From a virus: a stretch of DNA of 64,000 nt. The notes below the pieces were generated by a model that worked only from the letters and a program-made list of their open reading frames with translations, ran no database searches and had not been told where the DNA came from. This document shows, in pieces, positions 1 to 64,000 of the stretch. The stretch covers positions 1 to 64,000 of the IMG/VR virus record IMGVR_UViG_3300045988_019421. One strand, written 5' to 3'. A program made the translations under genes and the position numbers. How positions within the stretch are numbered: position 1 is the stretch's first letter; every line of letters starts with the position of its first letter.

Positions 1-42
1 CTTTATGGGGGATTTAGCGAGCTTGCGAGCGTAGGCAAGTCC
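1..42 (+). repeat. M1: composite motif copy, forward, truncated by the window edge
   Basis: ctttatggggga tttagcgagcttgcgagcgtaggcaagtcc. Homologous over ~55 nt to M10. Confidence 0.85.
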
Positions 43-89
43 AGCAATACAACTATCTTTAATACGTTGGTTTTATCCAAGTACAGTTT

Positions 90-132
90 AAAAAAAAAGA
101 ACTATCAACAGTATTGCTACTATTAATAGTTC
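90..132 (-). terminator. hairpin plus T-run (minus strand)
   Basis: Stem GAACTAT (99-105) / ATAGTTC (126-132). A9 at 90-98 gives a T-run on the minus strand. The loop is large (20 nt). Confidence 0.5.
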
Positions 133-137
133 TAAAT

Positions 138-320
138 TCATTTACTTTCTTTAATATCTTTCTTTGCTCTTGCATATCCTTTGATATAACCTTCAACAAA
201 GCGATTAGTACATAATCTTCTCATATCTAAAGAACAAGGATTATAATTACACTTTCCACAATGTCTACTTAATCCGTCTGATTGATATGCTTTTACTTTA
301 ACACTTACTTTTCTTATCAT
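138..320 (-). CDS. hypothetical small basic Cys-containing protein (60 aa)
   Basis: ATG ORF in the co-directional minus-strand gene train. CGKC-x5-C pattern. A hairpin plus T-run follows at 90-132. Confidence 0.5.
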   Translation of the reverse strand: MIRKVSVKVKAYQSDGLSRHCGKCNYNPCSLDMRRLCTNRFVEGYIKGYARAKKDIKESK

Positions 321-325
321 AATAT

Positions 326-356
326 AAAAAGAGTACTAGTATTTCTACTAGTACTC
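326..356 (-). terminator. intrinsic terminator (minus strand)
   Basis: Perfect 11-bp stem GAGTACTAGTA / TACTAGTACTC with loop TTTC. A5 at 326-330 gives a T-run on the minus strand. Confidence 0.7.
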
Positions 357-383
357 ATAATGTATAACTAAAATGATTATTAC

Positions 384-500
384 TTATTCGTTCTTATACT
401 TCTTCTCTACTTCTTGTAGTTTCAGATAGATATTGTTACGAGCTTTAAGTTTTGGCAGACTAGCCGCATATCGCATAGCTTTACGAATTTGATTACGCAT
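384..500 (-). CDS. possible small basic protein (38 aa, below track cutoff)
   Basis: Hand-translated as MRNQIRKAMRYAASLPKLKARNNIYLKLQEVEKKYKNE. It fills the gap between 493..786 and the hairpin at 326-356. Its start overlaps the upstream stop. Confidence 0.2.
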   Translation of the reverse strand: MRNQIRKAMRYAASLPKLKARNNIYLKLQEVEKKYKNE

Positions 501-786
501 GAACTTCTTCTCCGACTTCATCATTTACTTCTTTAGGTTCAACATAAGGATTCCAAGTATTCATAAACTGATTAAGTTCAACTACAACTTTTTCTCGGTT
601 ATAAATATCATTATTAGCATCGGGAGTTATATCTTCAAGAACAACATGAAGAGTATTACCACCGTTCTTGTCTTGCATACGAGCTAGACTATTACACTGA
701 TATACCTTATATGGTATTTTAGGATTTACTACTTTAGAATTATTTCCATAAGTTTCTACGGATAACACATTATTTAATTTAAGCAT
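493..786 (-). CDS. hypothetical protein (97 aa)
   Basis: ORF track; co-directional; non-repetitive composition. Confidence 0.6.
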   Translation of the reverse strand: MLKLNNVLSVETYGNNSKVVNPKIPYKVYQCNSLARMQDKNGGNTLHVVLEDITPDANNDIYNREKVVVELNQFMNTWNPYVEPKEVNDEVGEEVHA

Positions 787-797
787 ACTTTTTAGTT

Positions 798-911
798 TTA
801 AATAAGTTCTTTGAAATCAACGCCAGCTCTTGTAAGACGAGAAAGAAGAGTATCAGAATAGTTTCTCATAGACGTAAGCTGACAAGCCATATCGTTTCTC
901 TCCTTCTGCAT
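798..911 (-). CDS. possible small protein (37 aa, below track cutoff)
   Basis: Hand-translated as MQKERNDMACQLTSMRNYSDTLLSRLTRAGVDFKELI. It fills an otherwise empty gap in the gene train. Confidence 0.2.
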   Translation of the reverse strand: MQKERNDMACQLTSMRNYSDTLLSRLTRAGVDFKELI

Positions 912-919
912 CAAGTTTC

Positions 920-1516
920 CTAAAGATAGGTTTTATCATTAGTAAACGCATTAAGTTTATCAATCTTACCATTAATAAACGCATTAAGTTTATCAATCTT
1001 ATCGTTAAGCTCTTCATATTCTGTAATTACTCTTTGAATATGAGGAGGATATTTACTTTCTTTAGGTTTAACATTAATGCCATATTTAGCCCATTGAAGA
1101 ACAAATCCAAGATGACTCCAAAGACTATTAACAACTTCTTCCATAGCATATTGTTTGCCAAGTTTCTTACTATAATTCTTTGGGTCAACACAAGAAGAAT
1201 GACGAACAGTATCGAAACCACTGCGAGTATGAGCATTAACAACAGTAGTCTTTTCTCCTATTGTTGTAACATCTACATTTGTGATAAAGTTCTCAACATC
1301 TTCTTTTAGAATCTTAGTACCGTCATTATTCTCTGAAAGAGGATAATACGCAGCATCAGCTACATCTTTCGGTGTCCAACTTTTATATCCATCTGGATAA
1401 GTAACTTCATAACCCATATCATCAGGATGAGCATTACCTATTTTATAACCAGTTGATAGAGCCATACTAGCTCTCATTGGTTGAAGTTCAACCATTTTAA
1501 TTCCAATTGCTTTCAT
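920..1516 (-). CDS. hypothetical protein (198 aa) with an 11-aa C-terminal tandem duplication
   Basis: Long ORF. The C-terminus reads KIDKLNAFINGKIDKLNAFTNDK, encoded by a 33-bp-period repeat at 943-1001. Confidence 0.7.
   Translation of the reverse strand: MKAIGIKMVELQPMRASMALSTGYKIGNAHPDDMGYEVTYPDGYKSWTPKDVADAAYYPLSENNDGTKILKEDVENFITNVDVTTIGEKTTVVNAHTRSGFDTVRHSSCVDPKNYSKKLGKQYAMEEVVNSLWSHLGFVLQWAKYGINVKPKESKYPPHIQRVITEYEELNDKIDKLNAFINGKIDKLNAFTNDKTYL
943..1001. repeat. in-frame tandem duplication, 33-bp period
   Basis: The 26-nt string taaacgcattaagtttatcaatctta occurs at 943-968 and 976-1001. Confidence 0.9.
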
Positions 1517-1519
1517 AAT

Positions 1520-1753
1520 TTAATCTTTTATAGCTTTAAAATTAAGAATAAAACTTTCACAACTACGACAAAACTTTTGTCGTTTATCATTAATATAGAG
1601 AAATGCGTCATACCATTCTCCATTCATAGGGTTCTTACTCTTAATCTTAGTATTAAGAATATAAATATTACCAGTTTTAATATGTTTAAACTTATATCCT
1701 TTATTCCTAAGAATTAAGATTTGAACAGTTGAAGTTAATTCAATTTCTTCCAT
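1520..1753 (-). CDS. hypothetical protein (77 aa)
   Basis: ORF track. The start overlaps the dUTPase stop by 1 nt. Confidence 0.55.
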   Translation of the reverse strand: MEEIELTSTVQILILRNKGYKFKHIKTGNIYILNTKIKSKNPMNGEWYDAFLYINDKRQKFCRSCESFILNFKAIKD

Positions 1754-2421
1754 TACTTACCAGTATGTCCAAATCCACCTGTACCACGTTCAGTAGAACC
1801 AAGTTCTTCGAGAGTTTCAACTTCATCCCAAGTAATCTTCTCACGACGACGAACAAGAAGTTGACAAATACGGTCACCTTCTTTATAAGGACAGCCTTCT
1901 ACTTCATGTAATTTATTAAATTGTAATCTTGCATTAGTAATAGAACTATAAGCATTTTCGTGTTTAACACGTGTAACAATATCGTTAAAAGCATTACCAA
2001 AAGTACTAATAATTCTAATTAATTGACGAGAAGTACGATTCTTGAAAATAACACGAAGTTCTCCTCTATAACCCCAATCAAGAGTACCAGGACTATTAGG
2101 CATATAAAAATCTGTTTTAGTATTGCTACTACGAGGACGAAGTTCCATTTCATATTCATCAGGAAGAGCAAAATGTAATCCTGTATGAATAATAAATCTA
2201 TCTCTGTCTGAATCATATTCTATGCTCTTAGCATAGACATCACAACAAGCATCTCCTTCTCTACCATAAGTAGGTAATGGAACAGATTTATCTTCACGCC
2301 ATACTTTAACAGAGACATCATCAATGTCTTGTTCTAGTTTCTCGAAAAGTTCATCTTGCGTTAATAAACCAGCGTTAAACTCAATAATAGCATTAGCTAT
2401 TGCTTTACTTAATTTACTCAT
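1753..2421 (-). CDS. dut: dUTP diphosphatase (dUTPase) with N-terminal extension
   Basis: GDACCDVYA, RPRSS, GTLDWGYRGEL and C-terminal TERGTGGFGHTGK match the trimeric dUTPase motifs. I prefer the internal ATG at 2421 (MSKLSKAI...) over the track start at 2505, because the upstream part is hydrophobic filler overlapping the next ORF. Confidence 0.85.
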   Translation of the reverse strand: MSKLSKAIANAIIEFNAGLLTQDELFEKLEQDIDDVSVKVWREDKSVPLPTYGREGDACCDVYAKSIEYDSDRDRFIIHTGLHFALPDEYEMELRPRSSNTKTDFYMPNSPGTLDWGYRGELRVIFKNRTSRQLIRIISTFGNAFNDIVTRVKHENAYSSITNARLQFNKLHEVEGCPYKEGDRICQLLVRRREKITWDEVETLEELGSTERGTGGFGHTGK

Positions 2422-2608
2422 TATAATTATTGTTTTTAAATTTATGATAAGGACAATCAGTTGGAATACTAGGTCTTCTATAACAAGAAGTAATAATAGT
2501 ATCACTACTTCTTTCTAAGCACGTATAATGTTTATAAAAACAACCTTTTTCTCTCTTTACTAAATGAATACAGTTACCACAAGTTCTGACTTTATTCTTC
2601 TTTTCCAT
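2414..2608 (-). CDS. hypothetical Cys-rich small protein (64 aa)
   Basis: CGNC ... C ... C ... C pattern; overlaps neighbouring genes by a few nt. Confidence 0.5.
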   Translation of the reverse strand: MEKKNKVRTCGNCIHLVKREKGCFYKHYTCLERSSDTIITSCYRRPSIPTDCPYHKFKNNNYNE

Positions 2609-2837
2609 ATAGATACTTTAATAAATGAACAAACCTGATTATAAATATTACAAATAGAGCGTGACCTAATATCGGAATAAAAAATAAAGCACAATTAAGA
2701 GTAACTGTACTTATTACTTCATCATCTAGTCTTTCCTTAGTAATCTTTAGTGCTATCCAAGTTATTATAATCTGAATAAAACATTCTATAACAGGGACAT
2801 TTAATAAGATTGTTTTTAACACGGTTTCTAACTCCAT
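2592..2837 (-). CDS. hypothetical membrane protein (81 aa)
   Basis: Two hydrophobic stretches (IIITWIALKI and LFFIPILGHALFVIFII). Confidence 0.5.
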   Translation of the reverse strand: MELETVLKTILLNVPVIECFIQIIITWIALKITKERLDDEVISTVTLNCALFFIPILGHALFVIFIIRFVHLLKYLYGKEE

Positions 2838-2980
2838 TCTTTACCACAATTAATACACTTAAAAGCAATTGGGTCATTTTCCTCTTCCCGTGGAACTTCT
2901 TCTAGTCTAGCACCACAATTAGGACAACGTGGAACAGTAAATAACCCAATTAGTTTCTTAATAAAATTCTTTATTCCCAT
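2828..2980 (-). CDS. possible zinc-ribbon small protein (50 aa, below track cutoff)
   Basis: Hand-translated as MGIKNFIKKLIGLFTVPRCPNCGARLEEVPREEENDPIAFKCINCGKEWS. It has a CPNC...CINC pair and fills the gap at 2838-2970. Confidence 0.4.
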   Translation of the reverse strand: MGIKNFIKKLIGLFTVPRCPNCGARLEEVPREEENDPIAFKCINCGKEWS

Positions 2981-4059
2981 ATACCAGCCAATGCGTAATT
3001 AAGAGCTTTAAGACTAGTATTATAGTCACCCTCAAATACAGTATTCTTTAAACGAAGCTCTTCTGTCTTATAGTCTTTGACATTAGAGAAGTAACCAGTA
3101 ACGGCATTATAAGCACCATAAGCAGTACCTGCTATCTGTCTTTGTCCAACACCTTCTTGATAATACTCGAAAGTATCACAAAGAGTATTTAGCTTTTGCA
3201 TAGATATTTCAGCAGCTTCAAAAGCAGAATTGTTTCTTCGGAATAAACCGTTATATAGATTCAATTCATCTACTCTTTCAAATTCTTCCCCTGTAAGGAA
3301 AGTTGCCGACAGATACTTCTTTACTTCTTCATCCGATACTTTTGTCTTAAACAACACTTTGTACATGTCTTCTTCTTCTTCTATCTTACGTTCAGTAAGA
3401 CCGAGTATTTCAGGAACAGTAAGTATCTTAGTATTAACACCTTTATTATGTCTGAAAGATATATAACTTTCAGCAGATATTTTAGCAGAATGAAGAGCGT
3501 TCATACAAATAACTCTTACAGGAGTAATCATCATTTGTACAGCACTACCGCCATCATGGCTATTAGTAAAGACAAAGTAATGTTGAATAGTATCATTAAC
3601 ACCACCAATATTAATATCCTTGTCAAAACTAGCTGACATGAATATCTTTTGTCCATAACCAAAGTAACCTGCTCTATCAAGTTTAACTCTACCACCAAGA
3701 GCATCATCGAAGAATCCGAAAGCCATTTGATTTTGTACTACTTCATAACGAGACTTTACTTTCCCAAGAGGAATATTAGAATCTGTACGATAAGTTGCAA
3801 ATTCACCAGGAACATCAACAAATTCAAACCCATTAACTACATTAGGAAATATAGAACCGTCACGACTAGTACCATTATCGTGTGCTGGCATTTTAGCAGA
3901 TAGCTGACATTTAGCAACTGTATAATCGAGTTTAGCTTTTACAATAGCTTCTTCTGTTGTCTTACAATCGCTAACATCTATACCTATTTTACCTCTCCAA
4001 GCAATTTCTTTTGCTTTGAATTTACTTCTATAACTTGAATCTCTAAAGTTAAATTCCAT
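2971..4059 (-). CDS. conserved phage protein, possibly DUF932-like (phage/plasmid-associated family)
   Basis: 362-aa ORF. The pattern YRTD..PLG.V..RYEVVQNQMAFGFFDD resembles my memory of the DUF932 family. The family assignment is unverified. Confidence 0.5.
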   Translation of the reverse strand: MEFNFRDSSYRSKFKAKEIAWRGKIGIDVSDCKTTEEAIVKAKLDYTVAKCQLSAKMPAHDNGTSRDGSIFPNVVNGFEFVDVPGEFATYRTDSNIPLGKVKSRYEVVQNQMAFGFFDDALGGRVKLDRAGYFGYGQKIFMSASFDKDINIGGVNDTIQHYFVFTNSHDGGSAVQMMITPVRVICMNALHSAKISAESYISFRHNKGVNTKILTVPEILGLTERKIEEEEDMYKVLFKTKVSDEEVKKYLSATFLTGEEFERVDELNLYNGLFRRNNSAFEAAEISMQKLNTLCDTFEYYQEGVGQRQIAGTAYGAYNAVTGYFSNVKDYKTEELRLKNTVFEGDYNTSLKALNYALAGIWE

Positions 4060-4061
4060 AA

Positions 4062-4166
4062 TTATATGTATTTACTGATTTCTATCATAGCTTGTTCACG
4101 AGTACATCCAAAGGCATTCATTATTCTTTGAATAAGTTCTTCTACCCAATCTTCTACTTCAAACAT
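4062..4166 (-). CDS. possible small protein (34 aa, below track cutoff)
   Basis: Hand-translated as MFEVEDWVEELIQRIMNAFGCTREQAMIEISKYI. It fills the gap. Confidence 0.2.
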   Translation of the reverse strand: MFEVEDWVEELIQRIMNAFGCTREQAMIEISKYI

Positions 4167-4167
4167 A

Positions 4168-4941
4168 TTACTTAATTATTAATGATGTATTACTTTCTTG
4201 TTTAGCAATAGTAAGGTCAGCATCCATACTCAAATTAGCTGCGATAATAGACTTACTAGTACAAGACTTAAATTCTACCTTATGAGGATTTTGTCCAATC
4301 CATTGAGCAAGATTAAAGTTAGTAACATTTGCAAGTTCTGATAGACGAATATGAATTGATATTTCAGTATCAATAGAGAACACATCGTCAACAGTAACAT
4401 CTACAAATGAAGATTGTTCAGATTCCTGCTCCTCTATGGGGGAACTTTCAGCTTTCATGTGAGCACTGATAATACGAGATAGATACTCAATACTAAGACT
4501 TTCCTTAATTTCAGTACTTGCTAGATATTCAGTAACTATATCCATAAAATGTCTGATAATATCAGCAATACGAACATCGTCCAACTTAGTAACAGTAGTA
4601 TTACGAGAATAGACTTTATAAGTACTACCTTCAATTACTTTATTACCGGACTTGCCCGTAGAACCAAACATTATAACTGCTTCGAGAACTGCATCTTTAA
4701 GACGTTCAAGAGTATTATTTCTTGTTTTCTTAATTTGGTTAACACGAGCAACTTCGTCACTACATTCTTTAACGTCACACTGATAACATTTAATTACTTG
4801 AAGATAATCTCCAATCTTATCTTTAAGATTATCTTCTGTAATACCTAGTTTAGCAATAATTTCTTCTGTTGCTTCACCTTCTTCGAGTTGCAAGATAATA
4901 TCCTGCAACTCTGCTTTAATACTAAATAGACTACTTCCCAT
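4168..4941 (-). CDS. hypothetical acidic protein (257 aa)
   Basis: Long ORF with a coiled-coil-like N-terminus. Contains motif copy M2 (SSPIEE). Confidence 0.7.
   Translation of the reverse strand: MGSSLFSIKAELQDIILQLEEGEATEEIIAKLGITEDNLKDKIGDYLQVIKCYQCDVKECSDEVARVNQIKKTRNNTLERLKDAVLEAVIMFGSTGKSGNKVIEGSTYKVYSRNTTVTKLDDVRIADIIRHFMDIVTEYLASTEIKESLSIEYLSRIISAHMKAESSPIEEQESEQSSFVDVTVDDVFSIDTEISIHIRLSELANVTNFNLAQWIGQNPHKVEFKSCTSKSIIAANLSMDADLTIAKQESNTSLIIK
4429..4443 (+). repeat. M2: motif copy, forward
   Basis: ctcctctatggggga. Inside the minus-strand CDS, where it is read as SSPIEE. Confidence 0.8.
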
Positions 4942-5101
4942 TATGTTTTGGTTTAAAAAACGGTTTATTTTCAGTACTATAACAATAGAAACTATTAGGA
5001 CATCTCATACTTCCATACTTTTCACAGTTAGAACATGAACGAGTAACTTCTTTATCCTTTATCTTTAATAGTTTCTTTGCTAGCTTCTTTAGGTTTTTCA
5101 T
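4931..5101 (-). CDS. possible zinc-ribbon small protein (56 aa, below track cutoff)
   Basis: Hand-translated as MKNLKKLAKKLLKIKDKEVTRSCSNCEKYGSMRCPNSFYCYSTENKPFFKPKHNGK. It overlaps both neighbours. Confidence 0.35.
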   Translation of the reverse strand: MKNLKKLAKKLLKIKDKEVTRSCSNCEKYGSMRCPNSFYCYSTENKPFFKPKHNGK

Positions 5102-5429
5102 ATTCTTCTCTAATTAATTTATTATGTTCAGAGATAGCTTTCATAATAAGCTCACGAGAATCCCAAAGACTTTCAGCACCAACGCTTAGATAATAATGTT
5201 CAAGTACTTGTTCATTAGACATATTTTGAAAGTCTTCGATACGAGGAACAGCTCTAATAACTTCATCAAACTTATTAGTAATATCGGTTAATAAGCTATA
5301 AAGTTTAGAACGAATAACCATGTTATCAGTATTGTTCTGTTTTATCCTAGCAATAAGCATAGGAATTATTTCACCGTTTTGCATTTCTATGAGTTTTCTT
5401 ATTCTTATTACGTTTACGTCTCTTAGCAA
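5052..5429 (-). CDS. hypothetical protein (125 aa; alternative start at 5384)
   Basis: ORF track. The internal ATG (MQNGEII...) would reduce the overlap with the 5371..5547 ORF. Confidence 0.6.
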   Translation of the reverse strand: MLRDVNVIRIRKLIEMQNGEIIPMLIARIKQNNTDNMVIRSKLYSLLTDITNKFDEVIRAVPRIEDFQNMSNEQVLEHYYLSVGAESLWDSRELIMKAISEHNKLIREEYEKPKEASKETIKDKG

Positions 5430-5547
5430 TAGCTTTAGAATTAGAACCTTCTTTAGTAGAACTTCCTTTGTAACTATTATTAGAAGGAAATACTAATTCA
5501 AGAGGACTATCATCAAGAAATATACTATAAGGATTATCAAATTTCAT
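5371..5547 (-). CDS. possible small protein with a very basic C-terminus (58 aa, below track cutoff)
   Basis: Translated codon by codon as MKFDNPYSIFLDDSPLELVFPSNNSYKGSSTKEGSNSKAIAKRRKRNKNKKTHRNAKR. Confidence 0.3.
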   Translation of the reverse strand: MKFDNPYSIFLDDSPLELVFPSNNSYKGSSTKEGSNSKAIAKRRKRNKNKKTHRNAKR

Positions 5548-5842
5548 CTTCTTTATCTCCTAATGATTTAATATATTTAATAGCTTCATCACGAGAATCA
5601 CACAGTTTATCTAATTCAGTACTACGCTTCCAACCATCTCCTTCATTAGTAATAACAGTAACACCATACTTACCTTTGAAGGTTATACCATTAACTTCTC
5701 TATTATAGAGTCCATGTTGATTATCTTTTTCAGAACAACTTAGCTCTATAATATGATTACCAACAGTATGATAACTATCAATAATAGGAGTAAAGAAATT
5801 AGTTCCTTTAATGACACTTTGAAAGATTTTAGCTCTATCCAT
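5537..5842 (-). CDS. hypothetical protein (101 aa)
   Basis: ORF track; co-directional. Confidence 0.6.
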   Translation of the reverse strand: MDRAKIFQSVIKGTNFFTPIIDSYHTVGNHIIELSCSEKDNQHGLYNREVNGITFKGKYGVTVITNEGDGWKRSTELDKLCDSRDEAIKYIKSLGDKEDEI

Positions 5843-5843
5843 A

Positions 5844-6122
5844 CTATTTGCTTAATAATTCGTCAAGATAAGAATCTAAGTTTTCAATAATCATATCCAG
5901 ACAATCTAATTGTTTCTTAAATAGCATTAGCTTAAAGTTACCAATATAATTATCTGTTCTACGAGTATAAGAAAGTCGACAATCTTCGTAATTGCTATTA
6001 GCTTCTATACGAGTACTTTTTAACTGATTTATAAGATTAGTAAGAATAAATACCTGTCTCTTCTTATCTTTCTTACTTATTTCAGATATAATATCTGAAA
6101 CACTTTTTATCTCATTTTCCAT
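5844..6122 (-). CDS. hypothetical protein (92 aa)
   Basis: I prefer the internal ATG (MENEIKSV...) at 6122. The track start at 6248 lies inside the upstream HNH gene and encodes hydrophobic filler. Confidence 0.55.
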   Translation of the reverse strand: MENEIKSVSDIISEISKKDKKRQVFILTNLINQLKSTRIEANSNYEDCRLSYTRRTDNYIGNFKLMLFKKQLDCLDMIIENLDSYLDELLSK

Positions 6123-6444
6123 ACTTACTTCCAGTTTGGTTTCTACACCATTCAATATTAGCATAATGATTGTTAGCACTGTTACCGTCTTTATACCTAA
6201 CATATTTATATACATTAGGTTTAGGATTAGTAACAAATGCTTGAGCAACGAGAGTAGCTATAAATAGCTTAGCACTATTACCATTGTGAAACAATGTAAC
6301 ATGAGGTCGTTCACAACCTTTACCACGATACCATTTAAGATAACGTTTACGATTATCAGACCAAACTCTTCCATCTTCTCCTATACAATAATTAGGAAAA
6401 TTAGGAATAGTAACAAATCTAACTAAATTTTTAACTTCTTCCAT
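6112..6444 (-). CDS. small HNH-type homing-endonuclease-like protein (NUMOD4-like N-terminus)
   Basis: FVTIPNFPNYCIGEDGRVWS (NUMOD4-like), then KDGNSANNHYANIEWC (HNH_3-like H-N-N core). Only 110 aa, so possibly truncated. Confidence 0.6.
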   Translation of the reverse strand: MEEVKNLVRFVTIPNFPNYCIGEDGRVWSDNRKRYLKWYRGKGCERPHVTLFHNGNSAKLFIATLVAQAFVTNPKPNVYKYVRYKDGNSANNHYANIEWCRNQTGSKYGK

Positions 6445-6709
6445 ACTTTTTATTTAAATAACGTGCACGTTGTTTAGCTTCTTCATAAGAATACACTTTC
6501 CTACGCTTAGCAAGATGGGCAAACAAATCAAGAGGAGCATAAACACCAGCAGTCCTTTTAATCTTACCATCAAGATAATTGTCGATTTTCTTAGATAGTT
6601 CTTCACGGGTTATTACAATATATATGAATCTAATATTGTTTCTATATACAACATTATCATCAGGTTGTTTAACTACTATATATTTAGCTTTTATCTGCTT
6701 TTTCTCCAT
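6431..6709 (-). CDS. hypothetical protein (92 aa)
   Basis: I prefer the internal ATG (MEKKQIKAKY...). The upstream 22 codons are hydrophobic filler. Confidence 0.55.
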   Translation of the reverse strand: MEKKQIKAKYIVVKQPDDNVVYRNNIRFIYIVITREELSKKIDNYLDGKIKRTAGVYAPLDLFAHLAKRRKVYSYEEAKQRARYLNKKYGRS

Positions 6710-6888
6710 TATCGGTTTTACAAATATAATCAATCTTATTATCAGAGCAAAGAAAATCTTACTGTTTTTCAGCATACGCAGAGAGCGATTCTAAGGCTCA
6801 CTGTTAAACGCAAGGCAAAAATAATATAGTTGTTCAGGTAAGTATAGTAAATCGTATAGAGACGAAATATCGGGCATTCTCGTTGATT

Positions 6889-6915
6889 TCCCCCCATAAA
6901 GGAGTGTCGTTACTG
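6889..6915 (-). repeat. M3: extended motif copy, reverse, intergenic
   Basis: tccccccataaaggagtgtcgttactg. Confidence 0.85.
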
Positions 6916-6952
6916 TATACTTCCGACAGTCCTCTTTGAGTATAAGCTAACG

Positions 6953-6969
6953 ATTTATCTCACAATCAG
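6953..6969. repeat. degenerate TCTCAC box, copy F
   Basis: atttatctcacaatcag in the 6776-7064 intergenic region. Confidence 0.35.
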
Positions 6970-7007
6970 AGTATATAATAAAAACATTAACTTTACAAGG
7001 GAACAAC

Positions 7008-7045
7008 AAAAAACCCTACTGCCAATCTCTCGACTAACAATAGGG
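7008..7045 (-). terminator. hairpin plus T-run (minus strand)
   Basis: On the minus strand: CCCTATTG ... CAGTAGGG (8 bp including one G-U), then TTTTTT. It lies downstream of 7065..7418. Confidence 0.55.
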
Positions 7046-7064
7046 CAAGGTATCAAACCATGAC

Positions 7065-7418
7065 TTACTTTAACAACTTATATACTACAAGTGTATCGTC
7101 CTCTTCTTCTTTTTCTAACTTAACGTTAGTATCAGATGTAACACGAAGGCTTCGTATTATATCAGAAGCATTAACAGAATAATAACCATAATCTGAAACA
7201 GATACATTTCGGCATTGACCTTGAATATCTTCTGTAAGAAAACCTAGATATATTGATTCTTGTCCTTCCACTGGGTTGAACTTAACCATTAATAACATCT
7301 TTAGTTTATCTTTCAGATGTATGTCTTTTATTATCAGTTTCTTCTTCTTATAGTCTATATAAGATTTATTATAATTAACTTTCTTCTTCGATATTATTTG
7401 GTAATCCAGTAGGCTCAT
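7065..7418 (-). CDS. hypothetical protein (117 aa; alternative start at 7298)
   Basis: ORF track. It overlaps the ligase 3' end by 44 nt if the long form is used. Confidence 0.55.
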   Translation of the reverse strand: MSLLDYQIISKKKVNYNKSYIDYKKKKLIIKDIHLKDKLKMLLMVKFNPVEGQESIYLGFLTEDIQGQCRNVSVSDYGYYSVNASDIIRSLRVTSDTNVKLEKEEEDDTLVVYKLLK

Positions 7419-8640
7419 TATTAAGTATTTTAATTAAATTCCCATGACTCGGGACATTCTTCACTCCTGACCTACATCTATATTCGACAAACGCTGTCTT
7501 ACCAATAAGTTTATCTTTATTAAGAAGATAACTTTCACGAGTAGAAGCATCACCAATCGGCATACATTCAAAGGTTTCACCATTAACATCATTACGAAGA
7601 ACGAATTTACTAAACTTAGGTCGTTTAGCTCCTTCGGGAATAATATCAATAATCTTGAATTTACCATCTAGTATTGGTTTACTTTTGTACATAGTAGAAT
7701 TACGTTTACCAAACTGATATGTAGCATAAGGATTACGAAGAATAGCTCCCTCGAACTTAGCTTCAACAAAGAGGTCTCGATATTTAATAATATCTTCATC
7801 TCCATTAAGATTATCGTAAGTATGAATAAGTACGAAACGTTTCTTATTATTCATGTGATAATCAAGAATAGCTTTAGCATTAACGTAATTAGGCATCTTA
7901 AACTTGCCAAACTCTGACTTCAATAATGATATACGACTAGTTTGAATCATATCATCAATAGCTAAGTCGTAACACCAAAATTGAAGAAAGCGATTATATG
8001 GACTTTTAAGATTCTCGGCAGCACTTAGAATATCATTTAGTTCAAGACCAGGAATATATAACTCTCCGTCTAATACTAAATTATCTTCTAACATACGATT
8101 GAATAGCTTGTCTGTAATAACATCATCTAGCAATACATTCTCCAATACAGGACACTTATATTCAAGTCCTTTACGACTACGAAATACAAGTCCTTTAGTT
8201 TTAAAGAATCCTTCACCACGCATAACAGCAGATATATTACAACGAACACCATTAATCTTCATTTGAGCCAATAGCCCTTGTTCGTTATTATATTCATATA
8301 TCTTAGCTAACATAGGAAGAACAAAACCTTCATTATTAGTATTGTACTTAGGAAGATAACAATCAAGATAATTAATTAAATCATCTTCATTTGTTATTTC
8401 AGCAGGAGTATTATCATATAATTCTCCTAATTCAGTACCACCTTCTCTACGTTTAGCAGCAACAATAGTTTTCCATTCTTTCTCAACACTTCTAGGTGAA
8501 ACATATTCAGATGTAGTACCTGTCTTACCGACAATACCATACTTTAGAATTATCTTATGACCTAGTATTTCTGCTTGCCAAAAGATAGGTTTACCTTGTG
8601 CATTACGCTTATAAAGAGTAATACTTTTCGATTCACTCAT
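7375..8640 (-). CDS. lig: ATP-dependent DNA ligase
   Basis: Nucleotidyltransferase motifs in order: I KINGVR (the usual KxDGxR with N for D), III LDGELY, IIIa FWCYDL, IV EGAILR, V MYKSKP, followed by an OB-like C-terminus. The N-terminal ~75 aa resembles a WGR-like module. Confidence 0.8.
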   Translation of the reverse strand: MSESKSITLYKRNAQGKPIFWQAEILGHKIILKYGIVGKTGTTSEYVSPRSVEKEWKTIVAAKRREGGTELGELYDNTPAEITNEDDLINYLDCYLPKYNTNNEGFVLPMLAKIYEYNNEQGLLAQMKINGVRCNISAVMRGEGFFKTKGLVFRSRKGLEYKCPVLENVLLDDVITDKLFNRMLEDNLVLDGELYIPGLELNDILSAAENLKSPYNRFLQFWCYDLAIDDMIQTSRISLLKSEFGKFKMPNYVNAKAILDYHMNNKKRFVLIHTYDNLNGDEDIIKYRDLFVEAKFEGAILRNPYATYQFGKRNSTMYKSKPILDGKFKIIDIIPEGAKRPKFSKFVLRNDVNGETFECMPIGDASTRESYLLNKDKLIGKTAFVEYRCRSGVKNVPSHGNLIKILNNEPTGLPNNIEEES

Positions 8641-9119
8641 ACTTCTTCAATTTTATATTTATTAGGTTGTTCACGCATAAGACCAATAGCAACTTCTCTA
8701 TCTATTATCATAGATTTATTAGTATCTATAACAATAATCCTGACTTTAGGATTAGGAGAGGGAGATGTAACAGATTTCCGCTCCTTTATGGGGGAAGATT
8801 TGGTAATCCGTTTACTAGTCTTATTAGTTCCCTTTTTCTTTTCGTAAACAATAGGAGGATTAACTTCTTCATATTTAAGATTAGCTTCATGAATCTTTTC
8901 AAGAGATTCTTTATCATAACCTAAATATATAAGAGCTGCCATTATCCATCTATATCTAAAATGAATAGTTTGAATATAAGGATAATTAGGTAAATCTAAT
9001 TCATGAAGATAACTAGCAATAGTATCACTAGTACCGTTAACTTTAAGATTGTGTTGAATCATCCTTATATCAGAAGCATCTAACTGATAACTAAACGGAT
9101 TTACGTTGTTTAACTTCAT
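8637..9119 (-). CDS. hypothetical protein (160 aa)
   Basis: ORF track; 4-nt overlap with the ligase start. Contains motif copy M4 (SSPIKE). Confidence 0.65.
   Translation of the reverse strand: MKLNNVNPFSYQLDASDIRMIQHNLKVNGTSDTIASYLHELDLPNYPYIQTIHFRYRWIMAALIYLGYDKESLEKIHEANLKYEEVNPPIVYEKKKGTNKTSKRITKSSPIKERKSVTSPSPNPKVRIIVIDTNKSMIIDREVAIGLMREQPNKYKIEEV
8781..8795 (+). repeat. M4: motif copy, forward
   Basis: ctcctttatggggga. In the minus-strand CDS, read as SPIKE. Confidence 0.9.
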
Positions 9120-9636
9120 TTGCTGTAAGTCTTACAATTATATACTTTTTAGGTTTACCTATTCTCGCATGATAGAACTTGAAACACTTTAGATAATCAG
9201 TACTTTCAGTCCACTGTATAAAGTTTCCTTTAGATACAGATGTATTAGTTTCATAATTGAACTCTCTTGGAATCTTATGACTACTATACATATCTTTATC
9301 TAAGTAATTCTTAATGATAGCTAAGTGTTCAGGATTATCAAACTCAAAGTTACCATAAATCTTTATCTTAGAAAAGTCAATTGGTGTACCATCAGAAAGA
9401 GAGATACGAATTAAAGTATTAGGATTATCAACCACTTGTTGCTTAATATGATTAAGATACTTCTCTTCTTCATCTGTTAAAGGATACATAAAATAATAGC
9501 TATGAACATTTTCGCTATTACCGAAACTGTTTATAGCTATTCTCTTTAATGGAGCAAATGAATTAAAATCAATTACTCTACGTTCTTCTTGTGCCTTTGG
9601 AAGTGGCACATCTTCTTCTTCTCTACTCATATTCAA
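9091..9636 (-). CDS. hypothetical protein (181 aa)
   Basis: ORF track; co-directional. Confidence 0.65.
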   Translation of the reverse strand: MNMSREEEDVPLPKAQEERRVIDFNSFAPLKRIAINSFGNSENVHSYYFMYPLTDEEEKYLNHIKQQVVDNPNTLIRISLSDGTPIDFSKIKIYGNFEFDNPEHLAIIKNYLDKDMYSSHKIPREFNYETNTSVSKGNFIQWTESTDYLKCFKFYHARIGKPKKYIIVRLTANEVKQRKSV

Positions 9637-10756
9637 ATAATGATTCAGTTTGTTCTATAAACGAATTAATAGTTTCTCTTGAATACATACTAACTAACTC
9701 CGAGAAATCTTTAGCACCATAACTTCTTGGAATAACAATAGGTATAATACCATATTCTTTTCGTAACCTACGAGCACCACGTACTCCTGTTAAATCACAA
9801 TCAAAAAAAGAAATAAGTATTCCATTGTCGTTTAGCTTAGATTGAAGCCAGTTATATTCGTAATCTTTGAGAACATAGCTCTCCGAAGTAACATTAATTA
9901 CTCCTATTTGAGACTCTGACAAATTCCCCCGTAAAGGATAGGAATGTAACCAGTAACTTAATACTAGATTGTCCTTATATGATTTAGTAATAATAATTAT
10001 ATCATACTTAGGTTTATCAAGATTAAGTATTCCAACAAGACCATTATGATTAGTTATAAACTTGATTTCTCCCTTACTTCTATCTCGAAGAGGAAAATAA
10101 CATTCGATATTATAAATACCATTACTATCAAGTCCGGTAACATAAGCATAACAAGGGTCTGATTCCTTATATGTATATTTAGGACTAGGTTGACAATACC
10201 TATTAATATACATTTGGTCAACAGGATAGACAAAATGAGTATTAAGCCAATGTAGACTAACTCCCCATTGTCCCCAAATATTCTTATCGTTATTAGTCCA
10301 AGTTCTAGTAGCTATTTCAATAATTGGTTTACTAGCTTTGATTTTAGATATTACTTGTTTAAGTAAGATTTCATTTTCTTCATCTACTTCTCCATCATAT
10401 ATTATCTTACGGAAAGTATAAGCTATATGCTTTAATATATAATAGAAATCTGCCTTATTAGCAACATTTATATGACGACCAGTTTTAAAACTTAGTACAT
10501 AAGCTACTAGGTCGAAACAATCACCAAAGAAAGAACCATTAAAATCACGAGCTTTTAGCTTATGTTTATTATTGAAAGCAAAACCAAATGTTGGATGATT
10601 ATCAACACGTAAAGGAGAACAAATAAGTTCATTATTTTCTACACAATTATTAACTACGGATATAGGTATACCCATATATTTAGCCATAATCATTTCTTGA
10701 CTAACTTTAGATAATATAAACTCTTTTGTTAAGTCTTGTCTTATTCCTCTACGCAT
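9623..10756 (-). CDS. DNA primase (DnaG/TOPRIM-like)
   Basis: The N-terminal CSPLRVDNHPTFGF resembles the DnaG CPFH..TPSF zinc-finger region but lacks several Cys. The C-terminal IIIITKSYKDN ... SFFDCDLTG is a TOPRIM-like E/DxD arrangement. Confidence 0.65.
   Translation of the reverse strand: MRRGIRQDLTKEFILSKVSQEMIMAKYMGIPISVVNNCVENNELICSPLRVDNHPTFGFAFNNKHKLKARDFNGSFFGDCFDLVAYVLSFKTGRHINVANKADFYYILKHIAYTFRKIIYDGEVDEENEILLKQVISKIKASKPIIEIATRTWTNNDKNIWGQWGVSLHWLNTHFVYPVDQMYINRYCQPSPKYTYKESDPCYAYVTGLDSNGIYNIECYFPLRDRSKGEIKFITNHNGLVGILNLDKPKYDIIIITKSYKDNLVLSYWLHSYPLRGNLSESQIGVINVTSESYVLKDYEYNWLQSKLNDNGILISFFDCDLTGVRGARRLRKEYGIIPIVIPRSYGAKDFSELVSMYSRETINSFIEQTESLFEYE
9925..9939 (-). repeat. M5: motif copy, reverse
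   Basis: tcccccgtaaaggat. In the primase CDS, read as YPLRGN. Confidence 0.8.
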
Positions 10757-10772
10757 AGTATAACTAGATAAA

Positions 10773-10800
10773 ATAAGCCTAGCTTTTACACTAGGCTTAT
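10773..10800 (-). terminator. hairpin (minus strand) after the SSB-like gene
   Basis: 10-bp stem ATAAGCCTAG / CTAGGCTTAT with an 8-nt loop. TTTTA follows on the minus strand. Confidence 0.6.
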
Positions 10801-10830
10801 AACATTATTAACGAAATATATTTGGATTAC

Positions 10831-11874
10831 TTAGAATGGAAATCCACCATTATCTTCTGTTTCAGGAGCAAAAGCAGAACTTTCAGTAGAAACAAATCCA
10901 CCTGCTACACCACCTGCAAAACCACCCATAGGCATACTCGGATTAACAATTCCTGCACCCATAGGAATACCACCAATACCGGCAGCAGTTCCAAGATTAG
11001 GAGCTTTTCTTTGTTTAGATTGTACACCTTCCATTGGAGCAATACGTTCTTTAGTAATGTCAAACATAAGACTTGGTTCTTTGAAATGATTGGCATCAAT
11101 CATGAACTGTTCTTCAAAGATTCCTTGACCTACAATATTTGGGAATACCAAATCGCCTTCTTCTGAACCTTGACCGGAGAAAGCCCAATCACCTTTGTTC
11201 TTATAATAACGATTAAGTCTGAACCAGAATTGTCTAGGTTTACCTGTCTTATCGAGTAATGCAGATTTACCATTTTCTCCACCTGTTTCAACAAGTTTAA
11301 CTACATTGTCAAACAGAACTCCCCAAGCCTTGATAACATCTTCTACTTCAACTGGTTCATACTGACCATTATCGTCATAATCAACATAACCAAGTTCGAG
11401 CATTTCAGATTCTTCATCAGTCATTTCACGACCTTTGAATACAACCACATCAAGGAAGTGTTTTATCCAAGCAAAGTCCATATTAATAAACTTCTCTTTA
11501 GAACCGCCAGGAATATAGTCAACATTACTTTCATGGGGCCAAAATGTCTTACTAGCAACACGAACATCAGCAGGATTAGTATGAAGAGAAGTAGCTTCAA
11601 TAACAAGCTGTGGAATAGCTTTTCCTGCAAATGCTGGACGCATATTGTTATCTTCCTTCATAGTTACCCAAGCAACACGAGCATGAAGATGTCCAACAAA
11701 TAACCAAAGGTTATTAATAGCATCTTTATGAGAGAACTTCTTACGAGCAGTAGTTCTTGTCTCATTACTAATACCTCTACGACGCTTCTTAGTTGCAGTA
11801 GTTGCAGCATTATTAGCTGATTGATTAACTACTGGTTCTTCTACTTTAGCACTTTCTTCTTTTTGAGTACTCAT
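10831..11874 (-). CDS. putative ssDNA-binding protein (SSB-like tail)
   Basis: G/M/P-rich flexible linker, then an acidic tip ending ETEDNGGFPF. This is analogous to the SSB DDDIPF and T7 gp2.5 acidic C-terminal-Phe tails. The start is set at ATG 11874 (MSTQKEES...). Confidence 0.45.
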   Translation of the reverse strand: MSTQKEESAKVEEPVVNQSANNAATTATKKRRRGISNETRTTARKKFSHKDAINNLWLFVGHLHARVAWVTMKEDNNMRPAFAGKAIPQLVIEATSLHTNPADVRVASKTFWPHESNVDYIPGGSKEKFINMDFAWIKHFLDVVVFKGREMTDEESEMLELGYVDYDDNGQYEPVEVEDVIKAWGVLFDNVVKLVETGGENGKSALLDKTGKPRQFWFRLNRYYKNKGDWAFSGQGSEEGDLVFPNIVGQGIFEEQFMIDANHFKEPSLMFDITKERIAPMEGVQSKQRKAPNLGTAAGIGGIPMGAGIVNPSMPMGGFAGGVAGGFVSTESSAFAPETEDNGGFPF

Positions 11875-11982
11875 AAAATTTGTTTTTATAAAGATTAATA
11901 CTAACAACAACAACAAGTTGTACAGGCTTGTTGTTTATTGCAAAGTTTCCAAATATAATAATTTTTTAAATCATAGCCAAAT

Positions 11983-12018
11983 AAAAAAAGAGCTAAATTC
12001 AATTAAGAATTTAGCTCT
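11983..12018 (-). terminator. strong intrinsic terminator (minus strand)
   Basis: Perfect 12-bp stem AGAGCTAAATTC / GAATTTAGCTCT with loop AATTAA. An A-run at 11983-11988 gives a T-run on the minus strand. It lies just after 12054..12809. Confidence 0.8.
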
Positions 12019-12053
12019 TTATAATCTAGCTTTTATCTAACCGGAAGAAGTTC

Positions 12054-12809
12054 TTATTTAGAAGATTGACGAGCAATCGGTTCTTCATCAGCTTTGAAAG
12101 AAATCTTGTAAGCGTTAACTTCAACAGTTTCTTTTTCATCACCGATAACTTTACCAGTTTCAACAGCAACTACGAACGGTTCGTTTAAGTTAACCTCGAA
12201 TACACGGTTAAACTTCTCTGCTTCGTCACCGAGATTTTCTTTCAATTCCGACCACATTGAAGAATCGGAGAAAGTCAACGGCAAACCAAGACCAGTAAGA
12301 TTGGAAGAAGTAGAAGTACGAGCACCGGAGTAAGCACGAGTAGTAGGATTGTAGTCATCAATAGTAACTTCTTCTACTGACTTACCAACTTCTTCTGCGA
12401 TTCTTTCTTTGTTAAGTTCAAATGCAGCCGCTTTCTGTTCAGCAGTCATACGAACACCTGCAAGTTTGATTTCTCCGTTCTTCTCGAACAAAGGTACACC
12501 TTTACAGATACCATATTCACCGAAGTTCTGAATAAGAGCAGCACGAGCAGCTTCTGTACCAAACTCAACATTGTTCTCTTCGCACCATGCCATTACTTCG
12601 GCATCACGTTCAGCAATAGCTGCATCAATATCAGCAATATTACTAACAAACTGTACGTTATCACCGGGAACAAGACCCATGATACGAGTTACTGCACCTG
12701 TCAAGCTAAACTTAGCTTTAGTACTGTTAGCAGTCAATGTAGGTTCGTTACTAGCTTGCATTACTCTCTTACCGCTTTGTACGGCTGACATTCCAAATTG
12801 AAGTCCCAT
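12054..12809 (-). CDS. hypothetical abundant-looking protein (251 aa), possible AbrB/SpoVT-like N-terminal fold
   Basis: GC-richer codon usage than its neighbours. FSLTGAVTRIMGLVPGDNVQFV resembles looped-hinge-helix motifs. The strongest terminator in the window follows. Confidence 0.6.
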   Translation of the reverse strand: MGLQFGMSAVQSGKRVMQASNEPTLTANSTKAKFSLTGAVTRIMGLVPGDNVQFVSNIADIDAAIAERDAEVMAWCEENNVEFGTEAARAALIQNFGEYGICKGVPLFEKNGEIKLAGVRMTAEQKAAAFELNKERIAEEVGKSVEEVTIDDYNPTTRAYSGARTSTSSNLTGLGLPLTFSDSSMWSELKENLGDEAEKFNRVFEVNLNEPFVVAVETGKVIGDEKETVEVNAYKISFKADEEPIARQSSK

Positions 12810-12926
12810 AGTTGTAAAAATTTAAATGATTAATAATTATTAATACTAGGCTTAAAGCCTATTGTTATCTTAGTTTTTGTCTTATTTCGTATCTATTGAT
12901 TAGTAATAGTTAGACTTCTATTACTA

Positions 12927-13847
12927 TCAAATCTCTACAATATCAGCATCACTGATATTCATATTGTTTACTATCTTAGCTTCTGTTGTTTCCATACAAC
13001 CAAGTATAACATCAGCAGCTATATCACGAGCAGCTAGTGTAAACGCTCTATGTCCAATAAGAGTTCTCATATATTTAGTATATGTATCTTTACTAGCAAG
13101 TCCAGCAGTTACAGCGTCACTATAACTAAAATGTCCTATACTAGTAATAACTCTGTTATCTACTACACGAGTAAGTTTATATTCAGTAATATAATCACAA
13201 GGAACATTAGGTATTCGGAAGATTGGAACTAATCCCTTAGCTGCAAAATCTTTAGCTTGTTGTTGATTAGCTGCAACTCCGAACTTATTATTTAACTGAT
13301 ATTCCTTATATATAGTACCATTATAATCTTGATAATTCCTAACTGGATAAATACCAATTTCGTCATTATCAGAACTAGCATTAAATTCATCAGCTTCTTT
13401 CTTGCTTTTGAATCTCCTACAATACTCTGGTATCTTACTATCAATATAAACATTATTACCGTCTGTATATTCATACAGAGCTATATAATCTTTAGTGCAT
13501 TCCCATGTTATAGCTGCCTTCAATAATAACGCTTTAATTAAGTGAACGTCTAATGTAGTTTTACCATTAATAACTCCTAGATGTTCAATACAACTAGTAA
13601 ATGGTAAACCTAGTTCTTTAGCACGACTATATATTGCAAGACCATCTTGAATAGTCTTAATACCGCACTTATCACTAGACATTACTGATTTCAGATACAA
13701 CTCTAACTTACTCCTATCATCGGGATTGTAAATGTCTAGTGTATTCAGAGCAGAAGCCACAACCACACCATTATTATTAGTAGTAGGTTTTGCTTTTGGT
13801 TCTGTCTTAGCTAGAGTCTTTTCATTCTCTGTCTTTACTTCTTCCAT
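12927..13847 (-). CDS. hypothetical protein, possible single-strand annealing (RecT-like) protein
   Basis: 306-aa ORF in the replication/recombination context. The LGLPFTSCIEHLGVINGKTTL segment is reminiscent of RecT. The function is unverified. Confidence 0.35.
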   Translation of the reverse strand: MEEVKTENEKTLAKTEPKAKPTTNNNGVVVASALNTLDIYNPDDRSKLELYLKSVMSSDKCGIKTIQDGLAIYSRAKELGLPFTSCIEHLGVINGKTTLDVHLIKALLLKAAITWECTKDYIALYEYTDGNNVYIDSKIPEYCRRFKSKKEADEFNASSDNDEIGIYPVRNYQDYNGTIYKEYQLNNKFGVAANQQQAKDFAAKGLVPIFRIPNVPCDYITEYKLTRVVDNRVITSIGHFSYSDAVTAGLASKDTYTKYMRTLIGHRAFTLAARDIAADVILGCMETTEAKIVNNMNISDADIVEI

Positions 13848-13920
13848 TATTTCAAAGGTCGCTTATTGATTACTCTACAAAGATACTAATTTCTTTTATA
13901 ACTCCAAAGATTAGCATCTA

Positions 13921-15387
13921 TTATTCTCCTATTATGAAATCATTTTCACTATCTTTAACTATTTCATAGTCTTTTCCTCCTTTCGTTTCTGCTAGCTTCT
14001 TTTCTTCATTCGTACCTTTACAATATACCTTATATATTATATTAGGTACGGAACTAAAAGATAGATTAGGTATTCGATATTTTAAGTCTCGTATTGAGCT
14101 GCAAAGAGGCGAAGTGAAAATCACTATATCTACAACTCCTATAAAGCTCGTATCAATAGAATTATTTGCCGACAATACTTTCATATAGTCGTCATTAAAT
14201 AGCTCCAAATTTCGCGTTCTCTGCGCTCTTGCTTGCATGATTACTGGCTGTCCGATTTTAGCTCCCGTCTTATATACTTTCGGTTTACCTTTCTTATCAT
14301 AAGCCTGTATTCCTTCCATATCATTATGATAGTTTCCGCAATAGTCATATTGTAGAATACTCATTCCAGTTTGGAATATCTCGCCATTAGTCATAATAGA
14401 TTTACCTTCGTATTTTATATTAGCATTTAGGTACTCTGTTATCTTACCGGCAAATACTCCATTCTTTGAAATAATAAGTATTCTTTTGCCTATATTTTCC
14501 TTAACTATATCAAGTATTACATCTAGCTTAACAATATTATCAGTAACTACCTTAGTACGTTCTCTAATAATATTATAAGTTTGAGTAACTCTCTCAACTA
14601 AAGCACTAGGATTGTATAGTTCATCAATCTTACGACACATTGCATCGGTCATATCCATTTTAGCAGACCAACCATTACTTTCTGCTACTTGTAATCTACA
14701 AGTTTCAGCAGCAATATTAAGTCTAGTATTACCAACACGACATTCTTCTAACTTTTCAAAAGTACCAAATATAGTAACACTTTCATTAATATATTGGCTA
14801 CATTTATCATAATAGATTCTATCAGCATCAGTTAGAATAACACCCTTTTGGTACTCCTTTATGGGGGAATGAATAGAACGATTAATTAAGTGAGCATAAT
14901 TAATTTCATATACTTTAGGAGCATATTTATACATAAGTACAGCATTATCAGCAACACTATCAATAGCATTAGTAGCAAGTAGCTTAAACTTAAAATAGTT
15001 ACCACTATATTTCTCTGCAATCTTTCTGAACTTCTTTACATTAATAGTAATAAGTACATCTTTATGACTACTAGGACTAGGTTTATACGGAGAACGTTCA
15101 ACATAATCACGAGTAATTATAAGACATCGCTTATCAGTTATTAATTGTTTATGAATCTCTTTAAATTCAGAAGTATTATCGAGATAATAATTAATGTTAG
15201 CTCTATCTTCCATAGTCTCTGTTATAATAAGAGATGTTAAGTCAGGAGTTTTAGCTACCATTTTATCTAATACCATTGTAACGAAGTTCATTACGCTTAA
15301 TGGTTCGGATAAAATAACACTACCCACACCTTTGTTAGCAGACCATTTATTAGCAGCTTCATTATAAATATCGGTTACATCATTCAT
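13921..15387 (-). CDS. helicase-like protein with degenerate SF2 motifs
   Basis: 488 aa. It has no clean Walker A, but it has a C-terminal MQARAQRTRN (motif VI-like) and a two-lobe-sized layout. Contains motif copy M6. Confidence 0.35.
   Translation of the reverse strand: MNDVTDIYNEAANKWSANKGVGSVILSEPLSVMNFVTMVLDKMVAKTPDLTSLIITETMEDRANINYYLDNTSEFKEIHKQLITDKRCLIITRDYVERSPYKPSPSSHKDVLITINVKKFRKIAEKYSGNYFKFKLLATNAIDSVADNAVLMYKYAPKVYEINYAHLINRSIHSPIKEYQKGVILTDADRIYYDKCSQYINESVTIFGTFEKLEECRVGNTRLNIAAETCRLQVAESNGWSAKMDMTDAMCRKIDELYNPSALVERVTQTYNIIRERTKVVTDNIVKLDVILDIVKENIGKRILIISKNGVFAGKITEYLNANIKYEGKSIMTNGEIFQTGMSILQYDYCGNYHNDMEGIQAYDKKGKPKVYKTGAKIGQPVIMQARAQRTRNLELFNDDYMKVLSANNSIDTSFIGVVDIVIFTSPLCSSIRDLKYRIPNLSFSSVPNIIYKVYCKGTNEEKKLAETKGGKDYEIVKDSENDFIIGE
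14854..14868 (+). repeat. M6: motif copy, forward
   Basis: ctcctttatggggga. In the minus-strand CDS, read as SPIKE. Confidence 0.9.
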
Positions 15388-15623
15388 AATACAAGTTGTC
15401 CTTTATACCATTTAATATTAGCAAGAACATGACTACGATTAAGAGGACTATGTAGAAGAATAATATCACTACTTACAAAATCATTCCAACCACAATCTTC
15501 AACAAGAGATAAGATTAAACATTCTAATACTATATTATAGCCTACTACCATTCCTTTAAGACTACCATAGTCAATTTCTTTTCCTAGATTATTTATACAT
15601 ATCTTTTCTATATCCATATTCAA
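15384..15623 (-). CDS. hypothetical protein, tandem paralogue A (79 aa)
   Basis: MNMDIEKICINNLGKEIDYGSLKGMVVGYNI aligns with the N-terminus of the next ORF. Confidence 0.6.
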   Translation of the reverse strand: MNMDIEKICINNLGKEIDYGSLKGMVVGYNIVLECLILSLVEDCGWNDFVSSDIILLHSPLNRSHVLANIKWYKGQLVL

Positions 15624-15868
15624 GTAATTTTTAGTTCCTCTTTATAAGCATTAGGATGAATATAAGCATAACTAAAGTTACCGTTTTCATTTAGTATAAT
15701 AATATTACTATCGTTTCCAATCAATTCGTAATTAGTAACAGGACTAAGAGAAACAATAAGATAATTAATTGTTATATTATAACCTATAACCTTAGCTTTG
15801 AAACCTTTATAATCAACTATTTTTCCTAAGTTGTCTTTGCATATCTTTTCTATATCCATATCAGTCAA
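15620..15868 (-). CDS. hypothetical protein, tandem paralogue B (82 aa)
   Basis: MTDMDIEKICKDNLGKIVDYKGFKAKVIGYNI aligns with paralogue A. Confidence 0.6.
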   Translation of the reverse strand: MTDMDIEKICKDNLGKIVDYKGFKAKVIGYNITINYLIVSLSPVTNYELIGNDSNIIILNENGNFSYAYIHPNAYKEELKIT

Positions 15869-18056
15869 ATAAAGTATTTCTCATTCCATAGTATTTCTTA
15901 ACTAAACGTTTACCTTTACCTTTATTATTACGACTTTGCTCTATTGGTTCTATAATAGTCATAGCTTCATTATAATAATATAAGTAATTAACATTTAATT
16001 CAGATATATCAGTATCATCAACAGTATTACATATAGAAACACGTTGACCTGCACATAGAGAACTTTTATTAACTTGTTCTTCGTTACGCTCATTCCAGCC
16101 CATACTCTCGACTTTCATCAATGTTCCCCCCGTAGAGGAGATGTAAAACCTTGTATTCCTTTGCACTATATCTGTTACTATCTTTCCGTCTACAACATGA
16201 GTAAACTCTAGTCTATACTTATGATTAACATTTTGAGTACGACAGAAATCAAGAATAGATTTAGCATTTCTAAGAGTTTCCATTACAGGAGTTCCATTAA
16301 TAAAGTATTCAGTAACACATTTAGCTACAATAGGAGAATTATATCCTTTAGATAAATCCTCTAAGAACATCTTAGGATTCATTCTACCTTTGAACTTACT
16401 ACTTCCACCACGTTTAACAGTAAGATAACTATTAACGCCTTCGGTTACATACTTTGTATAATATGTAAATTCTAGCTCTAACCCTAGATGTTTCTCCCAC
16501 CAATGACAAATATCATCAGCAGTTTGTTCTAATTCTCTAGGAACAATAGTTACAATACCATCTGTATTAGCACTTATAACATGAATACCTGCAAGTTCAA
16601 GTTTCTCTATTAACATCAATAAAAATAACTGACCGTTAATAGTAACTTGATACATTGCTTTCTTGTCACATAAGAAAGACTTTTCACTTCCCATTTTACC
16701 AAATATACCAGCATTTGCTACAATCTTTAGACAAGCAGCAGCAGTAGCATGTTTATCTCTCTCCATAACATCAAGAGATTTATCTTTGGCTAAATGTTTA
16801 TGTTCTAGTCGTTCATCAACAATAGTATCAGCTATACGAAACCATGCTTTAGGAATAAGGTGTTTCTGACATACTTTAAGACTACGTATCATATTAGGAT
16901 AATAACTTGCAACATCTCTGTCAACAATAATACTATCAGAATTTTCAACATATACAGCTGGAATCTCATTTGAATGTAGACCCCCAGTTGCGATGGTATA
17001 GGACGTGCCCATAAAGGTAAATTCTCGGTCAAATTCGCCCTTTTCTCCACGTAAGGTAAGGGAACGTATGCCTGACAAAATATCGTTCAATTCAGGGGTC
17101 GAAAATGCGATTTTATCTGACAAGATTTCGGAAACCAAGATTTTCCTACGTATTGTCTTAGTATCAATGAAGGCTTTAGGATGTAGACCAGTAAATTTAC
17201 TATATAGTTTAACAATAACTTTATCAGCTACTGTACTTCTACTAGCAGAATATACATCTACCTTATATTCTTCACTAATACGATACCTTAAAAGAACTTC
17301 TTCCTGATTCATTCTGATTAGCTCGGCAACAATATATACATCATTGTCATTATAATCAGCCATTTCATTAAGATATTCTCTAGGAATAAATCGCTCAAAT
17401 ACATTACGATAATGAATATTAAGTTCTCTATCAGTCATTCCCTTTGCTTCGGGTAATCTCTCGTGATAATAATGTCTATCTAAATCACCAATAGGTGGCA
17501 TAGTATACTCTTTTAGATTATACCATTTAATATTAATAGAAGTCTGTTTAAGACTTTTATGATAATGGTCTAGCCTAAAGATTTGGAATAAATCCAAGTC
17601 TCGAAATGCTACGTTATTGCGTAATATAAGAGAAGTGAAGTTATCAGTCCAAAGAGTATCATTATTAGAACTACGAATAACTCTCTGTGATGTTTCATAT
17701 AAGAATGTGATTAACTTACTAGGCTTATCAAATTGATTATAATACATGAGCAATGCACTCAACATTAAGCGGTCGTAACGCCTGTTGTTATATCCAAAGT
17801 AATCAGCTTTGTTTTGAAGAAAGGAAAGTAAACTAAATAAGTCTTTATCGTCATCTTCGTATAATACAAATCTAACTTTCTTTATCTTATCTAATCTAGC
17901 TTTTAATTCACTAACTTTTAAACAATCTATTATAGGAATGGCTTTACCTTCATTATCTACACAATCTGAAAAAGTACGCAAATATTCTCTTAATGAAACA
18001 AAAACAACAGAGAAATAGTTTCTAGTTACCTCAACATCATAAACAAGAGACATCAT
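15861..18056 (-). CDS. family B DNA polymerase
   Basis: Exo I VYDVEVT; Exo II YNDNDVYIVAEL; motif A DVASYYPNMI; motif B KIVANAGIFGKMG; motif C ISANTDGIV. The ORF is uninterrupted. Confidence 0.9.
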   Translation of the reverse strand: MMSLVYDVEVTRNYFSVVFVSLREYLRTFSDCVDNEGKAIPIIDCLKVSELKARLDKIKKVRFVLYEDDDKDLFSLLSFLQNKADYFGYNNRRYDRLMLSALLMYYNQFDKPSKLITFLYETSQRVIRSSNNDTLWTDNFTSLILRNNVAFRDLDLFQIFRLDHYHKSLKQTSINIKWYNLKEYTMPPIGDLDRHYYHERLPEAKGMTDRELNIHYRNVFERFIPREYLNEMADYNDNDVYIVAELIRMNQEEVLLRYRISEEYKVDVYSASRSTVADKVIVKLYSKFTGLHPKAFIDTKTIRRKILVSEILSDKIAFSTPELNDILSGIRSLTLRGEKGEFDREFTFMGTSYTIATGGLHSNEIPAVYVENSDSIIVDRDVASYYPNMIRSLKVCQKHLIPKAWFRIADTIVDERLEHKHLAKDKSLDVMERDKHATAAACLKIVANAGIFGKMGSEKSFLCDKKAMYQVTINGQLFLLMLIEKLELAGIHVISANTDGIVTIVPRELEQTADDICHWWEKHLGLELEFTYYTKYVTEGVNSYLTVKRGGSSKFKGRMNPKMFLEDLSKGYNSPIVAKCVTEYFINGTPVMETLRNAKSILDFCRTQNVNHKYRLEFTHVVDGKIVTDIVQRNTRFYISSTGGTLMKVESMGWNERNEEQVNKSSLCAGQRVSICNTVDDTDISELNVNYLYYYNEAMTIIEPIEQSRNNKGKGKRLVKKYYGMRNTLFD
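16125..16140 (-). repeat. M7: motif copy, reverse (6 C)
   Basis: tccccccgtagaggag. In the polymerase CDS, read as SSTGG. Confidence 0.75.
17007..17018 (-). repeat. M8: degenerate motif copy, reverse
   Basis: gcccataaaggt. In the polymerase CDS, read as TFMGT. Weak match. Confidence 0.3.
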
Positions 18057-18058
18057 AG

Positions 18059-18640
18059 CTATAATATTATATAATCATTATTACCAAGTTTATCTATCTC
18101 TTCTTTATTAGCTAATCTAAACTTATATCCATAAGAATAATTTTGTTTATTAGCAACACATCTTTGAATAGAAGCAAATTCAAATCTATTAACTTTAGAA
18201 GCCATTAAAATACCTCTATAAATACCGATAAGATTATTATCTTTATCTAATTGAGATATTATGTAAGCTACTTTATCTCTCCTTCTTTTAATCCTATCTC
18301 CATATAGATTATTATATAGAACTGTACACCATTCAAGATTATCTATACTATTGTTAGATTTGTTTTCATCTTTATGGTTAATACAAGGATAATTATTAGG
18401 ATTAGGGATAAATGCTTCTGCAACTAACCTATGAACTAAGAATCTTTTATAATTATTCTTATAAGTAAGAGTAACAGCAATATATCCACGAGAATCTTTA
18501 AACTTAGATATAATATTACCTTTAAAATGTTGTTTAACTCCATCTTTTCCAATAACACTTCTATCTATACTTCTAACATTTCCAAGACTACTAACTTCGT
18601 AACCTTTTAAATCTTTAATAGATTTCCAAATTTCTTCCAT
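18059..18640 (-). CDS. HNH homing endonuclease (NUMOD4 + HNH_3-like)
   Basis: WKSIKDLKGYEVSSLGNVRS (NUMOD4-like), then INHKDENKSNNSIDNLEW (HNH). It is free-standing between the polymerase and the helicase. Confidence 0.8.
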   Translation of the reverse strand: MEEIWKSIKDLKGYEVSSLGNVRSIDRSVIGKDGVKQHFKGNIISKFKDSRGYIAVTLTYKNNYKRFLVHRLVAEAFIPNPNNYPCINHKDENKSNNSIDNLEWCTVLYNNLYGDRIKRRRDKVAYIISQLDKDNNLIGIYRGILMASKVNRFEFASIQRCVANKQNYSYGYKFRLANKEEIDKLGNNDYIIL

Positions 18641-18653
18641 ACTTATACTTTAT

Positions 18654-20111
18654 TTATTGTCCATAACACAAATATAAACGATTTTTACATCTACTACAAG
18701 CTGTATATAATCTACGAAGGGTTTCATCTATATTTCCCCAAGGATTACCAGTTCTAGTATCAAATACAATATCATTTATGTCTACATACACATCAGCATA
18801 AGTACTTCCTTGTGCTTTATTTGCAGTAAGAGCAAAACCATAATCTAAATCACGACTGAATTTTATCTTATTAGTAGCTTTATCTAATAGATTAACTAAT
18901 AATAAGTTTCTTTCCCTAAATTCATAGTATTCTTTCCAACGTTTAGTTCTATTATATTTATCAGCATTAATAGCATTATAAATATAAGATTCACCTAACT
19001 TATAATAAAGCATAGCATTATTAAAATCAGAATGGTCTACTACAAATAAAGGCTTAGTTCTATTACCACCATTAACTCGTATGAAGGTTACATTAAATCC
19101 ATGAATATTATCTCTATTAGTAAAGTTCTTAATATCATGTATTATATAATCTTCGGAATTAATAATAATAGGTTCTTTAAAATCATCAATAAAAGTATTA
19201 TAAGACATTACTAAATCATTCTTAGTTAGAATTGCTTTACCACTATCTTCAATAATATTCTTACGAATGAATTTATTCCAGTCAGACACAGATTTATTAG
19301 TATAAGTAACTAGACGACAAGTATCAACATCTCTAGTAAATTCTTCATTATAAAATCCGTCTATTACAAGAGATTGAAACTCAAATGCACCACAAGTATA
19401 ATATCCTTTAGTTTGAGTAGAATCAAAAGCATACCGATTTCTATTGATAAACTCTAGGAACTTCCAAGTTCTATTATCAATATCCTTTCTCAATATCCTT
19501 AATAATTCACTAACAGGATTACTTTCTTCTTGTCTTACAATCTGTCTAAGAGTATAAAACTTAATATTATCGAAACAACGTGAGCGAGTTTCTTTAACTG
19601 GCTGGAGCTGGTGCACATCACCCATGTAAATCAACATGCACTTAAACTGTTCACATTCTCTTTCTATCAGAGTTTTAAGATTAATACCAATCATAGATGC
19701 TTCATCAACAATATATAATTTATATTGTTTAATCTTCTTTTCAGCTAAAGGGTCAAAAGGAGGATTATTAACATCAAAATCAGTAACATCTGTATTAAGT
19801 CTTAAACCTAAGTCACTAGCAACAGTAGATGTAGCATATCCAGTAGACAAACGAAGAACACGAGTAGCTTTATGAGTAGGAGCAGCAAGTCCAATAACAG
19901 ATTTAGCTAAACCACATCTCTTTATTACTTCACGTATCATATATGTTTTTCCAGTACCCGCAGAACCAATAAGAGCACGTTTATAATCGCCTTCAACATA
20001 ACCTTTTTCTATAAAGGCTACAAGATTCTCATAAGCAATCTTTTGGTCACGAGTAAAACTATTTAAGACACTATCATCTTTCTTAGCATCATCAAACTTT
20101 TCAAAATTCAT
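18654..20111 (-). CDS. SF1 DNA helicase (Dda/RecD/Pif1-like)
   Basis: Walker A GSAGTGKTYM, Walker B IVDEASMI, GDVHQLQPV, and C-terminal ALTANKAQGSTYADVYV and YTACSRCKNRL. Confidence 0.9.
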   Translation of the reverse strand: MNFEKFDDAKKDDSVLNSFTRDQKIAYENLVAFIEKGYVEGDYKRALIGSAGTGKTYMIREVIKRCGLAKSVIGLAAPTHKATRVLRLSTGYATSTVASDLGLRLNTDVTDFDVNNPPFDPLAEKKIKQYKLYIVDEASMIGINLKTLIERECEQFKCMLIYMGDVHQLQPVKETRSRCFDNIKFYTLRQIVRQEESNPVSELLRILRKDIDNRTWKFLEFINRNRYAFDSTQTKGYYTCGAFEFQSLVIDGFYNEEFTRDVDTCRLVTYTNKSVSDWNKFIRKNIIEDSGKAILTKNDLVMSYNTFIDDFKEPIIINSEDYIIHDIKNFTNRDNIHGFNVTFIRVNGGNRTKPLFVVDHSDFNNAMLYYKLGESYIYNAINADKYNRTKRWKEYYEFRERNLLLVNLLDKATNKIKFSRDLDYGFALTANKAQGSTYADVYVDINDIVFDTRTGNPWGNIDETLRRLYTACSRCKNRLYLCYGQ

Positions 20112-20466
20112 TGCATTTCAATAAAAATTTATCAATATTATCACGACATTTAAGAATATAACCTTTAACTGGTAATCCTATCTTAAATGGAATATAACAA
20201 TTAGGCATAGTACAATAAGCATCAGTACATCTAACAATCTTAGTAGGTCTACCATGACTATCTAGTGCACGAGTATATATTGTCTTAAAACCTTTACATG
20301 AGTACGAACGTTCAGATAACATAATAAGTTCATCACTATCTTTAGGTTTAAACTTATACATGTTATCATGTAGAACAATAGTTCCAGTAACAATCTGCAT
20401 TATTACTTTCTCACGAGGAATTTTCTGTTCCTCATTTACCGCTGATAGTTTGAAACTTAATCCCAT
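20101..20466 (-). CDS. hypothetical protein (121 aa)
   Basis: ORF track; overlaps the helicase start. Confidence 0.6.
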   Translation of the reverse strand: MGLSFKLSAVNEEQKIPREKVIMQIVTGTIVLHDNMYKFKPKDSDELIMLSERSYSCKGFKTIYTRALDSHGRPTKIVRCTDAYCTMPNCYIPFKIGLPVKGYILKCRDNIDKFLLKCNEF

Positions 20467-20470
20467 AATA

Positions 20471-20722
20471 TTAAGGTTTAACTATTTGATTAGGAGAATA
20501 CTGTCTATAATATGGACCTCTACGAGGAAATATCTTATACTTATCAGTATTCATAATTCTAGATAATGGAGTAATTTCACAACATCTATTACTATGAACA
20601 TCTACGATAATACAATGATAAGAATCAGTATCCATATCATGAGAAATAACAGCTTTAAGTCCTTCAAAATATACATCAAAAGTACTATCAGGATTAACAC
20701 ATTGTTTTAAATCTACAACCAT
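20471..20722 (-). CDS. hypothetical protein (83 aa)
   Basis: I prefer the internal ATG at 20722 (MVVDLKQC...), which abuts the upstream stop at 20724. Confidence 0.55.
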   Translation of the reverse strand: MVVDLKQCVNPDSTFDVYFEGLKAVISHDMDTDSYHCIIVDVHSNRCCEITPLSRIMNTDKYKIFPRRGPYYRQYSPNQIVKP

Positions 20723-20723
20723 A

Positions 20724-21092
20724 TTAATTAGCTTTAGTTTTATATATTTCGTATAACTTAGTAAATTCATCAGAAGGCATACATACAATAGGAGTATTAG
20801 TATGCATTTGGTCTTTAGGAACAATACAATTTCTAGCAGTAACTATTCTATCATCTTCAACAAATATAGTTTCAAGAACTAAACAATTACCACCATCTAG
20901 TATTTCCTTACACTTAGGACAAACATATATCTTGTCTGTACCAAATACAATAAGCTCATCACCACAAACTAGACATTTACCAGTTGTGACAATGAGCTTA
21001 CCATTATCTTGTTTAAACTCGTTTAACTTCGGCATGACTAGGAATACGTCTCCTTTCTTCCATTTTAACGAGTTTAACACTTTCAAATACAT
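20724..21092 (-). CDS. hypothetical zinc-ribbon protein (122 aa)
   Basis: CLVCGDE...CPKC pair. Confidence 0.6.
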   Translation of the reverse strand: MYLKVLNSLKWKKGDVFLVMPKLNEFKQDNGKLIVTTGKCLVCGDELIVFGTDKIYVCPKCKEILDGGNCLVLETIFVEDDRIVTARNCIVPKDQMHTNTPIVCMPSDEFTKLYEIYKTKAN

Positions 21093-21159
21093 TAAGAGTA
21101 AAAGCTACTAATTTATAGCTCTTTTCTTGTCTTCTAAGTTTTACTTTCTTTTTAATCAT
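21013..21159 (-). CDS. possible small basic protein (48 aa, below track cutoff)
   Basis: Translated codon by codon as MIKKKVKLRRQEKSYKLVAFTLNVFESVKLVKMEERRRIPSHAEVKRV. It overlaps the 5' end of 20724..21092 in another frame. Confidence 0.2.
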   Translation of the reverse strand: MIKKKVKLRRQEKSYKLVAFTLNVFESVKLVKMEERRRIPSHAEVKRV

Positions 21160-21178
21160 TACGTTTAGTATTTAATTA

Positions 21179-21517
21179 TTATTTAATAGGAGCATCTGAC
21201 CGCTCCGCTTCGCTCCGCTTTTCTCCCCCGTAAAGGGGTGACATTTCTTGTACTTTCTTCTTTATTTCATTTAGAATCTTACAATTGAAAGTAATAGTTT
21301 CATTACTATATAAAGTTTTACTATAAAGCTCTTTAATATCATTATTATTAGATTCATAAATGAATAAATAAAAAGAAATACAATAAATCGGTTTAATATC
21401 ACTACCATGTGAACTAGTATAAATATCTATTGTTCTCCGATTATCATCACTATCAATAACAAATACTTGTAATTTTTGAAGTTCTCTAAGTAGTTTAATA
21501 AATTCTTTTTTACTCAT
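21179..21517 (-). CDS. hypothetical protein (112 aa) whose C-terminus is encoded by composite motif copy M9
   Basis: ORF track. The last 20 codons (SPLYGGEKRSEAERSDAPIK) lie in the GC-rich composite element at 21189-21244. Confidence 0.6.
   Translation of the reverse strand: MSKKEFIKLLRELQKLQVFVIDSDDNRRTIDIYTSSHGSDIKPIYCISFYLFIYESNNNDIKELYSKTLYSNETITFNCKILNEIKKKVQEMSPLYGGEKRSEAERSDAPIK
21189..21244 (-). repeat. M9: composite motif copy, reverse
   Basis: ggagcatctgaccgctccgcttcgctccgcttttc tcccccgtaaagggg tgacat. The reverse complement aligns with M10 and M12. Confidence 0.85.
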
Positions 21518-21546
21518 GTCGGTATATAGTTTTAATTAATAATCAT

Positions 21547-21572
21547 AGAAAAGGAGCAGACGCTTCTGCTCC
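21547..21572 (-). terminator. hairpin plus short T-run (minus strand)
   Basis: Perfect 8-bp GC-rich stem GGAGCAGA / TCTGCTCC with loop CGCT. TTTTC follows on the minus strand. It sits only ~30 nt upstream of the 21517 start. Confidence 0.6.
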
Positions 21573-21604
21573 ATGTTAAATAATTAATATTTATAAAAGT
21601 CCTA

Positions 21605-21626
21605 ATTCTATCTCACGACAGTAATT
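21605..21626. repeat. TCTCACGA box, copy A
   Basis: attctatctcacgacagtaatt. Identical 22-mer to copy B. Confidence 0.85.
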
Positions 21627-21653
21627 TAACTAGGGGTAAAAATTAAAAGTTTG

Positions 21654-21675
21654 ATTCTATCTCACGACAGTAATT
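21654..21675. repeat. TCTCACGA box, copy B
   Basis: attctatctcacgacagtaatt. Confidence 0.85.
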
Positions 21676-21805
21676 AATAAACTTGTATTAAACACAAATA
21701 CTATGTATTTATAGCTGACATTTTACGAAGAGGATTTCCCTTACTTCAACCATTTGGTTAATGTTTCAACTTAGATTAGTCATCATCAGAGCTATCAGAA
21801 TAAGT

Positions 21806-21835
21806 AATAGTACGATTCTCACGAACAGTACTATT
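21806..21835. repeat. stem-loop C with a conserved 14-nt loop
   Basis: aatagtac gattctcacgaaca gtactatt (perfect 8-bp stem). Confidence 0.8.
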
Positions 21836-21857
21836 CAATTAATAATTCCATAAAACC

Positions 21858-21889
21858 AATAGCTATAATTCTCACGAACAATAGTTATT
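21858..21889. repeat. stem-loop D with a conserved 14-nt loop
   Basis: aatagctat aattctcacgaaca atagttatt (9-bp stem, one G-T). The stem sequence differs from C but the loop is the same. Confidence 0.8.
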
Positions 21890-21941
21890 ATACTACAATA
21901 CGACAAAATTTTAGTTTAACTAAAACAGACAAAACAAAATA

Positions 21942-22472
21942 TCAATCTTTATATATCTTACGATAATCTACAAAATAATATTTAGGATTAGTTATAATAA
22001 AGTTTTCAACAATATCTGCTGCTTCATTAGGATTATTTCCTTTATAAATATTAATAGGATTTTTTCCTGTAAAAGCATTTCTAAATCTATTATATTTATC
22101 AAGAAAAACTAAATTATCATCAGAAGAATAAAATACAGTGTATACATTATTTTCTTTCTCGTGATACTTCTTACAAAGATTATTATAACCTTCCATTGTT
22201 TTATCACGAAGTTCTTCCATATATTTGACGTAATTAGTCATTATATCATCCCATTGTTCAATAGCTTTAATCTTATCTTCAATAGGATAATCAGCTTCAA
22301 GAATATCATTAAGAAGATTATTTAACTTCTTAACATGGAGACTTTCAACATCATCTTTAAGTGATTCATTAAGTCCACCTTCAATAAACTGTCTACGAAA
22401 TTCTTCTTTAGCTTTAGCTAAAACATCAGAACCCATAGTAGCTGCAAATATTGATTCAATAATTTCTTTCAT
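21942..22472 (-). CDS. hypothetical protein (176 aa)
   Basis: ORF track; flanked by long structured intergenic regions. Confidence 0.65.
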   Translation of the reverse strand: MKEIIESIFAATMGSDVLAKAKEEFRRQFIEGGLNESLKDDVESLHVKKLNNLLNDILEADYPIEDKIKAIEQWDDIMTNYVKYMEELRDKTMEGYNNLCKKYHEKENNVYTVFYSSDDNLVFLDKYNRFRNAFTGKNPINIYKGNNPNEAADIVENFIITNPKYYFVDYRKIYKD

Positions 22473-22499
22473 TATAATAAGTTTTATAAGTTAGACAAT

Positions 22500-22553
22500 A
22501 AAAAACTCTACTAATATTATTCTAATCTCACGACCTGAATAATCTTAATAGAG
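22500..22553 (-). terminator. large-loop hairpin plus T6 (minus strand) enclosing a TCTCACGA box
   Basis: Minus-strand CTCTATTAA / TTAGTAGAG (9 bp, one G-U) with a 30-nt loop, then TTTTTT (A-run at 22500-22505). Confidence 0.4.
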
Positions 22554-22615
22554 TGGAAACCGACATTTATTTAACCCTTTTGTCAGATATTAATTAAATA
22601 GAGTACGTATCGGCA

Positions 22616-22999
22616 TTATACTAAACGTAAAATAATAACTGCAACAGCTTCTAAAGCTACAAGAGAAGCAATAACAAAACCAACAGTATTATACTGTCTT
22701 TTAGCTTTAAGCTCTTCGTAATCTTTATTAGCTTTATCTAACTTAGATTCAAGAAATTTAATGCCGTCTTTAAGAGCTTTATTATTAGCTTCCAATTGAT
22801 TATTAGCAGCACTTAATTTAGAAGACATACTATGAAGAGCTTTATCTTCATTACAAATATTCTCATACATAGCCTTATAATGATTAAGACCAGCATCAGA
22901 CTTTTCATTAGATTTACGTAGACGAATAACTTCTGTCTTTAACTCATTGACAGTAGGACGTTTCTTACTAAGAACATCGACTTCTTTCTTTTCATTCAT
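22616..22999 (-). CDS. hypothetical coiled-coil protein with a C-terminal transmembrane anchor (127 aa)
   Basis: Heptad-like K/E/L-rich body and C-terminal VGFVIASLVALEAVAVIILRLV. Confidence 0.6.
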   Translation of the reverse strand: MNEKKEVDVLSKKRPTVNELKTEVIRLRKSNEKSDAGLNHYKAMYENICNEDKALHSMSSKLSAANNQLEANNKALKDGIKFLESKLDKANKDYEELKAKRQYNTVGFVIASLVALEAVAVIILRLV

Positions 23000-23015
23000 A
23001 ACTATTAGTATTTAA

Positions 23016-23228
23016 TTAATCTTCAATATGAGTTATATCTAAGTCGAGGTCTATGTTATCCTCGCTTAGAGTATTTCCAGTATTCCAATTATTAGCCATT
23101 TCACAGTCGAGATAATCTATATCAGCTACCAAACCACAAATAGGAAATTCTACACCTTCGTCATACATAATCTTAAATTTTGTAATACGGATGCAAGTAT
23201 AGCAATAAATAATGGAAATACCAAACAA
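23016..23228 (-). CDS. hypothetical acidic small protein (70 aa; alternative start at 23168)
   Basis: ORF track; the C-terminal half is strongly acidic. Confidence 0.5.
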   Translation of the reverse strand: MFGISIIYCYTCIRITKFKIMYDEGVEFPICGLVADIDYLDCEMANNWNTGNTLSEDNIDLDLDITHIED

Positions 23229-23240
23229 TAATGATAATAT

Positions 23241-24176
23241 TTAATGAGTATTGCTATAAGTTATATCATCTTTGAATTTATCCATTATATCATAAACTGA
23301 TATATTAGAACAATTCAATAGAGTATTAATAGTATTAGCAGTACGTTGGTCTTTACAAGCAATATTAAAATTATCATAATTGAACTTACGAACAACACTA
23401 GGACTAGCTTTATGAATATAATAAATATCCATAGCAGAGACATTGAAGTCTACAATATCATTTTCATATTTATCTAATACGTCTTTAAGAGATATGTAAT
23501 ATCTACAATCACCAATAGCTCTAGCAGCACTAGCAGTATCTTTAAATCGAATAAAGAAACCGGAATCAATAGAATTACGAATAGTTAGCCATTCAAAATC
23601 TAGCTCGTATTCTTTATATGGTTGAACATAAAGTCTCAAATCATAAAGAGCTCGTCTAAAAACTCTTAAAGCATGAGTTCTTTCAGCTAGTCTAGAAGTC
23701 TTTTCTTCCAATTGTTTATCGAGCTTATCAATATTTTCTTTAGAACGGCTTAATTGAGTATTGAGTTCCTCATTAACTTTAACAGTAGCATTAAGAGTAT
23801 CTTCGATATTCTCTAACTTAATAAGACTATTAGTTTTCTCTTCAATAATCTTATCCTTCTTTAGAATAATATCTTTATATTCATTTTCTTGCTCTTCGAT
23901 TTGATTACGTAATTCGGTAATTCTATTACCGCTATTAGTAAGTTGTCCTTCAAGAAACTTAATACGTTCAGTTAACTCATTATTATTAGATTTAAGAGAT
24001 TCAATCTCATCACAATCTTTAATAGTATAAGTATTGCCTAAATTAGCAATCTCACAAATAGAAGCAAGTGATTGAAAATCTAAATCAATAATACAACCGC
24101 TTTCTTCAACAATAACAACTCCATTAGTATGAGATACAAGAGTTAGATGCTTTTTATCAATTACAATAGCTTTCAT
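23241..24176 (-). CDS. hypothetical coiled-coil protein (311 aa)
   Basis: Central ~130-aa E/K/L/N-rich heptad-like region. Confidence 0.7.
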   Translation of the reverse strand: MKAIVIDKKHLTLVSHTNGVVIVEESGCIIDLDFQSLASICEIANLGNTYTIKDCDEIESLKSNNNELTERIKFLEGQLTNSGNRITELRNQIEEQENEYKDIILKKDKIIEEKTNSLIKLENIEDTLNATVKVNEELNTQLSRSKENIDKLDKQLEEKTSRLAERTHALRVFRRALYDLRLYVQPYKEYELDFEWLTIRNSIDSGFFIRFKDTASAARAIGDCRYYISLKDVLDKYENDIVDFNVSAMDIYYIHKASPSVVRKFNYDNFNIACKDQRTANTINTLLNCSNISVYDIMDKFKDDITYSNTH

Positions 24177-24226
24177 AAATACAAGTATTAATTATTAAGA
24201 ATTTAATTTTAAAAGTAGAATCTATA

Positions 24227-24412
24227 CTATAATAGTATAGTACTATATAGTAGGCGAATAAAACTAATAACTATTATATAAGTTATTATAGTTTGAACTA
24301 AAGAACGAATGATAATAACCTTCTTATAAGAAAGGTAATTAAACATTAAATAACATAGGCATATAACTATCCCAATTAAAGATAGAAATATATGGAACTG
24401 ATAATCTGTCAT
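24227..24412 (-). CDS. hypothetical small membrane protein (61 aa)
   Basis: Two hydrophobic segments. It is one of the first genes of the minus-strand block. Confidence 0.45.
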   Translation of the reverse strand: MTDYQFHIFLSLIGIVICLCYLMFNYLSYKKVIIIRSLVQTIITYIIVISFIRLLYSTILL

Positions 24413-24467
24413 GGTGAAGCAATATCAAATAATATTAAGAATATACATAAAGTAGATGCAACTATTA

Positions 24468-24581
24468 TTAAAGCGAATAATGTAGTAAGAAGAGTAATCT
24501 TAGTGTTAATAAGAAACTCACCGCATTTAATAAGTGCGATAATAAATAGTAATGCTAAGACAATAATATCGTAGTTAGACA
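24468..24581 (-). CDS. possible small hydrophobic protein (37 aa, below track cutoff)
   Basis: Translated codon by codon as MSNYDIIVLALLFISHLLNAVSFLLTLRLLFLLHYSL. It competes with the plus-strand track ORF 24392..24574. Confidence 0.2.
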
Positions 24582-24628
24582 TAATAGTATAAGTTAATAA
24601 GTGGATAAGATAGAGAGCAGAAGAAGTA

Positions 24629-24684
24629 CAGTAATGTCACTCCTTTATGGGGGAGAAAAGCGAGCTTTGCGAGCGGGACAAGTC
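24629..24684 (+). repeat. M10: composite motif copy, forward, at the edge of the divergent region
   Basis: cagtaatgtca ctcctttatggggga gaaaagcgagctttgcgagcgggacaagtc. Confidence 0.9.
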
Positions 24685-24949
24685 AAGCTACACAACAATA
24701 CAATTATTAATAATAGTACTATTAATAATGTTACCAATAATGTTACTTCTGTTATCAGTTGTAATACATAGTATTGTTATTACCGGAATCGCTCGAACTA
24801 CTATTGTCAAAGACAATGGTAGTGACGCTCTAATAATAACAACTATAATATAATAGTAGACAATATAGTAGTATTATTATTAAGACTATCAATCCGATAT
24901 AATAGTGAAACTATTATAGAGGACTAATAACAAAGACAATTACAATAAT

Positions 24950-24994
24950 AACGACCATAATTCTAACGACCATAATTCTAACGACCATAATTCT
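24950..24994. repeat. perfect tandem repeat, 15 bp x 3
   Basis: aacgaccataattct x 3. Confidence 0.95.
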
Positions 24995-25070
24995 AATACT
25001 AAGGACTAATATCATAGATATTAGGAACTTAGAACTAACAATAACAACCGACAATTAGGTTTATTATATA

Positions 25071-25170
25071 AATAGGATTCAAATCTTAACTATTAATATA
25101 ATAGAAACAACAGTATAGATTAATAGTATAGATTAATAGTATGATAATAAAATAGGATTCAAATCCTAAC
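25071..25170. repeat. 20-nt direct repeat pair exactly 80 bp apart
   Basis: aataggattcaaatcttaac (25071-25090) and aataggattcaaatcctaac (25151-25170). The second forms a small hairpin, taggattcaaatccta. Confidence 0.9.
25112..25148. repeat. tandem repeat, 13 bp x ~2.8
   Basis: agtatagattaat agtatagattaat agtatgataat. Confidence 0.85.
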
Positions 25171-25357
25171 TCCATAAACGAAGAGGTTTAGGTAGTAGTC
25201 GTAACATTGTAGGTTAGAGTAGTGAGTTAGAATGAAGGAGTAGAGGTGAGAGAGGGAGTAGTCCTACTACTTAACCAACTCATCACTCTTATCTACATCC
25301 TATTACTATTCTTACTCCACTACTATTATCTCACTCTATTGTCTACTCTACTATCTA

Positions 25358-25384
25358 GCTTAACGAGGAGCCTTAGCGACCCTT
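25358..25384. repeat. GC-rich box, copy 1
   Basis: gcttaacgaggagccttagcgaccctt. Copy 2 lies exactly 300 bp downstream. Confidence 0.85.
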
Positions 25385-25393
25385 CCGAGCATT

Positions 25394-25465
25394 GATATTG
25401 TCAATACTAGTAATAGTCTTGATACTATTGATACTATTGATACTATTGATACTATTGATACTATT
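25394..25465. repeat. tandem repeat, 9 bp x ~8 (last 5 perfect)
   Basis: gatattgtc aatactagt aatagtctt, then gatactatt x 5 (25421-25465). Confidence 0.9.
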
Positions 25466-25492
25466 TGTTGGTGTGATTGTATGAGCTTGCTC

Positions 25493-25511
25493 CTATTGTC
25501 TACGACAATAG
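25493..25511. repeat. perfect 8-bp-arm hairpin/palindrome
   Basis: ctattgtc tac gacaatag. Confidence 0.85.
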
Positions 25512-25543
25512 TCACCGACCTTGCGGACGGTCTTTTCGACCCC

Positions 25544-25602
25544 TATATATATATATATTATAATTATATACTAAAGTATATAATATATATATATATAATA
25601 TA
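25544..25602. repeat. 59-bp A/T-only quasi-palindrome (candidate DNA-unwinding element)
   Basis: tatatatatatatattataattatatac taaa gtatataatatatatatatataatata. Confidence 0.8.
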
Positions 25603-25607
25603 GACGC

Positions 25608-25626
25608 ATCTGATTCTGTATCAGAT
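25608..25626. repeat. 7-bp-arm hairpin
   Basis: atctgat tctgt atcagat. Confidence 0.8.
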
Positions 25627-25657
25627 TTTCTAACTCTGCTATTAGTCCATTACTCTT

Positions 25658-25684
25658 GCTTAACGTGGAGCTGCTGCGACCCTT
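25658..25684. repeat. GC-rich box, copy 2
   Basis: gcttaacgtggagctgctgcgaccctt. Confidence 0.85.
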
Positions 25685-25715
25685 AAAGTTTTGATGTGGT
25701 TTTGCAAGGGTTTTA

Positions 25716-25769
25716 GCTTATCAGTTGGTTAGCTTCGCTTATCAGTTGTAGCATTTCGCTTATCAGTTG
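25716..25769. repeat. iteron-like 12-mer x 3 at an exact 21-bp period
   Basis: gcttatcagttg at 25716, 25737 and 25758. Confidence 0.9.
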
Positions 25770-25787
25770 ACTAGTGTCGTTCCCGAC

Positions 25788-25818
25788 CCCGAAGGACGTG
25801 CCCGAAGGACGTGCCCGA
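25788..25818. repeat. tandem repeat, 13 bp x 2.4
   Basis: cccgaaggacgtg cccgaaggacgtg cccga. Confidence 0.9.
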
Positions 25819-25824
25819 TGGCGA

Positions 25825-25905
25825 GCATACAGTCTAGTAGTATTCTTGTAGGCATACAGTCTAGTAGTATTCTCGAACACGATTAGCAAGAGTATTCTTG
25901 AACAC
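25825..25905. repeat. 22-nt direct repeat (27-bp period) plus a reiterated 15-mer
   Basis: gcatacagtctagtagtattct at 25825 and 25852. agtattctcgaacac (25866) and agtattcttgaacac (25891). Confidence 0.9.
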
Positions 25906-25931
25906 ATGCTGAATAGTGTAACTTTAGTTTA

Positions 25932-25955
25932 GTAGTGGAGATTTCTCTCCACTAC
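25932..25955 (-). terminator. perfect 10-bp hairpin downstream of the orphan gene 25964..26668
   Basis: GTAGTGGAGA TTTC TCTCCACTAC. No clear T-run follows, so terminator function is uncertain. Confidence 0.45.
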
Positions 25956-25963
25956 GTAACTGG

Positions 25964-26668
25964 TTAGGCAGCACCCTCTACATCAGGTTGGTATTTAGCC
26001 AACATGTCAGCAACGAGCATTTCGTCAGCAAGGGACAACGTACGCATACTAAGTTCGTACGGGAAATACTCATAACGGTCGTGTTCATTAACACGTTCTT
26101 CACGAGCCATTTTAGCAGCAAATGGATTAACGAACACTTCACCTTGTGCAAGCACGTGTCCAAGCACGCTAATACGCGCCTTCTTGAAGATAACGTGCAA
26201 CACTGACAATGGAGCTGTCATAACAGCATTGGCAAGCATTGGTTCGCCCTGACCTTTGAGAATCGCAGATAGCTGAATACGAGTAGTAAAGATATTACGA
26301 GTTGTAGACTCGACATAAGTACCACTAGCAGCATCTTTAACAAACTGTGGAATGTTGCGATTAACAACCACAGTAAGCGCACCTGCATAACGACTACTAT
26401 TATCAATGATATTAGTAATCATCAAGCTATCGTGATTCTCAAAATCAGGACGGTCAAGCAACAGACGAACAATATCGTCTGCGTCCTGTCCCTGATACTC
26501 GGATAGGTCAACTATACGAGCATCAGTAGCTTCATCAGCAGCTTCATCAGCAGCATCATCAGTAGCAACTGTTTCAGCGTTAGCACTTGCTGCATCAGCA
26601 GCTTCTTTTGCAGCTTTTGCAGCTGCTTCGGCTGCTAATCTAGCAGCATCATTAACTTTAGTTCCCAT
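25964..26668 (-). CDS. orphan GC-rich acidic protein (234 aa) with an Ala/Glu/Asp-rich N-terminus
   Basis: Clean ORF isolated inside the repeat region. GC is about 45-48 percent from one line counted by hand, versus roughly 30-35 percent elsewhere. A perfect 10-bp hairpin lies just downstream (25932-25955) and duplicated 28-nt elements lie upstream. Confidence 0.7.
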   Translation of the reverse strand: MGTKVNDAARLAAEAAAKAAKEAADAASANAETVATDDAADEAADEATDARIVDLSEYQGQDADDIVRLLLDRPDFENHDSLMITNIIDNSSRYAGALTVVVNRNIPQFVKDAASGTYVESTTRNIFTTRIQLSAILKGQGEPMLANAVMTAPLSVLHVIFKKARISVLGHVLAQGEVFVNPFAAKMAREERVNEHDRYEYFPYELSMRTLSLADEMLVADMLAKYQPDVEGAA

Positions 26669-26744
26669 AATAAAAATGAAATTAAATGTTATAAATCAGT
26701 CGGCAACTGTTCAACCAATGTGCATCCCGACTACACGCACAATG

Positions 26745-26808
26745 GCAATATGTTTAAAGTCATTTGGTTTGATAGTAACTGCAATATGTTTAAAGTCATT
26801 TGGTTTGA
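26745..26808 (-). promoter_or_regulatory. 28-nt element x 2 (36-bp period) upstream of the orphan gene; candidate promoter/operator
   Basis: gcaatatgtttaaagtcatttggtttga at 26745-26772 and 26781-26808. These lie 77-140 nt upstream of the 26668 start on the minus strand. Confidence 0.4.
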
Positions 26809-26991
26809 TTAAGCCAATAGTTCTTTAACAACATCGTTAGCATCTAGTATAAGTACTAACACTACTAATAGTATTAGAAAGCTATTCACATGGTTATCAT
26901 ACAACTTAATGTAACTTAGATGTATGAATACTGGCACACCTAGCATACTTAATGCTAAGTGTACCACTTTAATCTTATCACTCATATTCAT
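26809..26991 (-). CDS. hypothetical small membrane protein (60 aa)
   Basis: Hydrophobic segments HLALSMLGVPVFI and FLILLVVLVLIL. Confidence 0.4.
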   Translation of the reverse strand: MNMSDKIKVVHLALSMLGVPVFIHLSYIKLYDNHVNSFLILLVVLVLILDANDVVKELLA

Positions 26992-27056
26992 ACGTATCTA
27001 GTGTAATAACGTGAACAAAACTTGTCGTAGGTTTCACCTGCACGACCGTACTTTCT

Positions 27057-27149
27057 CTAATCCTTCTTCTGTTTATTAACCATAGACAGATAAGTAACAG
27101 TAGTCATAGCTACTGCTATTGATAACAACAATAGAAATATCATAAGCAT
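27057..27149 (-). CDS. possible 30-aa single-pass membrane peptide
   Basis: Hand-translated as MLMIFLLLLSIAVAMTTVTYLSMVNKQKKD. Confidence 0.2.
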   Translation of the reverse strand: MLMIFLLLLSIAVAMTTVTYLSMVNKQKKD

Positions 27150-27182
27150 AAGTATTTAATTAAACATTTATATTAATAGTAA

Positions 27183-27205
27183 GGTGACCACTAGATAGGG
27201 TCACC
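27183..27205 (-). terminator. hairpin overlapping the stop of 27191..27358
   Basis: GGTGACC / GGTCACC 7-bp stem with a 9-nt loop. Confidence 0.3.
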
Positions 27206-27358
27206 AAACACTACACCAACAATACCACATACCATTGCTATAAATCCAATGTTTGCAACAGTAAGAGAAGCAACACCTAGACCAATAGCAACAGTAATCA
27301 TACCACCAAATAGTGCCATAGCTCCAATAACAAACGCACCTTTACGCATCTTATTCAT
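27191..27358 (-). CDS. possible 55-aa Gly/Ala-rich membrane protein
   Basis: Hand-translated as MNKMRKGAFVIGAMALFGGMITVAIGLGVASLTVANIGFIAMVCGIVGVVFGDPI. The third copy of the 28-nt element lies 31 nt upstream. Confidence 0.4.
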   Translation of the reverse strand: MNKMRKGAFVIGAMALFGGMITVAIGLGVASLTVANIGFIAMVCGIVGVVFGDPI

Positions 27359-27389
27359 ATCTTATATCTTTAGTAATTAAACATTAATA

Positions 27390-27418
27390 GCAATATGTTT
27401 AAGGTCATTTGGTCTTGA
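27390..27418 (-). promoter_or_regulatory. third copy of the 28-nt element, upstream of the small membrane-protein ORFs
   Basis: gcaatatgtttaaggtcatttggtcttga. It lies 31 nt upstream of the 27358 start on the minus strand. Confidence 0.4.
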
Positions 27419-27481
27419 CGGGGGTATTGGAATTGGTTTGAGAGTAGGGGGCTATCAGGGTAGGAGCTTCACCTCGATAAA

Positions 27482-27502
27482 AATATACTCACGAAAAATA
27501 TT
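27482..27502. repeat. small stem-loop with an ACTCACGAAA loop, copy G
   Basis: aatat actcacgaaaa atatt. Confidence 0.35.
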
Positions 27503-27529
27503 ATTTTGTGGGGCAGAACTAACACTAGC

Positions 27530-27565
27530 ATTTCTAATTCTATTTCTAATTCTATTTCTAATTCT
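27530..27565. repeat. perfect tandem repeat, 12 bp x 3
   Basis: atttctaattct x 3 within a T/C-rich, G-poor tract. Confidence 0.95.
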
Positions 27566-27946
27566 CTCCCTTCTAATAGTTCCAATAGTAGTTCCAACAG
27601 TAATTCCAGTCCTATTCCTAAGCTCATACACATTAGTACTTCTAACAATAGTTCCTAATTCTTTCTTTCTAGTACTTCTAATTCCCTTTGTATCTATTGT
27701 TGTTAGTAGTCTAACTCTTCTTATACAATAATTATCTTATTAGTTAGTCCTATTAGTCTAATCAATTCCTTTAAGTCCTTAATTAGTCTTACTTATATTA
27801 TATAGTATTAGTTGTCTACTGGGTCTTATTGTGTAAGCCCTTTCTCCTCTTCTATCGAAGAGTTCGAAGATTTAGCATTAGGATTGTAAAAATAGAATGG
27901 TAAGATTTAGTATATATTTTGGTTAAGTATTAGATTTGTATTAGAG

Positions 27947-27982
27947 TGTGTACTAATGTGAACTAGTGTGAATAGATGTGAA
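27947..27982. promoter_or_regulatory. TGTGWA hexamer x 4 at an exact 10-bp period
   Basis: tgtgta at 27947; tgtgaa at 27957, 27967 and 27977. Helically phased, ~160 nt upstream of the first plus-strand gene. Confidence 0.35.
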
Positions 27983-28034
27983 TTATACAGCGAATACAAT
28001 TCTAAAGGTTTTTTAACGAGTTAGATATTGATAG

Positions 28035-28051
28035 TACGAATATTATTCGTA
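28035..28051. promoter_or_regulatory. 17-bp perfect palindrome upstream of the plus-strand block
   Basis: tacgaata t tattcgta. Confidence 0.35.
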
Positions 28052-28141
28052 TACTTGTACTATTAATGACTGGTGCTTATATTACTCTTAGTAATGCTAG
28101 TCAACTTAATTAATAGTATTAACAATCTAATTAAAGTAATC

Positions 28142-28783
28142 ATGTTACACTTAGAGAACAAAACTAAAGGAGAAACTTTCCTAGTTCCTCAACACATTGC
28201 AGAAATTGATTTCCAATATGTTTCTGATAGAGTTAAGAATATTAATCCTTTCAAACATTTTGGTATTGTTGCTATTGTTCAGACTGCCAAACTTCGTGAG
28301 ATTATTAATCCTGACTTGAAAGGTACTGGTAATACTAAGTTTATATTAGTTAAAGCTAATTACGGTGACGATGTTAAAGAGATAGATAGAGCTTTTCTTA
28401 ATCGTTTCTTATATGTTGCTCCGTCTGACGTATTTACTGGTATAGATTGTAATCCTCGTAGTAATGAGCTTACTCCTTATAATCTTGCTGAATTTATTCG
28501 TAGCGACCAAGACTTAAATCTTAGTATTGCTCGTGGTGAGATATTCCGTAAAGTTGTAAGTGGTTCAGTTATTAGCCTTCTCGGTAACGATGTTACTCCG
28601 GCTACTGTTGAAAAGAAAGGAGATAATGGTAAGTTGATTACTACTATTGCTGAAACAGTAGTTTGTATTGGTTATAAGATTGTTCGTCTTTCTGATATTC
28701 AAGGTCAGAATACTATCGAAGGTCTTCCTGTTAGCGGTAAACCGCAGAAATTTATAGTAGCTACTAATTTACTAAATATATAA
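28142..28783 (+). CDS. hypothetical protein (213 aa), first gene of the plus-strand block
   Basis: The track ORF starts at GTG 28073. I prefer ATG 28142 (MLHLENKTKGE...), because the upstream part is hydrophobic filler. Confidence 0.65.
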   Translation: MLHLENKTKGETFLVPQHIAEIDFQYVSDRVKNINPFKHFGIVAIVQTAKLREIINPDLKGTGNTKFILVKANYGDDVKEIDRAFLNRFLYVAPSDVFTGIDCNPRSNELTPYNLAEFIRSDQDLNLSIARGEIFRKVVSGSVISLLGNDVTPATVEKKGDNGKLITTIAETVVCIGYKIVRLSDIQGQNTIEGLPVSGKPQKFIVATNLLNI

Positions 28784-28788
28784 ACTAG

Positions 28789-29334
28789 ATGCCTTCTATT
28801 GATTTAAAAGAGAAAAAGGAGTTATTAGTAACTCGTCCTGATATTATTGGTTTATTAGGTGTTACACCTCTTGAAGCTGAAATAATAGATGATATTATAG
28901 ATAATATCGAAGACCAAATTGTTGATAGAATTAAAAGTCTACAACGAGTTTCAATTCCTTTTATTGGTGGATTTATTGTTAATGAAGCCAAGTTAGATGC
29001 AATAGAACATCACCCCGTAATGAAAGCTAAAAGGCAAGAACTTACTAATGAAGAATATTGGAAATTTAAAAAGAGCTTAGTTGCTACTCGAAGGATTCAA
29101 CGTAGTAAATTTAGAAGTAGAACTTCGATAATATCTCGAACTGTTAGACTTAATCGTAAGTTAGCCGCAAGGAAACTTAGAGAGTTTAATCAAGATGAGA
29201 GGTCTTTTAAATTATATATGTACTTCTTTAGTAAGATGAAGCCAGTTAATGATTCTGATTACTATATTGAACTAAGAAATAATAAAGGTTATGATTACGA
29301 AGATTGCCCCTTTGGATTTAACAGGTATGATTAG
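28789..29334 (+). CDS. hypothetical protein (181 aa)
   Basis: ORF track; starts 6 nt after the upstream stop; basic C-terminal half. Confidence 0.65.
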   Translation: MPSIDLKEKKELLVTRPDIIGLLGVTPLEAEIIDDIIDNIEDQIVDRIKSLQRVSIPFIGGFIVNEAKLDAIEHHPVMKAKRQELTNEEYWKFKKSLVATRRIQRSKFRSRTSIISRTVRLNRKLAARKLREFNQDERSFKLYMYFFSKMKPVNDSDYYIELRNNKGYDYEDCPFGFNRYD

Positions 29335-30010
29335 CGTTGACGAGCAAGGTTATCCCTTTGCTCCTAACATTTATCAGATACAGGATAAAGATGTAAGAGA
29401 GTTATATCTTCGTGATACTAGTGAAGATAAACTTCGGTATCTTAAAGAAGCCGGAGTTATCTTTTATCTAGCTGACCCTAAGTCTCCACCTAATCAAATG
29501 GGATATAGTCGTCCCGAAGCCTTAGCATCTGCTAGAGCTAATTACGCTCTTCCTAATGATTGGCAACCAGATGCTCTTATTCTTCGTCTTGTTGATAGAT
29601 ATCATGAAGATAAGATGGGTGTTGCAGGTGAAGCTCTTGAAACTATTCTTAGAGCAGTTCATAATAGTTCTCGTGCAGCTAATATACTTAGTGAACAACT
29701 TACTAATAAACTTAATGCAGGTATGCAAGCCGAAGATACTTTACCAGTTATTGATTTGATAACTAAACTAAATGGTATTATTAATATCATTCCTAATCAG
29801 ATTAAATCTTTAGGTGAAGCTAAACAAGCTGCTGCTCTTGAAATAGAACAGAAGAAAGCTCGTGGTGGTAAAGTAGTTACTAGTTCTATGTCTGCTAAAG
29901 ATGCTAGTGATTTGGAAGCTCAAGTAGAAGCTCAAAAGAGAGAGCTAGGATTGGTAAGCGATAGTATTGTTAACACTCCTTTACGGGGGAAATACGAAAG
30001 TACAAAATGA
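29327..30010 (+). CDS. hypothetical protein (227 aa)
   Basis: I prefer the second ATG (MISVDEQGYPF...), which overlaps the upstream stop by 8 nt. Contains motif copy M11. Confidence 0.65.
   Translation: MISVDEQGYPFAPNIYQIQDKDVRELYLRDTSEDKLRYLKEAGVIFYLADPKSPPNQMGYSRPEALASARANYALPNDWQPDALILRLVDRYHEDKMGVAGEALETILRAVHNSSRAANILSEQLTNKLNAGMQAEDTLPVIDLITKLNGIINIIPNQIKSLGEAKQAAALEIEQKKARGGKVVTSSMSAKDASDLEAQVEAQKRELGLVSDSIVNTPLRGKYESTK
29976..29990 (+). repeat. M11: motif copy, forward
   Basis: ctcctttacggggga. Read as TPLRGK. Confidence 0.9.
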
Positions 30011-31005
30011 TACCAGTTAAACCTGAATATAAGCAAACTAAGTTATACTTTGATGAGCCTACTCATAAGTATACTGATAATTGTGGTAATTCTTATATTA
30101 GTGCTACTACTATTATTCATTCGTATGTTCCTAAGTTTGATTCTAATTATTGGGCTAAATATAAGGCTAAAGAAGAAAATACTTCTATTAAAGATATAAA
30201 GAATCAATGGGATAAGATAAGAGATAAGGCTTGTGATATGGGTAATGTCTATCATAATAGTTTTGAAGATGGTATTCGTCAGAATAGTAAATTCTTCAAT
30301 GCTATTAAATATCTGAATAAACAAGAAAGTAAACAAATGGTTACTGTTGCTGATTTAGATGTTGTTGATAGTCATGTAAGACTTCTCGATGTTGATGCTT
30401 TTATTGAACATACTGAAAATAAATATCCTGAAATATATAAAGTATTTAAGTTCTATACTGAACGAGATTATAAGATATATTCAGAGATAGGGGCATTTCT
30501 TCCTAAGTATCTTCTTAGTGGTACTATTGATATACTTCCTATTCGTGAAGATGGTTTTGTTATTCTTGATTGGAAAACTAATCGTACAGGTCTTAGATTT
30601 CAAGCAGGATACTATAAGAAGGATAAAACTGTTCGTCCAGTACAAGAAACAGATGAATGGGTTCATAAACCGGAAGATGTTCTACTTCCACCGTTTGGTG
30701 GTCTACCTAATTGTAACGGTACTACTTATGCCTTGCAGTTAAATCTATATGCTAAAATGGTTCATCTTATTACTGGTTTGCCTTGTCGTGGTTTAGCTCT
30801 TTGTCACATTGAAGTTCCGTTTGTTCTTAACCAGTATGGTAGACCTCAAAGATTTAAAGATGGTTTTCATATTGATGAAAGTAAAAGTGAAACAGCTAAA
30901 TGGTATAAGATTCCTAGGCTAGAGCCTGAAATAGATACCATGCTTAATATCCGTTATCAAACTGTTAATGGAAGTCAGAAACAACAAATGAATTTATTTG
31001 TATAA
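30007..31005 (+). CDS. PD-(D/E)XK (RecB/Cas4-like) nuclease
   Basis: GTIDIL ... ILDWKT (D ... D-x-K), followed by YALQLNLYAKM (QxxxY). Confidence 0.7.
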   Translation: MIPVKPEYKQTKLYFDEPTHKYTDNCGNSYISATTIIHSYVPKFDSNYWAKYKAKEENTSIKDIKNQWDKIRDKACDMGNVYHNSFEDGIRQNSKFFNAIKYLNKQESKQMVTVADLDVVDSHVRLLDVDAFIEHTENKYPEIYKVFKFYTERDYKIYSEIGAFLPKYLLSGTIDILPIREDGFVILDWKTNRTGLRFQAGYYKKDKTVRPVQETDEWVHKPEDVLLPPFGGLPNCNGTTYALQLNLYAKMVHLITGLPCRGLALCHIEVPFVLNQYGRPQRFKDGFHIDESKSETAKWYKIPRLEPEIDTMLNIRYQTVNGSQKQQMNLFV

Positions 31006-31020
31006 TATAAATGTAATATC

Positions 31021-31635
31021 ATGGCTAAATATAATAACTTATTAATAGATAAATGTCGTACTGTTGATTGGAAAAAGACACTAGAGAATAAAGGTTATTC
31101 TTACTTTGATAAAGGTAAGTATAATCTTAATCTTATTGGTGTTCGTTCCAAAGAACATGGTAATGAGTTCAATGATGTTTTTATAATTGATTATTGGACA
31201 GCTAATGGTAAGAGATATACTCCTATATATCCTTGTACTACTGACCCCGGCTATAAAAGTCTTACTAATCCTATTAATATTAAAGGTTGTGCAATTCTAG
31301 TTCCTGGTCAGTATCGTGGTTGTTTTAAGAAAGGTTATCATAAGGGACAATATCTTGCTCTTGTTCAACATAAACCTGTTAAAGTATTCCGTGATGCTAA
31401 TAAAGATTTTTATCTTGATTGTGATGAATCGACAATAGAAGAAGGAATGTTCGGTATCAATATTCATAAAGCAGGTGAATCAAGTGTTGTTGTTGATGGT
31501 TGGTCTGCTGGCTGTCAAGTTCTAGCTAGAAGTATGGATTTCAGAGAACTTATGAATATAGTTAACTTAGCAATTCCTTTGTGGGGCGATGTATTTACTT
31601 ACACGTTGTTAGAAGAAAAAGACTTAATAATATGA
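31021..31635 (+). CDS. putative cell-wall hydrolase / endolysin candidate (YkuD-like His...SxGC signature)
   Basis: GINIHKAG ... GWSAGCQVL resembles the L,D-transpeptidase/peptidase catalytic His and Cys arrangement. Membrane-protein ORFs follow directly. Confidence 0.4.
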   Translation: MAKYNNLLIDKCRTVDWKKTLENKGYSYFDKGKYNLNLIGVRSKEHGNEFNDVFIIDYWTANGKRYTPIYPCTTDPGYKSLTNPINIKGCAILVPGQYRGCFKKGYHKGQYLALVQHKPVKVFRDANKDFYLDCDESTIEEGMFGINIHKAGESSVVVDGWSAGCQVLARSMDFRELMNIVNLAIPLWGDVFTYTLLEEKDLII

Positions 31636-31967
31636 AACTAAAGAGTATTGGAATAGGACTATTAATAGTAGTAATCCCATTTGTTATAATTGGAGTATTA
31701 AACAATTTTGTTTTTAATAAGGAAAATGTAGAAGTCCCACTTATCGTTCCTGATACTATATATCAGGAAATAAAAACAAAAAGAGATAGTTTACAACTAG
31801 TAATAGATTCTATTCTCAATACTCTTAATAATACTAATCAGTATGAGAAAGAATTTGATAAAGCAATTAGTGATACTGATAGTATTGCTATTCTCGAACG
31901 CTTCATATATCTTGTGTCAAAACCAATCAGAGTTGAGAATCCAAAGGTTGGAAACGAAGGTAGATAG
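31632..31967 (+). CDS. membrane protein (111 aa), holin or i-spanin candidate
   Basis: ATGA overlap with the upstream stop. N-terminal TM segment IGIGLLIVVIPFVIIGVL, then a helical region. Confidence 0.5.
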   Translation: MKLKSIGIGLLIVVIPFVIIGVLNNFVFNKENVEVPLIVPDTIYQEIKTKRDSLQLVIDSILNTLNNTNQYEKEFDKAISDTDSIAILERFIYLVSKPIRVENPKVGNEGR

Positions 31968-32313
31968 TTTACAGCAATCCTACTCCTTTATGGGGGATGG
32001 CGGAGCGAAGCGACGCCTAGATAAAGAAGTATTAAGAATAGCCAATGCAAAATTAATACTTTCAGAAGAGTATAAAAGTCAATATGAATCCTACAAGAAG
32101 TTATACGAACTAAAAATTAGAGATAGCTACTTGCAGGATTCTATTATATCTAAGCAACGTGAAGAAATAAAGAGGATAACAATACTAGGAAATCAAGCTA
32201 TTGTTAATCTTAATAAGGAATATAATAAGTCTAAAAGGTATAAGAAGCAACGTAATGGATTCATAGCTAGTACAAGTGTGCTAGCTATTCTTGTTGCTAT
32301 ACTATTAAAATAA
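31843..32313 (+). CDS. spanin-like protein (N-terminal signal-like segment, coiled coil, C-terminal TM); alternative start at ATG 31989 inside motif copy M12
   Basis: It overlaps 31632..31967 by 125 nt in another frame. It has a C-terminal FIASTSVLAILVAILLK. The N-terminal LLFSNASYILC is only weakly lipobox-like. Confidence 0.4.
   Translation: MRKNLIKQLVILIVLLFSNASYILCQNQSELRIQRLETKVDSLQQSYSFMGDGGAKRRLDKEVLRIANAKLILSEEYKSQYESYKKLYELKIRDSYLQDSIISKQREEIKRITILGNQAIVNLNKEYNKSKRYKKQRNGFIASTSVLAILVAILLK
31983..32017 (+). repeat. M12: composite motif copy, forward
   Basis: ctcctttatggggga tggcggagcgaagcgacgcc. It sits 16 nt after the stop of 31632..31967. Confidence 0.85.
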
Positions 32314-32325
32314 CTAATTATAAGT

Positions 32326-34623
32326 ATGGAACTTAGTGAATATCCCTTTTATCAATTCTATTATGAAGAAGATAAAGGAAATAAATATAAACACGCAAGA
32401 GACTGTGGATATAAAGACCCATTCGACCATTTTTTAATAGGAGAAAGTGGAGGGTTCTTAATGAATATTGACCCACATAAGCGTTTTGTTAATACAGACC
32501 TTCTACGTCCTGCTGCTGTTACTTATGAGAAGGAAGGAGTTTATACTAAATTTGCAGTAGATAGTATGCCTCATATAAACTTTCGTAAACAGGAAACTCT
32601 ACGTAGACTTGTTGGTTTTAAAGCTCCTTGTCTTATGGATACTAGAACTGGCGAGATAGAAGATGTCTATATTACTGGTGAACATTATAATTTTATTAAT
32701 TATGGTCGTATTCTTAAACTAGATACTAAAACACTTCGAGTAGAAGAAGGTAAAGTTACTGGTCGTAAGATAAGAGGATTTCCTAGATTTATTGATTGCC
32801 AATGGTGGTACTTCTTAATTAAACAGTTTTGTCGGGAGAACGGTTTGTTCCTTATTAATGATAAGACAAGACGTGGTGGATTTAGTTATATGGAAGCTAT
32901 TGGTTCTGCTAACTTTATTAATCTTACTCCTAACCGTGCTGTTATTCATGCTGCTAGTGATAATAAGTTCTTGGTTCAATCAGGTGGTTTATCTGACTTT
33001 ATGAAGAAACAAATTATCTTCTATGAATCTAATACTCCTTTTGCTAGAGGTATAGCTAAGATTGATGCTAGTGATTTTATCTTAGGTTACAAAGACCCTA
33101 GTACAGCTATTATTGATGATAACAGTTGGAATAGTGCTTGTATATCTGTATCTACTAAGAATAATCCTTCTGCTGCTGTTGGTAAGGATGCCGGAGAAAT
33201 CAAATGTGAAGAGATGTCAGAGTTTGAGAACTTTGATGATTTTATGGATGTAACTGAACCTACTCTAAAGACTGGCTCTGTTACTACTGGTTTTCTTAAT
33301 GCTTGGGGTACTGCTGGTAAAGCTAACGCAGGTTGGGTAACATTTGAACAAAATTTCTATGACCCTAGAGGTAGAAACTTTATGGCATTTGAAAATGTAT
33401 GGGATAAAGATAGTAGACCGGAAGTATGTGGTTACTTTAAACCTTATTGTTGGGGACTTGAAGGTTATAAGATTGGCGATGATAATCAAATTGCTACTCT
33501 TACTTCTCTTGATGATGATGGTAATTCTGATATAGCTCTTGGTTTTCAGATAGCAGAAGAAGAACGTGCCGCTGAAAAAGCTAAGAGTAAATCATTTGCT
33601 AAGTTTATTAGTTATTGTGGACAATATGCTAATATGCCTAGTGAATCATTTAGTTCTGTAAGTGAGAATATATTTAGTAGTGAGATATTAGATGAATGGG
33701 AACAAGAACTAAAGATGTCTAATAAGTATAACTTCTATATAGATGGTAAGTTTGTAGAGTATGATTCAGATAATTTCGAGTTTATTCCTAATGAACGTAT
33801 TGCTGCTACTGGTGGTGTATTTAAGAAAGACTACTTTGATTATATTAAGAATGTTCCTCGTCACTCTAATGAAGACCCTGAAGGTTGTATTCGTAAATGG
33901 TTTAATCCAATTAAAGTAGAATACATAGATAAAAAGACAGGTCAGCTAACTAAAGGTACTCCTCCGGGAATATATAGTATTAGTTATGACCCTGTTGGTA
34001 TTGATAAAGATAAGAAAGAACTTACTAATAAACATTCACATAATAGTATTAAAGTTTGGATGAATCCTTGTATATATAATGGTTATCGTCCTAGATTATG
34101 TGCTGTATATTATGGTCGTCCTGATGAACTAGAAAAAGCAGATAGAATCTGTTATTACTTTGCAGTTACTTATAATTGTCTTGGTACAACTAATGTCGAG
34201 ATTAATCGTGGTGAAACAGTTAGTAATTTTAAGAAGTGGAAAGCTATTAGATACTTAGGTTATCATCCAGTTCATTTATGGGATACTAATATTAATACTA
34301 AGAAGATTAATACTATTGGTTATGATATTAGTAGTGAAACAGTTAAACTTGATGGTCTTCGAATGTTAAAGGAAATGTTGTATTCCCCCATAGGGAAGTT
34401 CGAGGATGGTCGTGATATGCTTGTTCTTCATACTATATATGATTATCAGTCAATACTAGAGTTAAAGAAATGGTCTAATACTGGTAACTTTGACCGTGTA
34501 TCTGAAATGATTGTTCGTGGTATTGAATGGGCTGCTAATGATAAGTTTGCTAAAAAGCAGCTTGAACATAGACAGAGAGTGCAAACAGAGAAAGAAAACT
34601 TTTGGAATCGTAAACGTTATTAA
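32326..34623 (+). CDS. terL: terminase large subunit (probable)
   Basis: 765 aa, positioned just upstream of the portal. It has a deviant Walker-A-like DKTRRGGFS and an RNaseH-like nuclease signature SISYDPVGIDKD in the C-terminal half. Confidence 0.6.
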   Translation: MELSEYPFYQFYYEEDKGNKYKHARDCGYKDPFDHFLIGESGGFLMNIDPHKRFVNTDLLRPAAVTYEKEGVYTKFAVDSMPHINFRKQETLRRLVGFKAPCLMDTRTGEIEDVYITGEHYNFINYGRILKLDTKTLRVEEGKVTGRKIRGFPRFIDCQWWYFLIKQFCRENGLFLINDKTRRGGFSYMEAIGSANFINLTPNRAVIHAASDNKFLVQSGGLSDFMKKQIIFYESNTPFARGIAKIDASDFILGYKDPSTAIIDDNSWNSACISVSTKNNPSAAVGKDAGEIKCEEMSEFENFDDFMDVTEPTLKTGSVTTGFLNAWGTAGKANAGWVTFEQNFYDPRGRNFMAFENVWDKDSRPEVCGYFKPYCWGLEGYKIGDDNQIATLTSLDDDGNSDIALGFQIAEEERAAEKAKSKSFAKFISYCGQYANMPSESFSSVSENIFSSEILDEWEQELKMSNKYNFYIDGKFVEYDSDNFEFIPNERIAATGGVFKKDYFDYIKNVPRHSNEDPEGCIRKWFNPIKVEYIDKKTGQLTKGTPPGIYSISYDPVGIDKDKKELTNKHSHNSIKVWMNPCIYNGYRPRLCAVYYGRPDELEKADRICYYFAVTYNCLGTTNVEINRGETVSNFKKWKAIRYLGYHPVHLWDTNINTKKINTIGYDISSETVKLDGLRMLKEMLYSPIGKFEDGRDMLVLHTIYDYQSILELKKWSNTGNFDRVSEMIVRGIEWAANDKFAKKQLEHRQRVQTEKENFWNRKRY
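34384..34398 (-). repeat. M13: degenerate motif copy, reverse
   Basis: tcccccatagggaag. In terL, read as SPIGK. Confidence 0.55.
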
Positions 34624-34625
34624 TT

Positions 34626-34892
34626 ATGAGTTGGTTAACAGAAAGCAACAGGTTAAAACATTTCCTCTACGCAATCCCATGTGGATTACTAGGAATAATG
34701 TTAGTAGTAGGCTTAGCCGTAGGCATGGAATTTAAAGATAAAATGTATGGCGGTAAGTTTGATTTCTTGGATATTTTAGCTACATTGCTTGGCGGAATGA
34801 TAGGATTCGTATTAATGCTAGTTATAGTAATAAGTACGGGTGCTATTAATTGGTACATTAATATACTTATTAAACTAAGCGAATTGTTATGA
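34626..34892 (+). CDS. small membrane protein (88 aa)
   Basis: Three hydrophobic segments; translationally coupled on both sides. Confidence 0.6.
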   Translation: MSWLTESNRLKHFLYAIPCGLLGIMLVVGLAVGMEFKDKMYGGKFDFLDILATLLGGMIGFVLMLVIVISTGAINWYINILIKLSELL

Positions 34893-37321
34893 TTGATGCT
34901 AAGCTAAATGCTCGACTTGGGGACATGCCTAAACAGCGTGTCCCTAATTCTGAAAAGGATGAATATTGGGCTGGTAGAACAATAGATTATTGTATTGCTG
35001 CCGGACTAGCGTGTAATGATAGAACTAAGACAGAACAGCTTCTTGAAATACTTCATGGAGAAATGCCTGATGAGTTCTATCGTAAAACACTTAATCCTTA
35101 TAATGCTACGAAGGAAAACTTTAAAAGATTTCCTGCTACTCTAAGGAATCTTGATATTATTAATGATGTAGTTCGTCGTTATTTATCAGAATATGTTAAA
35201 TCTCAACATGAATTTATTGTTGGTGCTAATAATCCTGAAATCATTATGGCTCGTGATGCTGCTATTCGAGAAGATATAGTTAAGCGAGCTATGTTAGCGT
35301 TTCAACAAGAACTTCAAAGGAGAATACAGCAACAACAAGCTGAAAATGCTCAACTAGAAGCTCAAGGACAACCAATACAAGAGGTTGACCCTGAACAATT
35401 AGCAGCTGATGCAGAAGAGTTTGAAAAGAACTTTATTGATAATTATATAGATGAAATAAGTGCACAAGCTCAACAACTATTAGAAATTATTGATGATGTT
35501 CTTAATAACGAGACAATAATTCCAGTCGAATACTTTAACTATATCGTTACAGGGGAAGTTTATAGTTTCCATACTGTTCGTGGTAAAAAACTAGTTAAAG
35601 AGTGGGTTCCAACTACTGATATGTTTCCTGTTCCTAATGGAGAACAAATGGTATCTAAGTATGATATTGTAGCTCGTAGAATGTTAATGAGTTACAATCA
35701 GGTAATAGACCAATTCTCCGATGAATTATCAGATGAACAACTAGAGTTTATAACTAAATATTATAATCCTAGTACAGTTGGTGCTACTCGTACACTTAGT
35801 CTTAATGCTTATACTTATTATTTCCCTGAAAAGTGTAAAAGCTATGAGAACGATAATAGAGAGATATTCCCTTCTGATGGTTATGATTTAAGATTAAAGA
35901 ACGGAGAACTACTTGAAGTATGGCATGTTAATTGGAAAGGTTATACACAAGTTAAGATACTAAAGTACATTAATGAGGTAGGATTAGCTGATGAGATGAT
36001 TGTTCCTGATGATTTTGAATTTAATCCTGAACTCGGACATATTGAGATAACTTCTGTATATAAACCACAAGTTTACGAAGGTTATCGTATAGGAGGTCAA
36101 CGTTTTGGTATATATCCAGGTGGTGCTAAACCTATTCCTTTCCAATTAGACGACGATGTTAGATTGCAGTATTGTGGACTTCAAGAAGTACTTCCTCAAA
36201 TGGGAAGATTCTCTATTGTAGAAATACTTACTCCATTTCAAATATTAATCAATATCTTCTCTTATCATAGAGAGATGATGATAGCTAAGAACAAGATGTT
36301 TATTCTTGTTGCAGCTAAATCTTTATTTGGAGAAGATGCAGAAGAAGCTATTTATAATATAGCAGCAGAGGGGATATTTCCTTATGATGATGCAGAAGAT
36401 ATTAATAGTACTAAAGCACAATCTATTAAAATGCTTGATGCTAATATATCTGGTTATATTACTGAAATATCTAATCTTATTGAATCTATTAAAGCTAGTG
36501 CTCGTGAAATGGTAGATATGACACCACAACGTTATGGACAAATAGCAATTAGTGCTGGTAAAGGTACAACAGAAGAAGCTATTATTCGTGGTTCAATGGG
36601 TACAGTTATTATTAACTATATGTTCGATAAGTTCCGTGAGGACGAATATCTAATAGATTTAAATAATTCCAAGTTAGCTTGGATAGATGGATTAGATACT
36701 TCTTACTATGATAAGTCAGATAGAAAGCAATATGTCTCTCTTAATGTAAATAATCATACTCTCGGACAATACGTAATCAAAGCTAAAAACTCTGATAGAG
36801 AAACAGAGAAGTTTGAACAACTTAAAGAGTGGGCTTTCAACGCTAGTCAAAATGGAGATTTAATGTCTGCTGTTGCTGCTATTACTTCCGGTAATATATC
36901 CAGTCTTAAACTAGCTATTAATCGTTATCAAGAGATTCGTCAGAAGAATGAAGAATCGCTTAGACAATTAGACCAACAATTAGAAGAAGCTAAGAATAAA
37001 GCTGTTCTTGAACAGATAGCTGCTAAGGGGGAACAAGATGCTAGGCTAGCAGAAATCAAAGGTTATTATGATTTACTTGCTAAAGGAATGGATACAGAAG
37101 CTGCTATGGCTGCTTTAGCTAATCAACCTGTGCAAACTGCTTCACAAGATAATTCTGCTGAACTATCATTGAAACAAGCTGAACTAAATGAAAAGAAACG
37201 AGCTAAGGATTTAGATATGATTAACTCTGCATTAGATAGAGATAATGAACTAAAGATAGCTAAAGAGAATAAGAATAAATATGATAGTCCTAAGTCTAAA
37301 TCTAGTTCTACTAAGAAGTGA
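34889..37321 (+). CDS. portal protein (probable)
   Basis: 810 aa, positioned between terminase and capsid genes, with a long coiled-coil / K-rich C-terminal tail. A strong terminator follows. Confidence 0.55.
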   Translation: MIDAKLNARLGDMPKQRVPNSEKDEYWAGRTIDYCIAAGLACNDRTKTEQLLEILHGEMPDEFYRKTLNPYNATKENFKRFPATLRNLDIINDVVRRYLSEYVKSQHEFIVGANNPEIIMARDAAIREDIVKRAMLAFQQELQRRIQQQQAENAQLEAQGQPIQEVDPEQLAADAEEFEKNFIDNYIDEISAQAQQLLEIIDDVLNNETIIPVEYFNYIVTGEVYSFHTVRGKKLVKEWVPTTDMFPVPNGEQMVSKYDIVARRMLMSYNQVIDQFSDELSDEQLEFITKYYNPSTVGATRTLSLNAYTYYFPEKCKSYENDNREIFPSDGYDLRLKNGELLEVWHVNWKGYTQVKILKYINEVGLADEMIVPDDFEFNPELGHIEITSVYKPQVYEGYRIGGQRFGIYPGGAKPIPFQLDDDVRLQYCGLQEVLPQMGRFSIVEILTPFQILINIFSYHREMMIAKNKMFILVAAKSLFGEDAEEAIYNIAAEGIFPYDDAEDINSTKAQSIKMLDANISGYITEISNLIESIKASAREMVDMTPQRYGQIAISAGKGTTEEAIIRGSMGTVIINYMFDKFREDEYLIDLNNSKLAWIDGLDTSYYDKSDRKQYVSLNVNNHTLGQYVIKAKNSDRETEKFEQLKEWAFNASQNGDLMSAVAAITSGNISSLKLAINRYQEIRQKNEESLRQLDQQLEEAKNKAVLEQIAAKGEQDARLAEIKGYYDLLAKGMDTEAAMAALANQPVQTASQDNSAELSLKQAELNEKKRAKDLDMINSALDRDNELKIAKENKNKYDSPKSKSSSTKK

Positions 37322-37369
37322 ACACTAAGTTATAATTAGCTATATACCATTCTCTATGATTCAGACGTG

Positions 37370-37395
37370 CCTACGGAACTTTCCGTAGGGTTTTT
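37370..37395 (+). terminator. intrinsic terminator after the portal gene
   Basis: CCTACGGA ACTT TCCGTAGG stem, then GTTTTT. Confidence 0.85.
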
Positions 37396-37691
37396 CGTAC
37401 CCATAGAATCGACGTAGATAGCATTTCCTTCGCCTCTGTTGCATTTACCCTATAAAATGGATGAACTGTAAAGGAAAGCATTAAAATGCCGTGACGGGTC
37501 TTAAAATGGCTCATTCTTTTGCCCTGTATCGAACGCAAAATTTCTGCTAATAAGATTAACTCTAGTAATACTTAAATACGAATACGGGCAATTCTAAACC
37601 TAATAATAAGGGTATTCAGACTAGTAAGAGTTTGCTTTCTCATATTATTAGATTACATTTGAGTGAAAGTAATAATCAAAACATATTTATT

Positions 37692-39002
37692 ATGGGAACT
37701 TTTAGTAGTAATAATGATTTAGATTTAAGTACTGGTAGTATTGATAATGGCGATACTACTAATACTGGAGGTCAAGGTACTGGCTCTGGTGCTAACGGCA
37801 ATCCTGCCGGACAGGGACAACAAGGTGCTGGACAAGAAGGACAACAAGGACAAGGTGGAAGTGCTGATACTAGTACTGTTGATAATGGAGGTGAAAACCA
37901 ACAGGGACAACAGGGACAAGGAGAAGGACAGCAAGGAAGCTCCTCTACGGGGGAAGAAGTGGTATTATCAGAAGGTGATACTGTAAACGTTGATGGTGTA
38001 GATTATACTATTGATGCTAACGGTAATGCTCTTGCTGCTGATGGAACTGTGTTCCGTACTGCTGCTGAACTTGCTGAACTTATATCTCAAAATGGTTCTG
38101 AACCAAGTATTCTTGAACAATTACAAACTCGTTTCGGTTCTGATTTTAAAGATGAAAATGGTAATCCTATTGTATTTGATAATAATACAGAAGGTGTTGC
38201 TGCTTATGTTGATACAGTAATTCAGAATAGAATTGCAGAAGCTCAAACTGCTGCTCTTAATAATCTGTTTGAAACTTATCCACAAGTAGAACAAGTTATC
38301 AATCATCTTAAACTTAACGGTACTCTTGAAGACTTCGTAGAAATTCCTGATAGAAGTCAAATTACTGTTAGTAAAGATAACGAAGAACAACAAGCTACTT
38401 TCATTCGTGAAGAATGGAAACTTAGCGGTAAAAAAGGAGATGTAAATAAATTCATTGACTATTGTAAGAACGCTGGTATTCTTTATGATACTGCTGTTGA
38501 ATCTAAAGAAGCTGTTGATAGCATTTATGAATCTCGACTTGCTGAACAGAAAGCACAAGTAGAAGCTAAAGAAGCTGCTGCTGCTGCCGAAGAGAAAGCA
38601 TATTGGGATAATGTAGAAAAGACTATTAGTAAAGGCGAACTATTAGGTTATAGTATTCCTGAACAGATTCAATGTAACAAAGACGGAAAGAAAGTAATGC
38701 TTAGTCGCAAAGACTTCTTGAAGTATGTGTCTACTCCTGTTGACAATGAAGGTAATACAGCTTATATGTTAGACGAAGCTAAAGTTGATTCTAATGCTCG
38801 TATGCAGGATGATTTACTTAAAGCATTTCTTAGGTTTACTGGTGGCGATTATGCTAGTCTTGTCGGTATGGCTGTTAACAAGCAGAAAGTTCTATCTATT
38901 AGAACTACCGCAGCACAAACTACTGGTAAAAGGACTGTTATTATCAATAGTAAAGGTAATAATTCTAAGACAGTTGATAATGACCAACTAGTCTTGAACT
39001 AA
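37692..39002 (+). CDS. structural or scaffold-like protein with a G/Q-rich low-complexity N-terminus (436 aa)
   Basis: The track ORF starts at TTG 37632. I prefer ATG 37692 (MGTFSSNNDL...). Residues ~25-90 are GQGTGSGANGNPAGQGQQGAGQEGQQGQGG.... It lies immediately upstream of the MCP. Confidence 0.6.
   Translation: MGTFSSNNDLDLSTGSIDNGDTTNTGGQGTGSGANGNPAGQGQQGAGQEGQQGQGGSADTSTVDNGGENQQGQQGQGEGQQGSSSTGEEVVLSEGDTVNVDGVDYTIDANGNALAADGTVFRTAAELAELISQNGSEPSILEQLQTRFGSDFKDENGNPIVFDNNTEGVAAYVDTVIQNRIAEAQTAALNNLFETYPQVEQVINHLKLNGTLEDFVEIPDRSQITVSKDNEEQQATFIREEWKLSGKKGDVNKFIDYCKNAGILYDTAVESKEAVDSIYESRLAEQKAQVEAKEAAAAAEEKAYWDNVEKTISKGELLGYSIPEQIQCNKDGKKVMLSRKDFLKYVSTPVDNEGNTAYMLDEAKVDSNARMQDDLLKAFLRFTGGDYASLVGMAVNKQKVLSIRTTAAQTTGKRTVIINSKGNNSKTVDNDQLVLN
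37940..37954 (+). repeat. M14: motif copy, forward
   Basis: ctcctctacggggga. Read as SSTGE. Confidence 0.8.
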
Positions 39003-39018
39003 CTAAATTAAAACGAAT

Positions 39019-40494
39019 ATGTACAAATTAAGAGAAGTCGAAAGAGGTAGATATGATGATAGAGGTTACTCTAATGAGCAATCTCTTGCTGCCTTAATGA
39101 TTCAAAAACCGGAAGAGATTAACAACTTCCTGACTTACACTTATGGTATGGAAGATGACCGATTCCCGCTAACTTTCCTTACAGAAGGACAAGGTGCTGC
39201 TGGTGTTCGTGATATTACTACTGTTGAGTGGACTTGGAAGACAATGGGTCGTCAGAGATTCAATGATTACATTGTTTGGGCTGATACTGGTGATACTACT
39301 CCGGGTATTGGTGGTAAACCTATTAAGGTTGAGTTTGCTACTGGTCTTATTATTGAACAGTACGGTTTGCTTGCTCCTGATGGTAAGACTGCTGTTCGTG
39401 TAATGCGAGACCATGGTGCAGGTAGTCATGGTGGACATTTGTATTCTTTGCAGTTAAAGAATCCAGATAAGAGTGCTTATGTTGACCCTGCTAATCTTGA
39501 AAAAGGTAAGTATTGGTGTATGTTAGCTCCGTCTATTCCTGAATCTTATTCTAAGGGTAACAAGACTAATGTAATGGGTCCTGGAGTTATGAAATCCCAG
39601 CTAGGATTCAAGCGTTATAGCAAGGAAATTGCAGGTAACATTAGTAATGTTATTGTTAGTTATGCTTTCAAGACTAAAAGCGGTGGTACTGATACTCGTT
39701 GGATTAATGAAGAAATGCGCCAGTTCGATGTTCAGATGCGTATCTCTAACGAGATTGATTTATGGACATCTCGTTACAATCGTACTGTTAATGGTACTAT
39801 TGATATGAAGGATTGGGATAATGACCAACCAATTCCTGAAACTGCCGGTATGTTTGAAATCCTTGAAGAATCTAACTACGATACTTATGGTGAATACTTG
39901 CCGCTTAGCAAGCTAAAAAGAACTATTGGTGACGTAGTTGATAAAGATACCGATACTGGTTCTATGGAGATTACTCTGTATGCAGGTAAAGGTGGTATCG
40001 AAGATTTCGATATGGCTATCCGTGAAGATGTTAAGTCCGAAGGATTCATTACTCCACTTGGAGAGAAAATGATTGGTGAAGAAGGCGGTGGTCTTACTTA
40101 TGGTAAATACTTCCGTAAATATAAGACTATTGACGGACATACTGTTACTTGTATTCATCTTCCTTTCTTGGATAAATCTCCTATTGCTGAAACAGCAAAA
40201 GCTAATGGACTTATTCATCCTCGTACTGGTTTACCTATGACATCTCACAAACTGATGTTCATTGACAACTCTGTATATAATGGAAATCGTAATGTTCGTA
40301 TGGTACGTATGAAAGGTCAGTCTTACCTTGTTGGTGTATTGAAAGGTCTTACTCCTATTCCACCGTCTTGGGGTTCTGTTCCTAGCAATTCTATATCTAC
40401 GGATATTGATAAATCTCAATATGAAGTTAAGATGTCTCGTGGTCTGCAAGTAGATAGACAAGAGAAGATGTTCATGTTGGAATGCGTACTCTAA
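39019..40494 (+). CDS. major capsid protein (probable, HK97-fold size class)
   Basis: 491 aa; terminase-portal-X-MCP position; GC-richer, highly-expressed-looking codon usage. Confidence 0.6.
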   Translation: MYKLREVERGRYDDRGYSNEQSLAALMIQKPEEINNFLTYTYGMEDDRFPLTFLTEGQGAAGVRDITTVEWTWKTMGRQRFNDYIVWADTGDTTPGIGGKPIKVEFATGLIIEQYGLLAPDGKTAVRVMRDHGAGSHGGHLYSLQLKNPDKSAYVDPANLEKGKYWCMLAPSIPESYSKGNKTNVMGPGVMKSQLGFKRYSKEIAGNISNVIVSYAFKTKSGGTDTRWINEEMRQFDVQMRISNEIDLWTSRYNRTVNGTIDMKDWDNDQPIPETAGMFEILEESNYDTYGEYLPLSKLKRTIGDVVDKDTDTGSMEITLYAGKGGIEDFDMAIREDVKSEGFITPLGEKMIGEEGGGLTYGKYFRKYKTIDGHTVTCIHLPFLDKSPIAETAKANGLIHPRTGLPMTSHKLMFIDNSVYNGNRNVRMVRMKGQSYLVGVLKGLTPIPPSWGSVPSNSISTDIDKSQYEVKMSRGLQVDRQEKMFMLECVL

Positions 40495-40520
40495 GTTAAA
40501 CAATTAAAATTGAAATTATA

Positions 40521-41702
40521 ATGGAAGGACAAGCACCAAAAGCCGGAACATTCGGCAGTAGTCTAAATAATCCAAATCCTATGCCTAGTGCTACTACACA
40601 GGCTAAAACTCCTAGTGCTACTACACAGGCTAAAGCTCCGGAAACTCCTAGAGAAACCTATGAACAACTCCTTAAAAAAGGAGATGGTTTAGATAGAGAC
40701 TTCTTTGAAAAAAGATATATTACAATAGCTCTTGCTACTGATATTACTATTAACTCTGTTTATCGTCAAGTTAATGCTAGATATATCGTTGACCGTCATG
40801 ATAGCATTGGTGGTAGTATTAATTCAGCTAGAATCTTAACTAGCAACTATAAAGAAATGGAAGCATATATGCCTTCTCTTGTTGGTTGCTCCGTTAACTC
40901 ACAGGAATATATTACTCGTGTTCAACGTTGGTTCAATAGCATATCTATTCCTGTTGATGGTGAAGGAAAGAAACTTAATTGTTCTTTCCAATGGAATAAG
41001 AAAAGAGATTATCTGAACTATAAGATAGATGAAACAGAGATTATCGAAGAATATGATAATGCTGAAAAGTCTAATCCTAAACAGTTGAAAGATGCTATTG
41101 CTAAATATGTAACTAAGATTAATGCTCTTGAAGCAACTCGTTATCAATACGGACATCCTATTAAAGTAGATGATTACTTAGCATATCGTCATTGTTTACT
41201 TTATCCGATTGTAGCTAAAGACGTAGCTATTATTAGCTTCGACCCTCGTGTTAAATTCTATATTAAAGATGAACAACGAGAAAACAATCGTCTTAAACGT
41301 AATCGTATTCAAGCCAACAAAGCAAGACGTAATTATCTTGATGCTATTGATAACGATGCTAAGTTCAAAGCTATTTTCGTATGTTATTCTGCTAGTAACA
41401 AACAAGATGTATTATCTAACTTGTTACTCGATAGAATTATCCAAGAAAAGATGCTCGATGACTTTGCAATTAAAGAGCCGGAGAAATTCAACAAACTGTT
41501 TAACAATTCACAAATTGAGCTTCAAGCGTTCATTGAAGAAGCTATTGCCAAAGGTGAGCTAGTTCGTTCTGATGTTAATCAAACTGTTCTTACTCCCGAA
41601 GGTGGATTTATCGGAGCTAACATGAAAGAAGCGTTGGCTTATTTCAGTAATCCCGAAAATGCTGATTATAAAAGAGCACTTGAAACTAAACTAAAATTAT
41701 AA
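40521..41702 (+). CDS. head-associated hypothetical protein (393 aa) with an N-terminal 9-aa tandem duplication
   Basis: PSATTQAKT/PSATTQAKA, encoded by a 27-bp-period repeat at 40584-40634. Confidence 0.65.
   Translation: MEGQAPKAGTFGSSLNNPNPMPSATTQAKTPSATTQAKAPETPRETYEQLLKKGDGLDRDFFEKRYITIALATDITINSVYRQVNARYIVDRHDSIGGSINSARILTSNYKEMEAYMPSLVGCSVNSQEYITRVQRWFNSISIPVDGEGKKLNCSFQWNKKRDYLNYKIDETEIIEEYDNAEKSNPKQLKDAIAKYVTKINALEATRYQYGHPIKVDDYLAYRHCLLYPIVAKDVAIISFDPRVKFYIKDEQRENNRLKRNRIQANKARRNYLDAIDNDAKFKAIFVCYSASNKQDVLSNLLLDRIIQEKMLDDFAIKEPEKFNKLFNNSQIELQAFIEEAIAKGELVRSDVNQTVLTPEGGFIGANMKEALAYFSNPENADYKRALETKLKL
40584..40634. repeat. in-frame tandem duplication, 27-bp period
   Basis: cctagtgctactacacaggctaaa occurs at 40584-40607 and 40611-40634. 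Confidence 0.9.
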
Positions 41703-41714
41703 TAACTATTTATT

Positions 41715-42368
41715 ATGAAAGTAGCAGAGATACATAACGAGTTCATGCTTCTAGCTCAACAAATGGGCATGAAAACTGTGCGAGCAATACTTCCCGAACA
41801 GGTAGACGAAATAATCAATTTAGAGACTATCGAATATGTGAAAGATGTTTTCTCTCGTAAAGGTAATCGTGAACTCGATGGTATCTCTGATAACGTTATA
41901 AGATTAACAGAACTTAGTCCTCTTCATACTAGTATTAAGATTGAAGCTAGACAAGAAGATATAATGTTTGGTACTGGTTATAAGATAGAGTTAAACGACT
42001 GTCCAAAACCCATGTTCTATACATCTGTCTACTCCTTTAAGGGGAATAAGTCTTATCGTTGTAGATTAATAGACTTAGACTTAGTGAGTGAAACGATGAA
42101 CGATTATCATTCAAAGTCTATTGTTATAAGTCCTATATGTTATAAGACTGAATCTAATATTGAAGTAATAGCGACATTTGAGATAGAGAAGTTCTTAGTT
42201 AATTATATTAAGTATCCTACTCTAATTAGTATTGCAACTGATACTACGAATGAATTATCAGATATTGCTATGCACGAAGTTATTAAGAGGGCTGTTAATA
42301 CCTTTAATGCTATCTCTAATAATAATAGTTATGAGAAAGTTTCAAACGAATTATCTAAATTAGAATAA
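41715..42368 (+). CDS. hypothetical structural-module protein (217 aa)
   Basis: ORF track; tight coupling to the next gene. Confidence 0.65.
   Translation: MKVAEIHNEFMLLAQQMGMKTVRAILPEQVDEIINLETIEYVKDVFSRKGNRELDGISDNVIRLTELSPLHTSIKIEARQEDIMFGTGYKIELNDCPKPMFYTSVYSFKGNKSYRCRLIDLDLVSETMNDYHSKSIVISPICYKTESNIEVIATFEIEKFLVNYIKYPTLISIATDTTNELSDIAMHEVIKRAVNTFNAISNNNSYEKVSNELSKLE
42032..42046 (+). repeat. M15: degenerate motif copy, forward
   Basis: ctcctttaaggggaa. Read as SFKGN. Confidence 0.55.
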
Positions 42369-42369
42369 A

Positions 42370-43260
42370 ATGGAAAGACTGTTGTTTGCAGGTAATGTTG
42401 CATTAGCTACTACTCCCGCTACTCTAGCTGCTGTTAATGCAGCAGGTATTACAGAGGGTGCTGTTGCTCTTTACAACAATGAAGGTGCAATCATCTCGAA
42501 AGCTCTTACTAAGAACATTCCGATGTTTACCTTGTTTGTTGGTGGTGGAGCATTTGCTAATAAGAGCAAGTATACCAATATTGTATCTGATATTGATACT
42601 AGACGTTTCTCTTATGTTAAGAGTGTCTATGCTGCCGGAACTAAATTTAGTGCGGAAATTACTGTTCCTACCCCCGTAGAAGGAAAGGATTATACGTTAA
42701 CTATGGCTAAAGCTCATACTGTTCTTAATGAACGTTATAAGTGGTCAGCTAGTGAACGTGCTCGTGAAGGTGATACTGCTGCTATTATTGCTAAGAAGTT
42801 AAGTACTCAACTTAATTCTCTTGGTAAGAATGAAGGATTTACTGCTAGTGTTGCCGCTGCTAAAATTACCGTAACTGGTACTGATTATGAAGCATGGAAT
42901 CTGATTGCAGGAGATTCATTGTTTGGAGTAACTATTACTACTACAAAAGCTGTAAAACCAATTAATGATGATGCTGCTCTTAAAGAATTACAGATTCGCT
43001 GTATTGGTGCAGAAGGTATTAACTCTACTAGTAATGATGCTCGTAAGTTATATACTTTGCCGGAATTCTCTAATGCAGGTGGTTGGACAGTGTTTACACT
43101 AACTTTCTATCCGCATCGTGACCTTCGTAGTGGTAGTACCGAAAATGTTAAAACTATTATTCATCTTGCTATTCCGACAGGAGCTGCTCAAATAGCTACT
43201 CTTGAAACAATATTTGCATCTGTTAATACTCCGGCAGCAGCAGCAGCAGCAGGAGCTTAA
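42370..43260 (+). CDS. Ala/Thr-rich structural protein (296 aa)
   Basis: GC-richer codon usage and an AAAAAGA C-terminus. A long imperfect inverted repeat follows. Confidence 0.65.
   Translation: MERLLFAGNVALATTPATLAAVNAAGITEGAVALYNNEGAIISKALTKNIPMFTLFVGGGAFANKSKYTNIVSDIDTRRFSYVKSVYAAGTKFSAEITVPTPVEGKDYTLTMAKAHTVLNERYKWSASERAREGDTAAIIAKKLSTQLNSLGKNEGFTASVAAAKITVTGTDYEAWNLIAGDSLFGVTITTTKAVKPINDDAALKELQIRCIGAEGINSTSNDARKLYTLPEFSNAGGWTVFTLTFYPHRDLRSGSTENVKTIIHLAIPTGAAQIATLETIFASVNTPAAAAAAGA
42670..42685 (-). repeat. M16: degenerate motif copy, reverse
   Basis: acccccgtagaaggaa. Read as TPVEG. Confidence 0.5.
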
Positions 43261-43296
43261 AGAAGATATTGTAAATATAACTCGTAATAGTTTAAT

Positions 43297-43338
43297 AAAG
43301 GGGTTGCTATTAATGTTAAAATTAGTAGTAATCCCTTT
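43297..43338 (+). terminator. long imperfect inverted repeat after 42370..43260
   Basis: AAAGGGGTTGCTATTAAT gttaaa ATTAGTAGTAATCCCTTT (18-bp arms, 3 mismatches or wobbles). No strong T-run. Confidence 0.35.
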
Positions 43339-43352
43339 AATCATAAATAGGG

Positions 43353-43943
43353 ATGAAGGAAATTATCGAATTTGCTCTTAATCAAGGTTTGAGTTCCTTG
43401 ATAACTATTTCTATTTTCCTACTACTATATAAGTGGTTGGACAATAAGAAAAAGACTGAAAGCGAAAAGTTTGTTAGTTCTATTAGCAATACTCTTGATG
43501 AAGTATCTAAGTCATTACTACAAGTCTCAACGTTTATTACTGATATTACAAAGAATATCATAGATAAAGATAAGGACAAATGTAAGATTGCAATAGAAGA
43601 TTCTATGCTCGCTTCGGCAATGAGATTGACAATGTTCGTTACTAATACTGTTATTAATAACCACATCCATACTAATAAAGATAATATACTTGCTAATATC
43701 CATAATATAGTTAATGCAGAGTTTTACAGTGTATTCTCTAGCTTAGCTTTATATAAGATTAATGGAGTAAAAGCTAGCGATAATATGAAAAAAGATTGGA
43801 TGCCGTCAGTGGAGAAGTCTATAATAGAGATAGTGTTTAATGACAATCTTAGTAAAGAAGATAAAATATCTAGTTTTAATAATAAAATAAACTTGAAGTT
43901 TCAGTCTTACATAACTTATATAACAAATAATACATTAAAGTAA
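43353..43943 (+). CDS. hypothetical protein with an N-terminal TM segment (196 aa)
   Basis: LSSLITISIFLLLY near the N-terminus. Confidence 0.6.
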   Translation: MKEIIEFALNQGLSSLITISIFLLLYKWLDNKKKTESEKFVSSISNTLDEVSKSLLQVSTFITDITKNIIDKDKDKCKIAIEDSMLASAMRLTMFVTNTVINNHIHTNKDNILANIHNIVNAEFYSVFSSLALYKINGVKASDNMKKDWMPSVEKSIIEIVFNDNLSKEDKISSFNNKINLKFQSYITYITNNTLK

Positions 43944-44161
43944 TGGACATAAACTTCGATAATGTAAAAAGCAAATTGGTTGATAGAGGTGTACAAGTTG
44001 TACACCTCTCCAACATTGGATTCATTCTTACTAATGAAGCTATATGTAGATATAATGCTATGATTGTTCTTAGTAATATGTCTAATGTAGAATCTAAACT
44101 TAGTGAAGAACAACAACAAAATCTAATTGCAATGTATAACGAATTAATAGTAATGCAATGA
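43943..44161 (+). CDS. hypothetical protein (72 aa)
   Basis: ORF track; start overlaps the upstream stop. Confidence 0.55.
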   Translation: MDINFDNVKSKLVDRGVQVVHLSNIGFILTNEAICRYNAMIVLSNMSNVESKLSEEQQQNLIAMYNELIVMQ

Positions 44162-45126
44162 GAAAGAACGAAGATGGAATGTATACTTATCTTGATGTTC
44201 CAAGTAAGTATAATTGTGTTTATAAAAAACTACTTATTAAGTTAAGTGATTTAGGAGTAGATATGATTAAAGATTGTACTTCTACTTGTAAAGGTATCAA
44301 TCGTCAAGTAATTAACTGTTGGAATATGTTTCAATCTGCTTGTGCAGCTTATACTCTAGGGTATTGGAAGCAAGCAGATTTACTTATTAATTACATTAAT
44401 AGTTCTCTACAATTCGGTTGTGATGAATATACTACTGATGAGAAACCAGTATTTATGATATTTGAACTAAATATACCTATTACTATAACTGGTTCTCAAA
44501 AGATAAAATATAATGAAGCTAATTTTGTTATAGCTAATAGAGAATATGTAGTTGAAGATACTCTTACTATTTATCAAGTGATTAATGAAAGAGAAAATAT
44601 AATAGCTTCGGGTTTATCTGTTAATAGTCCTGTTAAGTTCAATGAATTAGTCCTTAATGCAGAAGTAGGACAAGTTTATATATTTAGAGCTAGTGTAGAA
44701 GGACAAGACGGAGAGACTTATTATTCTAATGATTATATTGTAGAATGTGTTTCTGTTCCTGCTATGAACGTAATGTATTATGGACATACGGATATTGCTC
44801 CGCAAGTATTTGATAAAATGTCTATTAATGATATTATGGCTATTGAAGGTAACACTCCTAGAACTATTACGGGAAGTAATAATAATACTTTTATTATTAA
44901 ACAGAAAAAGAAAATCCATTATTTATTGATACCTGATAAGTTAATGACTCTTGTTAAAGCTGAATATGGTACTATTCTTGTTACTACTCTTTGGGACGGA
45001 GAAGAAGGTGCTTATAAGACAAATAATCCAGGTGGAATTTATGATGGTATTTATTATAATGTATTCTTCTTATATTCTCCTTCTATATTCGATGATGATA
45101 TTCGTATAACTTGTAGAAATAAATAA
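44158..45126 (+). CDS. hypothetical tail-module protein (322 aa)
   Basis: ORF track; ATGA-type coupling. Confidence 0.65.
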   Translation: MRKNEDGMYTYLDVPSKYNCVYKKLLIKLSDLGVDMIKDCTSTCKGINRQVINCWNMFQSACAAYTLGYWKQADLLINYINSSLQFGCDEYTTDEKPVFMIFELNIPITITGSQKIKYNEANFVIANREYVVEDTLTIYQVINERENIIASGLSVNSPVKFNELVLNAEVGQVYIFRASVEGQDGETYYSNDYIVECVSVPAMNVMYYGHTDIAPQVFDKMSINDIMAIEGNTPRTITGSNNNTFIIKQKKKIHYLLIPDKLMTLVKAEYGTILVTTLWDGEEGAYKTNNPGGIYDGIYYNVFFLYSPSIFDDDIRITCRNK

Positions 45127-45127
45127 T

Positions 45128-48100
45128 ATGAGAAAAGGAATAAGTATAGGTCAGCCTCTTGTTAACAATAGTGTAGATGATAATTATAATCCTCTACCTG
45201 ATGTTGATGCTAAGTATGGACCTTATAATAGTATTGCAGAAGCTCTGAAAGAATTGTCTCCTGAATTACGTTCGGTAGGTCTTACGGTAGGTATTAAACA
45301 AAATAATATTATTAATGAGTATTGGTTTAATGGAGGTATTGAAAACAAGAATCTTGTAGTTAAGCAACAAGGTGGTGGAGATGAACCAGTTCAAACTGTT
45401 TATATACAAGACAATCCTCCTGCTAATACAAATTCTCTTTGGGTAGATACTTCTGGATTAGGGGCAGCTCTTGAAGAAGATGAAAAGCTAGCTCCTATAA
45501 TTCAATCTATTCAAGTGATACAAAAGTATCTTGATACTATTGTCCATCAAAGAGATTTAATTATAAATCCAGGTCATGTTAGTAATACTTTTACTAAGTC
45601 TGTATTAAAAGAATATACTCCTATTGACCCTAATACAGGACAATTAGCAATTAGAGTTGCTGCTGTTGGTGAAAGTCTTGAACCTGAAACAGAAGAATAC
45701 GAACCTAATACTAAAGCGGTTCGTGGGCATTATGGTACTCTTAAAGAAATCCAAGATAACTTTAATAATTTTGTAGATTACGAACTTCTAATTGCTACTG
45801 ATGTAAAACGTTTATATACCAAGATTAATGGAGAACCTGTTAATCTTACTGGTACTAGTTCAGGCGGTGGCGGTAGTATTGATTATGAAGCATTGGATAA
45901 ATTAGATACTATTGGCTTCGTTGCTCCTAATGGACAAGTATATCGTGTTAAAGTTAATAACAACGGACAACTAGTAGTATATAAGAAAGAATTAGATATA
46001 CCACAAGCAGAACCTACTGGTGGACAAGAAGAACCTGGAACTGGTTGGGTATATGTAACTACTCTATATCTACAAAAGTTATATATTAACTCTTTGTATT
46101 GTGGCGGTATTACTAGTGACGAATATAGTTATAATCCATGCTCTCATAACTTCGTTGAACTTAGTAATCTTACAGGTAAAGATGTATCTCTTAATGGACT
46201 ATCATTACAGTATGGTACAGAAGGTGGAAATTGGGAAGTACTCCCTTTATGGGGGAATATCAAAGCAGGTTCGACATTCTTAATTAGAGGTGCTCAATGT
46301 TCAGTAATAAATACTAATACTACTCGTATTAAAGTTGAGACTTATGATATGGAATGGTATGCTAGTGATGGTAATCTTATTAAATTTGATAATAAGAAAG
46401 CTAAGTTTTTCTTGACTTGGGGAACGTCACCTAGTTCTGTTGCGAATCCTTATAATAACACGACTTCCCCTATAAAGGTATCTAAAGGTTATATTGATTT
46501 AGTTGGACTTCAAATCTTAAATGCTGGTGATGCTGATAAAGTTGATGCTGCTGAAAATACTGCTTATGGTTATCTTACTAGTAAGTACTTATTTACTAAG
46601 TACTATACTATGGACAATGTTAAGCAAGCTACTAAAGCTCTTAGTGCTAGAAATAACGCTAATGATATGTACTTTGTTAATCTCGAAGCAAACATAATAC
46701 CTAGAGTAGATTCTTATACTCCACGTGCTAGCTTTGAGAACAAGAATATATTCTTTAATAAGACTTTACTAGACCATACTAAACCTAATAAGGTTACTAT
46801 GACTTTAGGTAGAAAAGCTTGTTATACTCTTAATGAATCTAATGAACCTAATGATGATGCTAGTAGATGTTTCAATTGGGTGTCAGTAGGTTACTATGAT
46901 GAATATTTATGGTATCGTGCATATAGAAGTGACAATAGTTATACTAATTGGACTAAAGTAGAATCATTTAAAAATGAGACTGGTGTTCGTAAATATTATA
47001 ATCGTATTCGTGCAATAACTACTGATGGTACTCCTTTTACTACTCATAAAGTAATACTTACTCATTTAGGAGAACAATATGATACTCATACAAAGGATAA
47101 GAATATTTATTATGAATATTATGTAGGTAGAGACGAAACTTATAAGAGCGATATTCGTAGATTTGTAGTTATGAGTGAAAATGCAGGGAGCGAAGTTCTT
47201 AACTTTGTTCAGACTTCCGACCAACAAGGCTTTAATTGGGATGAATATAATGTATGGAAAATAACTGCCGGTCAAATAAAGAAAGACTTTAATAGATATG
47301 AAACCAGTAACATATCTGTGTGCTACTTTATGATTAATACTGGCGATATGACACAGAATGGTAATCGTATTAATGAATGGTTAGATTATGAAGCAGGAAG
47401 AGAACCACTATACGATATTGCTGAAATGGTAACTGTTGGTAACAATGACTTAACTCCGGCTAATGTATATGTTCTTGGTGATGGTGGTGATAACTCTAAG
47501 ATTAATGCTACTAATATTAGATTCTTCTATTGTTACGAAATGGATGAAGATAATCCGCCAGTATTTACTGTTGAAGATAAAGAAATATTTGTCGAATCAT
47601 TATATTCTTTTGATGTTGGACATAATCATTTCTTATGTGTTAATAGTGAGATAAGTGCTAATACTGAAAGAGACGTTTACGGACTTACTACTACTGGTGT
47701 GATGTATGATTTGATAAGACAATGGTGTGAAAGAGATGATGCTAATGCAATTAATGCTAAAGCTAAGATAGCTTATTGCCATGAAATGCCTTTTACTATT
47801 ATTACTCAAAATCTTATTAATTCATTTTATTGGAATAATGAAGAAAACACTAGTGTTGAGAGAAGTGGTAGTAGATTGAATTTCAATACAACTAAAGCTA
47901 ACGCTTATTGGTTCTCAAAATTCTTACAGACCCACAATTACCGTTTATGTCTTGGCGGACATAAACATACTTACAGTTGCAGTTATCCGATTTTAGAGAA
48001 CGAAAACAGCTCTATGAAGCCTATCATACAGGTCACTGCGGACGTTTTAAAGAAGGATTTTAATTCTGATGAATTATATACGGAAACTGCCGAAGGTGCG

Positions 48101-48589
48101 TTAAAAGGGCAATCTTTCCCTAAATCTTGGGAAAATAATACTAACTTTGATATGTTGAAACACTTGTGTACATTTCAATTAGTAGAAGAAATAACTGCTC
48201 CTGTATATCTTATGTGTCAGGCTAGTGGATATAAACATACTAGTAATAAAGAACTTCCTAGTCCTAATATTCCGTGGTTAAGGTATTTCTTTCCTGCTAA
48301 TATTACTATTAATAGTAGAGACGATGTTACGGCTAAAGTTAATGCAGGTCAACGTTATCCTTTCTATATTAAGTATTTCTTAAAGTCAGGTAAGGTAGAT
48401 GATTTACATTATTACCCTAATTTACAAGCTACTGTTAAAAAGCTATCTAATGTGTTTAATAATTCCGGTAACTATAATGTTAATCTTCAAGGATTAAATC
48501 CAGCTTATGGAGTTATTGGTGGTAATGGAGAAACTAATAATGGTAATGATATAATTAACGTGAAATTTCCAACTTATAATATTAGTTGA
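45128..48589 (+). CDS. large tail protein with a lamin-tail-domain-like segment and a calcineurin-like metallophosphoesterase-like domain (1153 aa)
   Basis: NFVELSNLTGKDVSLNGLSLQYG...GNIKAGSTFLIRG is LTD-like. INTGDMTQNG, TVGNNDL and LGGHKHTYS resemble the phosphoesterase motifs GDxxDxG, GNH(D/E) and GHxH, with substitutions. Confidence 0.6.
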   Translation: MRKGISIGQPLVNNSVDDNYNPLPDVDAKYGPYNSIAEALKELSPELRSVGLTVGIKQNNIINEYWFNGGIENKNLVVKQQGGGDEPVQTVYIQDNPPANTNSLWVDTSGLGAALEEDEKLAPIIQSIQVIQKYLDTIVHQRDLIINPGHVSNTFTKSVLKEYTPIDPNTGQLAIRVAAVGESLEPETEEYEPNTKAVRGHYGTLKEIQDNFNNFVDYELLIATDVKRLYTKINGEPVNLTGTSSGGGGSIDYEALDKLDTIGFVAPNGQVYRVKVNNNGQLVVYKKELDIPQAEPTGGQEEPGTGWVYVTTLYLQKLYINSLYCGGITSDEYSYNPCSHNFVELSNLTGKDVSLNGLSLQYGTEGGNWEVLPLWGNIKAGSTFLIRGAQCSVINTNTTRIKVETYDMEWYASDGNLIKFDNKKAKFFLTWGTSPSSVANPYNNTTSPIKVSKGYIDLVGLQILNAGDADKVDAAENTAYGYLTSKYLFTKYYTMDNVKQATKALSARNNANDMYFVNLEANIIPRVDSYTPRASFENKNIFFNKTLLDHTKPNKVTMTLGRKACYTLNESNEPNDDASRCFNWVSVGYYDEYLWYRAYRSDNSYTNWTKVESFKNETGVRKYYNRIRAITTDGTPFTTHKVILTHLGEQYDTHTKDKNIYYEYYVGRDETYKSDIRRFVVMSENAGSEVLNFVQTSDQQGFNWDEYNVWKITAGQIKKDFNRYETSNISVCYFMINTGDMTQNGNRINEWLDYEAGREPLYDIAEMVTVGNNDLTPANVYVLGDGGDNSKINATNIRFFYCYEMDEDNPPVFTVEDKEIFVESLYSFDVGHNHFLCVNSEISANTERDVYGLTTTGVMYDLIRQWCERDDANAINAKAKIAYCHEMPFTIITQNLINSFYWNNEENTSVERSGSRLNFNTTKANAYWFSKFLQTHNYRLCLGGHKHTYSCSYPILENENSSMKPIIQVTADVLKKDFNSDELYTETAEGALKGQSFPKSWENNTNFDMLKHLCTFQLVEEITAPVYLMCQASGYKHTSNKELPSPNIPWLRYFFPANITINSRDDVTAKVNAGQRYPFYIKYFLKSGKVDDLHYYPNLQATVKKLSNVFNNSGNYNVNLQGLNPAYGVIGGNGETNNGNDIINVKFPTYNIS
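46241..46256 (+). repeat. M17: motif copy, forward (one extra C)
   Basis: ctccctttatggggga. Read as LPLWGN. Confidence 0.8.
46466..46479 (-). repeat. M18: degenerate motif copy, reverse
   Basis: tcccctataaaggt. Read as SPIKV. Confidence 0.5.
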
Positions 48590-48591
48590 TT

Positions 48592-51500
48592 ATGGCAGAT
48601 AATATTAAAAGGTATAATCCTAAAACTGGTAATTGGGATATAAGTTCTTCTGGAAAAGCTACTGGTATTGTTGTCGAAGACCCTCGTCTTATCGACCCTG
48701 AAGTAGCAGAAGAAGGTGTTACTGGTGAAAGTCTTAATGATGTTCTTGTTCGCCATGAAGAAGAATTAAAGAAGCATGGTGGATATATTGCTTGGCTTGC
48801 CGAACACGGTGGTGGCGGAAGTGGCGGCGGTGGCGGAGCTACTGGTGATAAGATTACTCTTACTAATGGTAATATAGTAAAAGAAGGTAATATTAATTAT
48901 CTTTATTCTACTGTAACTACTAATATTAAACTGGAATATCTTATTACTTCTTCTAAGAATAATAAGCGATATTTTATTACTGTTACTCTTGACGGTAATA
49001 ATATTATCGAAGGTAAAGAAGCATGGACTAATACTCCTGGAACTCTTAATATTCCACAACTAGATAAGTTCTCTGCTAATAGTAATCACTCTGTTGTAAT
49101 TACAGCTAGTGATACAGATGGATTCTCTGCTGAATCTTATCTACTTAATATAGTAGAAGCTAGTATTAAACTTACTAGTACTGTATCAGGTAATACTGCT
49201 ACTGTTGGTCTCGACTACTTCTTTACTTATAGTATCATTAGTAAAATTATTGGTTCAGATGTTAACCTTGTTGTTACTAATGTAACTAATGGTGCTACTA
49301 AAACTATTGAATTAGGTAAGACAACTTCTACTGCTCCTAAACAAGTTAATGTTAACTTGTGGGAACTAGGTAATATTATAGCAGGTAGTTCTTATACTAT
49401 ACAAGCACAAGCATTTACTTCAATGAATGAAGCTACTGTTCAATCTGATAAAGTAACGAATCGTGTAGTTGTTGAAGATGGTATTAATCTTGTTGTTCTA
49501 GTAGAAGGTATTACTAGTAAAGCAGAAGTAGATGCCGGAGTTGAGAGAACTAAGTTCTCTCAAAGCAGTAATGTATCTTTTGCATTTACTCCATATCTTG
49601 CAGGAGTTAGTCTTATCTATTATGCAGTTAGAATCGAACATAATGGTATTACTAAAGATATAGGTTACTTCGATGAAGGAAACTATAACGATAATCAATA
49701 TGTTCAGCGTGGTAAACAACAGGTGTTTAGTTATGCTATTCCAACAGAAGGAGATGTTATTGGTAATTGGAATATTACACTTCGTTGTTGGTCTGAAAAA
49801 GGAAACCCTGTAACTGATACTGTTCTTGCTTGCGAAGTAGTATCTAGTTCACAAGCTCTTATTGCAGACCAAAATCCTAATAGCAGTAGATACGCTAGTT
49901 GGCACGTTCGTCAAGAAAGTTTTCCTCAAGTATCTACTACTAAAGTTTGGACTAGTAATGAACCAACATTTACTGCACCCGGTTCTATTACTCCTAGTGG
50001 TGCTATAACTAATCTTAATGTATATAATACAAACGGAGTACTATCAGGATTCTTAACAGAGAACGGACAATCTATGTTACGTATATCAGGAGAAGCCTAT
50101 GGTGTTATTGATGTACAGCCATTTAAAGATGATATAACAACTCTTAATAACTGGTCTAGACAAGGATTTGGATTATCATGTACGTTTAAATCAGATATTC
50201 ATCCGTTCTCAAAAAGAACAATATTCTTTATAGGGGATTACAATACTGACGAACAATTCTCTGAAGGTATTAAAGTAGGTCTTGAAGATATTATTTGGTC
50301 TTATACAGATGGTAATATTAAAGAAACTATTAGTTGTAAGATACAACAGAATGTTATTAATACTGTTGATTTTATAGTTAATAAGAATCAAGGAAAGATG
50401 ATTGTAGGTATCTTTATCAATGGTATACTTAATGCTGCTCGTGAAATAAAGACTGACTTTACTTGGAAGACTAATTCTAAGATATATCTTGGTTGCGATA
50501 TTAGTAATTCAGGACAGATTCAAAACTTTGCCGATGTTAATTTCTATGATATTAAATTGTTCCGTGTTCCTGCTAATGATAAAGAAATTGTTATTAATGC
50601 AATGAACTCTAGAGCTAAAGCAACTCTTTTATCTGATGGTAGTGTAGACTTTACTGAATACAATAGAATGAAGTTAAAGAACTTCTTCTCTACTTCTGAT
50701 TCAGAACCCCATTCTATTCTATGGGACGATATTAACCAAACGTATGCTAGTGTCAATTTCAACAGTCTTATCTCTGATACTACTAGAGTATTACCAGTTG
50801 ATATAATGTTGATTAATTGCGCTAATACTGGTTTTACTCGTGCTATATTTGAAGAAATTGGAGGTCAGAATAATAATTGGTATAGTGGTTGTACTATGAG
50901 TTACTTTAGTCCAACTTCGGGAAAGTCTAGCTCTGAATATACTACTGATGTTTCTGTTTCTAAGCAAGGTACTTCTACTTTGAACAATCTTATTAAGAAC
51001 TTAGAGATAAGATTCGATAAGATGCTTAAAGATGATGATGGTGGTAATCTTGATTACGAGTTATTCCAACCTAGAGAAACATGGTTTCCTGAAAGACAAT
51101 TTACGCTTAAAGCTGACGTTGTTGACAGTGCTCACGCTAATAATGCTTCTATTGGTAAATGGATTAATGATAACTCGGATTTCTTATTTGAGAAAACTCC
51201 GCCTATGGAGCAACTTGAATCTCATCGTCCAGTAGATACTCGCGATAGAACTGTAAAAGATAAAGTTACTATTAAACAAACTCTTGAAGGTTTTCCTATA
51301 ATACTTCTTATTCAGTTTGATGGAGAAGAAACTCAAACTATGCTTGGTATATACAGTTTTAACTTAGGTCGTGGAGCTTATTATAATATGGGATTCCGCT
51401 TCTTAAAAGATTTTACTACTAAGATAAAGAATACAGCAGGTGAGTATGTTGATAATAAACTTCCTGCTTTTGTTACTTCTTATCATACTTATGCTCAAGA

Positions 51501-54500
51501 TGAACTATTTGGAAACATAGACCAAAGAAAAGTTCATTCTTATGAGTTTGGAGAAAATGCGAATGTTATCGTAGACGGAGAAAAGACATTACCATTAGCA
51601 TTGTTTATGCAAGATGATTTATCTATTATTAAACATGTAGGTGAATTTAAGTATAACGGTGGTAATTGGTTAGAACCTAGTGCACCTGTTACTGACGATA
51701 ATGTTTGGAGAGCATTGCAAGAGCTATTCTCTATCTTTGCTCAAATGACTTCATCAACAGTTAAGAAATATATTTGGAATGAGGCTTCCGGTGGTTATGA
51801 AGAAACTGCTGGTGAATATCCTGCACAATCTAGTTGGTCTACGCTTGCTGCTGAACTTGATACTAAGTTCTCAATTAAGAATGCTTACTCTTATTTATTA
51901 GTCTGTGTAAAATATGGACTTGTCGATTCATTAGGTAAGAACTTAACTTTAGTTTGTTATGATGTTGGCGGAGTTAATAAGTGGTTTATCAGGTTCTATG
52001 ATATGGATACAGGTAATGGTCTTGATAACGTAGCTCTTGAATCTGTTGCTAAAACTGCTTGGTTAGATACATTTAGTAATAATGATAAGAATGATGTTAA
52101 CTCATTAATTATTACTAAGAACGCTGCTGATGGTGGATATGATACTTATAGTTCTCGTATGTGGGACGTATTAAGAGATACTATCTTTGCTAATACTGGA
52201 ATATTCGATAGTTCTCTTGAAACTCTTTGGGACTTATGGAGAAATAATGCTACTATCTGTAAAGATATTAATGATTATATAGATAATTATTTTGCAGCTC
52301 AAACTAAAGATTGTGGAGAGCTTCTATTTAATTATGACTATAATGTTAAGTATCTTACTGCTTATGTTGGTGAATCAGGTGGACAACCTTCTTATGCTAA
52401 TATTGAGTTCCTACATGGTACTCGTGTTGAGTATGTTAGAGACTGGATGAAGAAGAGAGTTTGGTTCTTTGATGGAGTATTTAAATATAGTAATGCTGCT
52501 AATATTCAACCTTATAATAATAAGGGTACATTCTCCGCAGGTGGTGCAGAAGCTACTAATCCTAAACTTATTATTACATCTAATTGTCCTGCAATATTTG
52601 TGGTTAATATTGGTAATACTACTGATACTAGATATTTCTTAGAAGAAGGTAAACCTACTGAAATTAGATTATCTCCTATCAGTTCTTTCAATACACAAAT
52701 TACTATTAATAATACTCCTCAAATTAATGATATTGAAGGATTAGGCGGAATGAGATTCCAACGATTTATGTCTACTATGAAACTTCCTAGTTTCTCTAAG
52801 TTAGACTTGTCTTCTGTTGATACTCTTAGTGATTCTCCTATTCCATTTGAAACAGTATTCGTTAATGATGAAGGCTATTCTGACGTAAGACATATTGATT
52901 TAAGTAATACTAAGTTTTGGAGCGGTAACATTGGACAAGGTACATTTACGGTTAATATAGAAAAGTATACCAAGTTGAAAGATTTGAATATATCTAGTTC
53001 TATTGTAACTTCTATATCTTTGCCTAATGCTTCTCTTGCATTACTGAATATTACTAATTCAGCTGTTGAAGGTATTAGTTTAGTTAATCAACCGTTCTTG
53101 GATAGATTAGATTTCTCTGGTTGTAAACGGTTAAAAACTGTTACTATCGATTCTTGTGATAAGATTACTGAATTAAACCTTAGTAATCTAAGAGACTTAC
53201 ATACTATAAGAATTACTTCGTGTCCTAACTTAAAGTCTATAATTTGTACTAACAACATTAACTTAACTACATTTAATGTATCCAATTGTAATAATGTTGA
53301 AATCATTAATGTATCTCAATGTACTAATGAATCATTAACTGTTTATATAGTAGGTGTTCCTAATATTAAAGAATTAAATGTATCTAGTACTAATACACCT
53401 AATGATATTCAAGTAGCTTCAAGTTTACCTAATCTTAGAACACTTAATATTTCTAATAGTCAGGTATCAGCAATCCAATATGGTAATGCTGCTATTCCTA
53501 CTTATAAAGAAAATAAGATATTCGATATTAGTAAACTTAATCTTACTAGTCTATCAGTTCAAAATGCTAAAGGTGTACATTACTTTAAGTTTGATAATAA
53601 TAGAAATACTCCTTTCAATGTAGGTGGTAGTTTCTTTGTTGGTTGCTCTAATCTTAAAAGAGTATTTGGACATATTAAACTTAATGGTACTTCTATATTT
53701 GCTCAATGTGGTAACTTCTATATTCACGAACCTAAAGAAAAAGTAAAAGGTATTACTCCTGATTATGGTGGAGAATGGTTTGGTTCAGATACTAGTACAG
53801 AAGAAGGAAAGACTGCTTGGGATAATAATACTGATTTAGGAACTAATTTTACTATCGGTACTACTAATTGCACTAGTATGTTTAATGCTACTAATTGTAG
53901 TATATATGATGTTTATTATTTCTTATATAAATGTTATGATGTAACTACTCTTGATAGTTGTTTTGCTAGTGCTAAGAATATTAAGTGGGATTTGCTAGAT
54001 AGTCCTAGAAGAAATATGTTTAATCATTGTACTAAAGTAGTTACAATGAATTCATTATTTTGGGGATTACAAGAACAAGACTTTAAAATATTAACTAGTA
54101 CTTATGATTTTGGTTCTACTGAACATAATGGATTATTTAGTCCTCTTGTTAGTTTACAAGCTATGGATTCTATATTTTATTTTAGTGGTACTAGATATAC
54201 AAGCCCTGCTTTCTTAGCTAAATTTAAAGGAAATGTTCCTTCTAAACTTAAAAGATTAAGTATTTTTAGTACTGGAACTGTTAAGTTTGTAGATAATATT
54301 AATAATTGTCCTAGTGATAGTACTATTGATGAGCATCTTGTTAATGCTGATTGTGGAACACTTCTTGCTAATCTTCCTGACTTAGAATATTTAAATACTA
54401 TGTTTAATGGTTCTAATATAGACTTTAATCAAATAACAGATGAAGATGTAGAAGATGAAGTAAAATATTGTCCTTTATTCTATAAGAATACTAAACTTAA

Positions 54501-56466
54501 ATATATTCAAGATTCATTTAAAGGACTTGTTAATTCTACTGGTTCTTTATATAATATATTTGGTGGTACTGTTAAGAATAAGACACAGGTAAGATTCCCG
54601 ACAGCTTTATATGGTATCTACAATTCATTTAGTTTAAGTTCAGGTTCTAATGTTACTTTCCCAATCCACAACTCAATGTTTAGTAGATTGAAGAACTCAT
54701 TAAAATATATAACTGGACAACAAGCTATTAATGAAAGTACTTTAGGAAGTTTTCAAGGATTCACTAAACAGTTCATTAAAGAAGGAGAAGAAACATTTCC
54801 TTATGATGTATTTACTGGTTGTAGTGCTATTGTTGAAATACCGGGATTCTTTGCTAATCTTGTTCTTCCTACAAATACTGTTGTTGAACTTCCTCTTGAT
54901 TCATTTAAGACTAATTACAATCTTACTAACATAGCAAACTTATACTTTGATATGAAGAATTGTAAGTATAGTCTTACTGGTAAAGGTTTCTCTAATTGTA
55001 AAATAGTTAATGCTTATAGATGTTTCTCTGAAACAGAGAATACTTACGTTAAGAAAGGTTCTGTTCCTTATGGACTATTCTATATGGAAGCTACTAATAA
55101 TTATAGTTGGAAAGGCTGGAATGAAACCGATGCTTCTACTAATAGTATAAATGAGAACTACGGTATTGATGAACATGGAGAATGGATTCCTGATGAACAA
55201 GCACCAATGCCTACTGAAATCACTTATAATAAACAGAGAACTCTTCCTAGAAAGACAATAGTTAATATGTCTTATTGTTTAGAGAGATTCCAAAGTACGG
55301 AAGCACAGGCTTATACTATGAATTATGGTAATCTTACTCCAAGTAATTATGGAGATATTATAGTACCTAATGAAAAGTATAATCCAGTTAAGTATATTCT
55401 TAATCCTAATTATGACCCTAGAGAATATCTTGATGAAGAGCAGACAATGATTAACTATAATAGAGATATTCATAGAGTAATCATAAATAAAGATTATGAT
55501 AAATATGAATATGCTTGGAATGAATATGTCTACGATGGACTTAGTGGACTTGAAGATATTATATTAAATAGTAGTCTTTATACAGCTGTTTCAAATGGAA
55601 CAATAAATTGTTCTCCTACTATACCTGATGTATTTAAAGATACTGCTGCTTCAATTGCTCCACCTAGTTCTGTTCATGCTAATAGAAAAGTATTAAATTA
55701 CTTATGTTCGCCTGACTTATTCTATTATTGTACTAATGGGACTAATATGGTTATCAACGGTGTATTTAGTGGTAGCGGTAGACCTAATGGAAACCCAACA
55801 TACGATTACTTTAATTATGGTATTCGTGGTCGTATTCCAACTAACTTATTTAAACCGGTTAGTAATGTTACTAATTTATCAATGACATTCTATCGTTGTC
55901 CTTTAATTCTTCCATATAAATGGAATAATTCCACAGGGGATATTGGTGAAATGTTCTCTAAGGAAATGTTCGCAGGATTAACTAAATTAACTAATATATC
56001 TTATATGTTCTATTTCTGTGTAATTCCTGCTGATGTTATTGTGCCTGTTGAATTTGTAATTGATTGTATTAACTTACAGGATATATCTTGTTTGTTCTTA
56101 GCAGCACAATTTGAATCAACTGCTAGTCAAGCACAACAAATAGACGATAATATATTCGCTAAGAATGTCAATCTAAAGAATATTAGTTATGCTTTTGCTA
56201 GTGGACAAAACCAAGGAGATTGGTCAGATAGAAGTCCTAAGAAGATTAGTTCTACATTGTTTAATGCTAATAAACATAAACAACTTACTAATGTTACTGG
56301 TGTATTCTATAATGCAACTTCTACTACTGGTAGTGTTCCTGAATTTTGGAATTGGCTAAATAGTCTATCCTCTGTTAATAGAGCGAATGTATTCTATGCT
56401 ATGCGTAAAGCTAATCTTACTAATGGTAATAGTGTTCCTAGTGGATGGAATACAGGTATGGTATAA
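48592..56466 (+). CDS. giant tail fibre / receptor-binding protein (~2624 aa) with LamG-like, CotH-like, LRR and BspA-type repeat regions
   Basis: The track start is TTG 48586; I prefer ATG 48592 (MADNIKRY...). It has a Gly linker GGGGSGGGGGATG. KIYLGCD...FADVNFYDIKLFRVPANDKEIV is LamG-like. LGIYSFNLGRGAYYNMGF and NKWFIRFYDMDTGNGLDN are CotH-like. LRRs run from about 52.9 to 53.6 kb (LKDLNISSS, LALLNITNS, LDRLDFSGC, ITELNLSNL, LRTLNISNS). FFVGCSNLKRV, FTGCSAIVEI and FSNCKIVNAY are BspA-type. Confidence 0.65.
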   Translation: MADNIKRYNPKTGNWDISSSGKATGIVVEDPRLIDPEVAEEGVTGESLNDVLVRHEEELKKHGGYIAWLAEHGGGGSGGGGGATGDKITLTNGNIVKEGNINYLYSTVTTNIKLEYLITSSKNNKRYFITVTLDGNNIIEGKEAWTNTPGTLNIPQLDKFSANSNHSVVITASDTDGFSAESYLLNIVEASIKLTSTVSGNTATVGLDYFFTYSIISKIIGSDVNLVVTNVTNGATKTIELGKTTSTAPKQVNVNLWELGNIIAGSSYTIQAQAFTSMNEATVQSDKVTNRVVVEDGINLVVLVEGITSKAEVDAGVERTKFSQSSNVSFAFTPYLAGVSLIYYAVRIEHNGITKDIGYFDEGNYNDNQYVQRGKQQVFSYAIPTEGDVIGNWNITLRCWSEKGNPVTDTVLACEVVSSSQALIADQNPNSSRYASWHVRQESFPQVSTTKVWTSNEPTFTAPGSITPSGAITNLNVYNTNGVLSGFLTENGQSMLRISGEAYGVIDVQPFKDDITTLNNWSRQGFGLSCTFKSDIHPFSKRTIFFIGDYNTDEQFSEGIKVGLEDIIWSYTDGNIKETISCKIQQNVINTVDFIVNKNQGKMIVGIFINGILNAAREIKTDFTWKTNSKIYLGCDISNSGQIQNFADVNFYDIKLFRVPANDKEIVINAMNSRAKATLLSDGSVDFTEYNRMKLKNFFSTSDSEPHSILWDDINQTYASVNFNSLISDTTRVLPVDIMLINCANTGFTRAIFEEIGGQNNNWYSGCTMSYFSPTSGKSSSEYTTDVSVSKQGTSTLNNLIKNLEIRFDKMLKDDDGGNLDYELFQPRETWFPERQFTLKADVVDSAHANNASIGKWINDNSDFLFEKTPPMEQLESHRPVDTRDRTVKDKVTIKQTLEGFPIILLIQFDGEETQTMLGIYSFNLGRGAYYNMGFRFLKDFTTKIKNTAGEYVDNKLPAFVTSYHTYAQDELFGNIDQRKVHSYEFGENANVIVDGEKTLPLALFMQDDLSIIKHVGEFKYNGGNWLEPSAPVTDDNVWRALQELFSIFAQMTSSTVKKYIWNEASGGYEETAGEYPAQSSWSTLAAELDTKFSIKNAYSYLLVCVKYGLVDSLGKNLTLVCYDVGGVNKWFIRFYDMDTGNGLDNVALESVAKTAWLDTFSNNDKNDVNSLIITKNAADGGYDTYSSRMWDVLRDTIFANTGIFDSSLETLWDLWRNNATICKDINDYIDNYFAAQTKDCGELLFNYDYNVKYLTAYVGESGGQPSYANIEFLHGTRVEYVRDWMKKRVWFFDGVFKYSNAANIQPYNNKGTFSAGGAEATNPKLIITSNCPAIFVVNIGNTTDTRYFLEEGKPTEIRLSPISSFNTQITINNTPQINDIEGLGGMRFQRFMSTMKLPSFSKLDLSSVDTLSDSPIPFETVFVNDEGYSDVRHIDLSNTKFWSGNIGQGTFTVNIEKYTKLKDLNISSSIVTSISLPNASLALLNITNSAVEGISLVNQPFLDRLDFSGCKRLKTVTIDSCDKITELNLSNLRDLHTIRITSCPNLKSIICTNNINLTTFNVSNCNNVEIINVSQCTNESLTVYIVGVPNIKELNVSSTNTPNDIQVASSLPNLRTLNISNSQVSAIQYGNAAIPTYKENKIFDISKLNLTSLSVQNAKGVHYFKFDNNRNTPFNVGGSFFVGCSNLKRVFGHIKLNGTSIFAQCGNFYIHEPKEKVKGITPDYGGEWFGSDTSTEEGKTAWDNNTDLGTNFTIGTTNCTSMFNATNCSIYDVYYFLYKCYDVTTLDSCFASAKNIKWDLLDSPRRNMFNHCTKVVTMNSLFWGLQEQDFKILTSTYDFGSTEHNGLFSPLVSLQAMDSIFYFSGTRYTSPAFLAKFKGNVPSKLKRLSIFSTGTVKFVDNINNCPSDSTIDEHLVNADCGTLLANLPDLEYLNTMFNGSNIDFNQITDEDVEDEVKYCPLFYKNTKLKYIQDSFKGLVNSTGSLYNIFGGTVKNKTQVRFPTALYGIYNSFSLSSGSNVTFPIHNSMFSRLKNSLKYITGQQAINESTLGSFQGFTKQFIKEGEETFPYDVFTGCSAIVEIPGFFANLVLPTNTVVELPLDSFKTNYNLTNIANLYFDMKNCKYSLTGKGFSNCKIVNAYRCFSETENTYVKKGSVPYGLFYMEATNNYSWKGWNETDASTNSINENYGIDEHGEWIPDEQAPMPTEITYNKQRTLPRKTIVNMSYCLERFQSTEAQAYTMNYGNLTPSNYGDIIVPNEKYNPVKYILNPNYDPREYLDEEQTMINYNRDIHRVIINKDYDKYEYAWNEYVYDGLSGLEDIILNSSLYTAVSNGTINCSPTIPDVFKDTAASIAPPSSVHANRKVLNYLCSPDLFYYCTNGTNMVINGVFSGSGRPNGNPTYDYFNYGIRGRIPTNLFKPVSNVTNLSMTFYRCPLILPYKWNNSTGDIGEMFSKEMFAGLTKLTNISYMFYFCVIPADVIVPVEFVIDCINLQDISCLFLAAQFESTASQAQQIDDNIFAKNVNLKNISYAFASGQNQGDWSDRSPKKISSTLFNANKHKQLTNVTGVFYNATSTTGSVPEFWNWLNSLSSVNRANVFYAMRKANLTNGNSVPSGWNTGMV
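50224..50237 (+). repeat. M19: weak motif copy, forward
   Basis: ttctttatagggga. Read as FFIGD. Confidence 0.3.
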
Positions 56467-56520
56467 CAAAAAGTTGATAATAGTATTATGTAATTAAACA
56501 AAATTTAGTTTCTTGTAGCG

Positions 56521-56546
56521 TCCCCCATAAAGGAGTGAGTATTAAC
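56521..56546 (-). repeat. M20: extended motif copy, reverse, intergenic
   Basis: tcccccataaaggagtgagtattaac. Confidence 0.9.
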
Positions 56547-56557
56547 AGTAATCACAT

Positions 56558-56571
56558 CTCTTTAAGGGGGA
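56558..56571 (+). repeat. M21: motif copy, forward; inverted partner of M20
   Basis: ctctttaaggggga, directly followed by ATG 56572. Confidence 0.6.
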
Positions 56572-56892
56572 ATGTTACAAAGACCAATTAATAATCATTT
56601 AAAAGTAATTATCATGGATAGTCGTATTTATAACAGAGCTAATGCAGCTAATAGTTTACAGATTTCTATAATGGGTAAAGTTGATGCTGTTGCAGAGTTT
56701 TCTATTCCTAATGGAATGGGTGGTAAAGAACCTTTCTTATTAAAGAATATAACCGAAGACCCAATACAAGTAGAAGTAGTTCTTGCAGGTATGGAAGAAC
56801 CTATTACTACAACTATTTATTCCGGTTGGAATGTTGAGTTAGTTAAACAAGTTAATAACGCTGTTGCTGATACGTTACAATATGGGTACTAA
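56572..56892 (+). CDS. hypothetical protein (106 aa; alternative start at 56614)
   Basis: ORF track. The ATG directly abuts forward motif copy M21. Confidence 0.55.
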   Translation: MLQRPINNHLKVIIMDSRIYNRANAANSLQISIMGKVDAVAEFSIPNGMGGKEPFLLKNITEDPIQVEVVLAGMEEPITTTIYSGWNVELVKQVNNAVADTLQYGY

Positions 56893-59800
56893 TACTGGAC
56901 TTGGTATAGGTATCGGTATTCCTTTTAAGAACAATGCTCTTGGTGGAGATAAGCCTTATTTTCCACCAGAGCTTAAAGCTCGACTTATTGGAGTTTGGGA
57001 TAATTACGGTAAAAAGAATACTGATGCTGATAGGAATATTATTAAGAATAAGATTCCTAATGCAGGAGGAGATTTAGAGATTCTAAATGCTGCATATAAG
57101 TTAAATAGTGGATTTGGTGAGTATAAAGAAGATTTTACTAGTTGGAGAATATATCCAAATATAGAAGTTACCGATAACGTAATTACTACTAATGGAAATT
57201 TTAATTCTACTTGGTTTATATATAAGCACTCTAATGAGAATGAAATAAATGAAATAAATATAAAAGTTTCAGGTATTCCTGAAGGAGGAAAAATTTTATA
57301 TTTCTATATTCCTGATGAAACAGCTACTATGCCTGTTTCATATAATATATCAAAAGATGGCGTTTATCATTTACCCAAATCCAAACTAAGTAGTAATAGA
57401 GTTAGTGTAGGATTTACAGTAAGTAGTTCTTATGATTGGAATAATATAAGAATTGAACAACTGTCTGACTTCGGAGGAGCGTTTGTTACTGATGGAATAA
57501 ACGACATGATTATTAGTCAAAAGACTCTTCAAGAAATGGGAGTTACTAAAGAACTTACTATTGTTAGTATGATTCATCAAATATCTTGGAGAGGTTCTGC
57601 TTCTATTCCATTAACTAATTATATTAGAAATGGAGATACTTTTATAAGAAATTCTATTAGTAATATTGGTAAAACTGGAATATATGGTTATACATGTTTT
57701 AATATTAAAAATGTTAATTCTAGTGCTTCTAAAGTAATAAATAATATATTAGGAGATAAGAATGACTATATTGTAGAATATAGAGGAGATATATTATCGG
57801 AAAGATTTAGTGTACAAGGATATATAGACGGTAATGGTAATATACTTGAAACAAGTAGTGTTGCTCATTATTGGACTTTTGCTGTATTAGGTAAAGCTAC
57901 CGAAGATGAGATTAATCTTATCATTGGTAACTATAATCTTGACCGTAGTCTTAAACCTGATATATTATGTAATATAGGTAAGCAAGGTATTACTAATGAT
58001 AATCATGCTGACTTTAATAATAAACTTATTGATTATAGCGGTAATAACAGAGATATTCAAATGAATAATCTAGCTTGGAAAGGAGGTAGTGGTATTGCAG
58101 CTAAGAAATTTGAAACGATTAAAGATTATAGTATTATTCCTGATGAAGGACTACAAGAATTAACTATCTATAATGAATTTAGTTTTAAAATTAAATCTAT
58201 TAGATATGCAGATAGATATTGGGCTGTACAATCTTTAAATAAAACAAATATATCTTATCCAGTAACAATTATTACAGATAAAGATATTATTTGGAGAAAT
58301 GCTTTAAATTATACTGATGCAGATGGTGTAAAAGGTAGTGTAAGAAAAGAAACAAATGTTCCTGCTAATACTCCTACGCAAGTATTTATTTATGGATTCA
58401 ATGACTTTGATATATCAGATGATTATACTAAAGTAAATTGTGTTGCTTATGCTGCTAGAAAAGATATAACCGAATTTACAGTTACTTTTATTCCTAGTTA
58501 TAAAGGAGGATTATTACTTGATGGTATAACTGACTTCGGTAAGGTGACAGGGATGCCTGTTTACAAGGATTATACTTTCATTATAGATAGAAAGTTTTTA
58601 AATGAAACATTTGCTAATCAAGTATGCTTAGCAAGTAAATCTAAAGTGGCAGTAGAAGGAGAAAATGGTGGTGCTTTTACTGTTGATAATATTAGTGTTA
58701 ATTCTATTATTAACCCTTATAGTTTTTATAAGACCACTAGTTTGCCAGGTTTAAATACTTTTGATAGACAGATAGTATTTCAAAGTAAATACAAATATCT
58801 TGATAAAGATATTGCTGCTGGTACTGCTACTGATAGTGATACTTTATGGTTAGGAACATTTAGAGATAACGATAGTCGATTTGCTAATGTGGCTATCTAC
58901 TCTCTCATGTCCTTCCCATATAGTATGTCCGAGTTCTTGATAGAGCGCCAGTTGAAGAAGCATAAGCTGGGTACGCTGTATCCGGATATGGTTGAATTTA
59001 GACCTGTTATTAAAGCTAATGCTAATTATAAGATAACATATTATCAAATAGATAGTACTAATACTTGGAAGTCAATAAAGGTAGGTGATTACATTGTTAT
59101 CGGAGCAAAATTAGCTTTTCAAATTACTTTTGATAATGATGCTAGTGAACTTAAAGAAGTTGTAAGCCCTCAATTATCAGGTATAATTGTTGAGAAAAGA
59201 CCGTCAAATCCGGGATATAATATATATAGTTATATAACTTCTAAATCCCCTCAAAAGATAAACATCACTATTGATGAGTACATTAGATACGAGGATATTG
59301 TGCAGCCATATCCTGTAATATTCCAAATCACAGATAGAAATACCAATCAAAGATATAGTTGGGGAGACAAGATTAAAGTAGGAAGTTCTATACGGCTTAG
59401 TCAAAGTGAAAAACTAAATCTTCTTTCTGGATTATATAGTATTAAGAGTTACGAATACGAAGGAGAAACGTATAGTTATAATCAACTAACTAATCTTAAT
59501 ATTATATTAACTAAGCAATCTATTTCATTATCTTGTAATAAGACTTGGCTTCTTGATGATAATGAACCTAAATGCATTCTTTCTCCTAGACTACTACGTA
59601 TCCCAAACTCTAGCTATAAGATATTAGGTCATATCCCCGATATATCCGGTCATGGTAATCATGGTAAGATAAACAATTCTGCTTATGCAGAAGGAAGCGG
59701 AGTTAATGAAGATGGTTCATATCAATTTGATGGCGTAGACGACTTTGTTACTATCCCTACTGTTGCAGGTAAGCAAGTATTAATGAAACTTAATTGGCAA

Positions 59801-61222
59801 AATAAGGCACTAGGAAATCTAATATACGACCAAAGAGATAATGGTAGTACTACTAGTTTCGCCATTATGCCAGTAAATATTAATGATTCTACAAATAACA
59901 AAATTGCTTATCAAGCACGAAATGCAAATGGGATTACTTATATTGATGGTATTAGAAATGAATATATAGAAAGTTATAGCCTTGAAAATATAATTCATAA
60001 TATTACTATTACAAATCCTGATGTTAGTAATAAAACAGTTGCTCTTGGAGCTAGTAATAAATCTACTGCTGATTGTTTTGCTAAAATGTCTCTCTACGAC
60101 TTTATGCTGTTTGACGAAATCTCAACGGACGATAAGATTAAAGAGCTGAACGAGTATGTAGGTATTGAAGCTAAGGTAGAATTACCACCTTATTACTGGG
60201 ATACTTATGGTAAAACCAATCTCGATGCAGATAAAGCTACTATTCAACAAAGAGGTGTAGCCGTAGGTGATTATGATTTAACTAATTATAATCATGCTTA
60301 CGAAGGTATGAGTGGATATAATGGTTATCCTGTTGTATTTGGTATTGGTAAAACTTATGGAGGAATGCCAAGTACTGATGATTTTGCATATACTGTTTCT
60401 CCAACTACTGTAAATGTTACCAAATTTAATATTACTCATGGTTTTATTTACAGTTATTTAAAGCATAATGGAGAATTAGAAACACAGAATTCAGATTATC
60501 CTTCGTATAAGATAAAGGTTACTGGACTTGAAAAAGGTTTTGGATTACATTATTCTTATCTTAAGAATCCTTCTGATGCTAATCTTAGTGCATTTGGTAT
60601 AGGTACTGATGGTACTTATACTATTCCTAAATCTTTTGCAAGTGATGGAAGTTTGATAAATAACAATGTTTGGATAGGTTTTATATTTACTGGTACTGCA
60701 CCTGAATCATGTAATGTTACTATCGAAGTTCTTCCTGAATATGAAAATGGTTTAGCTTATGATGGAATAGAAGATTTTAGTGATAATAAGAACATTCCTA
60801 TATTTACAGATTTTACTGCTATTATAAAAAGAATTGATTTAGATGCTAAGAATAATAATTCTTCTGTAATGTTTAAAGGAAATAAAATCTATGAAAGTGG
60901 TATTGGAAATGGTTTTATTTTAGATTATCATTATGATAGTAAAAACTATGTTTATAGTTATGGTAAAGTAAATCGGATAGAACGAGATAATTCTAAGATT
61001 ATTTATTTAACTCCTGAAAGTTATAATGGTAATCCTATTATAAAAGGTGAAAATGGAGATAATCTAGGATTAATACTTGGTAAATATTGGAAAGGAATAA
61101 TCTATAAAACAATTCTATATTCTAAGACTATCTCGTTACTAGAAATTAATTTCCTAAAGAACCTGATGGAAAAGGATGAAATAATTGATTTAAATAACCC
61201 AATATTTATAAAAAATGAATAA
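56882..61222 (+). CDS. large tail fibre-like protein (~1446 aa) with repeated LamG/concanavalin-like modules
   Basis: The track start is TTG 56864; I prefer ATG 56882 (MGTNTGLG...). Recurrent modules: FVTDGINDMII, LLLDGITDFGKV, YQFDGVDDFVTIP, LAYDGIEDFSDN. The N-terminal segment (PPELKARLIGVWDNYGKKNTDAD) is duplicated internally (PPYYWDTYGKTNLDAD). Confidence 0.65.
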   Translation: MGTNTGLGIGIGIPFKNNALGGDKPYFPPELKARLIGVWDNYGKKNTDADRNIIKNKIPNAGGDLEILNAAYKLNSGFGEYKEDFTSWRIYPNIEVTDNVITTNGNFNSTWFIYKHSNENEINEINIKVSGIPEGGKILYFYIPDETATMPVSYNISKDGVYHLPKSKLSSNRVSVGFTVSSSYDWNNIRIEQLSDFGGAFVTDGINDMIISQKTLQEMGVTKELTIVSMIHQISWRGSASIPLTNYIRNGDTFIRNSISNIGKTGIYGYTCFNIKNVNSSASKVINNILGDKNDYIVEYRGDILSERFSVQGYIDGNGNILETSSVAHYWTFAVLGKATEDEINLIIGNYNLDRSLKPDILCNIGKQGITNDNHADFNNKLIDYSGNNRDIQMNNLAWKGGSGIAAKKFETIKDYSIIPDEGLQELTIYNEFSFKIKSIRYADRYWAVQSLNKTNISYPVTIITDKDIIWRNALNYTDADGVKGSVRKETNVPANTPTQVFIYGFNDFDISDDYTKVNCVAYAARKDITEFTVTFIPSYKGGLLLDGITDFGKVTGMPVYKDYTFIIDRKFLNETFANQVCLASKSKVAVEGENGGAFTVDNISVNSIINPYSFYKTTSLPGLNTFDRQIVFQSKYKYLDKDIAAGTATDSDTLWLGTFRDNDSRFANVAIYSLMSFPYSMSEFLIERQLKKHKLGTLYPDMVEFRPVIKANANYKITYYQIDSTNTWKSIKVGDYIVIGAKLAFQITFDNDASELKEVVSPQLSGIIVEKRPSNPGYNIYSYITSKSPQKINITIDEYIRYEDIVQPYPVIFQITDRNTNQRYSWGDKIKVGSSIRLSQSEKLNLLSGLYSIKSYEYEGETYSYNQLTNLNIILTKQSISLSCNKTWLLDDNEPKCILSPRLLRIPNSSYKILGHIPDISGHGNHGKINNSAYAEGSGVNEDGSYQFDGVDDFVTIPTVAGKQVLMKLNWQNKALGNLIYDQRDNGSTTSFAIMPVNINDSTNNKIAYQARNANGITYIDGIRNEYIESYSLENIIHNITITNPDVSNKTVALGASNKSTADCFAKMSLYDFMLFDEISTDDKIKELNEYVGIEAKVELPPYYWDTYGKTNLDADKATIQQRGVAVGDYDLTNYNHAYEGMSGYNGYPVVFGIGKTYGGMPSTDDFAYTVSPTTVNVTKFNITHGFIYSYLKHNGELETQNSDYPSYKIKVTGLEKGFGLHYSYLKNPSDANLSAFGIGTDGTYTIPKSFASDGSLINNNVWIGFIFTGTAPESCNVTIEVLPEYENGLAYDGIEDFSDNKNIPIFTDFTAIIKRIDLDAKNNNSSVMFKGNKIYESGIGNGFILDYHYDSKNYVYSYGKVNRIERDNSKIIYLTPESYNGNPIIKGENGDNLGLILGKYWKGIIYKTILYSKTISLLEINFLKNLMEKDEIIDLNNPIFIKNE

Positions 61223-61321
61223 ATGAAAATAATGCCTTATAAACTACTTAAAGTAGTTTATATAATACTTGCTATAATTGCAGTAGTTATGTATACATTA
61301 AGTTTAATATTTAATATTTAA
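61223..61321 (+). CDS. possible 32-aa membrane peptide
   Basis: Hand-translated as MKIMPYKLLKVVYIILAIIAVVMYTLSLIFNI. It starts 1 nt after the upstream stop and contains a 10-bp palindrome. Confidence 0.3.
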   Translation: MKIMPYKLLKVVYIILAIIAVVMYTLSLIFNI

Positions 61322-61326
61322 AGATT

Positions 61327-61635
61327 ATGATTGATTACATTGTATTTCCTGTTGCTGATATAGATGAAGAGAAGTCAGCAAAGATTGACGAACTTAATTT
61401 AGTTCCTCGTAGTAATGTTAGTAAAGATAAAGTATTAATGAAGTGTCAACATTATGAAAAGGTGTTTCCTGAAAAAGTAACTAGAATAGTTACTACTGAT
61501 GAAGAAGGATTGGAAGTTATCAATATCGAATATCCTTATGAAACTTATTCTAATGAAGCACTTTCTACTTTATTGTCAAGTCCTGAATGGAATCCTAAAG
61601 AAGATGAGGTAATAGAAGATTCCCCCATAGAGTAG
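61327..61635 (+). CDS. hypothetical acidic protein (102 aa) ending inside motif copy M22
   Basis: ORF track. The last codons DSPIE-stop are the motif. A strong terminator follows. Confidence 0.6.
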   Translation: MIDYIVFPVADIDEEKSAKIDELNLVPRSNVSKDKVLMKCQHYEKVFPEKVTRIVTTDEEGLEVINIEYPYETYSNEALSTLLSSPEWNPKEDEVIEDSPIE

Positions 61636-61644
61636 TGACATTAC
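61621..61644 (-). repeat. M22: extended motif copy, reverse
   Basis: tcccccatagagtagtgacattac. It shares the GTGACATTAC tail with the reverse complement of M10. Confidence 0.7.
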
Positions 61645-61661
61645 TTTTATTGCTTAACTCT

Positions 61662-61695
61662 AAGCCCTGCTTATAACAAGTAGGGCTTTTATTTT
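61662..61695 (+). terminator. intrinsic terminator
   Basis: AAGCCCTGCTT ATAAC AAGTAGGGCTT (11 bp, one G-U), then TTTTATTTT. Confidence 0.85.
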
Positions 61696-61787
61696 GTTCA
61701 TACTATATCTAACTTTTAATAAAATTATTACTTATGGCTAAAATAGATTAATGGTCGAACTTCTTATATTATCTTTTGCTATGAGTG

Positions 61788-61803
61788 TATAGTAGCTACT
61801 ATA
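61788..61803. promoter_or_regulatory. 16-bp perfect palindrome upstream of 61841..62557
   Basis: tatagtag ctactata, 38 nt before the ATG. It uses the same GTAG/CTAC words as the 25.2 kb polarised arms. Confidence 0.3.
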
Positions 61804-61840
61804 AGATATTCTTAATTTATTAATCTAAACCTTATTTATT

Positions 61841-62557
61841 ATGCAAGTAATTGAAAAAGTTAAAGTCGTTCCCGAAGGTTATAATGGCGCAGGGATGGAC
61901 GGTTATGGTCGCCGTGATGTTAACGGTAAAGCTAATGCAGGTCTTACGCTTGGTATTATCGGTACTGCTCTTGGAGCTTGGGCTTTATTTGGTAATCGTC
62001 GTTCTGCTGGTGTTCTCGGAACTGGTGCAGGTCTTATGGGAGACGGTTCTACAAACATTAATGTAGTTGGTGCAGGAATGGGAAGTGCTGGTGCTCCTAC
62101 TGCTTTCCAAGCATGGAGTAAATCTTGTGAGGATACTCTTGCTTTGCAGGGAGGTTTGTATCAGTGGGCTTTAACTCAACAGAGCCAACGCTTCCAAGAC
62201 CGTCAGGTAATAGACAGTGAAATGTTCGGTTTGTATAAGTCACAGATTGATGCAGACTTCTTGCTGTACAAGGGAAACCGTGATAACTATGATTCTCTTA
62301 AAGCAGAGATTAGCGAACTTAAAACGCAAGTTGCTGTTAGTGCTGCTATTCGTCCTTATCAGGATAAACTTATCCAGTGCGAAATCGAGAGAGCGTTCAC
62401 CGCAGGTATCAATTATGTCGATAAAAAGACTTGTAATGTTATCTATGGTGTTACTTGTCTACCTAATGAGCCTACTACAACAGGTCTTGTTGGTAGAAAT
62501 GCCAATGGTTGTCTACCGTGTGGATTTACTCAAACGGCTAGTACTCCTGCTACATAA
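61841..62557 (+). CDS. Gly-rich membrane-associated protein (238 aa)
   Basis: GC-richer codon usage. TM-like LTLGIIGTALGAWALF, with Gly-rich stretches. Confidence 0.65.
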   Translation: MQVIEKVKVVPEGYNGAGMDGYGRRDVNGKANAGLTLGIIGTALGAWALFGNRRSAGVLGTGAGLMGDGSTNINVVGAGMGSAGAPTAFQAWSKSCEDTLALQGGLYQWALTQQSQRFQDRQVIDSEMFGLYKSQIDADFLLYKGNRDNYDSLKAEISELKTQVAVSAAIRPYQDKLIQCEIERAFTAGINYVDKKTCNVIYGVTCLPNEPTTTGLVGRNANGCLPCGFTQTASTPAT

Positions 62558-62584
62558 TATTACTAATCAACTAAAGAATAAGTT

Positions 62585-63100
62585 ATGTTACCTATTAATC
62601 AAGTTATACTGGGCGGAACAGACCCTTTGTTAAATACTGGAAGTCTTACCGACCAAATCCAATATTTAGAAGAACAAAAACGACTTATTGAAGCTAGACA
62701 AAAACAGATTCAACAAGCTGCTAATGGACAACAAACTTTACAACAAGTTAGTCCTCAACAAACTGCTAAAGTAAGTGTTTGGGACTTGATTGATGCAGAG
62801 ATTGAACCTCTTACTAATGAACAAAGAAATATGCTTGCTACTAATGAAGAATATGTAGCTAACTATAATAATCTTCAATCTATGGTTCAAGCAGAAGTTC
62901 TTAATTTAGTAAGAGCTAATATTGAGAATAGTCCGGAAGGCAAGGCTCTTTTAGATAATCAACTAAAGTTAGTTAAGAATCTAAAGACTAGTATAATCGA
63001 GATGTCACAAAGAGAGATGCAATTGTTCAATGCTTTTAAAGAAGCTAGTGCAAAGAATCCTTCTCTTACTTATGATGAATTTATTAAAACTATGAAGTAA
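62585..63100 (+). CDS. hypothetical Q-rich coiled-coil protein (171 aa)
   Basis: ORF track. Confidence 0.6.
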   Translation: MLPINQVILGGTDPLLNTGSLTDQIQYLEEQKRLIEARQKQIQQAANGQQTLQQVSPQQTAKVSVWDLIDAEIEPLTNEQRNMLATNEEYVANYNNLQSMVQAEVLNLVRANIENSPEGKALLDNQLKLVKNLKTSIIEMSQREMQLFNAFKEASAKNPSLTYDEFIKTMK

Positions 63101-63471
63101 TGATAGAAGTAAGTGTAGTAAAACAAAAGCTGCAAGATTACATTGTTAATCAGATAGATATTCTTGGCGAATCTAATCCAGCTATTAAGTTAGTTAAGCC
63201 TTTGGCTAAACGTGCAATTATTAATAACATTGATAGTTTTGATAAGTTTATCAATACTATTGCTAAAGACGGAAAGATTGATATTGAAGGTATAGTTGAT
63301 GAGGAGATTGAAATAATCAAATCTATTCCTAACTTTGATTTTAATATTCCAGTTCTAGGTAATGGTAACATCTCTAATGGTAACATAACTCTTTCTATTC
63401 CTTTTATTAATAAAGGAATTATGTTTAACCAGTCTGATTTGGAAACATTCAGACAACTATTAACTAAGTAA
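63100..63471 (+). CDS. hypothetical protein (123 aa)
   Basis: ORF track; start overlaps the upstream stop. Confidence 0.6.
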   Translation: MIEVSVVKQKLQDYIVNQIDILGESNPAIKLVKPLAKRAIINNIDSFDKFINTIAKDGKIDIEGIVDEEIEIIKSIPNFDFNIPVLGNGNISNGNITLSIPFINKGIMFNQSDLETFRQLLTK

Positions 63472-63478
63472 TATTATT

Positions 63479-64000
63479 ATGAGAGAAGTACCATACGAGA
63501 CAGACCAAGATGTTCGTGCTCGTTCTCGAAGAGAAGAAATGTACGAACGAATTAATGATTTCCTTGCTCGTGGCGGTCGCGGAAGAAGCGGTCGTAGCGG
63601 ACGTGGAAGAGGAATGATGAATCGTATTGGATATAAGACTTACGACAACTACGACAGGGATGAACAAAGAGGTTACGGTGAACGTCATAGATATGATGAA
63701 AGTCGAGGTTATGATGGAAGTCACGGCTACGATGAAGAAGAACGTATGCTTCTTATGCAAATGCTTGGAGTAGATGGAAACGAACGTTATAATGATTATG
63801 GTGATGAACATTTTAATAAACAGGAAGCTAAACGTACTGTTGATGAAATGTACCATGTCAAAGACGGTAAGAAATATATCGGTGAGAAATACGATATGCA
63901 GAAAGCTCACGAAGTTTGTAGTAAATTTAAAGATAAACTAGAAGATGAAGTAGAAGTTGCTGATGTTTATGTAGCTATTAATGCTCAATATCACGACTAC
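63479..64000 (+). CDS. hypothetical protein with an RG/RGG-rich and D/Y/E-rich low-complexity region (partial; runs off the window)
   Basis: It is absent from the track because no stop is reached. Hand-translated as MREVPYETDQDVRARSRREEMYERINDFLARGGRGRSGRSGRGRGMMNRIGYKTYDNYDRDEQRGYGERHRYDESRGYDGSHGYDEEE... It is open for 174 codons to the window end and is co-directional with its neighbours. Confidence 0.6.
   Translation, partial: MREVPYETDQDVRARSRREEMYERINDFLARGGRGRSGRSGRGRGMMNRIGYKTYDNYDRDEQRGYGERHRYDESRGYDGSHGYDEEERMLLMQMLGVDGNERYNDYGDEHFNKQEAKRTVDEMYHVKDGKKYIGEKYDMQKAHEVCSKFKDKLEDEVEVADVYVAINAQYHDY

Follow-up and report, generated by a model that had tools for sequence, protein, structure and literature searches.

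The window analysed here is a stretch of 64,000 nucleotides from an IMG/VR virus record (IMGVR_UViG_3300045988_019421, positions 1 to 64,000). It belongs to a Jahgtovirus with 96.6% identity to Bacteroides phage crAss002, and its GC content is 32%, in line with the approximately 30% estimated in a preliminary description of this DNA, which had pointed to a dispersed GC-rich 15-mer. Searching the window for YYCCTYTAYGGGGGA with up to two mismatches, we found 15 matches, while dinucleotide shuffles gave a chance expectation of 0.09; exact CTCCTTTAYGGGGGA was found six times, as compared to 0.00 in the shuffles. The preliminary description had proposed a count of this kind as a check and had estimated that such a 15-mer should occur far less than once by chance. 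A relaxed pattern search retrieved 17 full copies in the window. Runs of five G or C had been said to sit almost always within the motif; 18 of the 22 runs indeed do, while four lie outside. The 15-base G-rich word is a real, non-random signal, with about 30 copies per genome in this crAss-like gut phage and lineage-specific versions in its relatives. No published description of the motif was found in the literature.

The window opens inside the motif. CTTTATGGGGGA (1..12, + strand) begins 3 nt into a copy, so the motif reported at position 1 is present but incomplete; it is orthologous to crAss002 64774, the + partner of a back-to-back divergent pair in that genome (64739-/64774+). The GC-rich element AGCGAGCTTGCGAGCG (16..31, +) follows 3 nt downstream and is also found in crAss002 and cr107_1. 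The copy CTCCTCTATGGGGGA (4429..4443, +) lies antisense within a Gam-like gene (ORF 4168-4941, -) and is conserved at crAss002 68811 and cr107_1 74167. An intergenic copy (6890..6904, -) is directed into the downstream ORF 6431-6775, and another (8781..8795, +) is antisense within ORF 8637-9119 (-). Sense copies are located within the primase gene (9925..9939, -; ORF 9623-10756) and the DNA polymerase gene (16126..16140, -; ORF 15861-18056), and an antisense copy within the helicase gene (14854..14868, +; ORF 13921-15387, -). The primase copy has orthologous copies in the Rudgehvirus and p-crAssphage primases; the helicase copy has orthologues in a lineage of ~70% identity, Rudgehvirus, and p-crAssphage. 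A decayed copy, GACCTCTACGAGGAA (20500..20514, approximate within a few nt, +), is the orthologue of crAss002 85501 (CTCCTTTACGGGGGA) and represents the loss of a site through point substitution. The copy at 21224..21238 (-) occupies, in sense orientation, the 3' end of ORF 21179-21517, with a (GCGNA)n element, AGCGGAGCGAAGCGGAGCGG (21200..21219, -), 4 nt downstream.

The copy at 24640..24654 (+) points rightward in a 1.8-kb region without long ORFs (24177-25963) and has the GC-rich element AGCGAGCTTTGCGAGCGGG (24659..24677, +) downstream. A sense copy (29976..29990, +) precedes, by 17 nt, a PD-(D/E)XK exonuclease ORF that starts at 30007; it is conserved in the lineage of ~70% identity, and p-crAssphage carries a same-orientation copy 47 nt off the projected position. 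Upstream of the terminase operon, a sense copy (31983..31997, +) is followed by the hairpin GGCG-GA-GCGAAGC-GA-CGCC (31999..32017, +), which includes GCGGAGC and GCGAAGC, and the terminase ORF itself contains a degenerate antisense copy, CTTCCCTATGGGGGA (34384..34398, -). Four further copies are sense within their ORFs: 37940..37954 (+; ORF 37632-39002), CTCCTTTAAGGGGAA (42032..42046, +; ORF 41715-42368), 46242..46256 (+; ORF 45128-48589), and the degenerate ATTCTTTATAGGGGA (50223..50237, +; ORF 48586-56466). The copy at 37940 has a Rudgehvirus orthologue displaced by 3 nt relative to the projection, and a same-orientation p-crAssphage copy lies 34 nt from the projection. An intergenic copy (56521..56535, -) and TCTCTTTAAGGGGGA (56557..56571, +) form the left and right partners of a back-to-back divergent pair, the latter followed directly by the ATG of ORF 56572-56892. 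The last copy, CTACTCTATGGGGGA (61621..61635, -), is antisense at the 3' end of ORF 61327-61635 (+). The positions in the preliminary description were correct apart from four starts that were off by one (true starts 6890, 16126, 24640, and 46242). Its degenerate copies at 34384, 42032, 42670, 46466, 50223/4, 56557/8, and 61621 were recognizable, but the one at 17007 was weak.

We compared the motif between related crAss-like genomes, a search that had been suggested, and found about 30 copies at syntenic positions in each of crAss002 and cr107_1. Between these two genomes, the ten constrained motif positions showed 2 substitutions in 250, as compared to 6.0% in the flanks, which corresponds to a 7-fold deficit. 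Full motifs were kept at orthologous positions in the lineage of ~70% identity, and Rudgehvirus and p-crAssphage kept them at orthologous codons of the primase, the helicase, and one structural gene. Conservation across subfamilies extended to some of the antisense copies, the helicase site among them. Forward copies in crAss002 used all three reading frames (3, 4, and 9 copies), as had been reported for the window. The reverse form, described earlier as always read S/T-P-I/V-x, was read S-P-I/V/L-K/E-E/K in crAss002; "always" is slightly too strong, because this held in only 9 of 10 cases. Together, these data show that the motif is under strong nucleotide-level purifying selection and is positionally conserved, in agreement with the earlier view of a cis-element conserved at the nucleotide rather than the peptide level.

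The same data bear on the proposal that a tiny mobile or selfish repeat, functionless for the phage, left the motif as its footprint. Its dispersal in both orientations and a length of 15 nt, a multiple of three, would fit such a footprint. However, different genera have their copies at orthologous codons, with no insertions or other indels, the constrained positions change ~7 times more slowly than the flanks, and a site was lost via point substitution. Moreover, all copies change concertedly between lineages, and their spacing is even. The footprint of a very small mobile element, one of the roles listed in the preliminary description, was thus rejected as extremely improbable, as was a miniature repeat of the REP, MITE, or RPE kind.

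Each lineage carries its own version of the motif, and the versions change in concert within it. The Rudgehvirus version is CTCCTYTACAGGGGA, and a pattern search detected 28-29 copies of YTCCTYTACAGGGGW with a downstream box. The prototypical crAssphage (p-crAssphage) version is CCATCCTCYACGGGGRGT, with 32 copies of TYCCATCCTCYACGGGGRGT. We also found analogous C-rich/T-rich/G-rich words in crAss001 (CTTCTGGAG, 27 copies) and in cr127_1, where CGCCCTTGTGGCC is part of a ~35-nt element present in 10 copies. The layout common to the Rudgehvirus, p-crAssphage, crAss001, and cr127_1 versions is a C-block, a T-rich segment, and a G-block, and the length of the signal across lineages is 15-27 nt. 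The motif co-varies with lineage in phages that encode a candidate cognate polymerase: crAss002, Rudgehvirus, and p-crAssphage all have annotated RNA polymerase subunits, whose genes are located outside this window. A comparable motif was absent from phi14:2. A scan for a host signal in 185,579 bacterial and archaeal species genomes gave only scattered single matches among the 120 matches listed. As far as these listed matches go, the motif is phage-specific. A Chi-like host recombination hotspot was rejected on the same comparison: a 5-8 nt word over-represented in the host chromosome would be expected as opposed to a signal of 15-27 nt, bacterial genomes held only scattered single matches among those listed, and the motif differs between phages of one host genus. 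The recombination or base-modification target named in the preliminary description received no specific support.

Another possibility is a small RNA hairpin (CUCCU-YUAY-GGGGG) that would mark a processing, stability, or termination point. When seven complete copies were folded as RNA, each had the hairpin in its minimum-energy structure. Variation in the 5' arm is limited to exchanges of C and T, so that G-C or G-U pairs are preserved, and the closing position changes from U.G to U-A in Rudgehvirus. Against this, folding energies were no better than those of shuffles (z from -2.1 to +0.9), the pairing is not preserved in the p-crAssphage (GGGGAG variants) and crAss001 versions, an A at position 1 breaks the outer pair in 6 of 28 Rudgehvirus copies, and nearly half of the copies are antisense to genes. 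We consider an RNA hairpin very unlikely.

We then analysed how the sites are distributed. They are evenly spaced on each strand, one per 5-7 kb, with a coefficient of variation (CV) of the per-strand gaps of 0.31-0.55 in four genomes as compared to ~0.9 under the null. Orientation alternates more often than expected by chance, and no same-strand pair lies less than 300 nt apart in six genomes. Sites cover both strands in Rudgehvirus and p-crAssphage as well as in crAss002, which has 18 plus and 12 minus sites. About 40-45% of copies are antisense to the gene that contains them. In the modules for replication and the polymerase, the position of a site depends little on which way the genes run, and in the Gam gene the location of the site is kept between Jahgtovirus and Rudgehvirus while its orientation is flipped.

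Such a distribution would fit a strand-specific DNA-processing signal, either a nick made by a phage enzyme, as in T5 and phiKMV-like phages, or a primer site on replicating single-stranded DNA. On either strand, no stretch would then be more than a few kb away from a site. The even gaps, the alternation, the lack of close same-strand pairs, the independence of gene orientation, and the flipped Gam site all point in this direction, as do the primase and ligase encoded by the phage and the activity of the crAss virion polymerase on single-stranded DNA. In addition, two contig ends fall in the motif: the window starts 3 nt into one copy, and IMG/VR contig L008 ends 2 nt into another. The cleavage site suggested earlier gains from these two ends, but they are outweighed by other contigs. 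The window-start site lies within 36 other contigs, none of which visibly begins there (as judged without contig ranges), 0 of 34 p-crAssphage contig ends fall at a motif, and crAss002 is reportedly circularly permuted with no fixed ends. Furthermore, the known T5/phiKMV-like interruptions lie on one strand and are few, with examples of ~3-14 per genome. The motif resembles them in having a specific consensus (theirs up to ~20 nt) and in being scattered over the genome and inside genes. It differs in its use of both strands and its ~30 candidate sites per genome, and the split of the crAss002 sites between strands does not match a one-strand system of this type. Known primases read 3-5 nt, and neither nicking nor priming explains the orientation bias of the intergenic copies, the pairs at gene-block junctions, or the excess of sense copies in the structural module described below. 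We regard a nick or priming site as somewhat unlikely.

The even gaps, the alternation of orientation, and the close pairs on opposite strands would also fit a site for an architectural DNA-binding protein, for example, an IHF/HU-like one, that uses regularly placed sites to fold or anchor the genome while it is packaged, ejected, or replicated. Annotated IHF-like genes occur in crAss002, Rudgehvirus, p-crAssphage, and phi14:2, and IHF-type proteins recognize asymmetric sites. However, the core of the motif consists of C- and G-runs, in contrast to the A/T-rich IHF consensus read through the minor groove, and a viable-looking strain can lose sites. An organizer that binds duplex DNA would need neither the strand-specific GCGNAGC elements downstream of the motif nor the intergenic orientation bias. 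This makes an architectural role decidedly unlikely.

As read from the annotation tables of three genomes, 24 of 34 copies in or at intergenic regions are directed into the adjacent downstream gene, and the exceptions are mostly partners of close pairs. At the divergent gene-block junction, p-crAssphage (95745-/95864+) and Rudgehvirus (85899-/86013+) carry a pair in which each copy faces its own block; the corresponding junction of the Jahgtovirus genome lacks a copy. The structural modules of three genomes contain ~20 sense and 7 antisense copies. In cr127_1, 6 of 10 copies are sense and at most 350 nt upstream of gene starts, among them the starts of the giant RNA polymerase gene and of the gene that opens the minus block. 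Sense intragenic copies were not concentrated near gene 3' ends. Of the GCGNAGC heptamers, 9 of 10 in p-crAssphage and 7 of 8 in cr107_1 lie at most 45 nt downstream of a motif and share its strand; such GC elements accompany only 4-7 copies per genome and are absent from Rudgehvirus. These observations show that placement is oriented relative to intergenic regions and gene-block junctions, although 40-45% of all copies are intragenic and antisense.

Our preferred, albeit tentative, explanation is that a phage-directed RNA polymerase recognizes the motif in a strand-specific manner and initiates there, which would make the motif a putative promoter. Most plausibly, the polymerase would be the crAss-type two-barrel phage enzyme or a host enzyme re-targeted by a phage factor; we infer polymerase binding, the start in the G-run, and the identity of the polymerase from the anatomy of the sites. 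The C-rich block (YYCC) would confer specificity, the 4-5 nt T/A-rich segment (TYTAY) would melt, and RNA synthesis would start at the G-run and the following A; with this order of blocks, the arrow of the site would therefore run 5' to 3' along the G-rich strand. Intergenic copies may provide mRNA starts for the genes that they face, and the GCGNAGC mini-hairpins could give transcripts a stable 5' structure or aid duplex opening. Within genes, the evenly spaced copies on either strand would act as internal and antisense starts, whose transcripts might have a role in regulation or priming. Among the roles listed in the preliminary description, a signal for a phage-encoded RNA polymerase fits best in anatomy, given the intergenic orientation, the junction pairs, the T7-like layout of C-block, T-rich segment, and G-run, and the concerted lineage variants. 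An asymmetric, conserved, multicopy motif of ~15-25 nt, far above chance, is also what a promoter set would present.

The T7, T3, and SP6 promoters are asymmetric motifs of 15-25 nt with many copies, some inside upstream genes. They consist of a specificity block, an A/T-rich melting segment, and a G-rich start (T7: ...CACTATAGGGAGA), their sets change concertedly between related phages, and their transcripts often start with stable hairpins. The motif shares the asymmetry, copy number, block order, intragenic copies, and concerted change of this group, and the lineage-specific versions were counted in the promoter's favor by this likeness. Unlike T7-type promoters, which point in one direction and are unevenly spaced, it is 40-45% antisense and regular on each strand, and crAss-like phages encode a two-barrel rather than a T7-like polymerase. 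The single-subunit two-barrel polymerases of P23-45 are structural relatives of the crAss gp66 type, and each has its own strongly conserved promoter motif (15-nt minimum width) upstream of 7-14 mapped starts; those motifs precede mapped pre-early and early starts, whereas the sites here are genome-wide and on both strands. No promoter is known for the giant crAss virion polymerase, and in phi14:2 a search upstream of the transcripts that it makes gave no motif. The N4 virion RNA polymerase is inactive on duplex DNA, and its promoter hairpin, GAAGCGGAGCTTC, is built from a short GC stem and a loop of the GNA type (GAAGC-GGA-GCTTC), similar to the GCGGAGC/GCGAAGC units after several motif copies. 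What defines the three early promoters of N4 is chiefly the hairpin (5-7 bp stem, 3-nt loop). An N4-type promoter was rejected for the present motif, which is a primary-sequence word in ~30 copies with GC elements downstream of only a subset and none in Rudgehvirus. The middle promoters of phi14:2 and related Steigviridae motifs also emerged as crAss-like cis-elements from motif searches; they are mostly intergenic and sense, but unrelated in sequence, being tripartite, -35/-10-like, and served by a host sigma-70-type polymerase, and they have not been reported for Intestiviridae.

Several observations were counted against a promoter: the antisense copies, some of them conserved across subfamilies; the even per-strand spacing regardless of gene boundaries or orientation; the lack of a concentration of sense intragenic copies near gene 3' ends; the empty Jahgtovirus junction; the location of the polymerase genes beyond the window; and the lack of a comparable motif in phi14:2, the only crAss-like phage whose 5' ends have been mapped and whose early transcripts have no common upstream motif. 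To our knowledge, ordinary mRNA promoters do not show even per-strand spacing irrespective of genes. Known sets of phage promoters lack such even spacing and alternation, so the motif may serve more than ordinary gene expression. A more speculative and rather unlikely version of the initiation signal is genome-wide coverage of single-stranded DNA, with regular strand-specific initiation sites on both strands for the crAss virion-type RNA polymerase or a primase. Through such sites, transcription would be linked to priming of the lagging strand, to the start of replication, or to the entry of DNA, with lineage-specific dialects in Intestiviridae, including prototypical crAssphage, and probably in other Crassvirales families.

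With ~30 copies per genome, positions conserved across subfamilies, and a version in prototypical crAssphage, the motif is a concrete candidate for the missing virion RNA polymerase promoter of crAss-like phages or for another DNA transaction. It is also a sharp lineage marker and a constraint to respect when crAss-like phages are recoded or engineered. The even per-strand spacing, the alternation of orientation, the downstream GCGNAGC elements, and p-crAssphage's own version of the motif had all escaped the preliminary description.

The window derives from a crAss-like member of Jahgtovirus, a genus of the Intestiviridae (Churivirinae). In a 20-kb comparison, it shared 96.6% identity with Bacteroides phage crAss002 and 90.9% with cr107_1. 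Its GC content is 32%, and its genes run leftward to ~27,000 and rightward from ~28,000. The preliminary description had reported about 20 dispersed copies of a G-rich 15-nt motif in this DNA, and the observation proved to be real. We found CTCCTTTAYGGGGGA six times exactly and 15 times with at most two mismatches in the 64-kb window, as compared to 0.00 and 0.09 copies in dinucleotide shuffles. A relaxed pattern detected 17 full copies and one truncated at position 1, which is missing its first three bases. Four of the start coordinates reported earlier were off by one, while the others were right. As had also been noted, G5/C5 runs are mostly confined to the motif, which contains 18 of the 22 runs in the window. 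The logo derived from 28 crAss002 copies reads Y-Y-C-C-T-Y-T-A-Y-G-G-G-G-G-A, usually followed by A, with almost exclusively C/T variation at positions 1, 2, 6, and 9 and little information content in the flanks. Intragenic forward copies of crAss002 use all three reading frames, as previously described; the reverse copies, which had been said to always yield one peptide form, read S-P-I/V/L-K/E-E/K in 9 of 10 cases. Thus, the conservation operates at the nucleotide and not the peptide level, in line with the earlier proposal, and the choice of frame probably reflects which peptides are tolerated.

We also evaluated the conservation of the sites. With at most two mismatches, crAss002 carries 27 copies and cr107_1 26 (~30 each by the relaxed pattern), and their positions are syntenic. 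Among 25 aligned site pairs from these two phages, the ten constrained positions, 4, 5, 7, 8, and 10-15, showed 2 substitutions in 250 and the five Y positions 15 in 125, with 6.0% divergence in the flanks. IMG/VR contains many Jahgtovirus contigs, as well as a lineage only ~70% identical at the nucleotide level, which retains the full motif at the orthologues of crAss002 positions 2201, 39839, 40800, 50152, 53876, 58946, and 80349. The motif is therefore conserved in relatives, a check that the preliminary description had proposed. Sites can also be lost, as the window orthologue of the crAss002 85501 copy has decayed through five substitutions. Orthologous copies, constraint, and loss via substitution all contradict the earlier suggestion that the motif is the footprint of a small mobile element, which we consider hardly credible. 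A host signal, such as Chi or an uptake sequence, was likewise rejected: bacterial and archaeal genomes gave scattered single matches among the matches listed, and thus no sign of such a signal.

Other crAss-like phages carry their own versions of the motif. Rudgehvirus jaberico (Crudevirinae) has 28-29 copies of YTCCTYTACAGGGGW with a conserved downstream box, and the prototypical crAssphage, Carjivirus communis (p-crAssphage), has 32 copies of TYCCA-TCCTCYACGGGGRGT. In crAss001 (Steigviridae, MH675552), the G-run word is absent, and CTTCTGGAG occurs in 27 exact copies on both strands versus well under one expected; its plus-strand sites are never consecutive, and those on the minus strand are regularly spaced. 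It represents an analogous signal, likewise dispersed, in a different family. In cr127_1 (Crevaviridae, NC_055886), a ~35-nt GC-rich element (TTTCGGAACACCTCTCGCCCTTGTGGCCATTAAAC) that includes CGCCCTTGTGGCC is present ten times, mostly between genes and upstream of them; the copies include two convergent pairs ~170-190 nt apart and one copy pointing into a 1.4-kb unannotated region (1782-3227). Only a weak TTACTNNGGA (~50 copies) was found in cr10_1 (Suoliviridae), and the phi14:2 genome contained no comparable motif. The strong versions have a common layout, in which a C-rich block is followed by a short T-rich segment and then by a G-rich block. Projection of coordinates through translated alignments placed copies of all three Intestiviridae genera at orthologous positions or close to them. 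Those in the primase and SNF2-type helicase genes lie 0-10 nt from the projection in all three, the copy in the structural gene after the portal deviates from it by 3 nt in Rudgehvirus and by ~35 nt in p-crAssphage, and the p-crAssphage copy upstream of the PD-(D/E)XK nuclease gene deviates by 47 nt. In the Gam-like gene, the location of the site is retained while its orientation is flipped.

We tentatively propose that the motif serves a phage-directed RNA polymerase as an initiation signal. Its layout of a specificity block, a melting segment, and a G-run recalls T7-type promoters. The size and asymmetry of the motif and its concerted lineage-specific versions are consistent with this proposal, as is the cr127_1 element, which is mostly upstream and sense, including before the giant polymerase gene. 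Furthermore, two-barrel polymerases of phage P23-45, which are related to the crAss type, have been reported to use strongly conserved promoter motifs, found at a minimum width of 15 nt. The crAss virion polymerase itself is reported to be active on single-stranded DNA and inactive on duplex, with no known promoter. In crAss002, gp32/gp33 make up the polymerase module.

The relation of the copies to genes, as we read it from the annotation tables of the three Intestiviridae genomes, speaks for an initiation signal in the orientation of the intergenic copies and junction pairs and in the sense bias of the structural module. Between a quarter and a third of the copies are intergenic, although such DNA is a small fraction of these genomes, and 24 of 34 intergenic copies face the adjacent downstream gene, the exceptions being mostly partners in a close pair. 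A divergent pair lies exactly at the gene-block junction of p-crAssphage (95745-/95864+) and Rudgehvirus (85899-/86013+), each member facing its own block; the Jahgtovirus junction has no motif copy and carries other repeats. In the window, the ATG of ORF 56572 directly follows copy 56557, and copy 29976 lies 17 nt before an exonuclease ORF. Copies in the structural module are mostly sense (~20 versus ~7 antisense in the three genomes), and the two orientations are similarly frequent in the replication and polymerase modules. Against a promoter, 40-45% of all copies are antisense and intragenic, some of them conserved across subfamilies, and phi14:2 lacks both the motif and a shared early upstream motif. 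Our literature search found no crAss001 transcription starts. The antisense copies would also be unexplained by an RNA hairpin, CUCCU-YUAY-GGGGG, which was present in all RNA folds of complete copies. Because its predicted energies were no better than those of shuffles and its pairing is not retained in p-crAssphage and crAss001, we consider the hairpin reading very improbable.

The spacing of the sites, which follows the strand and not gene boundaries, further argues against promoters. Per-strand gaps had a coefficient of variation of 0.35 on the crAss002 plus strand and 0.46 on the crAss001 minus strand; the values were 0.38 and 0.46 in Rudgehvirus and 0.50 and 0.31 in p-crAssphage. With random placement, ~0.9 is expected; the sites are thus evenly spaced on each strand, typically every 5-7 kb, except for the crAss002 minus strand, which is site-free over 35 kb covering the structural module. 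A polar origin-to-terminus model explained only 21 of 30 site orientations in crAss002 and was unsupported in genomes with both strands fully covered. Even per-strand coverage and independence from gene orientation would be best explained by a strand-specific nick or priming site, with the interruption falling at CTC^CTTTAYGGGGGA, an alternative that we regard as rather unlikely. The window starts 3 nt inside one copy, and an independent IMG/VR contig of 69.8 kb (IMGVR_UViG_3300045988_014088) ends 2 nt inside another. However, the window-start site is present in 36 contigs, none visibly beginning there, none of the 34 p-crAssphage contig ends lies at the motif, and crAss002 is reported to be circularly permuted. 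Contig ends inside the motif may result from how the GC-rich or palindromic context affects assembly, or may reflect fragile or nicked sites; as evidence for physical ends or nicks, they are anecdotal.

Along each of the four genomes, orientation alternated more often than expected at random (P from 0.0014 to 0.04), and no two same-strand sites were less than 300 nt apart in six genomes. Close opposite-strand pairs were enriched in Rudgehvirus (6, P=0.001), p-crAssphage (5, P=0.014), and cr127_1 (2, P=0.01), being mostly divergent in the first two and convergent in cr127_1. Binding of an architectural protein would fit the spacing and the pairs; it does not fit the G/C-rich core or the strand-specific features and seems improbable to us. 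One such feature is the GCGNAGC heptamer, often as (GCGNA)3-4, found almost exclusively within 45 nt downstream of a same-strand motif (9 of 10 in p-crAssphage, 7 of 8 in cr107_1, 6 of 10 in crAss002, and 5 of 8 in the window). In the window, these elements follow copies 21224 and 31983, and related AGCGAGC-T2-3-GCGAGCG elements follow copies 1 and 24640. The copy at the end of the 69.8-kb contig also has a downstream GC element. The GCGNAGC units are similar to the core of GAAGCGGAGCTTC, the promoter hairpin of the N4 virion polymerase; this similarity suggests that they either open the duplex or give the RNA a stable 5' structure.

Full-text literature searches with the Jahgtovirus, Rudgehvirus, and p-crAssphage motif strings returned no relevant paper. 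A 2023 Crassvirales review contains neither the word promoter nor any mention of such motifs, and the comparative-genomics paper of Yutin 2021 mentions neither promoters nor such repeats or motifs. Within the literature searched, the motif thus appears to be undescribed. On the proposed reading, it would be a phage-specific signal for initiation, unusual in its organization across the whole genome; a role in even strand coverage, if true, would be more novel.

Scans of the window with Rfam and for tRNAs gave no match, a Pfam scan of 20 ORFs for a candidate motif-binding protein was uninformative, and an exact-protein database look-up for transcript-like contigs returned no record. A NUMOD4 and HNH_3 homing-endonuclease ORF (18059-18640, minus strand) separates the DNA polymerase gene from the helicase gene. 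It is missing from this locus in crAss002, which instead has the HNH genes gp58 and gp61, absent from the window genome; because the two carry different HNH genes, endonuclease content is strain specific. A 1452-aa ORF (56864-61222), aligning only patchily with crAss002 over 57146-61166, probably encodes a variable tail or receptor-binding protein. The 1.8 kb at 24177-25963 contain no ORF of at least 80 aa, and the motif and GC element at 24640 point rightward into them, opposite to the surrounding leftward genes. A non-coding transcript from this region is possible; abundant long non-coding RNAs have been reported from intergenic regions of phi14:2. In largely non-coding DNA adjoining the divergent gene-block junction, a ~29-nt direct repeat, GCAATATGTTTAAAGTCATTTGGTTTGAT, occurs three times (26745-26773, 26781-26809, and, with mismatches, 27390-27418); the copies could be iterons or host-type promoters. 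Last, a short tandem repeat of TTCTAATTCTAT-type units (~27530-27570) lies within a long pyrimidine-rich, ORF-poor stretch immediately left of the first rightward gene.

Follow-up and report, generated by a model that had tools for sequence, protein, structure and literature searches.

A repeat-packed, mostly non-coding 3.5-kb control region in the genome of a crAss002-like gut phage

The question raised by positions 24582–28141 of the analysed viral DNA (64 kb, hereafter the window) is what purpose is served by about 3.5 kb of repeat-dense sequence with few genes at the point where two gene blocks diverge. The window is assigned to Jahgtovirus (crAss002-like, Intestiviridae), and the region is flanked by replication genes directly to its left and by structural genes to its right. 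It is a genuine 3.5-kb repeat-packed, mostly non-coding control region of a crAss002-like gut phage. Most likely the replication origin resides in it, along with promoters for two sets of genes, a short leftward cluster and the structural operon. Three parts make up the region: an origin-like module (24583–25931), a leftward unit (25932–27418) and a divergent leader (27419–28141).

Repeat content and coding status

An earlier note on this DNA had described the region as dense in repeats, and a TRF run over the 64-kb window (score at least 40, arrays merged) bears this out. The region represents 5.6% of the sequence and contains 14 of the 26 merged arrays, a count unsurpassed by any other 3.56-kb segment; 100 dinucleotide shuffles of 24582–28141 averaged 0.15 arrays and reached at most 2. 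The hairpins reported in the note are also present, at 25932–25955 (10 bp), 25493–25511 (8-bp arms, 3-nt spacer), 24801–24819, 25608–25626, 27184–27206 and 28035–28051. The statement that genes elsewhere lie only a few nucleotides apart was too strong, since intergenic gaps of 200–620 nt exist (for example 56466–56864 and 61222–61841); the two largest gaps of the window are nevertheless both found here.

The region was aligned with those of 30 relatives using MAFFT. An excess of third-position substitutions of 0.6–0.75 is seen only in 25964–26668 on the minus strand and from 28142 onwards on the plus strand, and a weaker excess in the correct phase is seen in 26809–26991 and 27057–27149, both on the minus strand. 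The blocks 24583–25963 and 27359–28141, said earlier to hold no convincing ORF, indeed show no such excess in this alignment (0.34–0.41). Searches of the region for tRNAs and Rfam families returned neither. Several non-coding blocks are 93–98% conserved, at or above the level of the flanking genes, and the total length is 4.4–5.4 kb in all 30 relatives. Judged by substitution pattern and conservation, the region is genuinely non-coding and is subject to selection.

It is very improbable that the gaps conceal unrecognised protein genes, encoding small proteins or containing recoded stop codons. ORFs of 40–97 aa do occur on both strands, several small ORFs are annotated here in crAss002 and cr107_1, and stop-codon reassignment is reported for some crAss-like lineages. 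However, the annotations of small ORFs disagree from record to record, with overlaps on opposite strands, the longest ORF (27438–27731) consists of translated pyrimidine repeats, the neighbouring genes use standard stops, and neither block has any third-position excess.

The strand-polarised tracts that had been pointed out are present: the plus strand is purine-rich in 24300–25260 and pyrimidine-rich in 25260–25400 and 27500–27800. The skew analysis suggested for locating an origin places the cumulative G–C minimum of the window at 27856, with skew near zero throughout 24000–28000. These features would suit an origin, but the change in skew falls where the gene orientation switches and so cannot be put down to replication.

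The origin-like module

Near the left end of the module lies a conserved GC-rich element (24625–24700), just upstream, on the minus strand, of the gene that opens the replication block. This element is mostly invariant among the 30 relatives and consists of the 14-mer CTCCTTTATGGGGG at 24640–24653 followed by GCGAGC repeats. The 14-mer is dispersed genome-wide, with 12 matches in the window against 0.01 expected and with extended copies at 21225 (minus) and 31983 (plus). The neighbouring AT-rich stretch (24708–25171) is hypervariable, showing low conservation and many gaps among the 30 relatives. It carries lineage-specific tandem repeats, namely a 15-mer in 3.2 copies (24949–24996), a 13-mer in 2.4 copies (25112–25142) and a pair of AAATAGGATTCAAATCYTAACT (25070 and 25150).

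Two palindromic sites of the form ATTGTC-N3-GACAAT are found in the module. The first, with AAA at its centre, is located at 24803–24817; the second belongs to the perfect palindrome CTATTGTC-TAC-GACAATAG (25493–25511), which is near-invariant in relatives. These are the only matches in 64 kb (0.04 expected), and 37 of 52 Jahgtovirus loci have one to three copies, always within this region. Between the two sites lies a long imperfect inverted repeat of about 180 nt (25184–25361), in which a purine-rich arm (25184–25261) is followed by a pyrimidine-rich one (25262–25361). Folded as RNA, the plus strand reaches −60 kcal/mol (z −2.8), compared with z −1.1 for the minus strand; against separately shuffled arms the values are z −4.3 (plus) and −2.5 (minus). 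No compensatory changes were seen in this inverted repeat among the sequences compared, which are about 92% identical.

The core of the module is bracketed by a 31-nt direct repeat, TCT.GCTTAACG.GGAGC...GCGACCCTT (family D9; 25354–25384 and 25654–25684), the two copies of which are 81% identical and 300 nt apart. Enclosed by them are a 9-mer array, the second palindrome and a (TA)n tract. The array comprises 6.9 units of ATACTATTG (TGATACTAT) at 25404–25465 and varies in copy number, its core TGATACT occurring two to eight times per relative in the aligned 4.8-kb stretch. With its period of 9 nt the array lacks helical phasing, which counts against reading the module as an origin.

The (TA)n-rich palindromic tract (25544–25602) begins 33 nt to the right of the second palindrome. 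It had been described as an A/T-only palindrome, which is true of its arms (27 and 26 nt, 19 nt of them 100% complementary) and not of its 6-nt centre, CTAAAG. The tract is a candidate DNA-unwinding or cruciform element. An AT-only run of 25–35 nt is present at this site in all 30 aligned relatives, and its flanks occur in at least three unrelated, non-homologous versions. A hairpin read from the sequence, ATCTGAT-TCTGT-ATCAGAT followed by TTTT (25608–25626, plus strand), is restricted among relatives to the flank version of the window.

At least 10 of 29 IMG/VR contig ends of relatives stop at the (TA)n tract, which is most simply a sequencing or assembly effect. The same clustering would be expected if physical genome ends or a packaging signal (direct terminal repeats or pac) were located here and the DNA were cut at the tract. 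A Nextera adapter on two contig ends, the opening of both public Jahgtovirus records inside this region, the short terminal repeats of crAss001 and a high-coverage region rich in read ends in Carjivirus communis would agree with this explanation. We nonetheless consider it improbable: (TA)n tracts are well known to break coverage and assemblies, other repeats of the region also have contig ends scattered over them, and the terminase genes lie 4 kb rightward, pac sites usually being near the small-terminase gene. In addition, PhageTerm predicted headful packaging with permuted ends and no fixed ends for crAss002, a prediction that also counts against an origin here.

To the right of the second D9 copy are three iteron-like repeats GCTTATCAGTTG with a spacing of 21 nt, or two helical turns (25716–25769). 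Three of the four matches in the window fall here (0.44 expected). The phased repeats are invariant among relatives, and their core CTTATCAG occurs two to four times in the aligned stretch of each relative. They are followed by variable-number tandem repeats (25788–25873), among relatives a 13-mer in zero to five copies with a lineage-dependent unit and an approximately 27-mer in one to three copies. Several arrays vary in unit or copy number as neutral minisatellites do, an observation that speaks against the origin reading.

In favour of an origin, two relatives (L021 and L040) have an inserted RepL-family gene (Pfam PF05732, 30.6 bits, cutoff 20.3), with the (TA)n tract on one side of it and the phased repeats on the other. 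The gene brings its own palindromic operators, and its stop codon abuts the first GCTTATCAGTTG repeat in both. Several points count against an origin. The RepL protein of P1 acts on an origin within its own gene, and the inserted gene may be just another hot-spot cassette. In neither the window nor crAss002 does an initiator gene adjoin the phased repeats, a tblastn search with RepL returned no match, and no enrichment of DnaA boxes was found in the region.

The anatomy is origin-like, with an AT tract that survives replacement of its flanks, phased iteron-like repeats and region-specific palindromes, and from these sequence features we infer that the module probably acts as an origin. The suggestion in the earlier note of an origin with early promoters, non-coding RNAs or both is partly supported, by the comparative evidence, this anatomy and the D4 motif described below; the lack of DnaA-box enrichment weighs against it.

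The leftward unit and the divergent leader

The 29-nt motif D4 (GCAATATGTTTAAAGTCATTTGGTTTGAT on the plus strand) occurs on the minus strand as two tandem copies (26745–26809) and a third copy (27390–27418). The tandem pair is positioned 77–141 nt upstream of the start codon of an SSB-like gene. The third copy precedes the leftward cluster, about 35 nt ahead of its first gene, and does so with every cassette. All three matches in 64 kb (0.00 expected) are inside the region, and the tandem copies are 97–100% conserved in the 30 relatives. The consistent sense orientation of D4, about 35–140 nt upstream of leftward genes, makes a promoter or operator role plausible. The motif matches the Bacteroides −33/−7 promoter consensus poorly, and a full consensus promoter is absent from the region.

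The SSB-like gene (25964–26668, minus) shows codon-periodic substitutions and encodes a 234-aa homologue of crAss002 gp80 with an acidic, low-complexity N-terminus. Its core is probably an OB-fold of the SSB-like type; the AF2 model has a pLDDT of 87.8. Foldseek against BFVD retrieved crAss-like proteins (E 1e-12 to 1e-6), one of which bears an SSB annotation, and then phage SSBs; the PDB matches were weak and limited to SSB/PriB. Alignment with C. communis gp02, a 'putative ssb', using hhalign gave a probability of 95% (E 3e-8), and Pfam and PHROG searches of the protein gave no match. Further upstream, two membrane-peptide ORFs on the minus strand have substitutions in the correct phase: one of 60 aa (26809–26991), corresponding to the crAss002 gp81 annotation, and a single-pass one of 30 aa (27057–27149), which is kept in every cassette variant. 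Of the coding content noted earlier, the solid gene and these two tiny ORFs hold up. The third ORF (55 aa, 27191–27358, minus), also a membrane peptide, proved to be an accessory cassette flanked by TAATTAAACATT repeats (27157 and 27374); it is missing from crAss002 and most relatives and is replaced by an unrelated 71-aa ORF in four of them (L004, L015, L023 and L030).

Eight nucleotides past the SSB-like stop codon lies a 10-bp hairpin with a TTTC loop (25932–25955, minus). It has three alleles in 49 sequences, with 100% of cells paired and compensatory double changes in 3 of 10 pairs; slid controls gave none. No U-tract follows it on the 3′ side. The hairpin may serve as a terminator-like or RNA-stabilising element, and no other structure in the region has covariation support.

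The divergent leader starts with a nearly invariant G-rich block (27419–27520, 97–98% conserved) that adjoins the third D4 copy. The repeat TTCRYCTCGATAAAAATATAYTCAYGAAAA in this block bounds a 190-nt insertion present in nine relatives, and no significant fold of the block was found on either strand. A variable tract, pyrimidine-rich on the plus strand, follows (27525–27700), with 6- and 12-nt repeats (TTCTAA and TAGTTCCAACAG). The conserved sequence upstream of the structural operon (27750–28141, plus; 91–97%, without codon periodicity) is probably the leader of that operon. It contains a Bacteroides −7-like TAGATTTG (27931–27938), TGTGAAY repeats with a spacing of about 10 nt (27947–27982) and the palindrome TACGAATA-T-TATTCGTA (28035–28051). 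Its part 27860–28141 folds with −61.7 kcal/mol on the plus strand (z −2.4), compared with z −1.2 on the minus strand.

This fold, the better folding of the 25184–25361 hairpin as plus-strand RNA when G–U pairs are counted, and the polarised purine/pyrimidine tracts, which suggest a transcription bias, would all suit non-coding stretches that are mainly templates for abundant early RNAs made by a virion RNA polymerase. The repeats, and with them the long inverted repeat, would in that case be features of the RNA, a role compatible with an origin. In phage phi14:2, two long intergenic regions yield abundant early non-coding RNAs of unknown function, and some 1.7 kb of intergenic sequence close to the beginning of its record out-transcribes most genes from the earliest time point. 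This fits the statement in the note about unexplained long non-coding regions in some crAss-like genomes. However, the Rfam search was empty, the long hairpin lacks compensatory covariation, its better-folding strand differs across three genera, and the invariant block 27405–27525 has no significant fold. Moreover, comparison with the phi14:2 region revealed no homology at the sequence or protein level, and such hypervariable unit sequences and copy numbers are unusual in structured RNA. A predominantly RNA-templating role is therefore possible but doubtful.

The polymorphism of the cassettes could also mean that no dedicated origin exists here and that the locus is a hyperplastic hot spot of recombination, comparable to the hyperplastic regions of T4-type phages with their repeated regulatory cassettes. 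Promoters would be located in it together with small accessory cassettes, possibly anti-defence or superinfection-exclusion genes, and its repeats would be by-products of slippage and exchange. The region is mosaic, with alternative cassettes at fixed boundaries that are often flanked by short direct repeats: the 55-aa peptide, the 71-aa protein or nothing at one site, and a gp79-like ORF, another small ORF, RepL or nothing at a second, the 190-nt insertion being a further cassette. Repeat copy numbers range from 0 to 5, and units differ at one site. Slippage does not, however, explain the AT-only tract retained in all flank versions, the invariant, region-concentrated phased repeats and palindromes, or the recurrence of the module set in other subfamilies; the total length, kept within 4.4–5.4 kb in all 30 relatives, also counts against this reading. 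We regard a hot spot of this kind alone as unlikely.

Proposed function and correspondence with other crAss-like phages

On balance, we propose that the region is the central control region of the crAss002-like (Jahgtovirus) genome, with three functional parts that include an origin module. D4, as one copy and then as a tandem pair, would act as promoter or operator and drive one to three membrane-peptide genes and the SSB-like OB-fold protein, and the leftward transcription unit (25932–27418) would stop at the covarying 10-bp hairpin. A putative sequence-specific DNA-binding protein would occupy the phased GCTTATCAGTTG repeats, the ATTGTC-N3-GACAAT palindromes and the 9-mer array. Its binding, together with negative supercoiling from the flanking divergent transcription, would open or extrude the (TA)n palindrome, and the phage helicase, primase and DNA polymerase, all encoded directly to the left, would be loaded at this site. 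A possible role for the 180-nt imperfect inverted repeat is that of a signal, either structural or for single-strand priming. The replication-gene block would also need to have its promoter within 24583–25931, and 27419–28141 would provide the structural-gene operon with its divergent upstream sequence and a structured leader. The locus as a whole is a recombination hot spot as well, in which small cassettes and repeat copy numbers are swapped between strains.

The region matches the origin region that others have predicted in the prototype crAssphage. A 2024 preprint (PMC10983915) predicted two origins in C. communis, with skew near zero between them and a nanopore coverage maximum. The Jahgtovirus region corresponds to these two predicted origins by position and partly by sequence. 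The comparison with relatives envisaged in the earlier note thus revealed, besides the conserved non-coding blocks, modules that recur in C. communis and Rudgehvirus, at or beside the origin sites predicted in the preprint. In C. communis, RepL is located at the divergence point, and a 660-nt gap 0.5 kb downstream of gp02 contains a purine/pyrimidine inverted repeat and palindrome arrays like those of the window. Just past this gap, beneath the annotated gp05, the TGATACTNN array (record positions 2430–2488) matches the 9-mer array of the window (blastn-short, E 1e-6). The purine-then-pyrimidine inverted repeat is shared by Rudgehvirus, and in both C. communis and Rudgehvirus its fold energy lies below arm-shuffled controls (z −1.7 to −5.7). 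Both the Rudgehvirus gap and the C. communis gap that lies upstream of repL contain an inverted pair related to the GC-rich element and its 14-mer. The repeat GCTTATCAGTTG is located just downstream of the SSB-like gene, in the same relative orientation, in Rudgehvirus (16/16) and twice in C. communis. AT-only tracts occupy the equivalent gap in three other Intestiviridae genera, with lengths of 150 nt in ctcc615, 59 nt in cr11_1 and 29 nt in C. communis.

Genomic setting, repeats and coding content

The region 24582-28141 is 90-93% identical to Bacteroides phage crAss002 (MN917146) and to the uncultured phage cr107_1, both members of Jahgtovirus (Crassvirales, Intestiviridae, Churivirinae). 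In crAss002 the plus-strand block encodes the terminase, portal, capsid, tail and virion RNA polymerase, and the minus-strand block encodes the DNA polymerase, helicases, primase, SSB, RecT, ligase and related proteins. The region thus sits exactly at the divergence of both blocks. Fifty related IMG/VR loci (designated L001 and so on) were fetched, and the 30 that span 24000-28800 were aligned. A search for more distant relatives in IMG/VR brought no gain: the alignment of the family was without a conserved stretch that could be used, and searches with single distant proteins gave nothing new.

An earlier note on this DNA described the region as repeat-dense and largely non-coding. Tandem Repeats Finder (score >=40) places 14 of the 26 merged tandem arrays of the 64-kb window inside it, against 0.15 arrays in dinucleotide shuffles of the region, and no 3.56-kb window elsewhere exceeds it, which bears out the first description. 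The hairpins were recovered by direct and inverted repeat searches, and the base composition shows that the strand-polarised tracts are real. The palindrome reported as A/T-only, at 25544-25602 and referred to here as the (TA)n tract, is A/T-only in its arms, which are perfectly complementary over 19 nt, but not in its centre, CTAAAG. Between about 24000 and 26000 the cumulative G-C curve stays flat, and its minimum for the window is at 27856, in the region, at a place where replication and gene-orientation effects are inseparable.

In the alignment of 30 relatives, an excess of third-codon-position substitutions is strong in 25964-26668(-) and from 28142(+), is also seen in the right phase in 26809-26991(-) and 27057-27149(-), and is absent from 24583-25963 and 27359-28141. 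The substitution periodicity thus upholds only a single solid gene, plus two or three tiny ORFs for membrane peptides, and by this pattern the region is otherwise truly non-coding. At 24227-24582, two hydrophobic minus-strand ORFs (61 and 57 aa) overlap a plus-strand ORF, 24392-24574, that corresponds to the gp77 annotation of crAss002. The periodicity is weak there (0.40-0.41), so none of the three overlapping ORFs is confirmed and the annotation is ambiguous.

Among relatives the region is a mosaic of conserved and replaced blocks, and its total length is nevertheless 4.4-5.4 kb in all 30. According to the alignment, the non-coding blocks 24625-24700, 25700-25790, 26669-27056, 27390-27520 (97-98%) and 27750-28141 (91-97%) are conserved like genes or more, and 24850-25150, 25519-25710, 25790-25900, 27150-27373 and 27525-27700 are replaced or length-variable. 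All three exact copies of TAATTAAACATT lie in or border the region (24336, 27157 and 27374); as a general motif it was rejected, not being significant when one mismatch is allowed. A 10-nt "insertion" at 27468-27477 proved to be an alignment artefact. An insertion of about 190 nt of pyrimidine-rich repeats is present at the equivalent of 27497 in L008, L012, L018, L028, L030, L031, L035, L043 and similar loci. It is flanked by a direct duplication of TTCRYCTCGATAAAAATATAYTCAYGAAAA and looks like the trace of a cassette that was gained or lost by way of repeats.

Relatives have 29 contig ends within the fetched loci. At least 10 of these are in or at the (TA)n tract, and further ones are in other repeats; the public records of crAss002 and cr107_1 are both linearised within the region. 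Physical genome termini at this place would account for such clustering and are of low probability: the ends lie in (TA)n or other repeats, which are typical assembly breakpoints, and the clustering is attributed to assembly and sequencing. A practical nuisance, the tendency of Jahgtovirus assemblies to break at the (TA)n tract, is explained in this way. In the crAss002 paper, which predicts headful packaging, the region is not discussed. The ends of L047 (at the (TA)n tract) and L003 (at about 24850-24910) carry the Nextera transposase adapter CTGTCTCTTATACACATCT..., adapter contamination that was assembled on.

The 14-mer CTCCTTTAYGGGGG has 12 matches with at most one mismatch in the window, in both orientations, against 0.01 expected (4429, 6891, 8781, 9926, 14854, 16127, 21225, 24640, 29976, 31983, 37940 and 56522). 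Many copies lie within genes, namely those of the primase, helicase and DNA polymerase, and the crAss002 genome contains 12 exact copies. A GCGRA-repeat extension is found on three copies (21225-, 24640+ and 31983+). A small hairpin is one candidate role for the 14-mer, a binding site for a protein another.

The proposed leftward unit and divergent leader

Three parts can be distinguished: a leftward unit (25932-27418), an origin-like module (24583-25931) and a divergent leader (27419-28141). The solid gene of the leftward unit, 25964-26668(-), is a homologue of crAss002 gp80 and encodes a 234-aa protein whose family comprises about 44 clusters at 50% identity. Sequence searches against Pfam, PHROG and PDB, SSB profiles included, returned no match. 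The AlphaFold model (pLDDT 87.8) matches crAss-like proteins in BFVD at E 1e-12 to 1e-6, one of them annotated as a single-stranded DNA-binding protein, and phage SSBs come next at E about 1e-4. In PDB, nearly all of its structural matches are SSB or PriB, at weak scores (E 3e-3, TM 0.2-0.4), and the protein is referred to here as SSB-like, with a putative OB-fold. Alignment with gp02 of Carjivirus communis (the prototype crAssphage), a "putative ssb", by hhalign gives a probability of 95% and E 3e-8; the protein g004 of the Cellulophaga phage phi14:2 was rejected as a homologue (hhalign probability 0.2%). A 12-nt tandem repeat at 26521-26640 encodes the acidic, alanine/aspartate-rich low-complexity N-terminal segment, which varies in length among relatives. 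The contigs of L021 and L051 break within or beside this repeat, and tblastn matches to the protein often begin only at residue 38-51.

D4, a 29-nt motif (GCAATATGTTTAAAGTCATTTGGTTTGAT on the plus strand), has three occurrences in the 64-kb window, every one in the region. Read on the minus strand, a single copy (27390-27418) precedes the first gene of the leftward cluster by about 35 nt, and two tandem copies (26745-26809) lie 77-141 nt before the 234-aa gene. The gene after the first copy met in this direction is a swappable cassette, which encodes a 55-aa membrane peptide in the window and an unrelated 71-aa protein in L004, L015, L023 and L030; in crAss002 the slot is empty. D4 and the downstream 30-aa peptide gene keep their place whichever cassette is present. 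Eight nt past the stop codon of the 234-aa gene lies a 10-bp hairpin (25932-25955), which in 49 sequences has three alleles, with compensatory double changes at three pairs and no broken pair. A U-tract was not found after the stem, TAAACTAAAGTT following on the minus strand, so that the hairpin is terminator-like and not a textbook terminator; the terminator scan does not list it. We infer that D4, the genes and the hairpin form one transcription unit, in which D4 is a candidate promoter.

The full Bacteroides sigma-A consensus (-33 TTTG / -7 TAnnTTTG) has five matches in the window and none in the region, and an E. coli-type promoter scan was uninformative (22 sites against 21.4 expected). 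Full TTTG-N17-23-TAnnTTTG matches stand at 6721-6751(-), 11950-11981(-), 13878-13908(-) and 37631-37661(+). The matches at 11950 and 13878 sit in gaps upstream of SSB and RecT homologues, which suggests that some replication genes are transcribed by the host polymerase.

In the divergent leader, an invariant G-rich block adjoins D4 copy 3, and after it the sequence is variable and pyrimidine-rich, with repeats of 6 and 12 nt. Next, reaching to the first structural gene, comes a 390-nt block that is conserved and shows no codon periodicity. It contains TGTGAAY repeats at one-turn spacing, a perfect palindrome with 8-bp arms and, at 27931, the lone Bacteroides -7-like TAGATTTG. These features would fit the promoter and leader of the structural operon.

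The origin-like module

From right to left, the module consists of variable repeats, phased repeats, a cassette slot, the (TA)n tract, a perfect palindrome, a 9-mer array, a 180-nt imperfect inverted repeat, a hypervariable AT-rich stretch and a conserved GC-rich element. The variable repeats differ among relatives in number (a 27-mer in 1-3 copies; a 13-mer in 0-5 copies, its unit differing by lineage), and the 9-mer array is also variable in copy number. Three copies of GCTTATCAGTTG at 21-nt spacing are invariant in relatives and, within the 64-kb window, unique to the region. They are helically phased direct repeats, as in iterons, and more arrays are also present. The (TA)n tract lies 114 nt from the phased repeats and has the AT-richness of an unwinding element. 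The perfect palindrome, CTATTGTC-TAC-GACAATAG, has a second ATTGTC-N3-GACAAT copy 690 nt further left. This motif has two matches in the window against 0.04 expected and occurs in 1-3 copies in 37 of 52 Jahgtovirus loci, always in the region. In the inverted repeat, a purine-rich arm is followed by a pyrimidine-rich arm. The long hairpin at 25165-25365 shows no compensatory changes, in a test that is weakened by an identity of about 92% and by G-U tolerance.

An AT-only run of 25-35 nt is found at the (TA)n position in 30 of 30 aligned relatives, and the 200-450 nt around the tract occur in at least three non-homologous versions. Alternating CG/CA runs flank the tract in two of these versions. 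Such purine-pyrimidine runs, present in crAss002-type and TTGTTCAGG-type flanks (for example TACGCACGCGTACACGCACGTATATA and GGTACGCGCGCAAGTG; L001 4650-4760), are Z-DNA-prone; the flank version of the window has none. In the window nothing occupies the slot that separates the (TA)n tract from the phased repeats; relatives have in it a 59-aa ORF, another small ORF or, in L021 and L040, a RepL-family gene (30.6 bits against the Pfam cutoff of 20.3). The RepL cassette (171 aa) lies between the equivalents of 25518 and 25711, with two TTACACGCAAATCTGTGTAA palindromes upstream, and the RepL stop codon abuts the first phased repeat. The gene is intact in L021 and a pseudogene with an in-frame stop in L040. 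A search for RepL found no cognate initiator gene beside the repeats in the window or in crAss002. DnaA boxes are not enriched (16 matches with at most one mismatch in the window against 20 expected); two lie in the region, neither exact.

The AT-only run, kept despite replacement of its flanks, and the RepL cassette beside the phased repeats argue most strongly for a function of the module. An origin is made less secure by the absence of RepL from the window and crAss002, the lack of DnaA-box enrichment, the confounded skew and the presence of several minisatellite-like arrays.

Comparison with other crAss-like phages and known systems

Two origins were predicted in C. communis by OriFinder, GC skew and nanopore coverage, one directly upstream of repL and one about 2.6 kb downstream; the skew is near zero between them, with a nanopore coverage maximum (2024 preprint, PMC10983915). 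Their places correspond to the two gaps of the region described here. In C. communis (BK010471, L062), RepL stands at the divergence point and gp02 lies 0.3 kb beyond. Upstream of repL is a gap of 506 nt with GCGRA repeats, an AT-only tract 29 nt long, a 9-mer array and an inverted pair. A second gap, of 660 nt, is found 0.5 kb past gp02 on its downstream side and contains a purine/pyrimidine inverted repeat and four TATAAC palindromes. An TGATACTNN array just past this gap, under the annotated gp05, matches the 9-mer array of the window (E 1e-6), and two CTTATCAG copies come right after gp02. The annotated 58-aa gp05 (2374-2550) coincides with the TGATACTNN array and is probably not a gene.

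The two phages thus have in common the divergence point of the replication and structural blocks, near-zero GC skew across the interval, a homologous SSB-like gene and two gaps, one of 0.5-0.8 kb beside the structural block and the other downstream of the SSB-like cluster. Among the non-coding modules, both have the TGATACTNN 9-mer array, a CYCC...GGGG hairpin accompanied by GCGRA repeats, the long purine/pyrimidine inverted repeat, an AT-only tract and arrays of palindromes, and in both CTTATCAG occurs downstream of the SSB-like gene. They differ in that the window and crAss002 have small membrane-peptide genes at the divergence point in place of RepL, whose cassette occurs in only two Jahgtovirus relatives and elsewhere than in C. 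communis. Module order also differs, the AT tract lying upstream of repL in C. communis and, in the window, downstream of the SSB-like gene; the palindromes are TATAAC-N5-GTTATA there and ATTGTC-N3-GACAAT here, and the window has non-coding stretches of roughly double the length. For C. communis, too, the origins are predicted, not mapped.

Rudgehvirus jaberico (Crudevirinae) has an SSB-like homologue (48% identity) at the same position relative to the divergence point, followed by the 16-mer TTTAGCTTATCAGTTG in the same relative orientation. Its gaps measure 740 and 690 nt, and in the 690-nt gap five TATAAC-N5-GTTATA palindromes accompany an inverted repeat with a purine and a pyrimidine arm. 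The genomes cr11_1 and ctcc615 have 1.5-kb divergence-point gaps with AT-only tracts of 59 and 150 nt and tandem repeats, and in cr3_1 there is a gap of 1 kb, with a 24-mer array (x4.7). A long, repeat-rich non-coding region with an AT tract is therefore located at this position in most sampled Intestiviridae genera.

The earlier note had proposed a replication origin plus early promoters, non-coding RNAs, or both. The region's anatomy and pattern of selection, together with the RepL polymorphism and the equivalent sites in C. communis, point to a putative replication-origin and promoter hub, the counterpart of the predicted crAssphage origins. Production of non-coding RNA is a live alternative, compatible with an origin. 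Two long intergenic regions of phi14:2, g004-g005 and g005-g006, yield early abundant non-coding RNAs, and no common early-promoter motif was found in that phage (preprint 10.1101/2020.03.07.982082). The inverted repeat folds better than arm-shuffled controls in three genera (z -1.7 to -5.7; weakly on one C. communis strand), the better-folding strand being inconsistent across them, and the 390-nt block reaches z -2.4 on the plus strand against -1.2 on the minus strand. Folding is no better than in shuffles for 24600-24700, 26669-26810, 26992-27056, 27405-27525 and 27415-27700, and covariance models and ARAGORN found no tRNA, tmRNA or family of Rfam 15 at gathering score in the region, where matches were at chance level (E 0.3-3.7).

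For the origin and promoter hub, we also considered a broader proposal, which we regard as improbable: that the Intestiviridae share an undescribed, family-wide set of non-coding modules acting as lytic origin and early-transcription switch. The set would comprise the purine-arm/pyrimidine-arm inverted repeat (180-460 nt), lineage-specific palindrome arrays, the TGATACTNN array, the AT-only cruciform tract and the CTTATCAG sites downstream of the SSB-like gene. Hairpins and the cruciform might be extruded, stabilised by the adjacent SSB-like protein and used as start sites by the virion RNA polymerase or primase. The logic would be N4-like but independently evolved, and CTCCTTTAYGGGGG would belong to the same recognition system.

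The crAss-like phages are the most abundant human-gut phages. On what such regions do, a literature search retrieved only the origin prediction for C. communis, the sole origin proposal found for crAss-like phages, and the phi14:2 non-coding RNAs; in the papers found, no crAss-like phage has an experimentally mapped origin, and early promoters have no known motif. No RNA-seq of a Jahgtovirus phage genome was found, the crAss002 co-culture study reporting host genes. In the cultured crAss002 / B. xylanisolvens system, the search is now narrowed to a few short conserved elements: a core of about 400 nt, 25400-25800, with the 9-mer array, the palindrome, the (TA)n tract and the three phased repeats, plus the 29-nt D4. 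Since these modules are found in more than one subfamily, what is learned should also apply to the prototype crAssphage. The region is the main site of strain-level cassette and repeat variation and could serve strain typing. Should the origin reading be wrong, it is still the best candidate for a regulatory hub of the phage.

Iteron-type origins are known from phages and plasmids, such as lambda ori, P1 oriR/oriL and theta-type plasmid oriV. The region resembles them in its clusters of short direct repeats beside an easily melted AT-rich tract, its palindromic sites, and its position beside replication genes with transcription on the flanks. It differs in having no adjacent cognate initiator gene, no exact DnaA boxes and several unrelated repeat families instead of one, with units that differ between strains. 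The region of phi14:2 is likewise a long non-coding stretch (about 1.7 kb, near the record start) among small genes of a crAss-like phage. This phage belongs to another family, Steigviridae, its region has only two tandem-repeat arrays, and comparison revealed no DNA similarity and an unrelated neighbour protein, g004.

Phage N4 uses hairpin promoters for its virion RNA polymerase. The crAss virion polymerase is unrelated in fold to that of N4, and the hairpins described here would be no more than candidate promoters. As in N4, a virion RNA polymerase is carried, an SSB-like gene lies nearby and short, perfect, conserved DNA hairpins are abundant, including 8-bp stems with a 3-nt spacer. T4-type phages have hyperplastic regions with repeated regulatory cassettes between small ORFs. 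Unlike these, the DNA studied here is mostly non-coding, its conserved blocks are not ORF-linked and the sequences are unrelated; the likeness lies in small-ORF cassettes that are gained, lost and swapped at short repeats, such as TAATTAAACATT, just upstream of start codons.

Follow-up and report, generated by a model that had tools for sequence, protein, structure and literature searches.

A unit made of a short core motif and a small hairpin, found here in a crAss002-like phage, is also present in the prototypical crAssphage (p-crAssphage). The GCG(G)AGC boxes downstream of the core, taken in the original prediction as half-sites of a direct repeat, are best read as the two arms of a small strand-specific stem-loop. 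The whole unit of core, hairpin and third box is conserved between the crAss002 group and p-crAssphage. The element may be a signal that punctuates transcription units, and a promoter specific to the phage and followed by a leader hairpin is the likeliest form of it; this is our leading reading of its function, held at somewhat less than an even chance.

Among the viruses of the human gut, crAss-like phages are the most abundant, yet to our knowledge hardly anything has been learned about the programming of their transcription and replication. We know of no promoter motif found so far for their giant injected polymerase. Full-text literature searches with both core sequences and with keywords returned no description of the motif and hairpin unit in the papers covered. 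The motif, strictly conserved and specific to each lineage, and its hairpin-bearing copies at syntenic module boundaries provide concrete, testable sequences for these phages, since they occur in the cultured phage crAss002, for which strand-specific RNA-seq with B. xylanisolvens exists (PMC12118408, reference NC_055828), and in the prototypical crAssphage. The lineage-specific core could also mark regulatory compatibility groups among crAss-like phages.

The window, the 64,000 nt stretch of DNA that was analyzed, is 95-97% identical to Bacteroides phage crAss002 and belongs to a crAss002-like gut phage.

Core motif and its distribution

In the window the core has the consensus cACTCCTTTAYGGGGGAa (15-18 nt) and is scattered in at least 16 copies. 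The 12-mer CTTTATGGGGGA has 20 matches with up to two mismatches, compared to 2.8 +/- 1.65 in shuffled sequences, and none of 100 shuffles reached 20. In complete genomes 24-32 degenerate cores were seen, compared to 0.003-0.02 expected from base composition. Three lineages have three different core consensus sequences: p-crAssphage carries its own version TCCTCYACGGGG in 32 copies, of which 8 have tails (composites), and Rudgehvirus has 24 tail-less cores with a consensus of its own. The information-content profile shows little conservation upstream of position -5, and many cores have ACG or AAG where M10 has ATG.

Cores are found on both strands and in all reading frames, within genes as well as between them. 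Their orientation alternates, with 58 of 83 neighbor pairs being opposite, and neighbors less than 1.2 kb apart are inverted in 19 of 19 cases. Within genes about 16 cores are sense and 19 antisense, and half of the tail-less ones are antisense to their host gene. For the intergenic cores our own tally gives about 16 sense and 6 antisense, four of the latter being partners in back-to-back pairs. Several sense cores have a gene start 0-65 nt downstream. The following tail-less cores and local features of the window are referred to below:

98-133 (-): canonical intrinsic terminator, 16-bp stem and nine U, z = -3.98, to the right of M1
4429-4443 (+): in-gene antisense core, Gam-like gene
6823 (-): host-type -7 box TATTTTTG upstream of the gp52-like gene
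6890-6904 (-): tail-less sense core between the terminator 7046-7013(-) and the -7 box upstream of the gp52-like gene
8781-8795 (+): in-gene antisense core, gp55-like gene
9925-9939 (-): in-gene sense core, primase gene; orthologous in L084, Rudgehvirus and p-crAssphage
14854-14868 (+): in-gene antisense core, helicase gene; orthologous in L084
24700-25950: non-coding, repeat- and AT-rich region adjoining M10, hypervariable between relatives
29976-29990 (+): tail-less core 16 nt upstream of the PD-(D/E)XK exonuclease gene
46242-46256 (+): in-gene sense core, gp19-like gene
56521-56535 (-) and 56557-56571 (+): back-to-back inverted core pair without tails, between the gp20-like and gp21-like genes
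61621-61635 (-): tail-less antisense core overlapping the stop of ORF 61327-61635

The core in the primase gene thus lies at an orthologous position in four lineages, each with its own core version. At 56521-56571, the gp21 ATG directly follows the GGGGGA of the pair. The core at 61621(-) is followed by a terminator at 61662-61688(+) and by a 684-bp insertion relative to cr107_1.

A motif at the peptide level was ruled out: copies inside genes are read in all of the open frames and in either orientation, so that selection acts on the DNA. The encoded peptides are PLRG, SFTGD, LLYGG and SPI[EK]E in crAss002 and PSSTGG, ILYGG, HPLRG, TPRGG and PPVED in p-crAssphage. A host Chi site is unlikely in view of three different cores in three Bacteroides-infecting lineages. 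A long-range RNA duplex between neighboring inverted cores was rejected, since the partners show no co-variation at variable positions. Compared with the Bacteroides sigma-A consensus, the core contains neither the -33 element (TTTG) nor the -7 element (TAnnTTTG). Host-type TAnnTTTG boxes are separate from the cores and lie 73-100 nt downstream of three of them.

Composite copies in the window

Four copies of the motif (M1, M9, M10, and M12) had been predicted to carry a GC-rich tail, and all four were found where they had been placed:

1-12 (+): M1 core CTTTATGGGGGA, with the initial 3-6 bases of the complete core lost at the window start
17-31 (+): M1 tail GCGAGCttGCGAGCG = GCGAGC-TT-GCGAGCG, predicted hairpin with tandem G.A mismatch
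32-60 (+): M1 third box ..GGCAAGTCCAGCAATACAAC.., common to M1 and M10 (alignment A2)
21200-21218 (-): M9 tail GCGGAGCgaaGCGGAGCGG = GCGGAGC-GAA-GCGGAGCGG, predicted outer GC stem, 3x3 purine loop and GC-GAA-GC tip
21224-21238 (-): M9 core CCCCTTTACGGGGGA, sense; the next minus-strand gene starts about 65 nt downstream (ATG near 21159)
24629-24639 (+): M10 upstream arm ACAGTAATGTCA
24640-24654 (+): M10 core CTCCTTTATGGGGGA, facing away from the minus-strand block, whose first gene is 58 nt distant
24655-24659 (+): M10 spacer
24660-24675 (+): M10 tail GCGAGCtttGCGAGCG = GCGAGC-TTT-GCGAGCG, the feature under study
24676-24700 (+): M10 third box GGACAAGTCAAGCTACACAAC
31983-31997 (+): M12 core, 16 nt past the stop of the gp6-like gene
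31999-32017 (+): M12 tail GGCGGAGCgaaGCGACGCC = GGCG-GA-GC-GAA-GC-GA-CGCC, direct repeat broken and predicted hairpin kept

The composite form is a real, non-random unit, as indicated by the core counts above those of shuffles and by the strict association of the tail with the core described below. M1 and M10 are homologous: they align over about 56-65 nt, have the same orientation and bracket the minus-strand replication block, which ends at the terminator 98-133(-). The sequence GGTCYAAGCTA, similar to the third box of M1 and M10, also follows p-crAssphage tails. The upstream arm GTAATGTCA, thought to be shared by several copies, is exact in M10 and 61621(-) and in these two only. The M10 ATG would open a 68-aa ORF (24647-24853) that contains a hydrophobic segment. 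Its use as a start codon was rejected, as cr107_1 does not conserve this ORF (by our own reading of the alignment a stop follows there after 15 codons) and ATG is replaced in many cores, as noted above.

In crAss002 and cr107_1 M1 has an inverted partner (M1') directly upstream, forming a back-to-back composite pair that holds the rest of the M1 core. The window start falls mid-way in this pair. The possibility of a contig or genome end at the repeat is contradicted by crAss002, cr107_1 and several IMG/VR contigs, in all of which the sequence continues here without a break, and the crAss002 genome is circularly permuted with headful packaging (PMC8042965). The ends of IMG/VR contigs near M10 are 322-2541 nt away, inside the repeat region. 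Recombination junctions, also suspected at the elements, are not concentrated there: of about 28 break points in homology, 3 are 250 nt or less from a core, a number close to the chance expectation. One break in homology to cr107_1 is found 45 nt after the M10 tail.

Structure of the tail

The tail is predicted to form a hairpin with an invariant outer stem of GC/GC pairs and a symmetric purine internal loop, in which GA or GNA faces GA or GNA as purine-purine mismatches. The inner Watson-Crick stem (2-6 bp) varies via compensatory substitutions, and the loop is usually C-GNA-G or C-GNNA-G. Core and hairpin are separated by a spacer of 1-6 nt. In the window, crAss002, cr107_1 and p-crAssphage the tail signature GCG.AG...CG.AGC never occurs without a core directly upstream, and the tail is always on the G-run side of the core.

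The hairpin accounts for all 25 tail variants of an alignment (A1), and the proposed co-varying direct repeat for a dimeric protein is not supported. Standard pairs are present in 91.7% of the A1 cells, counted on the same sequences from which the structure was derived, vs. 69% in shuffles (0 of 500). The covariation score is 0.325 compared to 0.068, and controls with slid positions stay at or below 45%. Five of the six inner-stem pairs have changed on both sides, and G.U is found in only 2 of about 133 paired cells. Compensatory changes are seen at one and the same locus: upstream of repL, GAGC/GCTC, GGAC/GTCC and GGC/GCC stems all occur. The 28088 locus has GAGTGC/GCACTC and GAGTAC/GTACTC stems, and G.T intermediates are seen among the tail stem changes. 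In a relative with about 68% nucleotide identity, the tail at the M9 position sets CGAG against CGAG across a different stem, GGAC-acca-GTCC.

The identity of the half-sites within a copy holds for M1, M9 and M10 and fails for M12 (GGAGC vs. GCGAC). In relatives it breaks in variants of M9 (GCGTAGC/GCGGAGC and GCGAAGC/GCGGAGC) and in most p-crAssphage copies, and of the 19 variants that form a 3x3 loop, 12 have different central loop bases in the two half-sites. Their spacing, which a dimer would require to be fixed, has periods of 8 (M1), 9 (M10), 10 (M9), 11 (M1') and 18 nt (L084). Because GCGAGC pairs with a second GCGAGC, the direct repeat is a by-product of the hairpin geometry, and CGNAG opposite CGNAG results automatically from a symmetric internal loop. 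The tail of M1' reads GCGAGCC-gata-GGCGAGC in most genomes and is a perfect GCTAGCC-gtta-GGCTAGC in crAss002 and cr107_1. This change from GCGAGC to GCTAGC in both arms, which turns two G.A mismatches into two Watson-Crick pairs, is predicted by the hairpin and the direct-repeat model alike.

Of 16 tails, 15 fold on the motif strand as well as or better than on the complement, and 8 have a shuffle fraction of 0.05 or less. The M12 tail folds with -10.0 kcal/mol (0.9th percentile). For M1, M9 and M10 nearest-neighbor energy models give z values of about 0 and no significant stability, and the proposed hairpin in these three rests on the comparative evidence. Mini-hairpins of DNA that are very stable, e.g., d(GCGAAGC), are characterized by C-GNA-G loops and purine mismatches. 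The C-GNA-G triloops and the near absence of G.U would suit a DNA hairpin better than an RNA leader.

An intrinsic terminator is not indicated, as no T-run follows the hairpin on the motif strand. On the complement strand TTTTCT or TTTATT follows M9, M10 and M1', but the stem is weaker there. The tails are also unlike the canonical terminators of the window at 133-98(-) and 7046-7013(-). Rfam 15 gave no hits at gathering score in the window, and E-value scans around M10 and the p-crAssphage pair revealed only chance or generic long-hairpin matches. In unrelated viral contigs the central loop bases of GCGNAGCGAAGCGNAGCG are not enriched for pairing (37 pairable combinations vs. 31 expected).

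Conservation and genomic position of the composites

Composites occupy syntenic sites in the crAss002 group and p-crAssphage. These are the two ends of the replication block, positions a few kb inside each block, and the stretch preceding the PD-(D/E)XK nuclease gene. In p-crAssphage the composites 95864+ and 28172+ are located at the two ends of the plus-strand replication block. The tail-less core at 29976-29990 has a tailed syntenic counterpart there (93678-). Most composites are sense (7 of 8 in p-crAssphage, as well as M9, M12 and M1') and either follow a stop codon directly or precede a start codon; 44964- and 58738- of p-crAssphage lie inside long genes.

An origin has been placed by OriFinder upstream of p-crAssphage repL, in an interval that contains the composite 95864+ (PMC10983915). 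An AT-rich tract follows this composite, and the second p-crAssphage repL gene is also preceded by one. The region 24700-25950 next to M10, with its repeats (15-mer x3.2, 13-mer x2.4, 9-mer x6.9, (TA)30, 21-mer x2.6), looks like an origin or a non-coding RNA region. M10 and 95864+ have no upstream gene on the same strand and therefore mark the start, not the end, of whatever is transcribed. Since the tail is found only with the core, only on its G-run side and across subfamilies, it is regarded as part of the unit and not as a passenger.

Possible functions

The virion RNA polymerase injected by crAss-like phages is active in vitro on single-stranded templates and has no known promoters (10.1101/2020.03.07.982082). 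For phi14:2, no motif common to the upstream regions of early transcripts was found, which counts against a promoter. In the mechanism that we prefer, and consider possible with roughly a third of the total weight, the core would be recognized by a phage-encoded transcription component that co-evolves with it, either the virion RNA polymerase or a factor redirecting the host polymerase. Transcription would start in or beside the G-run, as in T7-type ...TATAGGGAGA promoters, and the tail would form the leader hairpin of transcription units beginning at module boundaries. The transcripts from M10 and M1 would be short or non-coding and lie beside the origin-like region. At tail-less cores the same factor would act more weakly or in another way. 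Because the mismatches favor the hairpin on the motif strand over the complement, the element may act as a single strand, either as RNA or as the non-template or lagging-template DNA strand. This promoter reading is weakened by the half of tail-less in-gene cores that are antisense, which is unusual for promoters, and three genes may not need the core as a promoter in view of the host-type -7 boxes downstream of it.

A wider version is unlikely, although worth stating: Intestiviridae crAss-like phages, p-crAssphage among them, would share an unrecognized genome-wide cis code of about 25-32 strictly conserved, lineage-specific sites co-evolving with a phage factor. Within it, 4-8 "master" copies with hairpins would stand at module boundaries and close to origins. 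In its boldest form the sites would be promoters of the virion RNA polymerase, read on extruded or single-stranded DNA like the N4 hairpins and evolved independently of N4.

An unlikely alternative to the promoter reading, yet the one that fares best, is punctuation at the RNA level, where a phage protein binds hairpin and core box in a polycistronic mRNA and acts in antitermination (nut-like boxA and boxB), attenuation, processing or mRNA stabilization at module boundaries. The composites are sense and are found between temporal modules, 13-54 nt past the stop of the preceding gene, and the invariant base with a variable apical stem is typical of protein-recognized RNA hairpins. A linear box next to a hairpin also resembles lambda nut, and the two composites in long genes (44964- and 58738-) are less easily explained by a promoter. 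However, no U-tract follows the hairpin on the motif strand, M10 and 95864+ have no same-strand gene upstream, and tail-less cores occur equally on the antisense strand. The DNA-stable GNA-type triloops, the rarity of G.U pairs and the missing Rfam family match speak against an RNA function as well.

A folded single-stranded DNA signal for replication is rather improbable. Here the hairpin, formed on the lagging-strand template or by extrusion, would direct priming or origin firing together with the core, comparable to the single-strand initiation signals of the G4/phiX type or the primer-RNA hairpins of the N4 type. M10 abuts a 1.2-kb non-coding tandem-repeat region including (TA)30, and 95864+ and the composite before the second repL gene have the positions described above. 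The sense strand would be the lagging-strand template if forks leave bidirectionally. Loops and mismatches as in d(GCGAAGC) would fit folded DNA, and cores on both strands with close pairs always inverted would fit a two-strand process. On the other hand, some composites lie a long way from any origin, within late structural genes and polymerase genes, and the distance between core and hairpin is variable. DnaA-box matches are at chance level, and among the 20 window proteins scanned no HUH, Rep, initiator, integrase, RAYT-type or RepL-like protein was found near the elements. Neither tRNA nor tmRNA was found.

Less probable still is a dispersed operator or roadblock, in which the core binds a genome-wide phage protein with a stoperator-like, architectural or protective role and the tails are ordinary gene-end hairpins carried along by duplication or gene conversion. 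It would agree with 24-32 asymmetric sites per genome at conserved genic (all frames) and intergenic positions, and with the lineage-specific consensus, which points to co-evolution with a trans-acting factor. The alternating orientation and the inverted close pairs fit a polar barrier needed both ways, and crAss-like phages persist without lysing their hosts (PMC8042965, PMC10983915). Yet the obligatory association of tail and core argues for a part of the unit; stoperators are co-oriented with transcription, which crAss cores are not, and no repressor is known or was found.

The model of the original prediction, with half-sites of a direct repeat that are read by a dimer, co-vary or evolve concertedly and mark termini or recombination junctions, is largely refuted and very improbable: half-site identity in M1, M9, M10 and M1' (GCTAGC/GCTAGC in crAss002, GCGAGC/GCGAGC elsewhere), the window start inside the M1'/M1 pair, the cr107_1 break beyond M10 and the insertion abutting the 61621(-) core favor it, but the variable periods, the differing half-sites, the permuted crAss002 genome, the continuity of relatives across the window start and the chance-level break points oppose it.

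Comparison with known systems

The virion polymerase of N4 uses extruded DNA hairpin promoters (PMC13434306). N4 and crAss-like phages both inject a virion polymerase, which in vitro accepts only single-stranded or denatured DNA as template, and in both a short conserved sequence lies beside a small GC-rich, strand-specific hairpin with a 3-nt purine-rich loop; tips such as GC-GAA-GC and GC-GTA-GC adjoin the invariant core in crAss-like phages. In contrast, N4 has three promoters at one genome end, whereas 4-8 composites and about 20 tail-less cores are spread over both strands of the whole crAss genome, with variable spacing between core and hairpin and composites also inside late genes. The crAss polymerase is a two-barrel enzyme and not T7-like, and with the template-strand geometry of N4 most crAss composites would fire antisense.

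T7-group promoters (e.g., the phi10 leader) are strictly conserved motifs of about 18-23 bp in about 15-30 copies that co-evolve with the phage polymerase. By eye, they share with the crAss core a TA(Y)-GGGGGAGA-like start region, which is sometimes followed by a stable leader hairpin. Unlike the crAss cores, T7 promoters all run in the direction of the genes, and antisense ones within genes are very rare; the crAss window has no T7-like polymerase gene. The PeSL cassettes of T4-type phages are repeated units of promoter and stem-loop at gene boundaries beside hyperplastic regions, and are proposed to aid modular shuffling. They contain a host sigma-70 early promoter, whereas the crAss core has no match to the Bacteroides -33/-7 elements, is also present at conserved positions inside essential genes and is not enriched for break points.

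The stoperators of L5 and other cluster A mycobacteriophages are likewise 20-35 asymmetric sites of 13-18 bp in coding and intergenic sequence, with a consensus differing between lineages. They are co-oriented with transcription and have a known repressor; crAss cores are mixed or alternating in orientation, and a subset carries an obligatory hairpin. Folded single-stranded DNA sites (integron attC, IS200/IS605 ends, REP/RAYT, G4-type priming) share a conserved hairpin foot, strand specificity by non-Watson-Crick positions, an apical stem free in sequence and length, and GNA/GNNA loops as in d(GCGAAGC). The crAss elements, however, are not mobile but syntenic across subfamilies, with no integrase, HUH or RAYT-type gene detected. 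Lambda nut (boxA and boxB) also combines a conserved linear box, a short spacer and a small hairpin, sense, near operon starts and in few copies. In crAss-like phages, by contrast, about 20 copies of the box have no hairpin and both strands carry the box; the loop type is different, and no N-like protein was identified.

A single crAss002 protein besides gp44, of the N4 gp49/Sf6 gp66 family, has the phyletic profile of the tail (in p-crAssphage, absent from the tail-less Rudgehvirus). It was rejected as a candidate tail binder, being probably unrelated, with weak similarity to the anti-CBASS sponge Acb4. In the same profile crAss002 gp44 gave a marginal match over 24 residues.

Occurrence of the Core Motif

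Identity between the window and Bacteroides phage crAss002 (Jahgtovirus, Intestiviridae) is 95-97%; window position 1 corresponds to crAss002 64777, and crAss002 position 1 to window 27776. The first ~24.6 kb carry the replication genes, encoded on the minus strand; structural and polymerase genes follow on the plus strand from ~28 kb. For the dispersed core, 20 matches to the 12-mer (≤2 mismatches) were found in the window against 2.8 expected, a number reached by no shuffle, and the complete genomes of crAss002 and cr107_1 carry ~26 copies each. The conserved stretch of the information-content profile is cACTCCTTTAYGGGGGAa, in which an upstream arm described as common to several copies is weak. 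All four predicted composites, i.e., cores followed by a GC-rich tail (M1, M9 on the minus strand, M10 at 24629-24684, and M12), were recovered at their coordinates, and M1 and M10 could be aligned over about 56-65 nt. About one in two of the related contigs examined lacks M9; in two comparison sequences (L165 and L166, ~7955-8010) its core and upstream arm are tandemly duplicated (35 bp), with the tail kept in the second copy only.

A 68-aa ORF starting at an ATG within the M10 core (24647-24853, +), and containing a long hydrophobic segment, is probably not a gene because it is not conserved in cr107_1; gp78 of the crAss002 annotation is an opposite-strand ORF in this stretch. Three antisense in-gene cores of crAss002 (44803-, 50152-, 58946-), located in the gp31-gp33 virion/polymerase proteins beyond or near the right end of the window, share the extra flank ttgctgctcCTYTATGGGGGA and encode SPIEEQQV or SPIKEQQI. 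The gp32 core is followed by a perfect hairpin of another type, GCGGC-gtca-GCCGC.

In Rudgehvirus jaberico, CTCCTYTACAGGGG... is the most frequent 11-mer of the genome (24 copies), and none of these 24 cores has a GC-rich tail. The prototypical crAssphage (hereafter crAssphage) contains 32 copies of ccaTCCTC[TC]ACGGGG[ag]gt.. on both strands, eight of them with a tail of the same architecture as in the crAss002 group; the crAssphage tail GCGTAGCgaaGCGGAGCG is identical to M9 variants of that group. Bacteroides phage crAss001 has another over-represented 9-mer, CTTCTGGAG (27 times, both strands, also within genes), so Crassvirales may generally have a short dispersed motif, unrelated in sequence between families.

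Hairpin Structure of the Tails

The original prediction read the tails as GCG(G)AGC direct-repeat half-sites co-varying within each copy. GCGAGC pairs with a second GCGAGC as G-C, C-G, G.A, A.G, G-C and C-G, and the direct repeat is therefore what results when a stem contains a symmetric internal loop of purines. M1', an inverted partner ~25 nt upstream of M1 in crAss002, cr107_1 and several IMG/VR contigs, has the perfect hairpin GCTAGCC-gtta-GGCTAGC in the former two and GCGAGCC-gata-GGCGAGC in most other genomes. The half-site reading was not supported: M12 (GGCG-GA-GC-gaa-GC-GA-CGCC; -10 kcal/mol, 0.9th percentile) keeps the stem and loses the repeat, M9 variants have unequal arms, and the repeat period varies between 8 and 18 nt. 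In a relative ~68% identical in nucleotide sequence, CGAG faces CGAG across a different inner stem in the tail at the M9 position.

In the window, crAss002, cr107_1 and crAssphage, every signature tail has a core directly upstream. Hardly any variation is seen in the outer GC/GC pairs or in the internal-loop G and A. In 15 of 16 tails, the complement folds no better than the motif strand. In an alignment of 25 variants, many of them related and scored on a structure derived from the same sequences, 91.7% of the cells are paired versus 69% in shuffles (0/500) and at most 45% in slid controls, the covariation score is 0.325 versus 0.068, and five of the six inner pairs have changes on both sides. 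Compensatory inner stems were also found in IMG/VR relatives of crAssphage, both upstream of repL (GAGC/GCTC, GGAC/GTCC or GGC/GCC) and at the 28088 locus (GAGTGC/GCACTC or GAGTAC/GTACTC), with G.T intermediates and loops that remain GNA (GTA, GAA, GCA). As the M1, M9 and M10 tails show no unusual stability under nearest-neighbour models, the case for these three hairpins is comparative; tandem G.A pairs and C-GNA-G loops have special stability.

The (GCGNA)n-like 18-mer GCGNAGCGAAGCGNAGCG is common in unrelated, mostly GC-rich viral contigs (L188-L295, IMG/VR), where it often caps long perfect hairpins (L209, L214, L224, L261); in L206 it tips the terminator-like hairpin AAAAAACAA-GCGAGCgaaGCGAGC-TTGTTTTTT.

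Genomic Placement and Orientation

The composites are syntenic between the subfamilies (crAss002 group and crAssphage):

Back-to-back pair at the 3' end of the replication block, beside an N4 gp49-family gene: M1'/M1 here, 28088-/28172+ in crAssphage
Composite at the divergent junction, beside an origin-like region rich in A+T and repeats: M10 here; crAssphage counterpart 95864+, upstream of repL
One copy a few kb into each block: both phages
One site upstream of a PD-(D/E)XK nuclease gene: both phages

The predicted bracketing of the replication block by M1 and M10 was confirmed and extends to crAssphage. An OriFinder origin was placed in the crAssphage interval of 95864+, upstream of repL (PMC10983915). 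The window start falls mid-way in the M1'/M1 pair and is not a genome end, as had been considered, because complete genomes are continuous there; either the sequence was cut there arbitrarily or its assembly broke at a 19-bp palindrome. For crAss002, circular permutation and headful packaging were reported (PMC8042965).

The sense orientation is shared by M9, M12, M1' and seven of the eight crAssphage composites. Cores without a tail lie inside genes in all reading frames and both orientations, at positions conserved over long distances; four lineages have orthologous cores in the primase gene, each in its own version. This shows that the DNA itself is under selection and that cores change in concert with a putative trans-acting factor. 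Neighbouring cores are in opposite orientation in 58 of 83 pairs, including all 19 less than 1.2 kb apart.

The window region 24700-25950 is non-coding, AT-rich and dense in tandem repeats (TAACGACCATAATTC x3.2, AGTATAGATTAAT x2.4, ATACTATTG x6.9, (TA)30, a 21-mer x2.6, CCCGAAGGACGTG x2.4). It is poorly conserved in crAss002 and cr107_1, many IMG/VR contigs end in its equivalent, and it resembles a replication origin or a region of early non-coding RNA.

Transcription units are delimited by strong canonical terminators (stems of 11-16 bp, then T-runs), which are separate from cores and tails:

98-133, minus strand, intrinsic terminator (z = -3.98)
7013-7046, minus strand, intrinsic terminator
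10773-10800, minus strand, intrinsic terminator
11987-12020, minus strand, intrinsic terminator
37370-37389, plus strand, intrinsic terminator
61662-61688, plus strand, intrinsic terminator

Host-type -7 boxes (TAnnTTTG; e.g., 6823-, 11957-, 13885-, 27931+, 37654+) are likewise separate from the cores and lie upstream of several genes. The order terminator, core, -7 box, gene occurs in three places.

Possible Function

The core-plus-hairpin unit is strand-specific, conserved family-wide and placed at module boundaries, and we infer that it acts as a single strand. Tentatively, a phage-specific promoter-like signal with a leader hairpin is preferred, in which the G-run of the core would start the transcript and the tail would fold into its leader. 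In favour of this possibility, nothing precedes M10 and 95864+ on their own strand, start codons follow several sense cores by 0-65 nt, and the core is as strict and lineage-specific as T7-type promoters. Furthermore, the injected polymerase of crAss-like phages, which has no known promoters, is active on single-stranded DNA (10.1101/2020.03.07.982082), as is that of N4 (PMC13434306). The main objection is that half of the in-gene cores are antisense.

RNA punctuation, by nut-like or processing sites, is an unlikely alternative to this promoter reading, and a folded-DNA signal for replication or priming is somewhat less probable. Still more doubtful is a stoperator-like operator system with the hairpins as passengers, and the direct-repeat and terminus model is highly improbable.

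As a phage cis-regulatory repeat with a hairpin, the element is of a known kind. The core sequences of the crAss002 group and crAssphage are not described in the literature searched in full text, in which the element family, its architecture and its presence in crAssphage also appear undescribed.

Neighbouring Genes

The free-standing HNH endonuclease genes gp58 and gp61 of crAss002, at window-equivalent 10775/10797 and 12843/12870, are absent from the window and cr107_1. A 684-bp insertion relative to cr107_1 (61658-62341) starts next to the 61621(-) core and its terminator; the ORF at 61841-62557 (238 aa) has no match in Pfam. All three complete genomes differ in the region after the gp23-like gene.

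In the protein encoded at 920-1516 (-), a Phage_gp49_66 domain (PF13876, E = 7e-15) is joined to a crAss001_48-related domain, and the protein is weakly similar to the anti-CBASS sponge Acb4 (PDB 9e4w, E = 0.51). A homologue of gp38, the crAss002 counterpart, occurs in crAssphage and not in Rudgehvirus. The small protein encoded by the second gene downstream of M9 (20724-21092, -) weakly matches an A2L-type zinc ribbon (E = 7e-4), and the replication block around this gene holds a cluster of small zinc-ribbon proteins.
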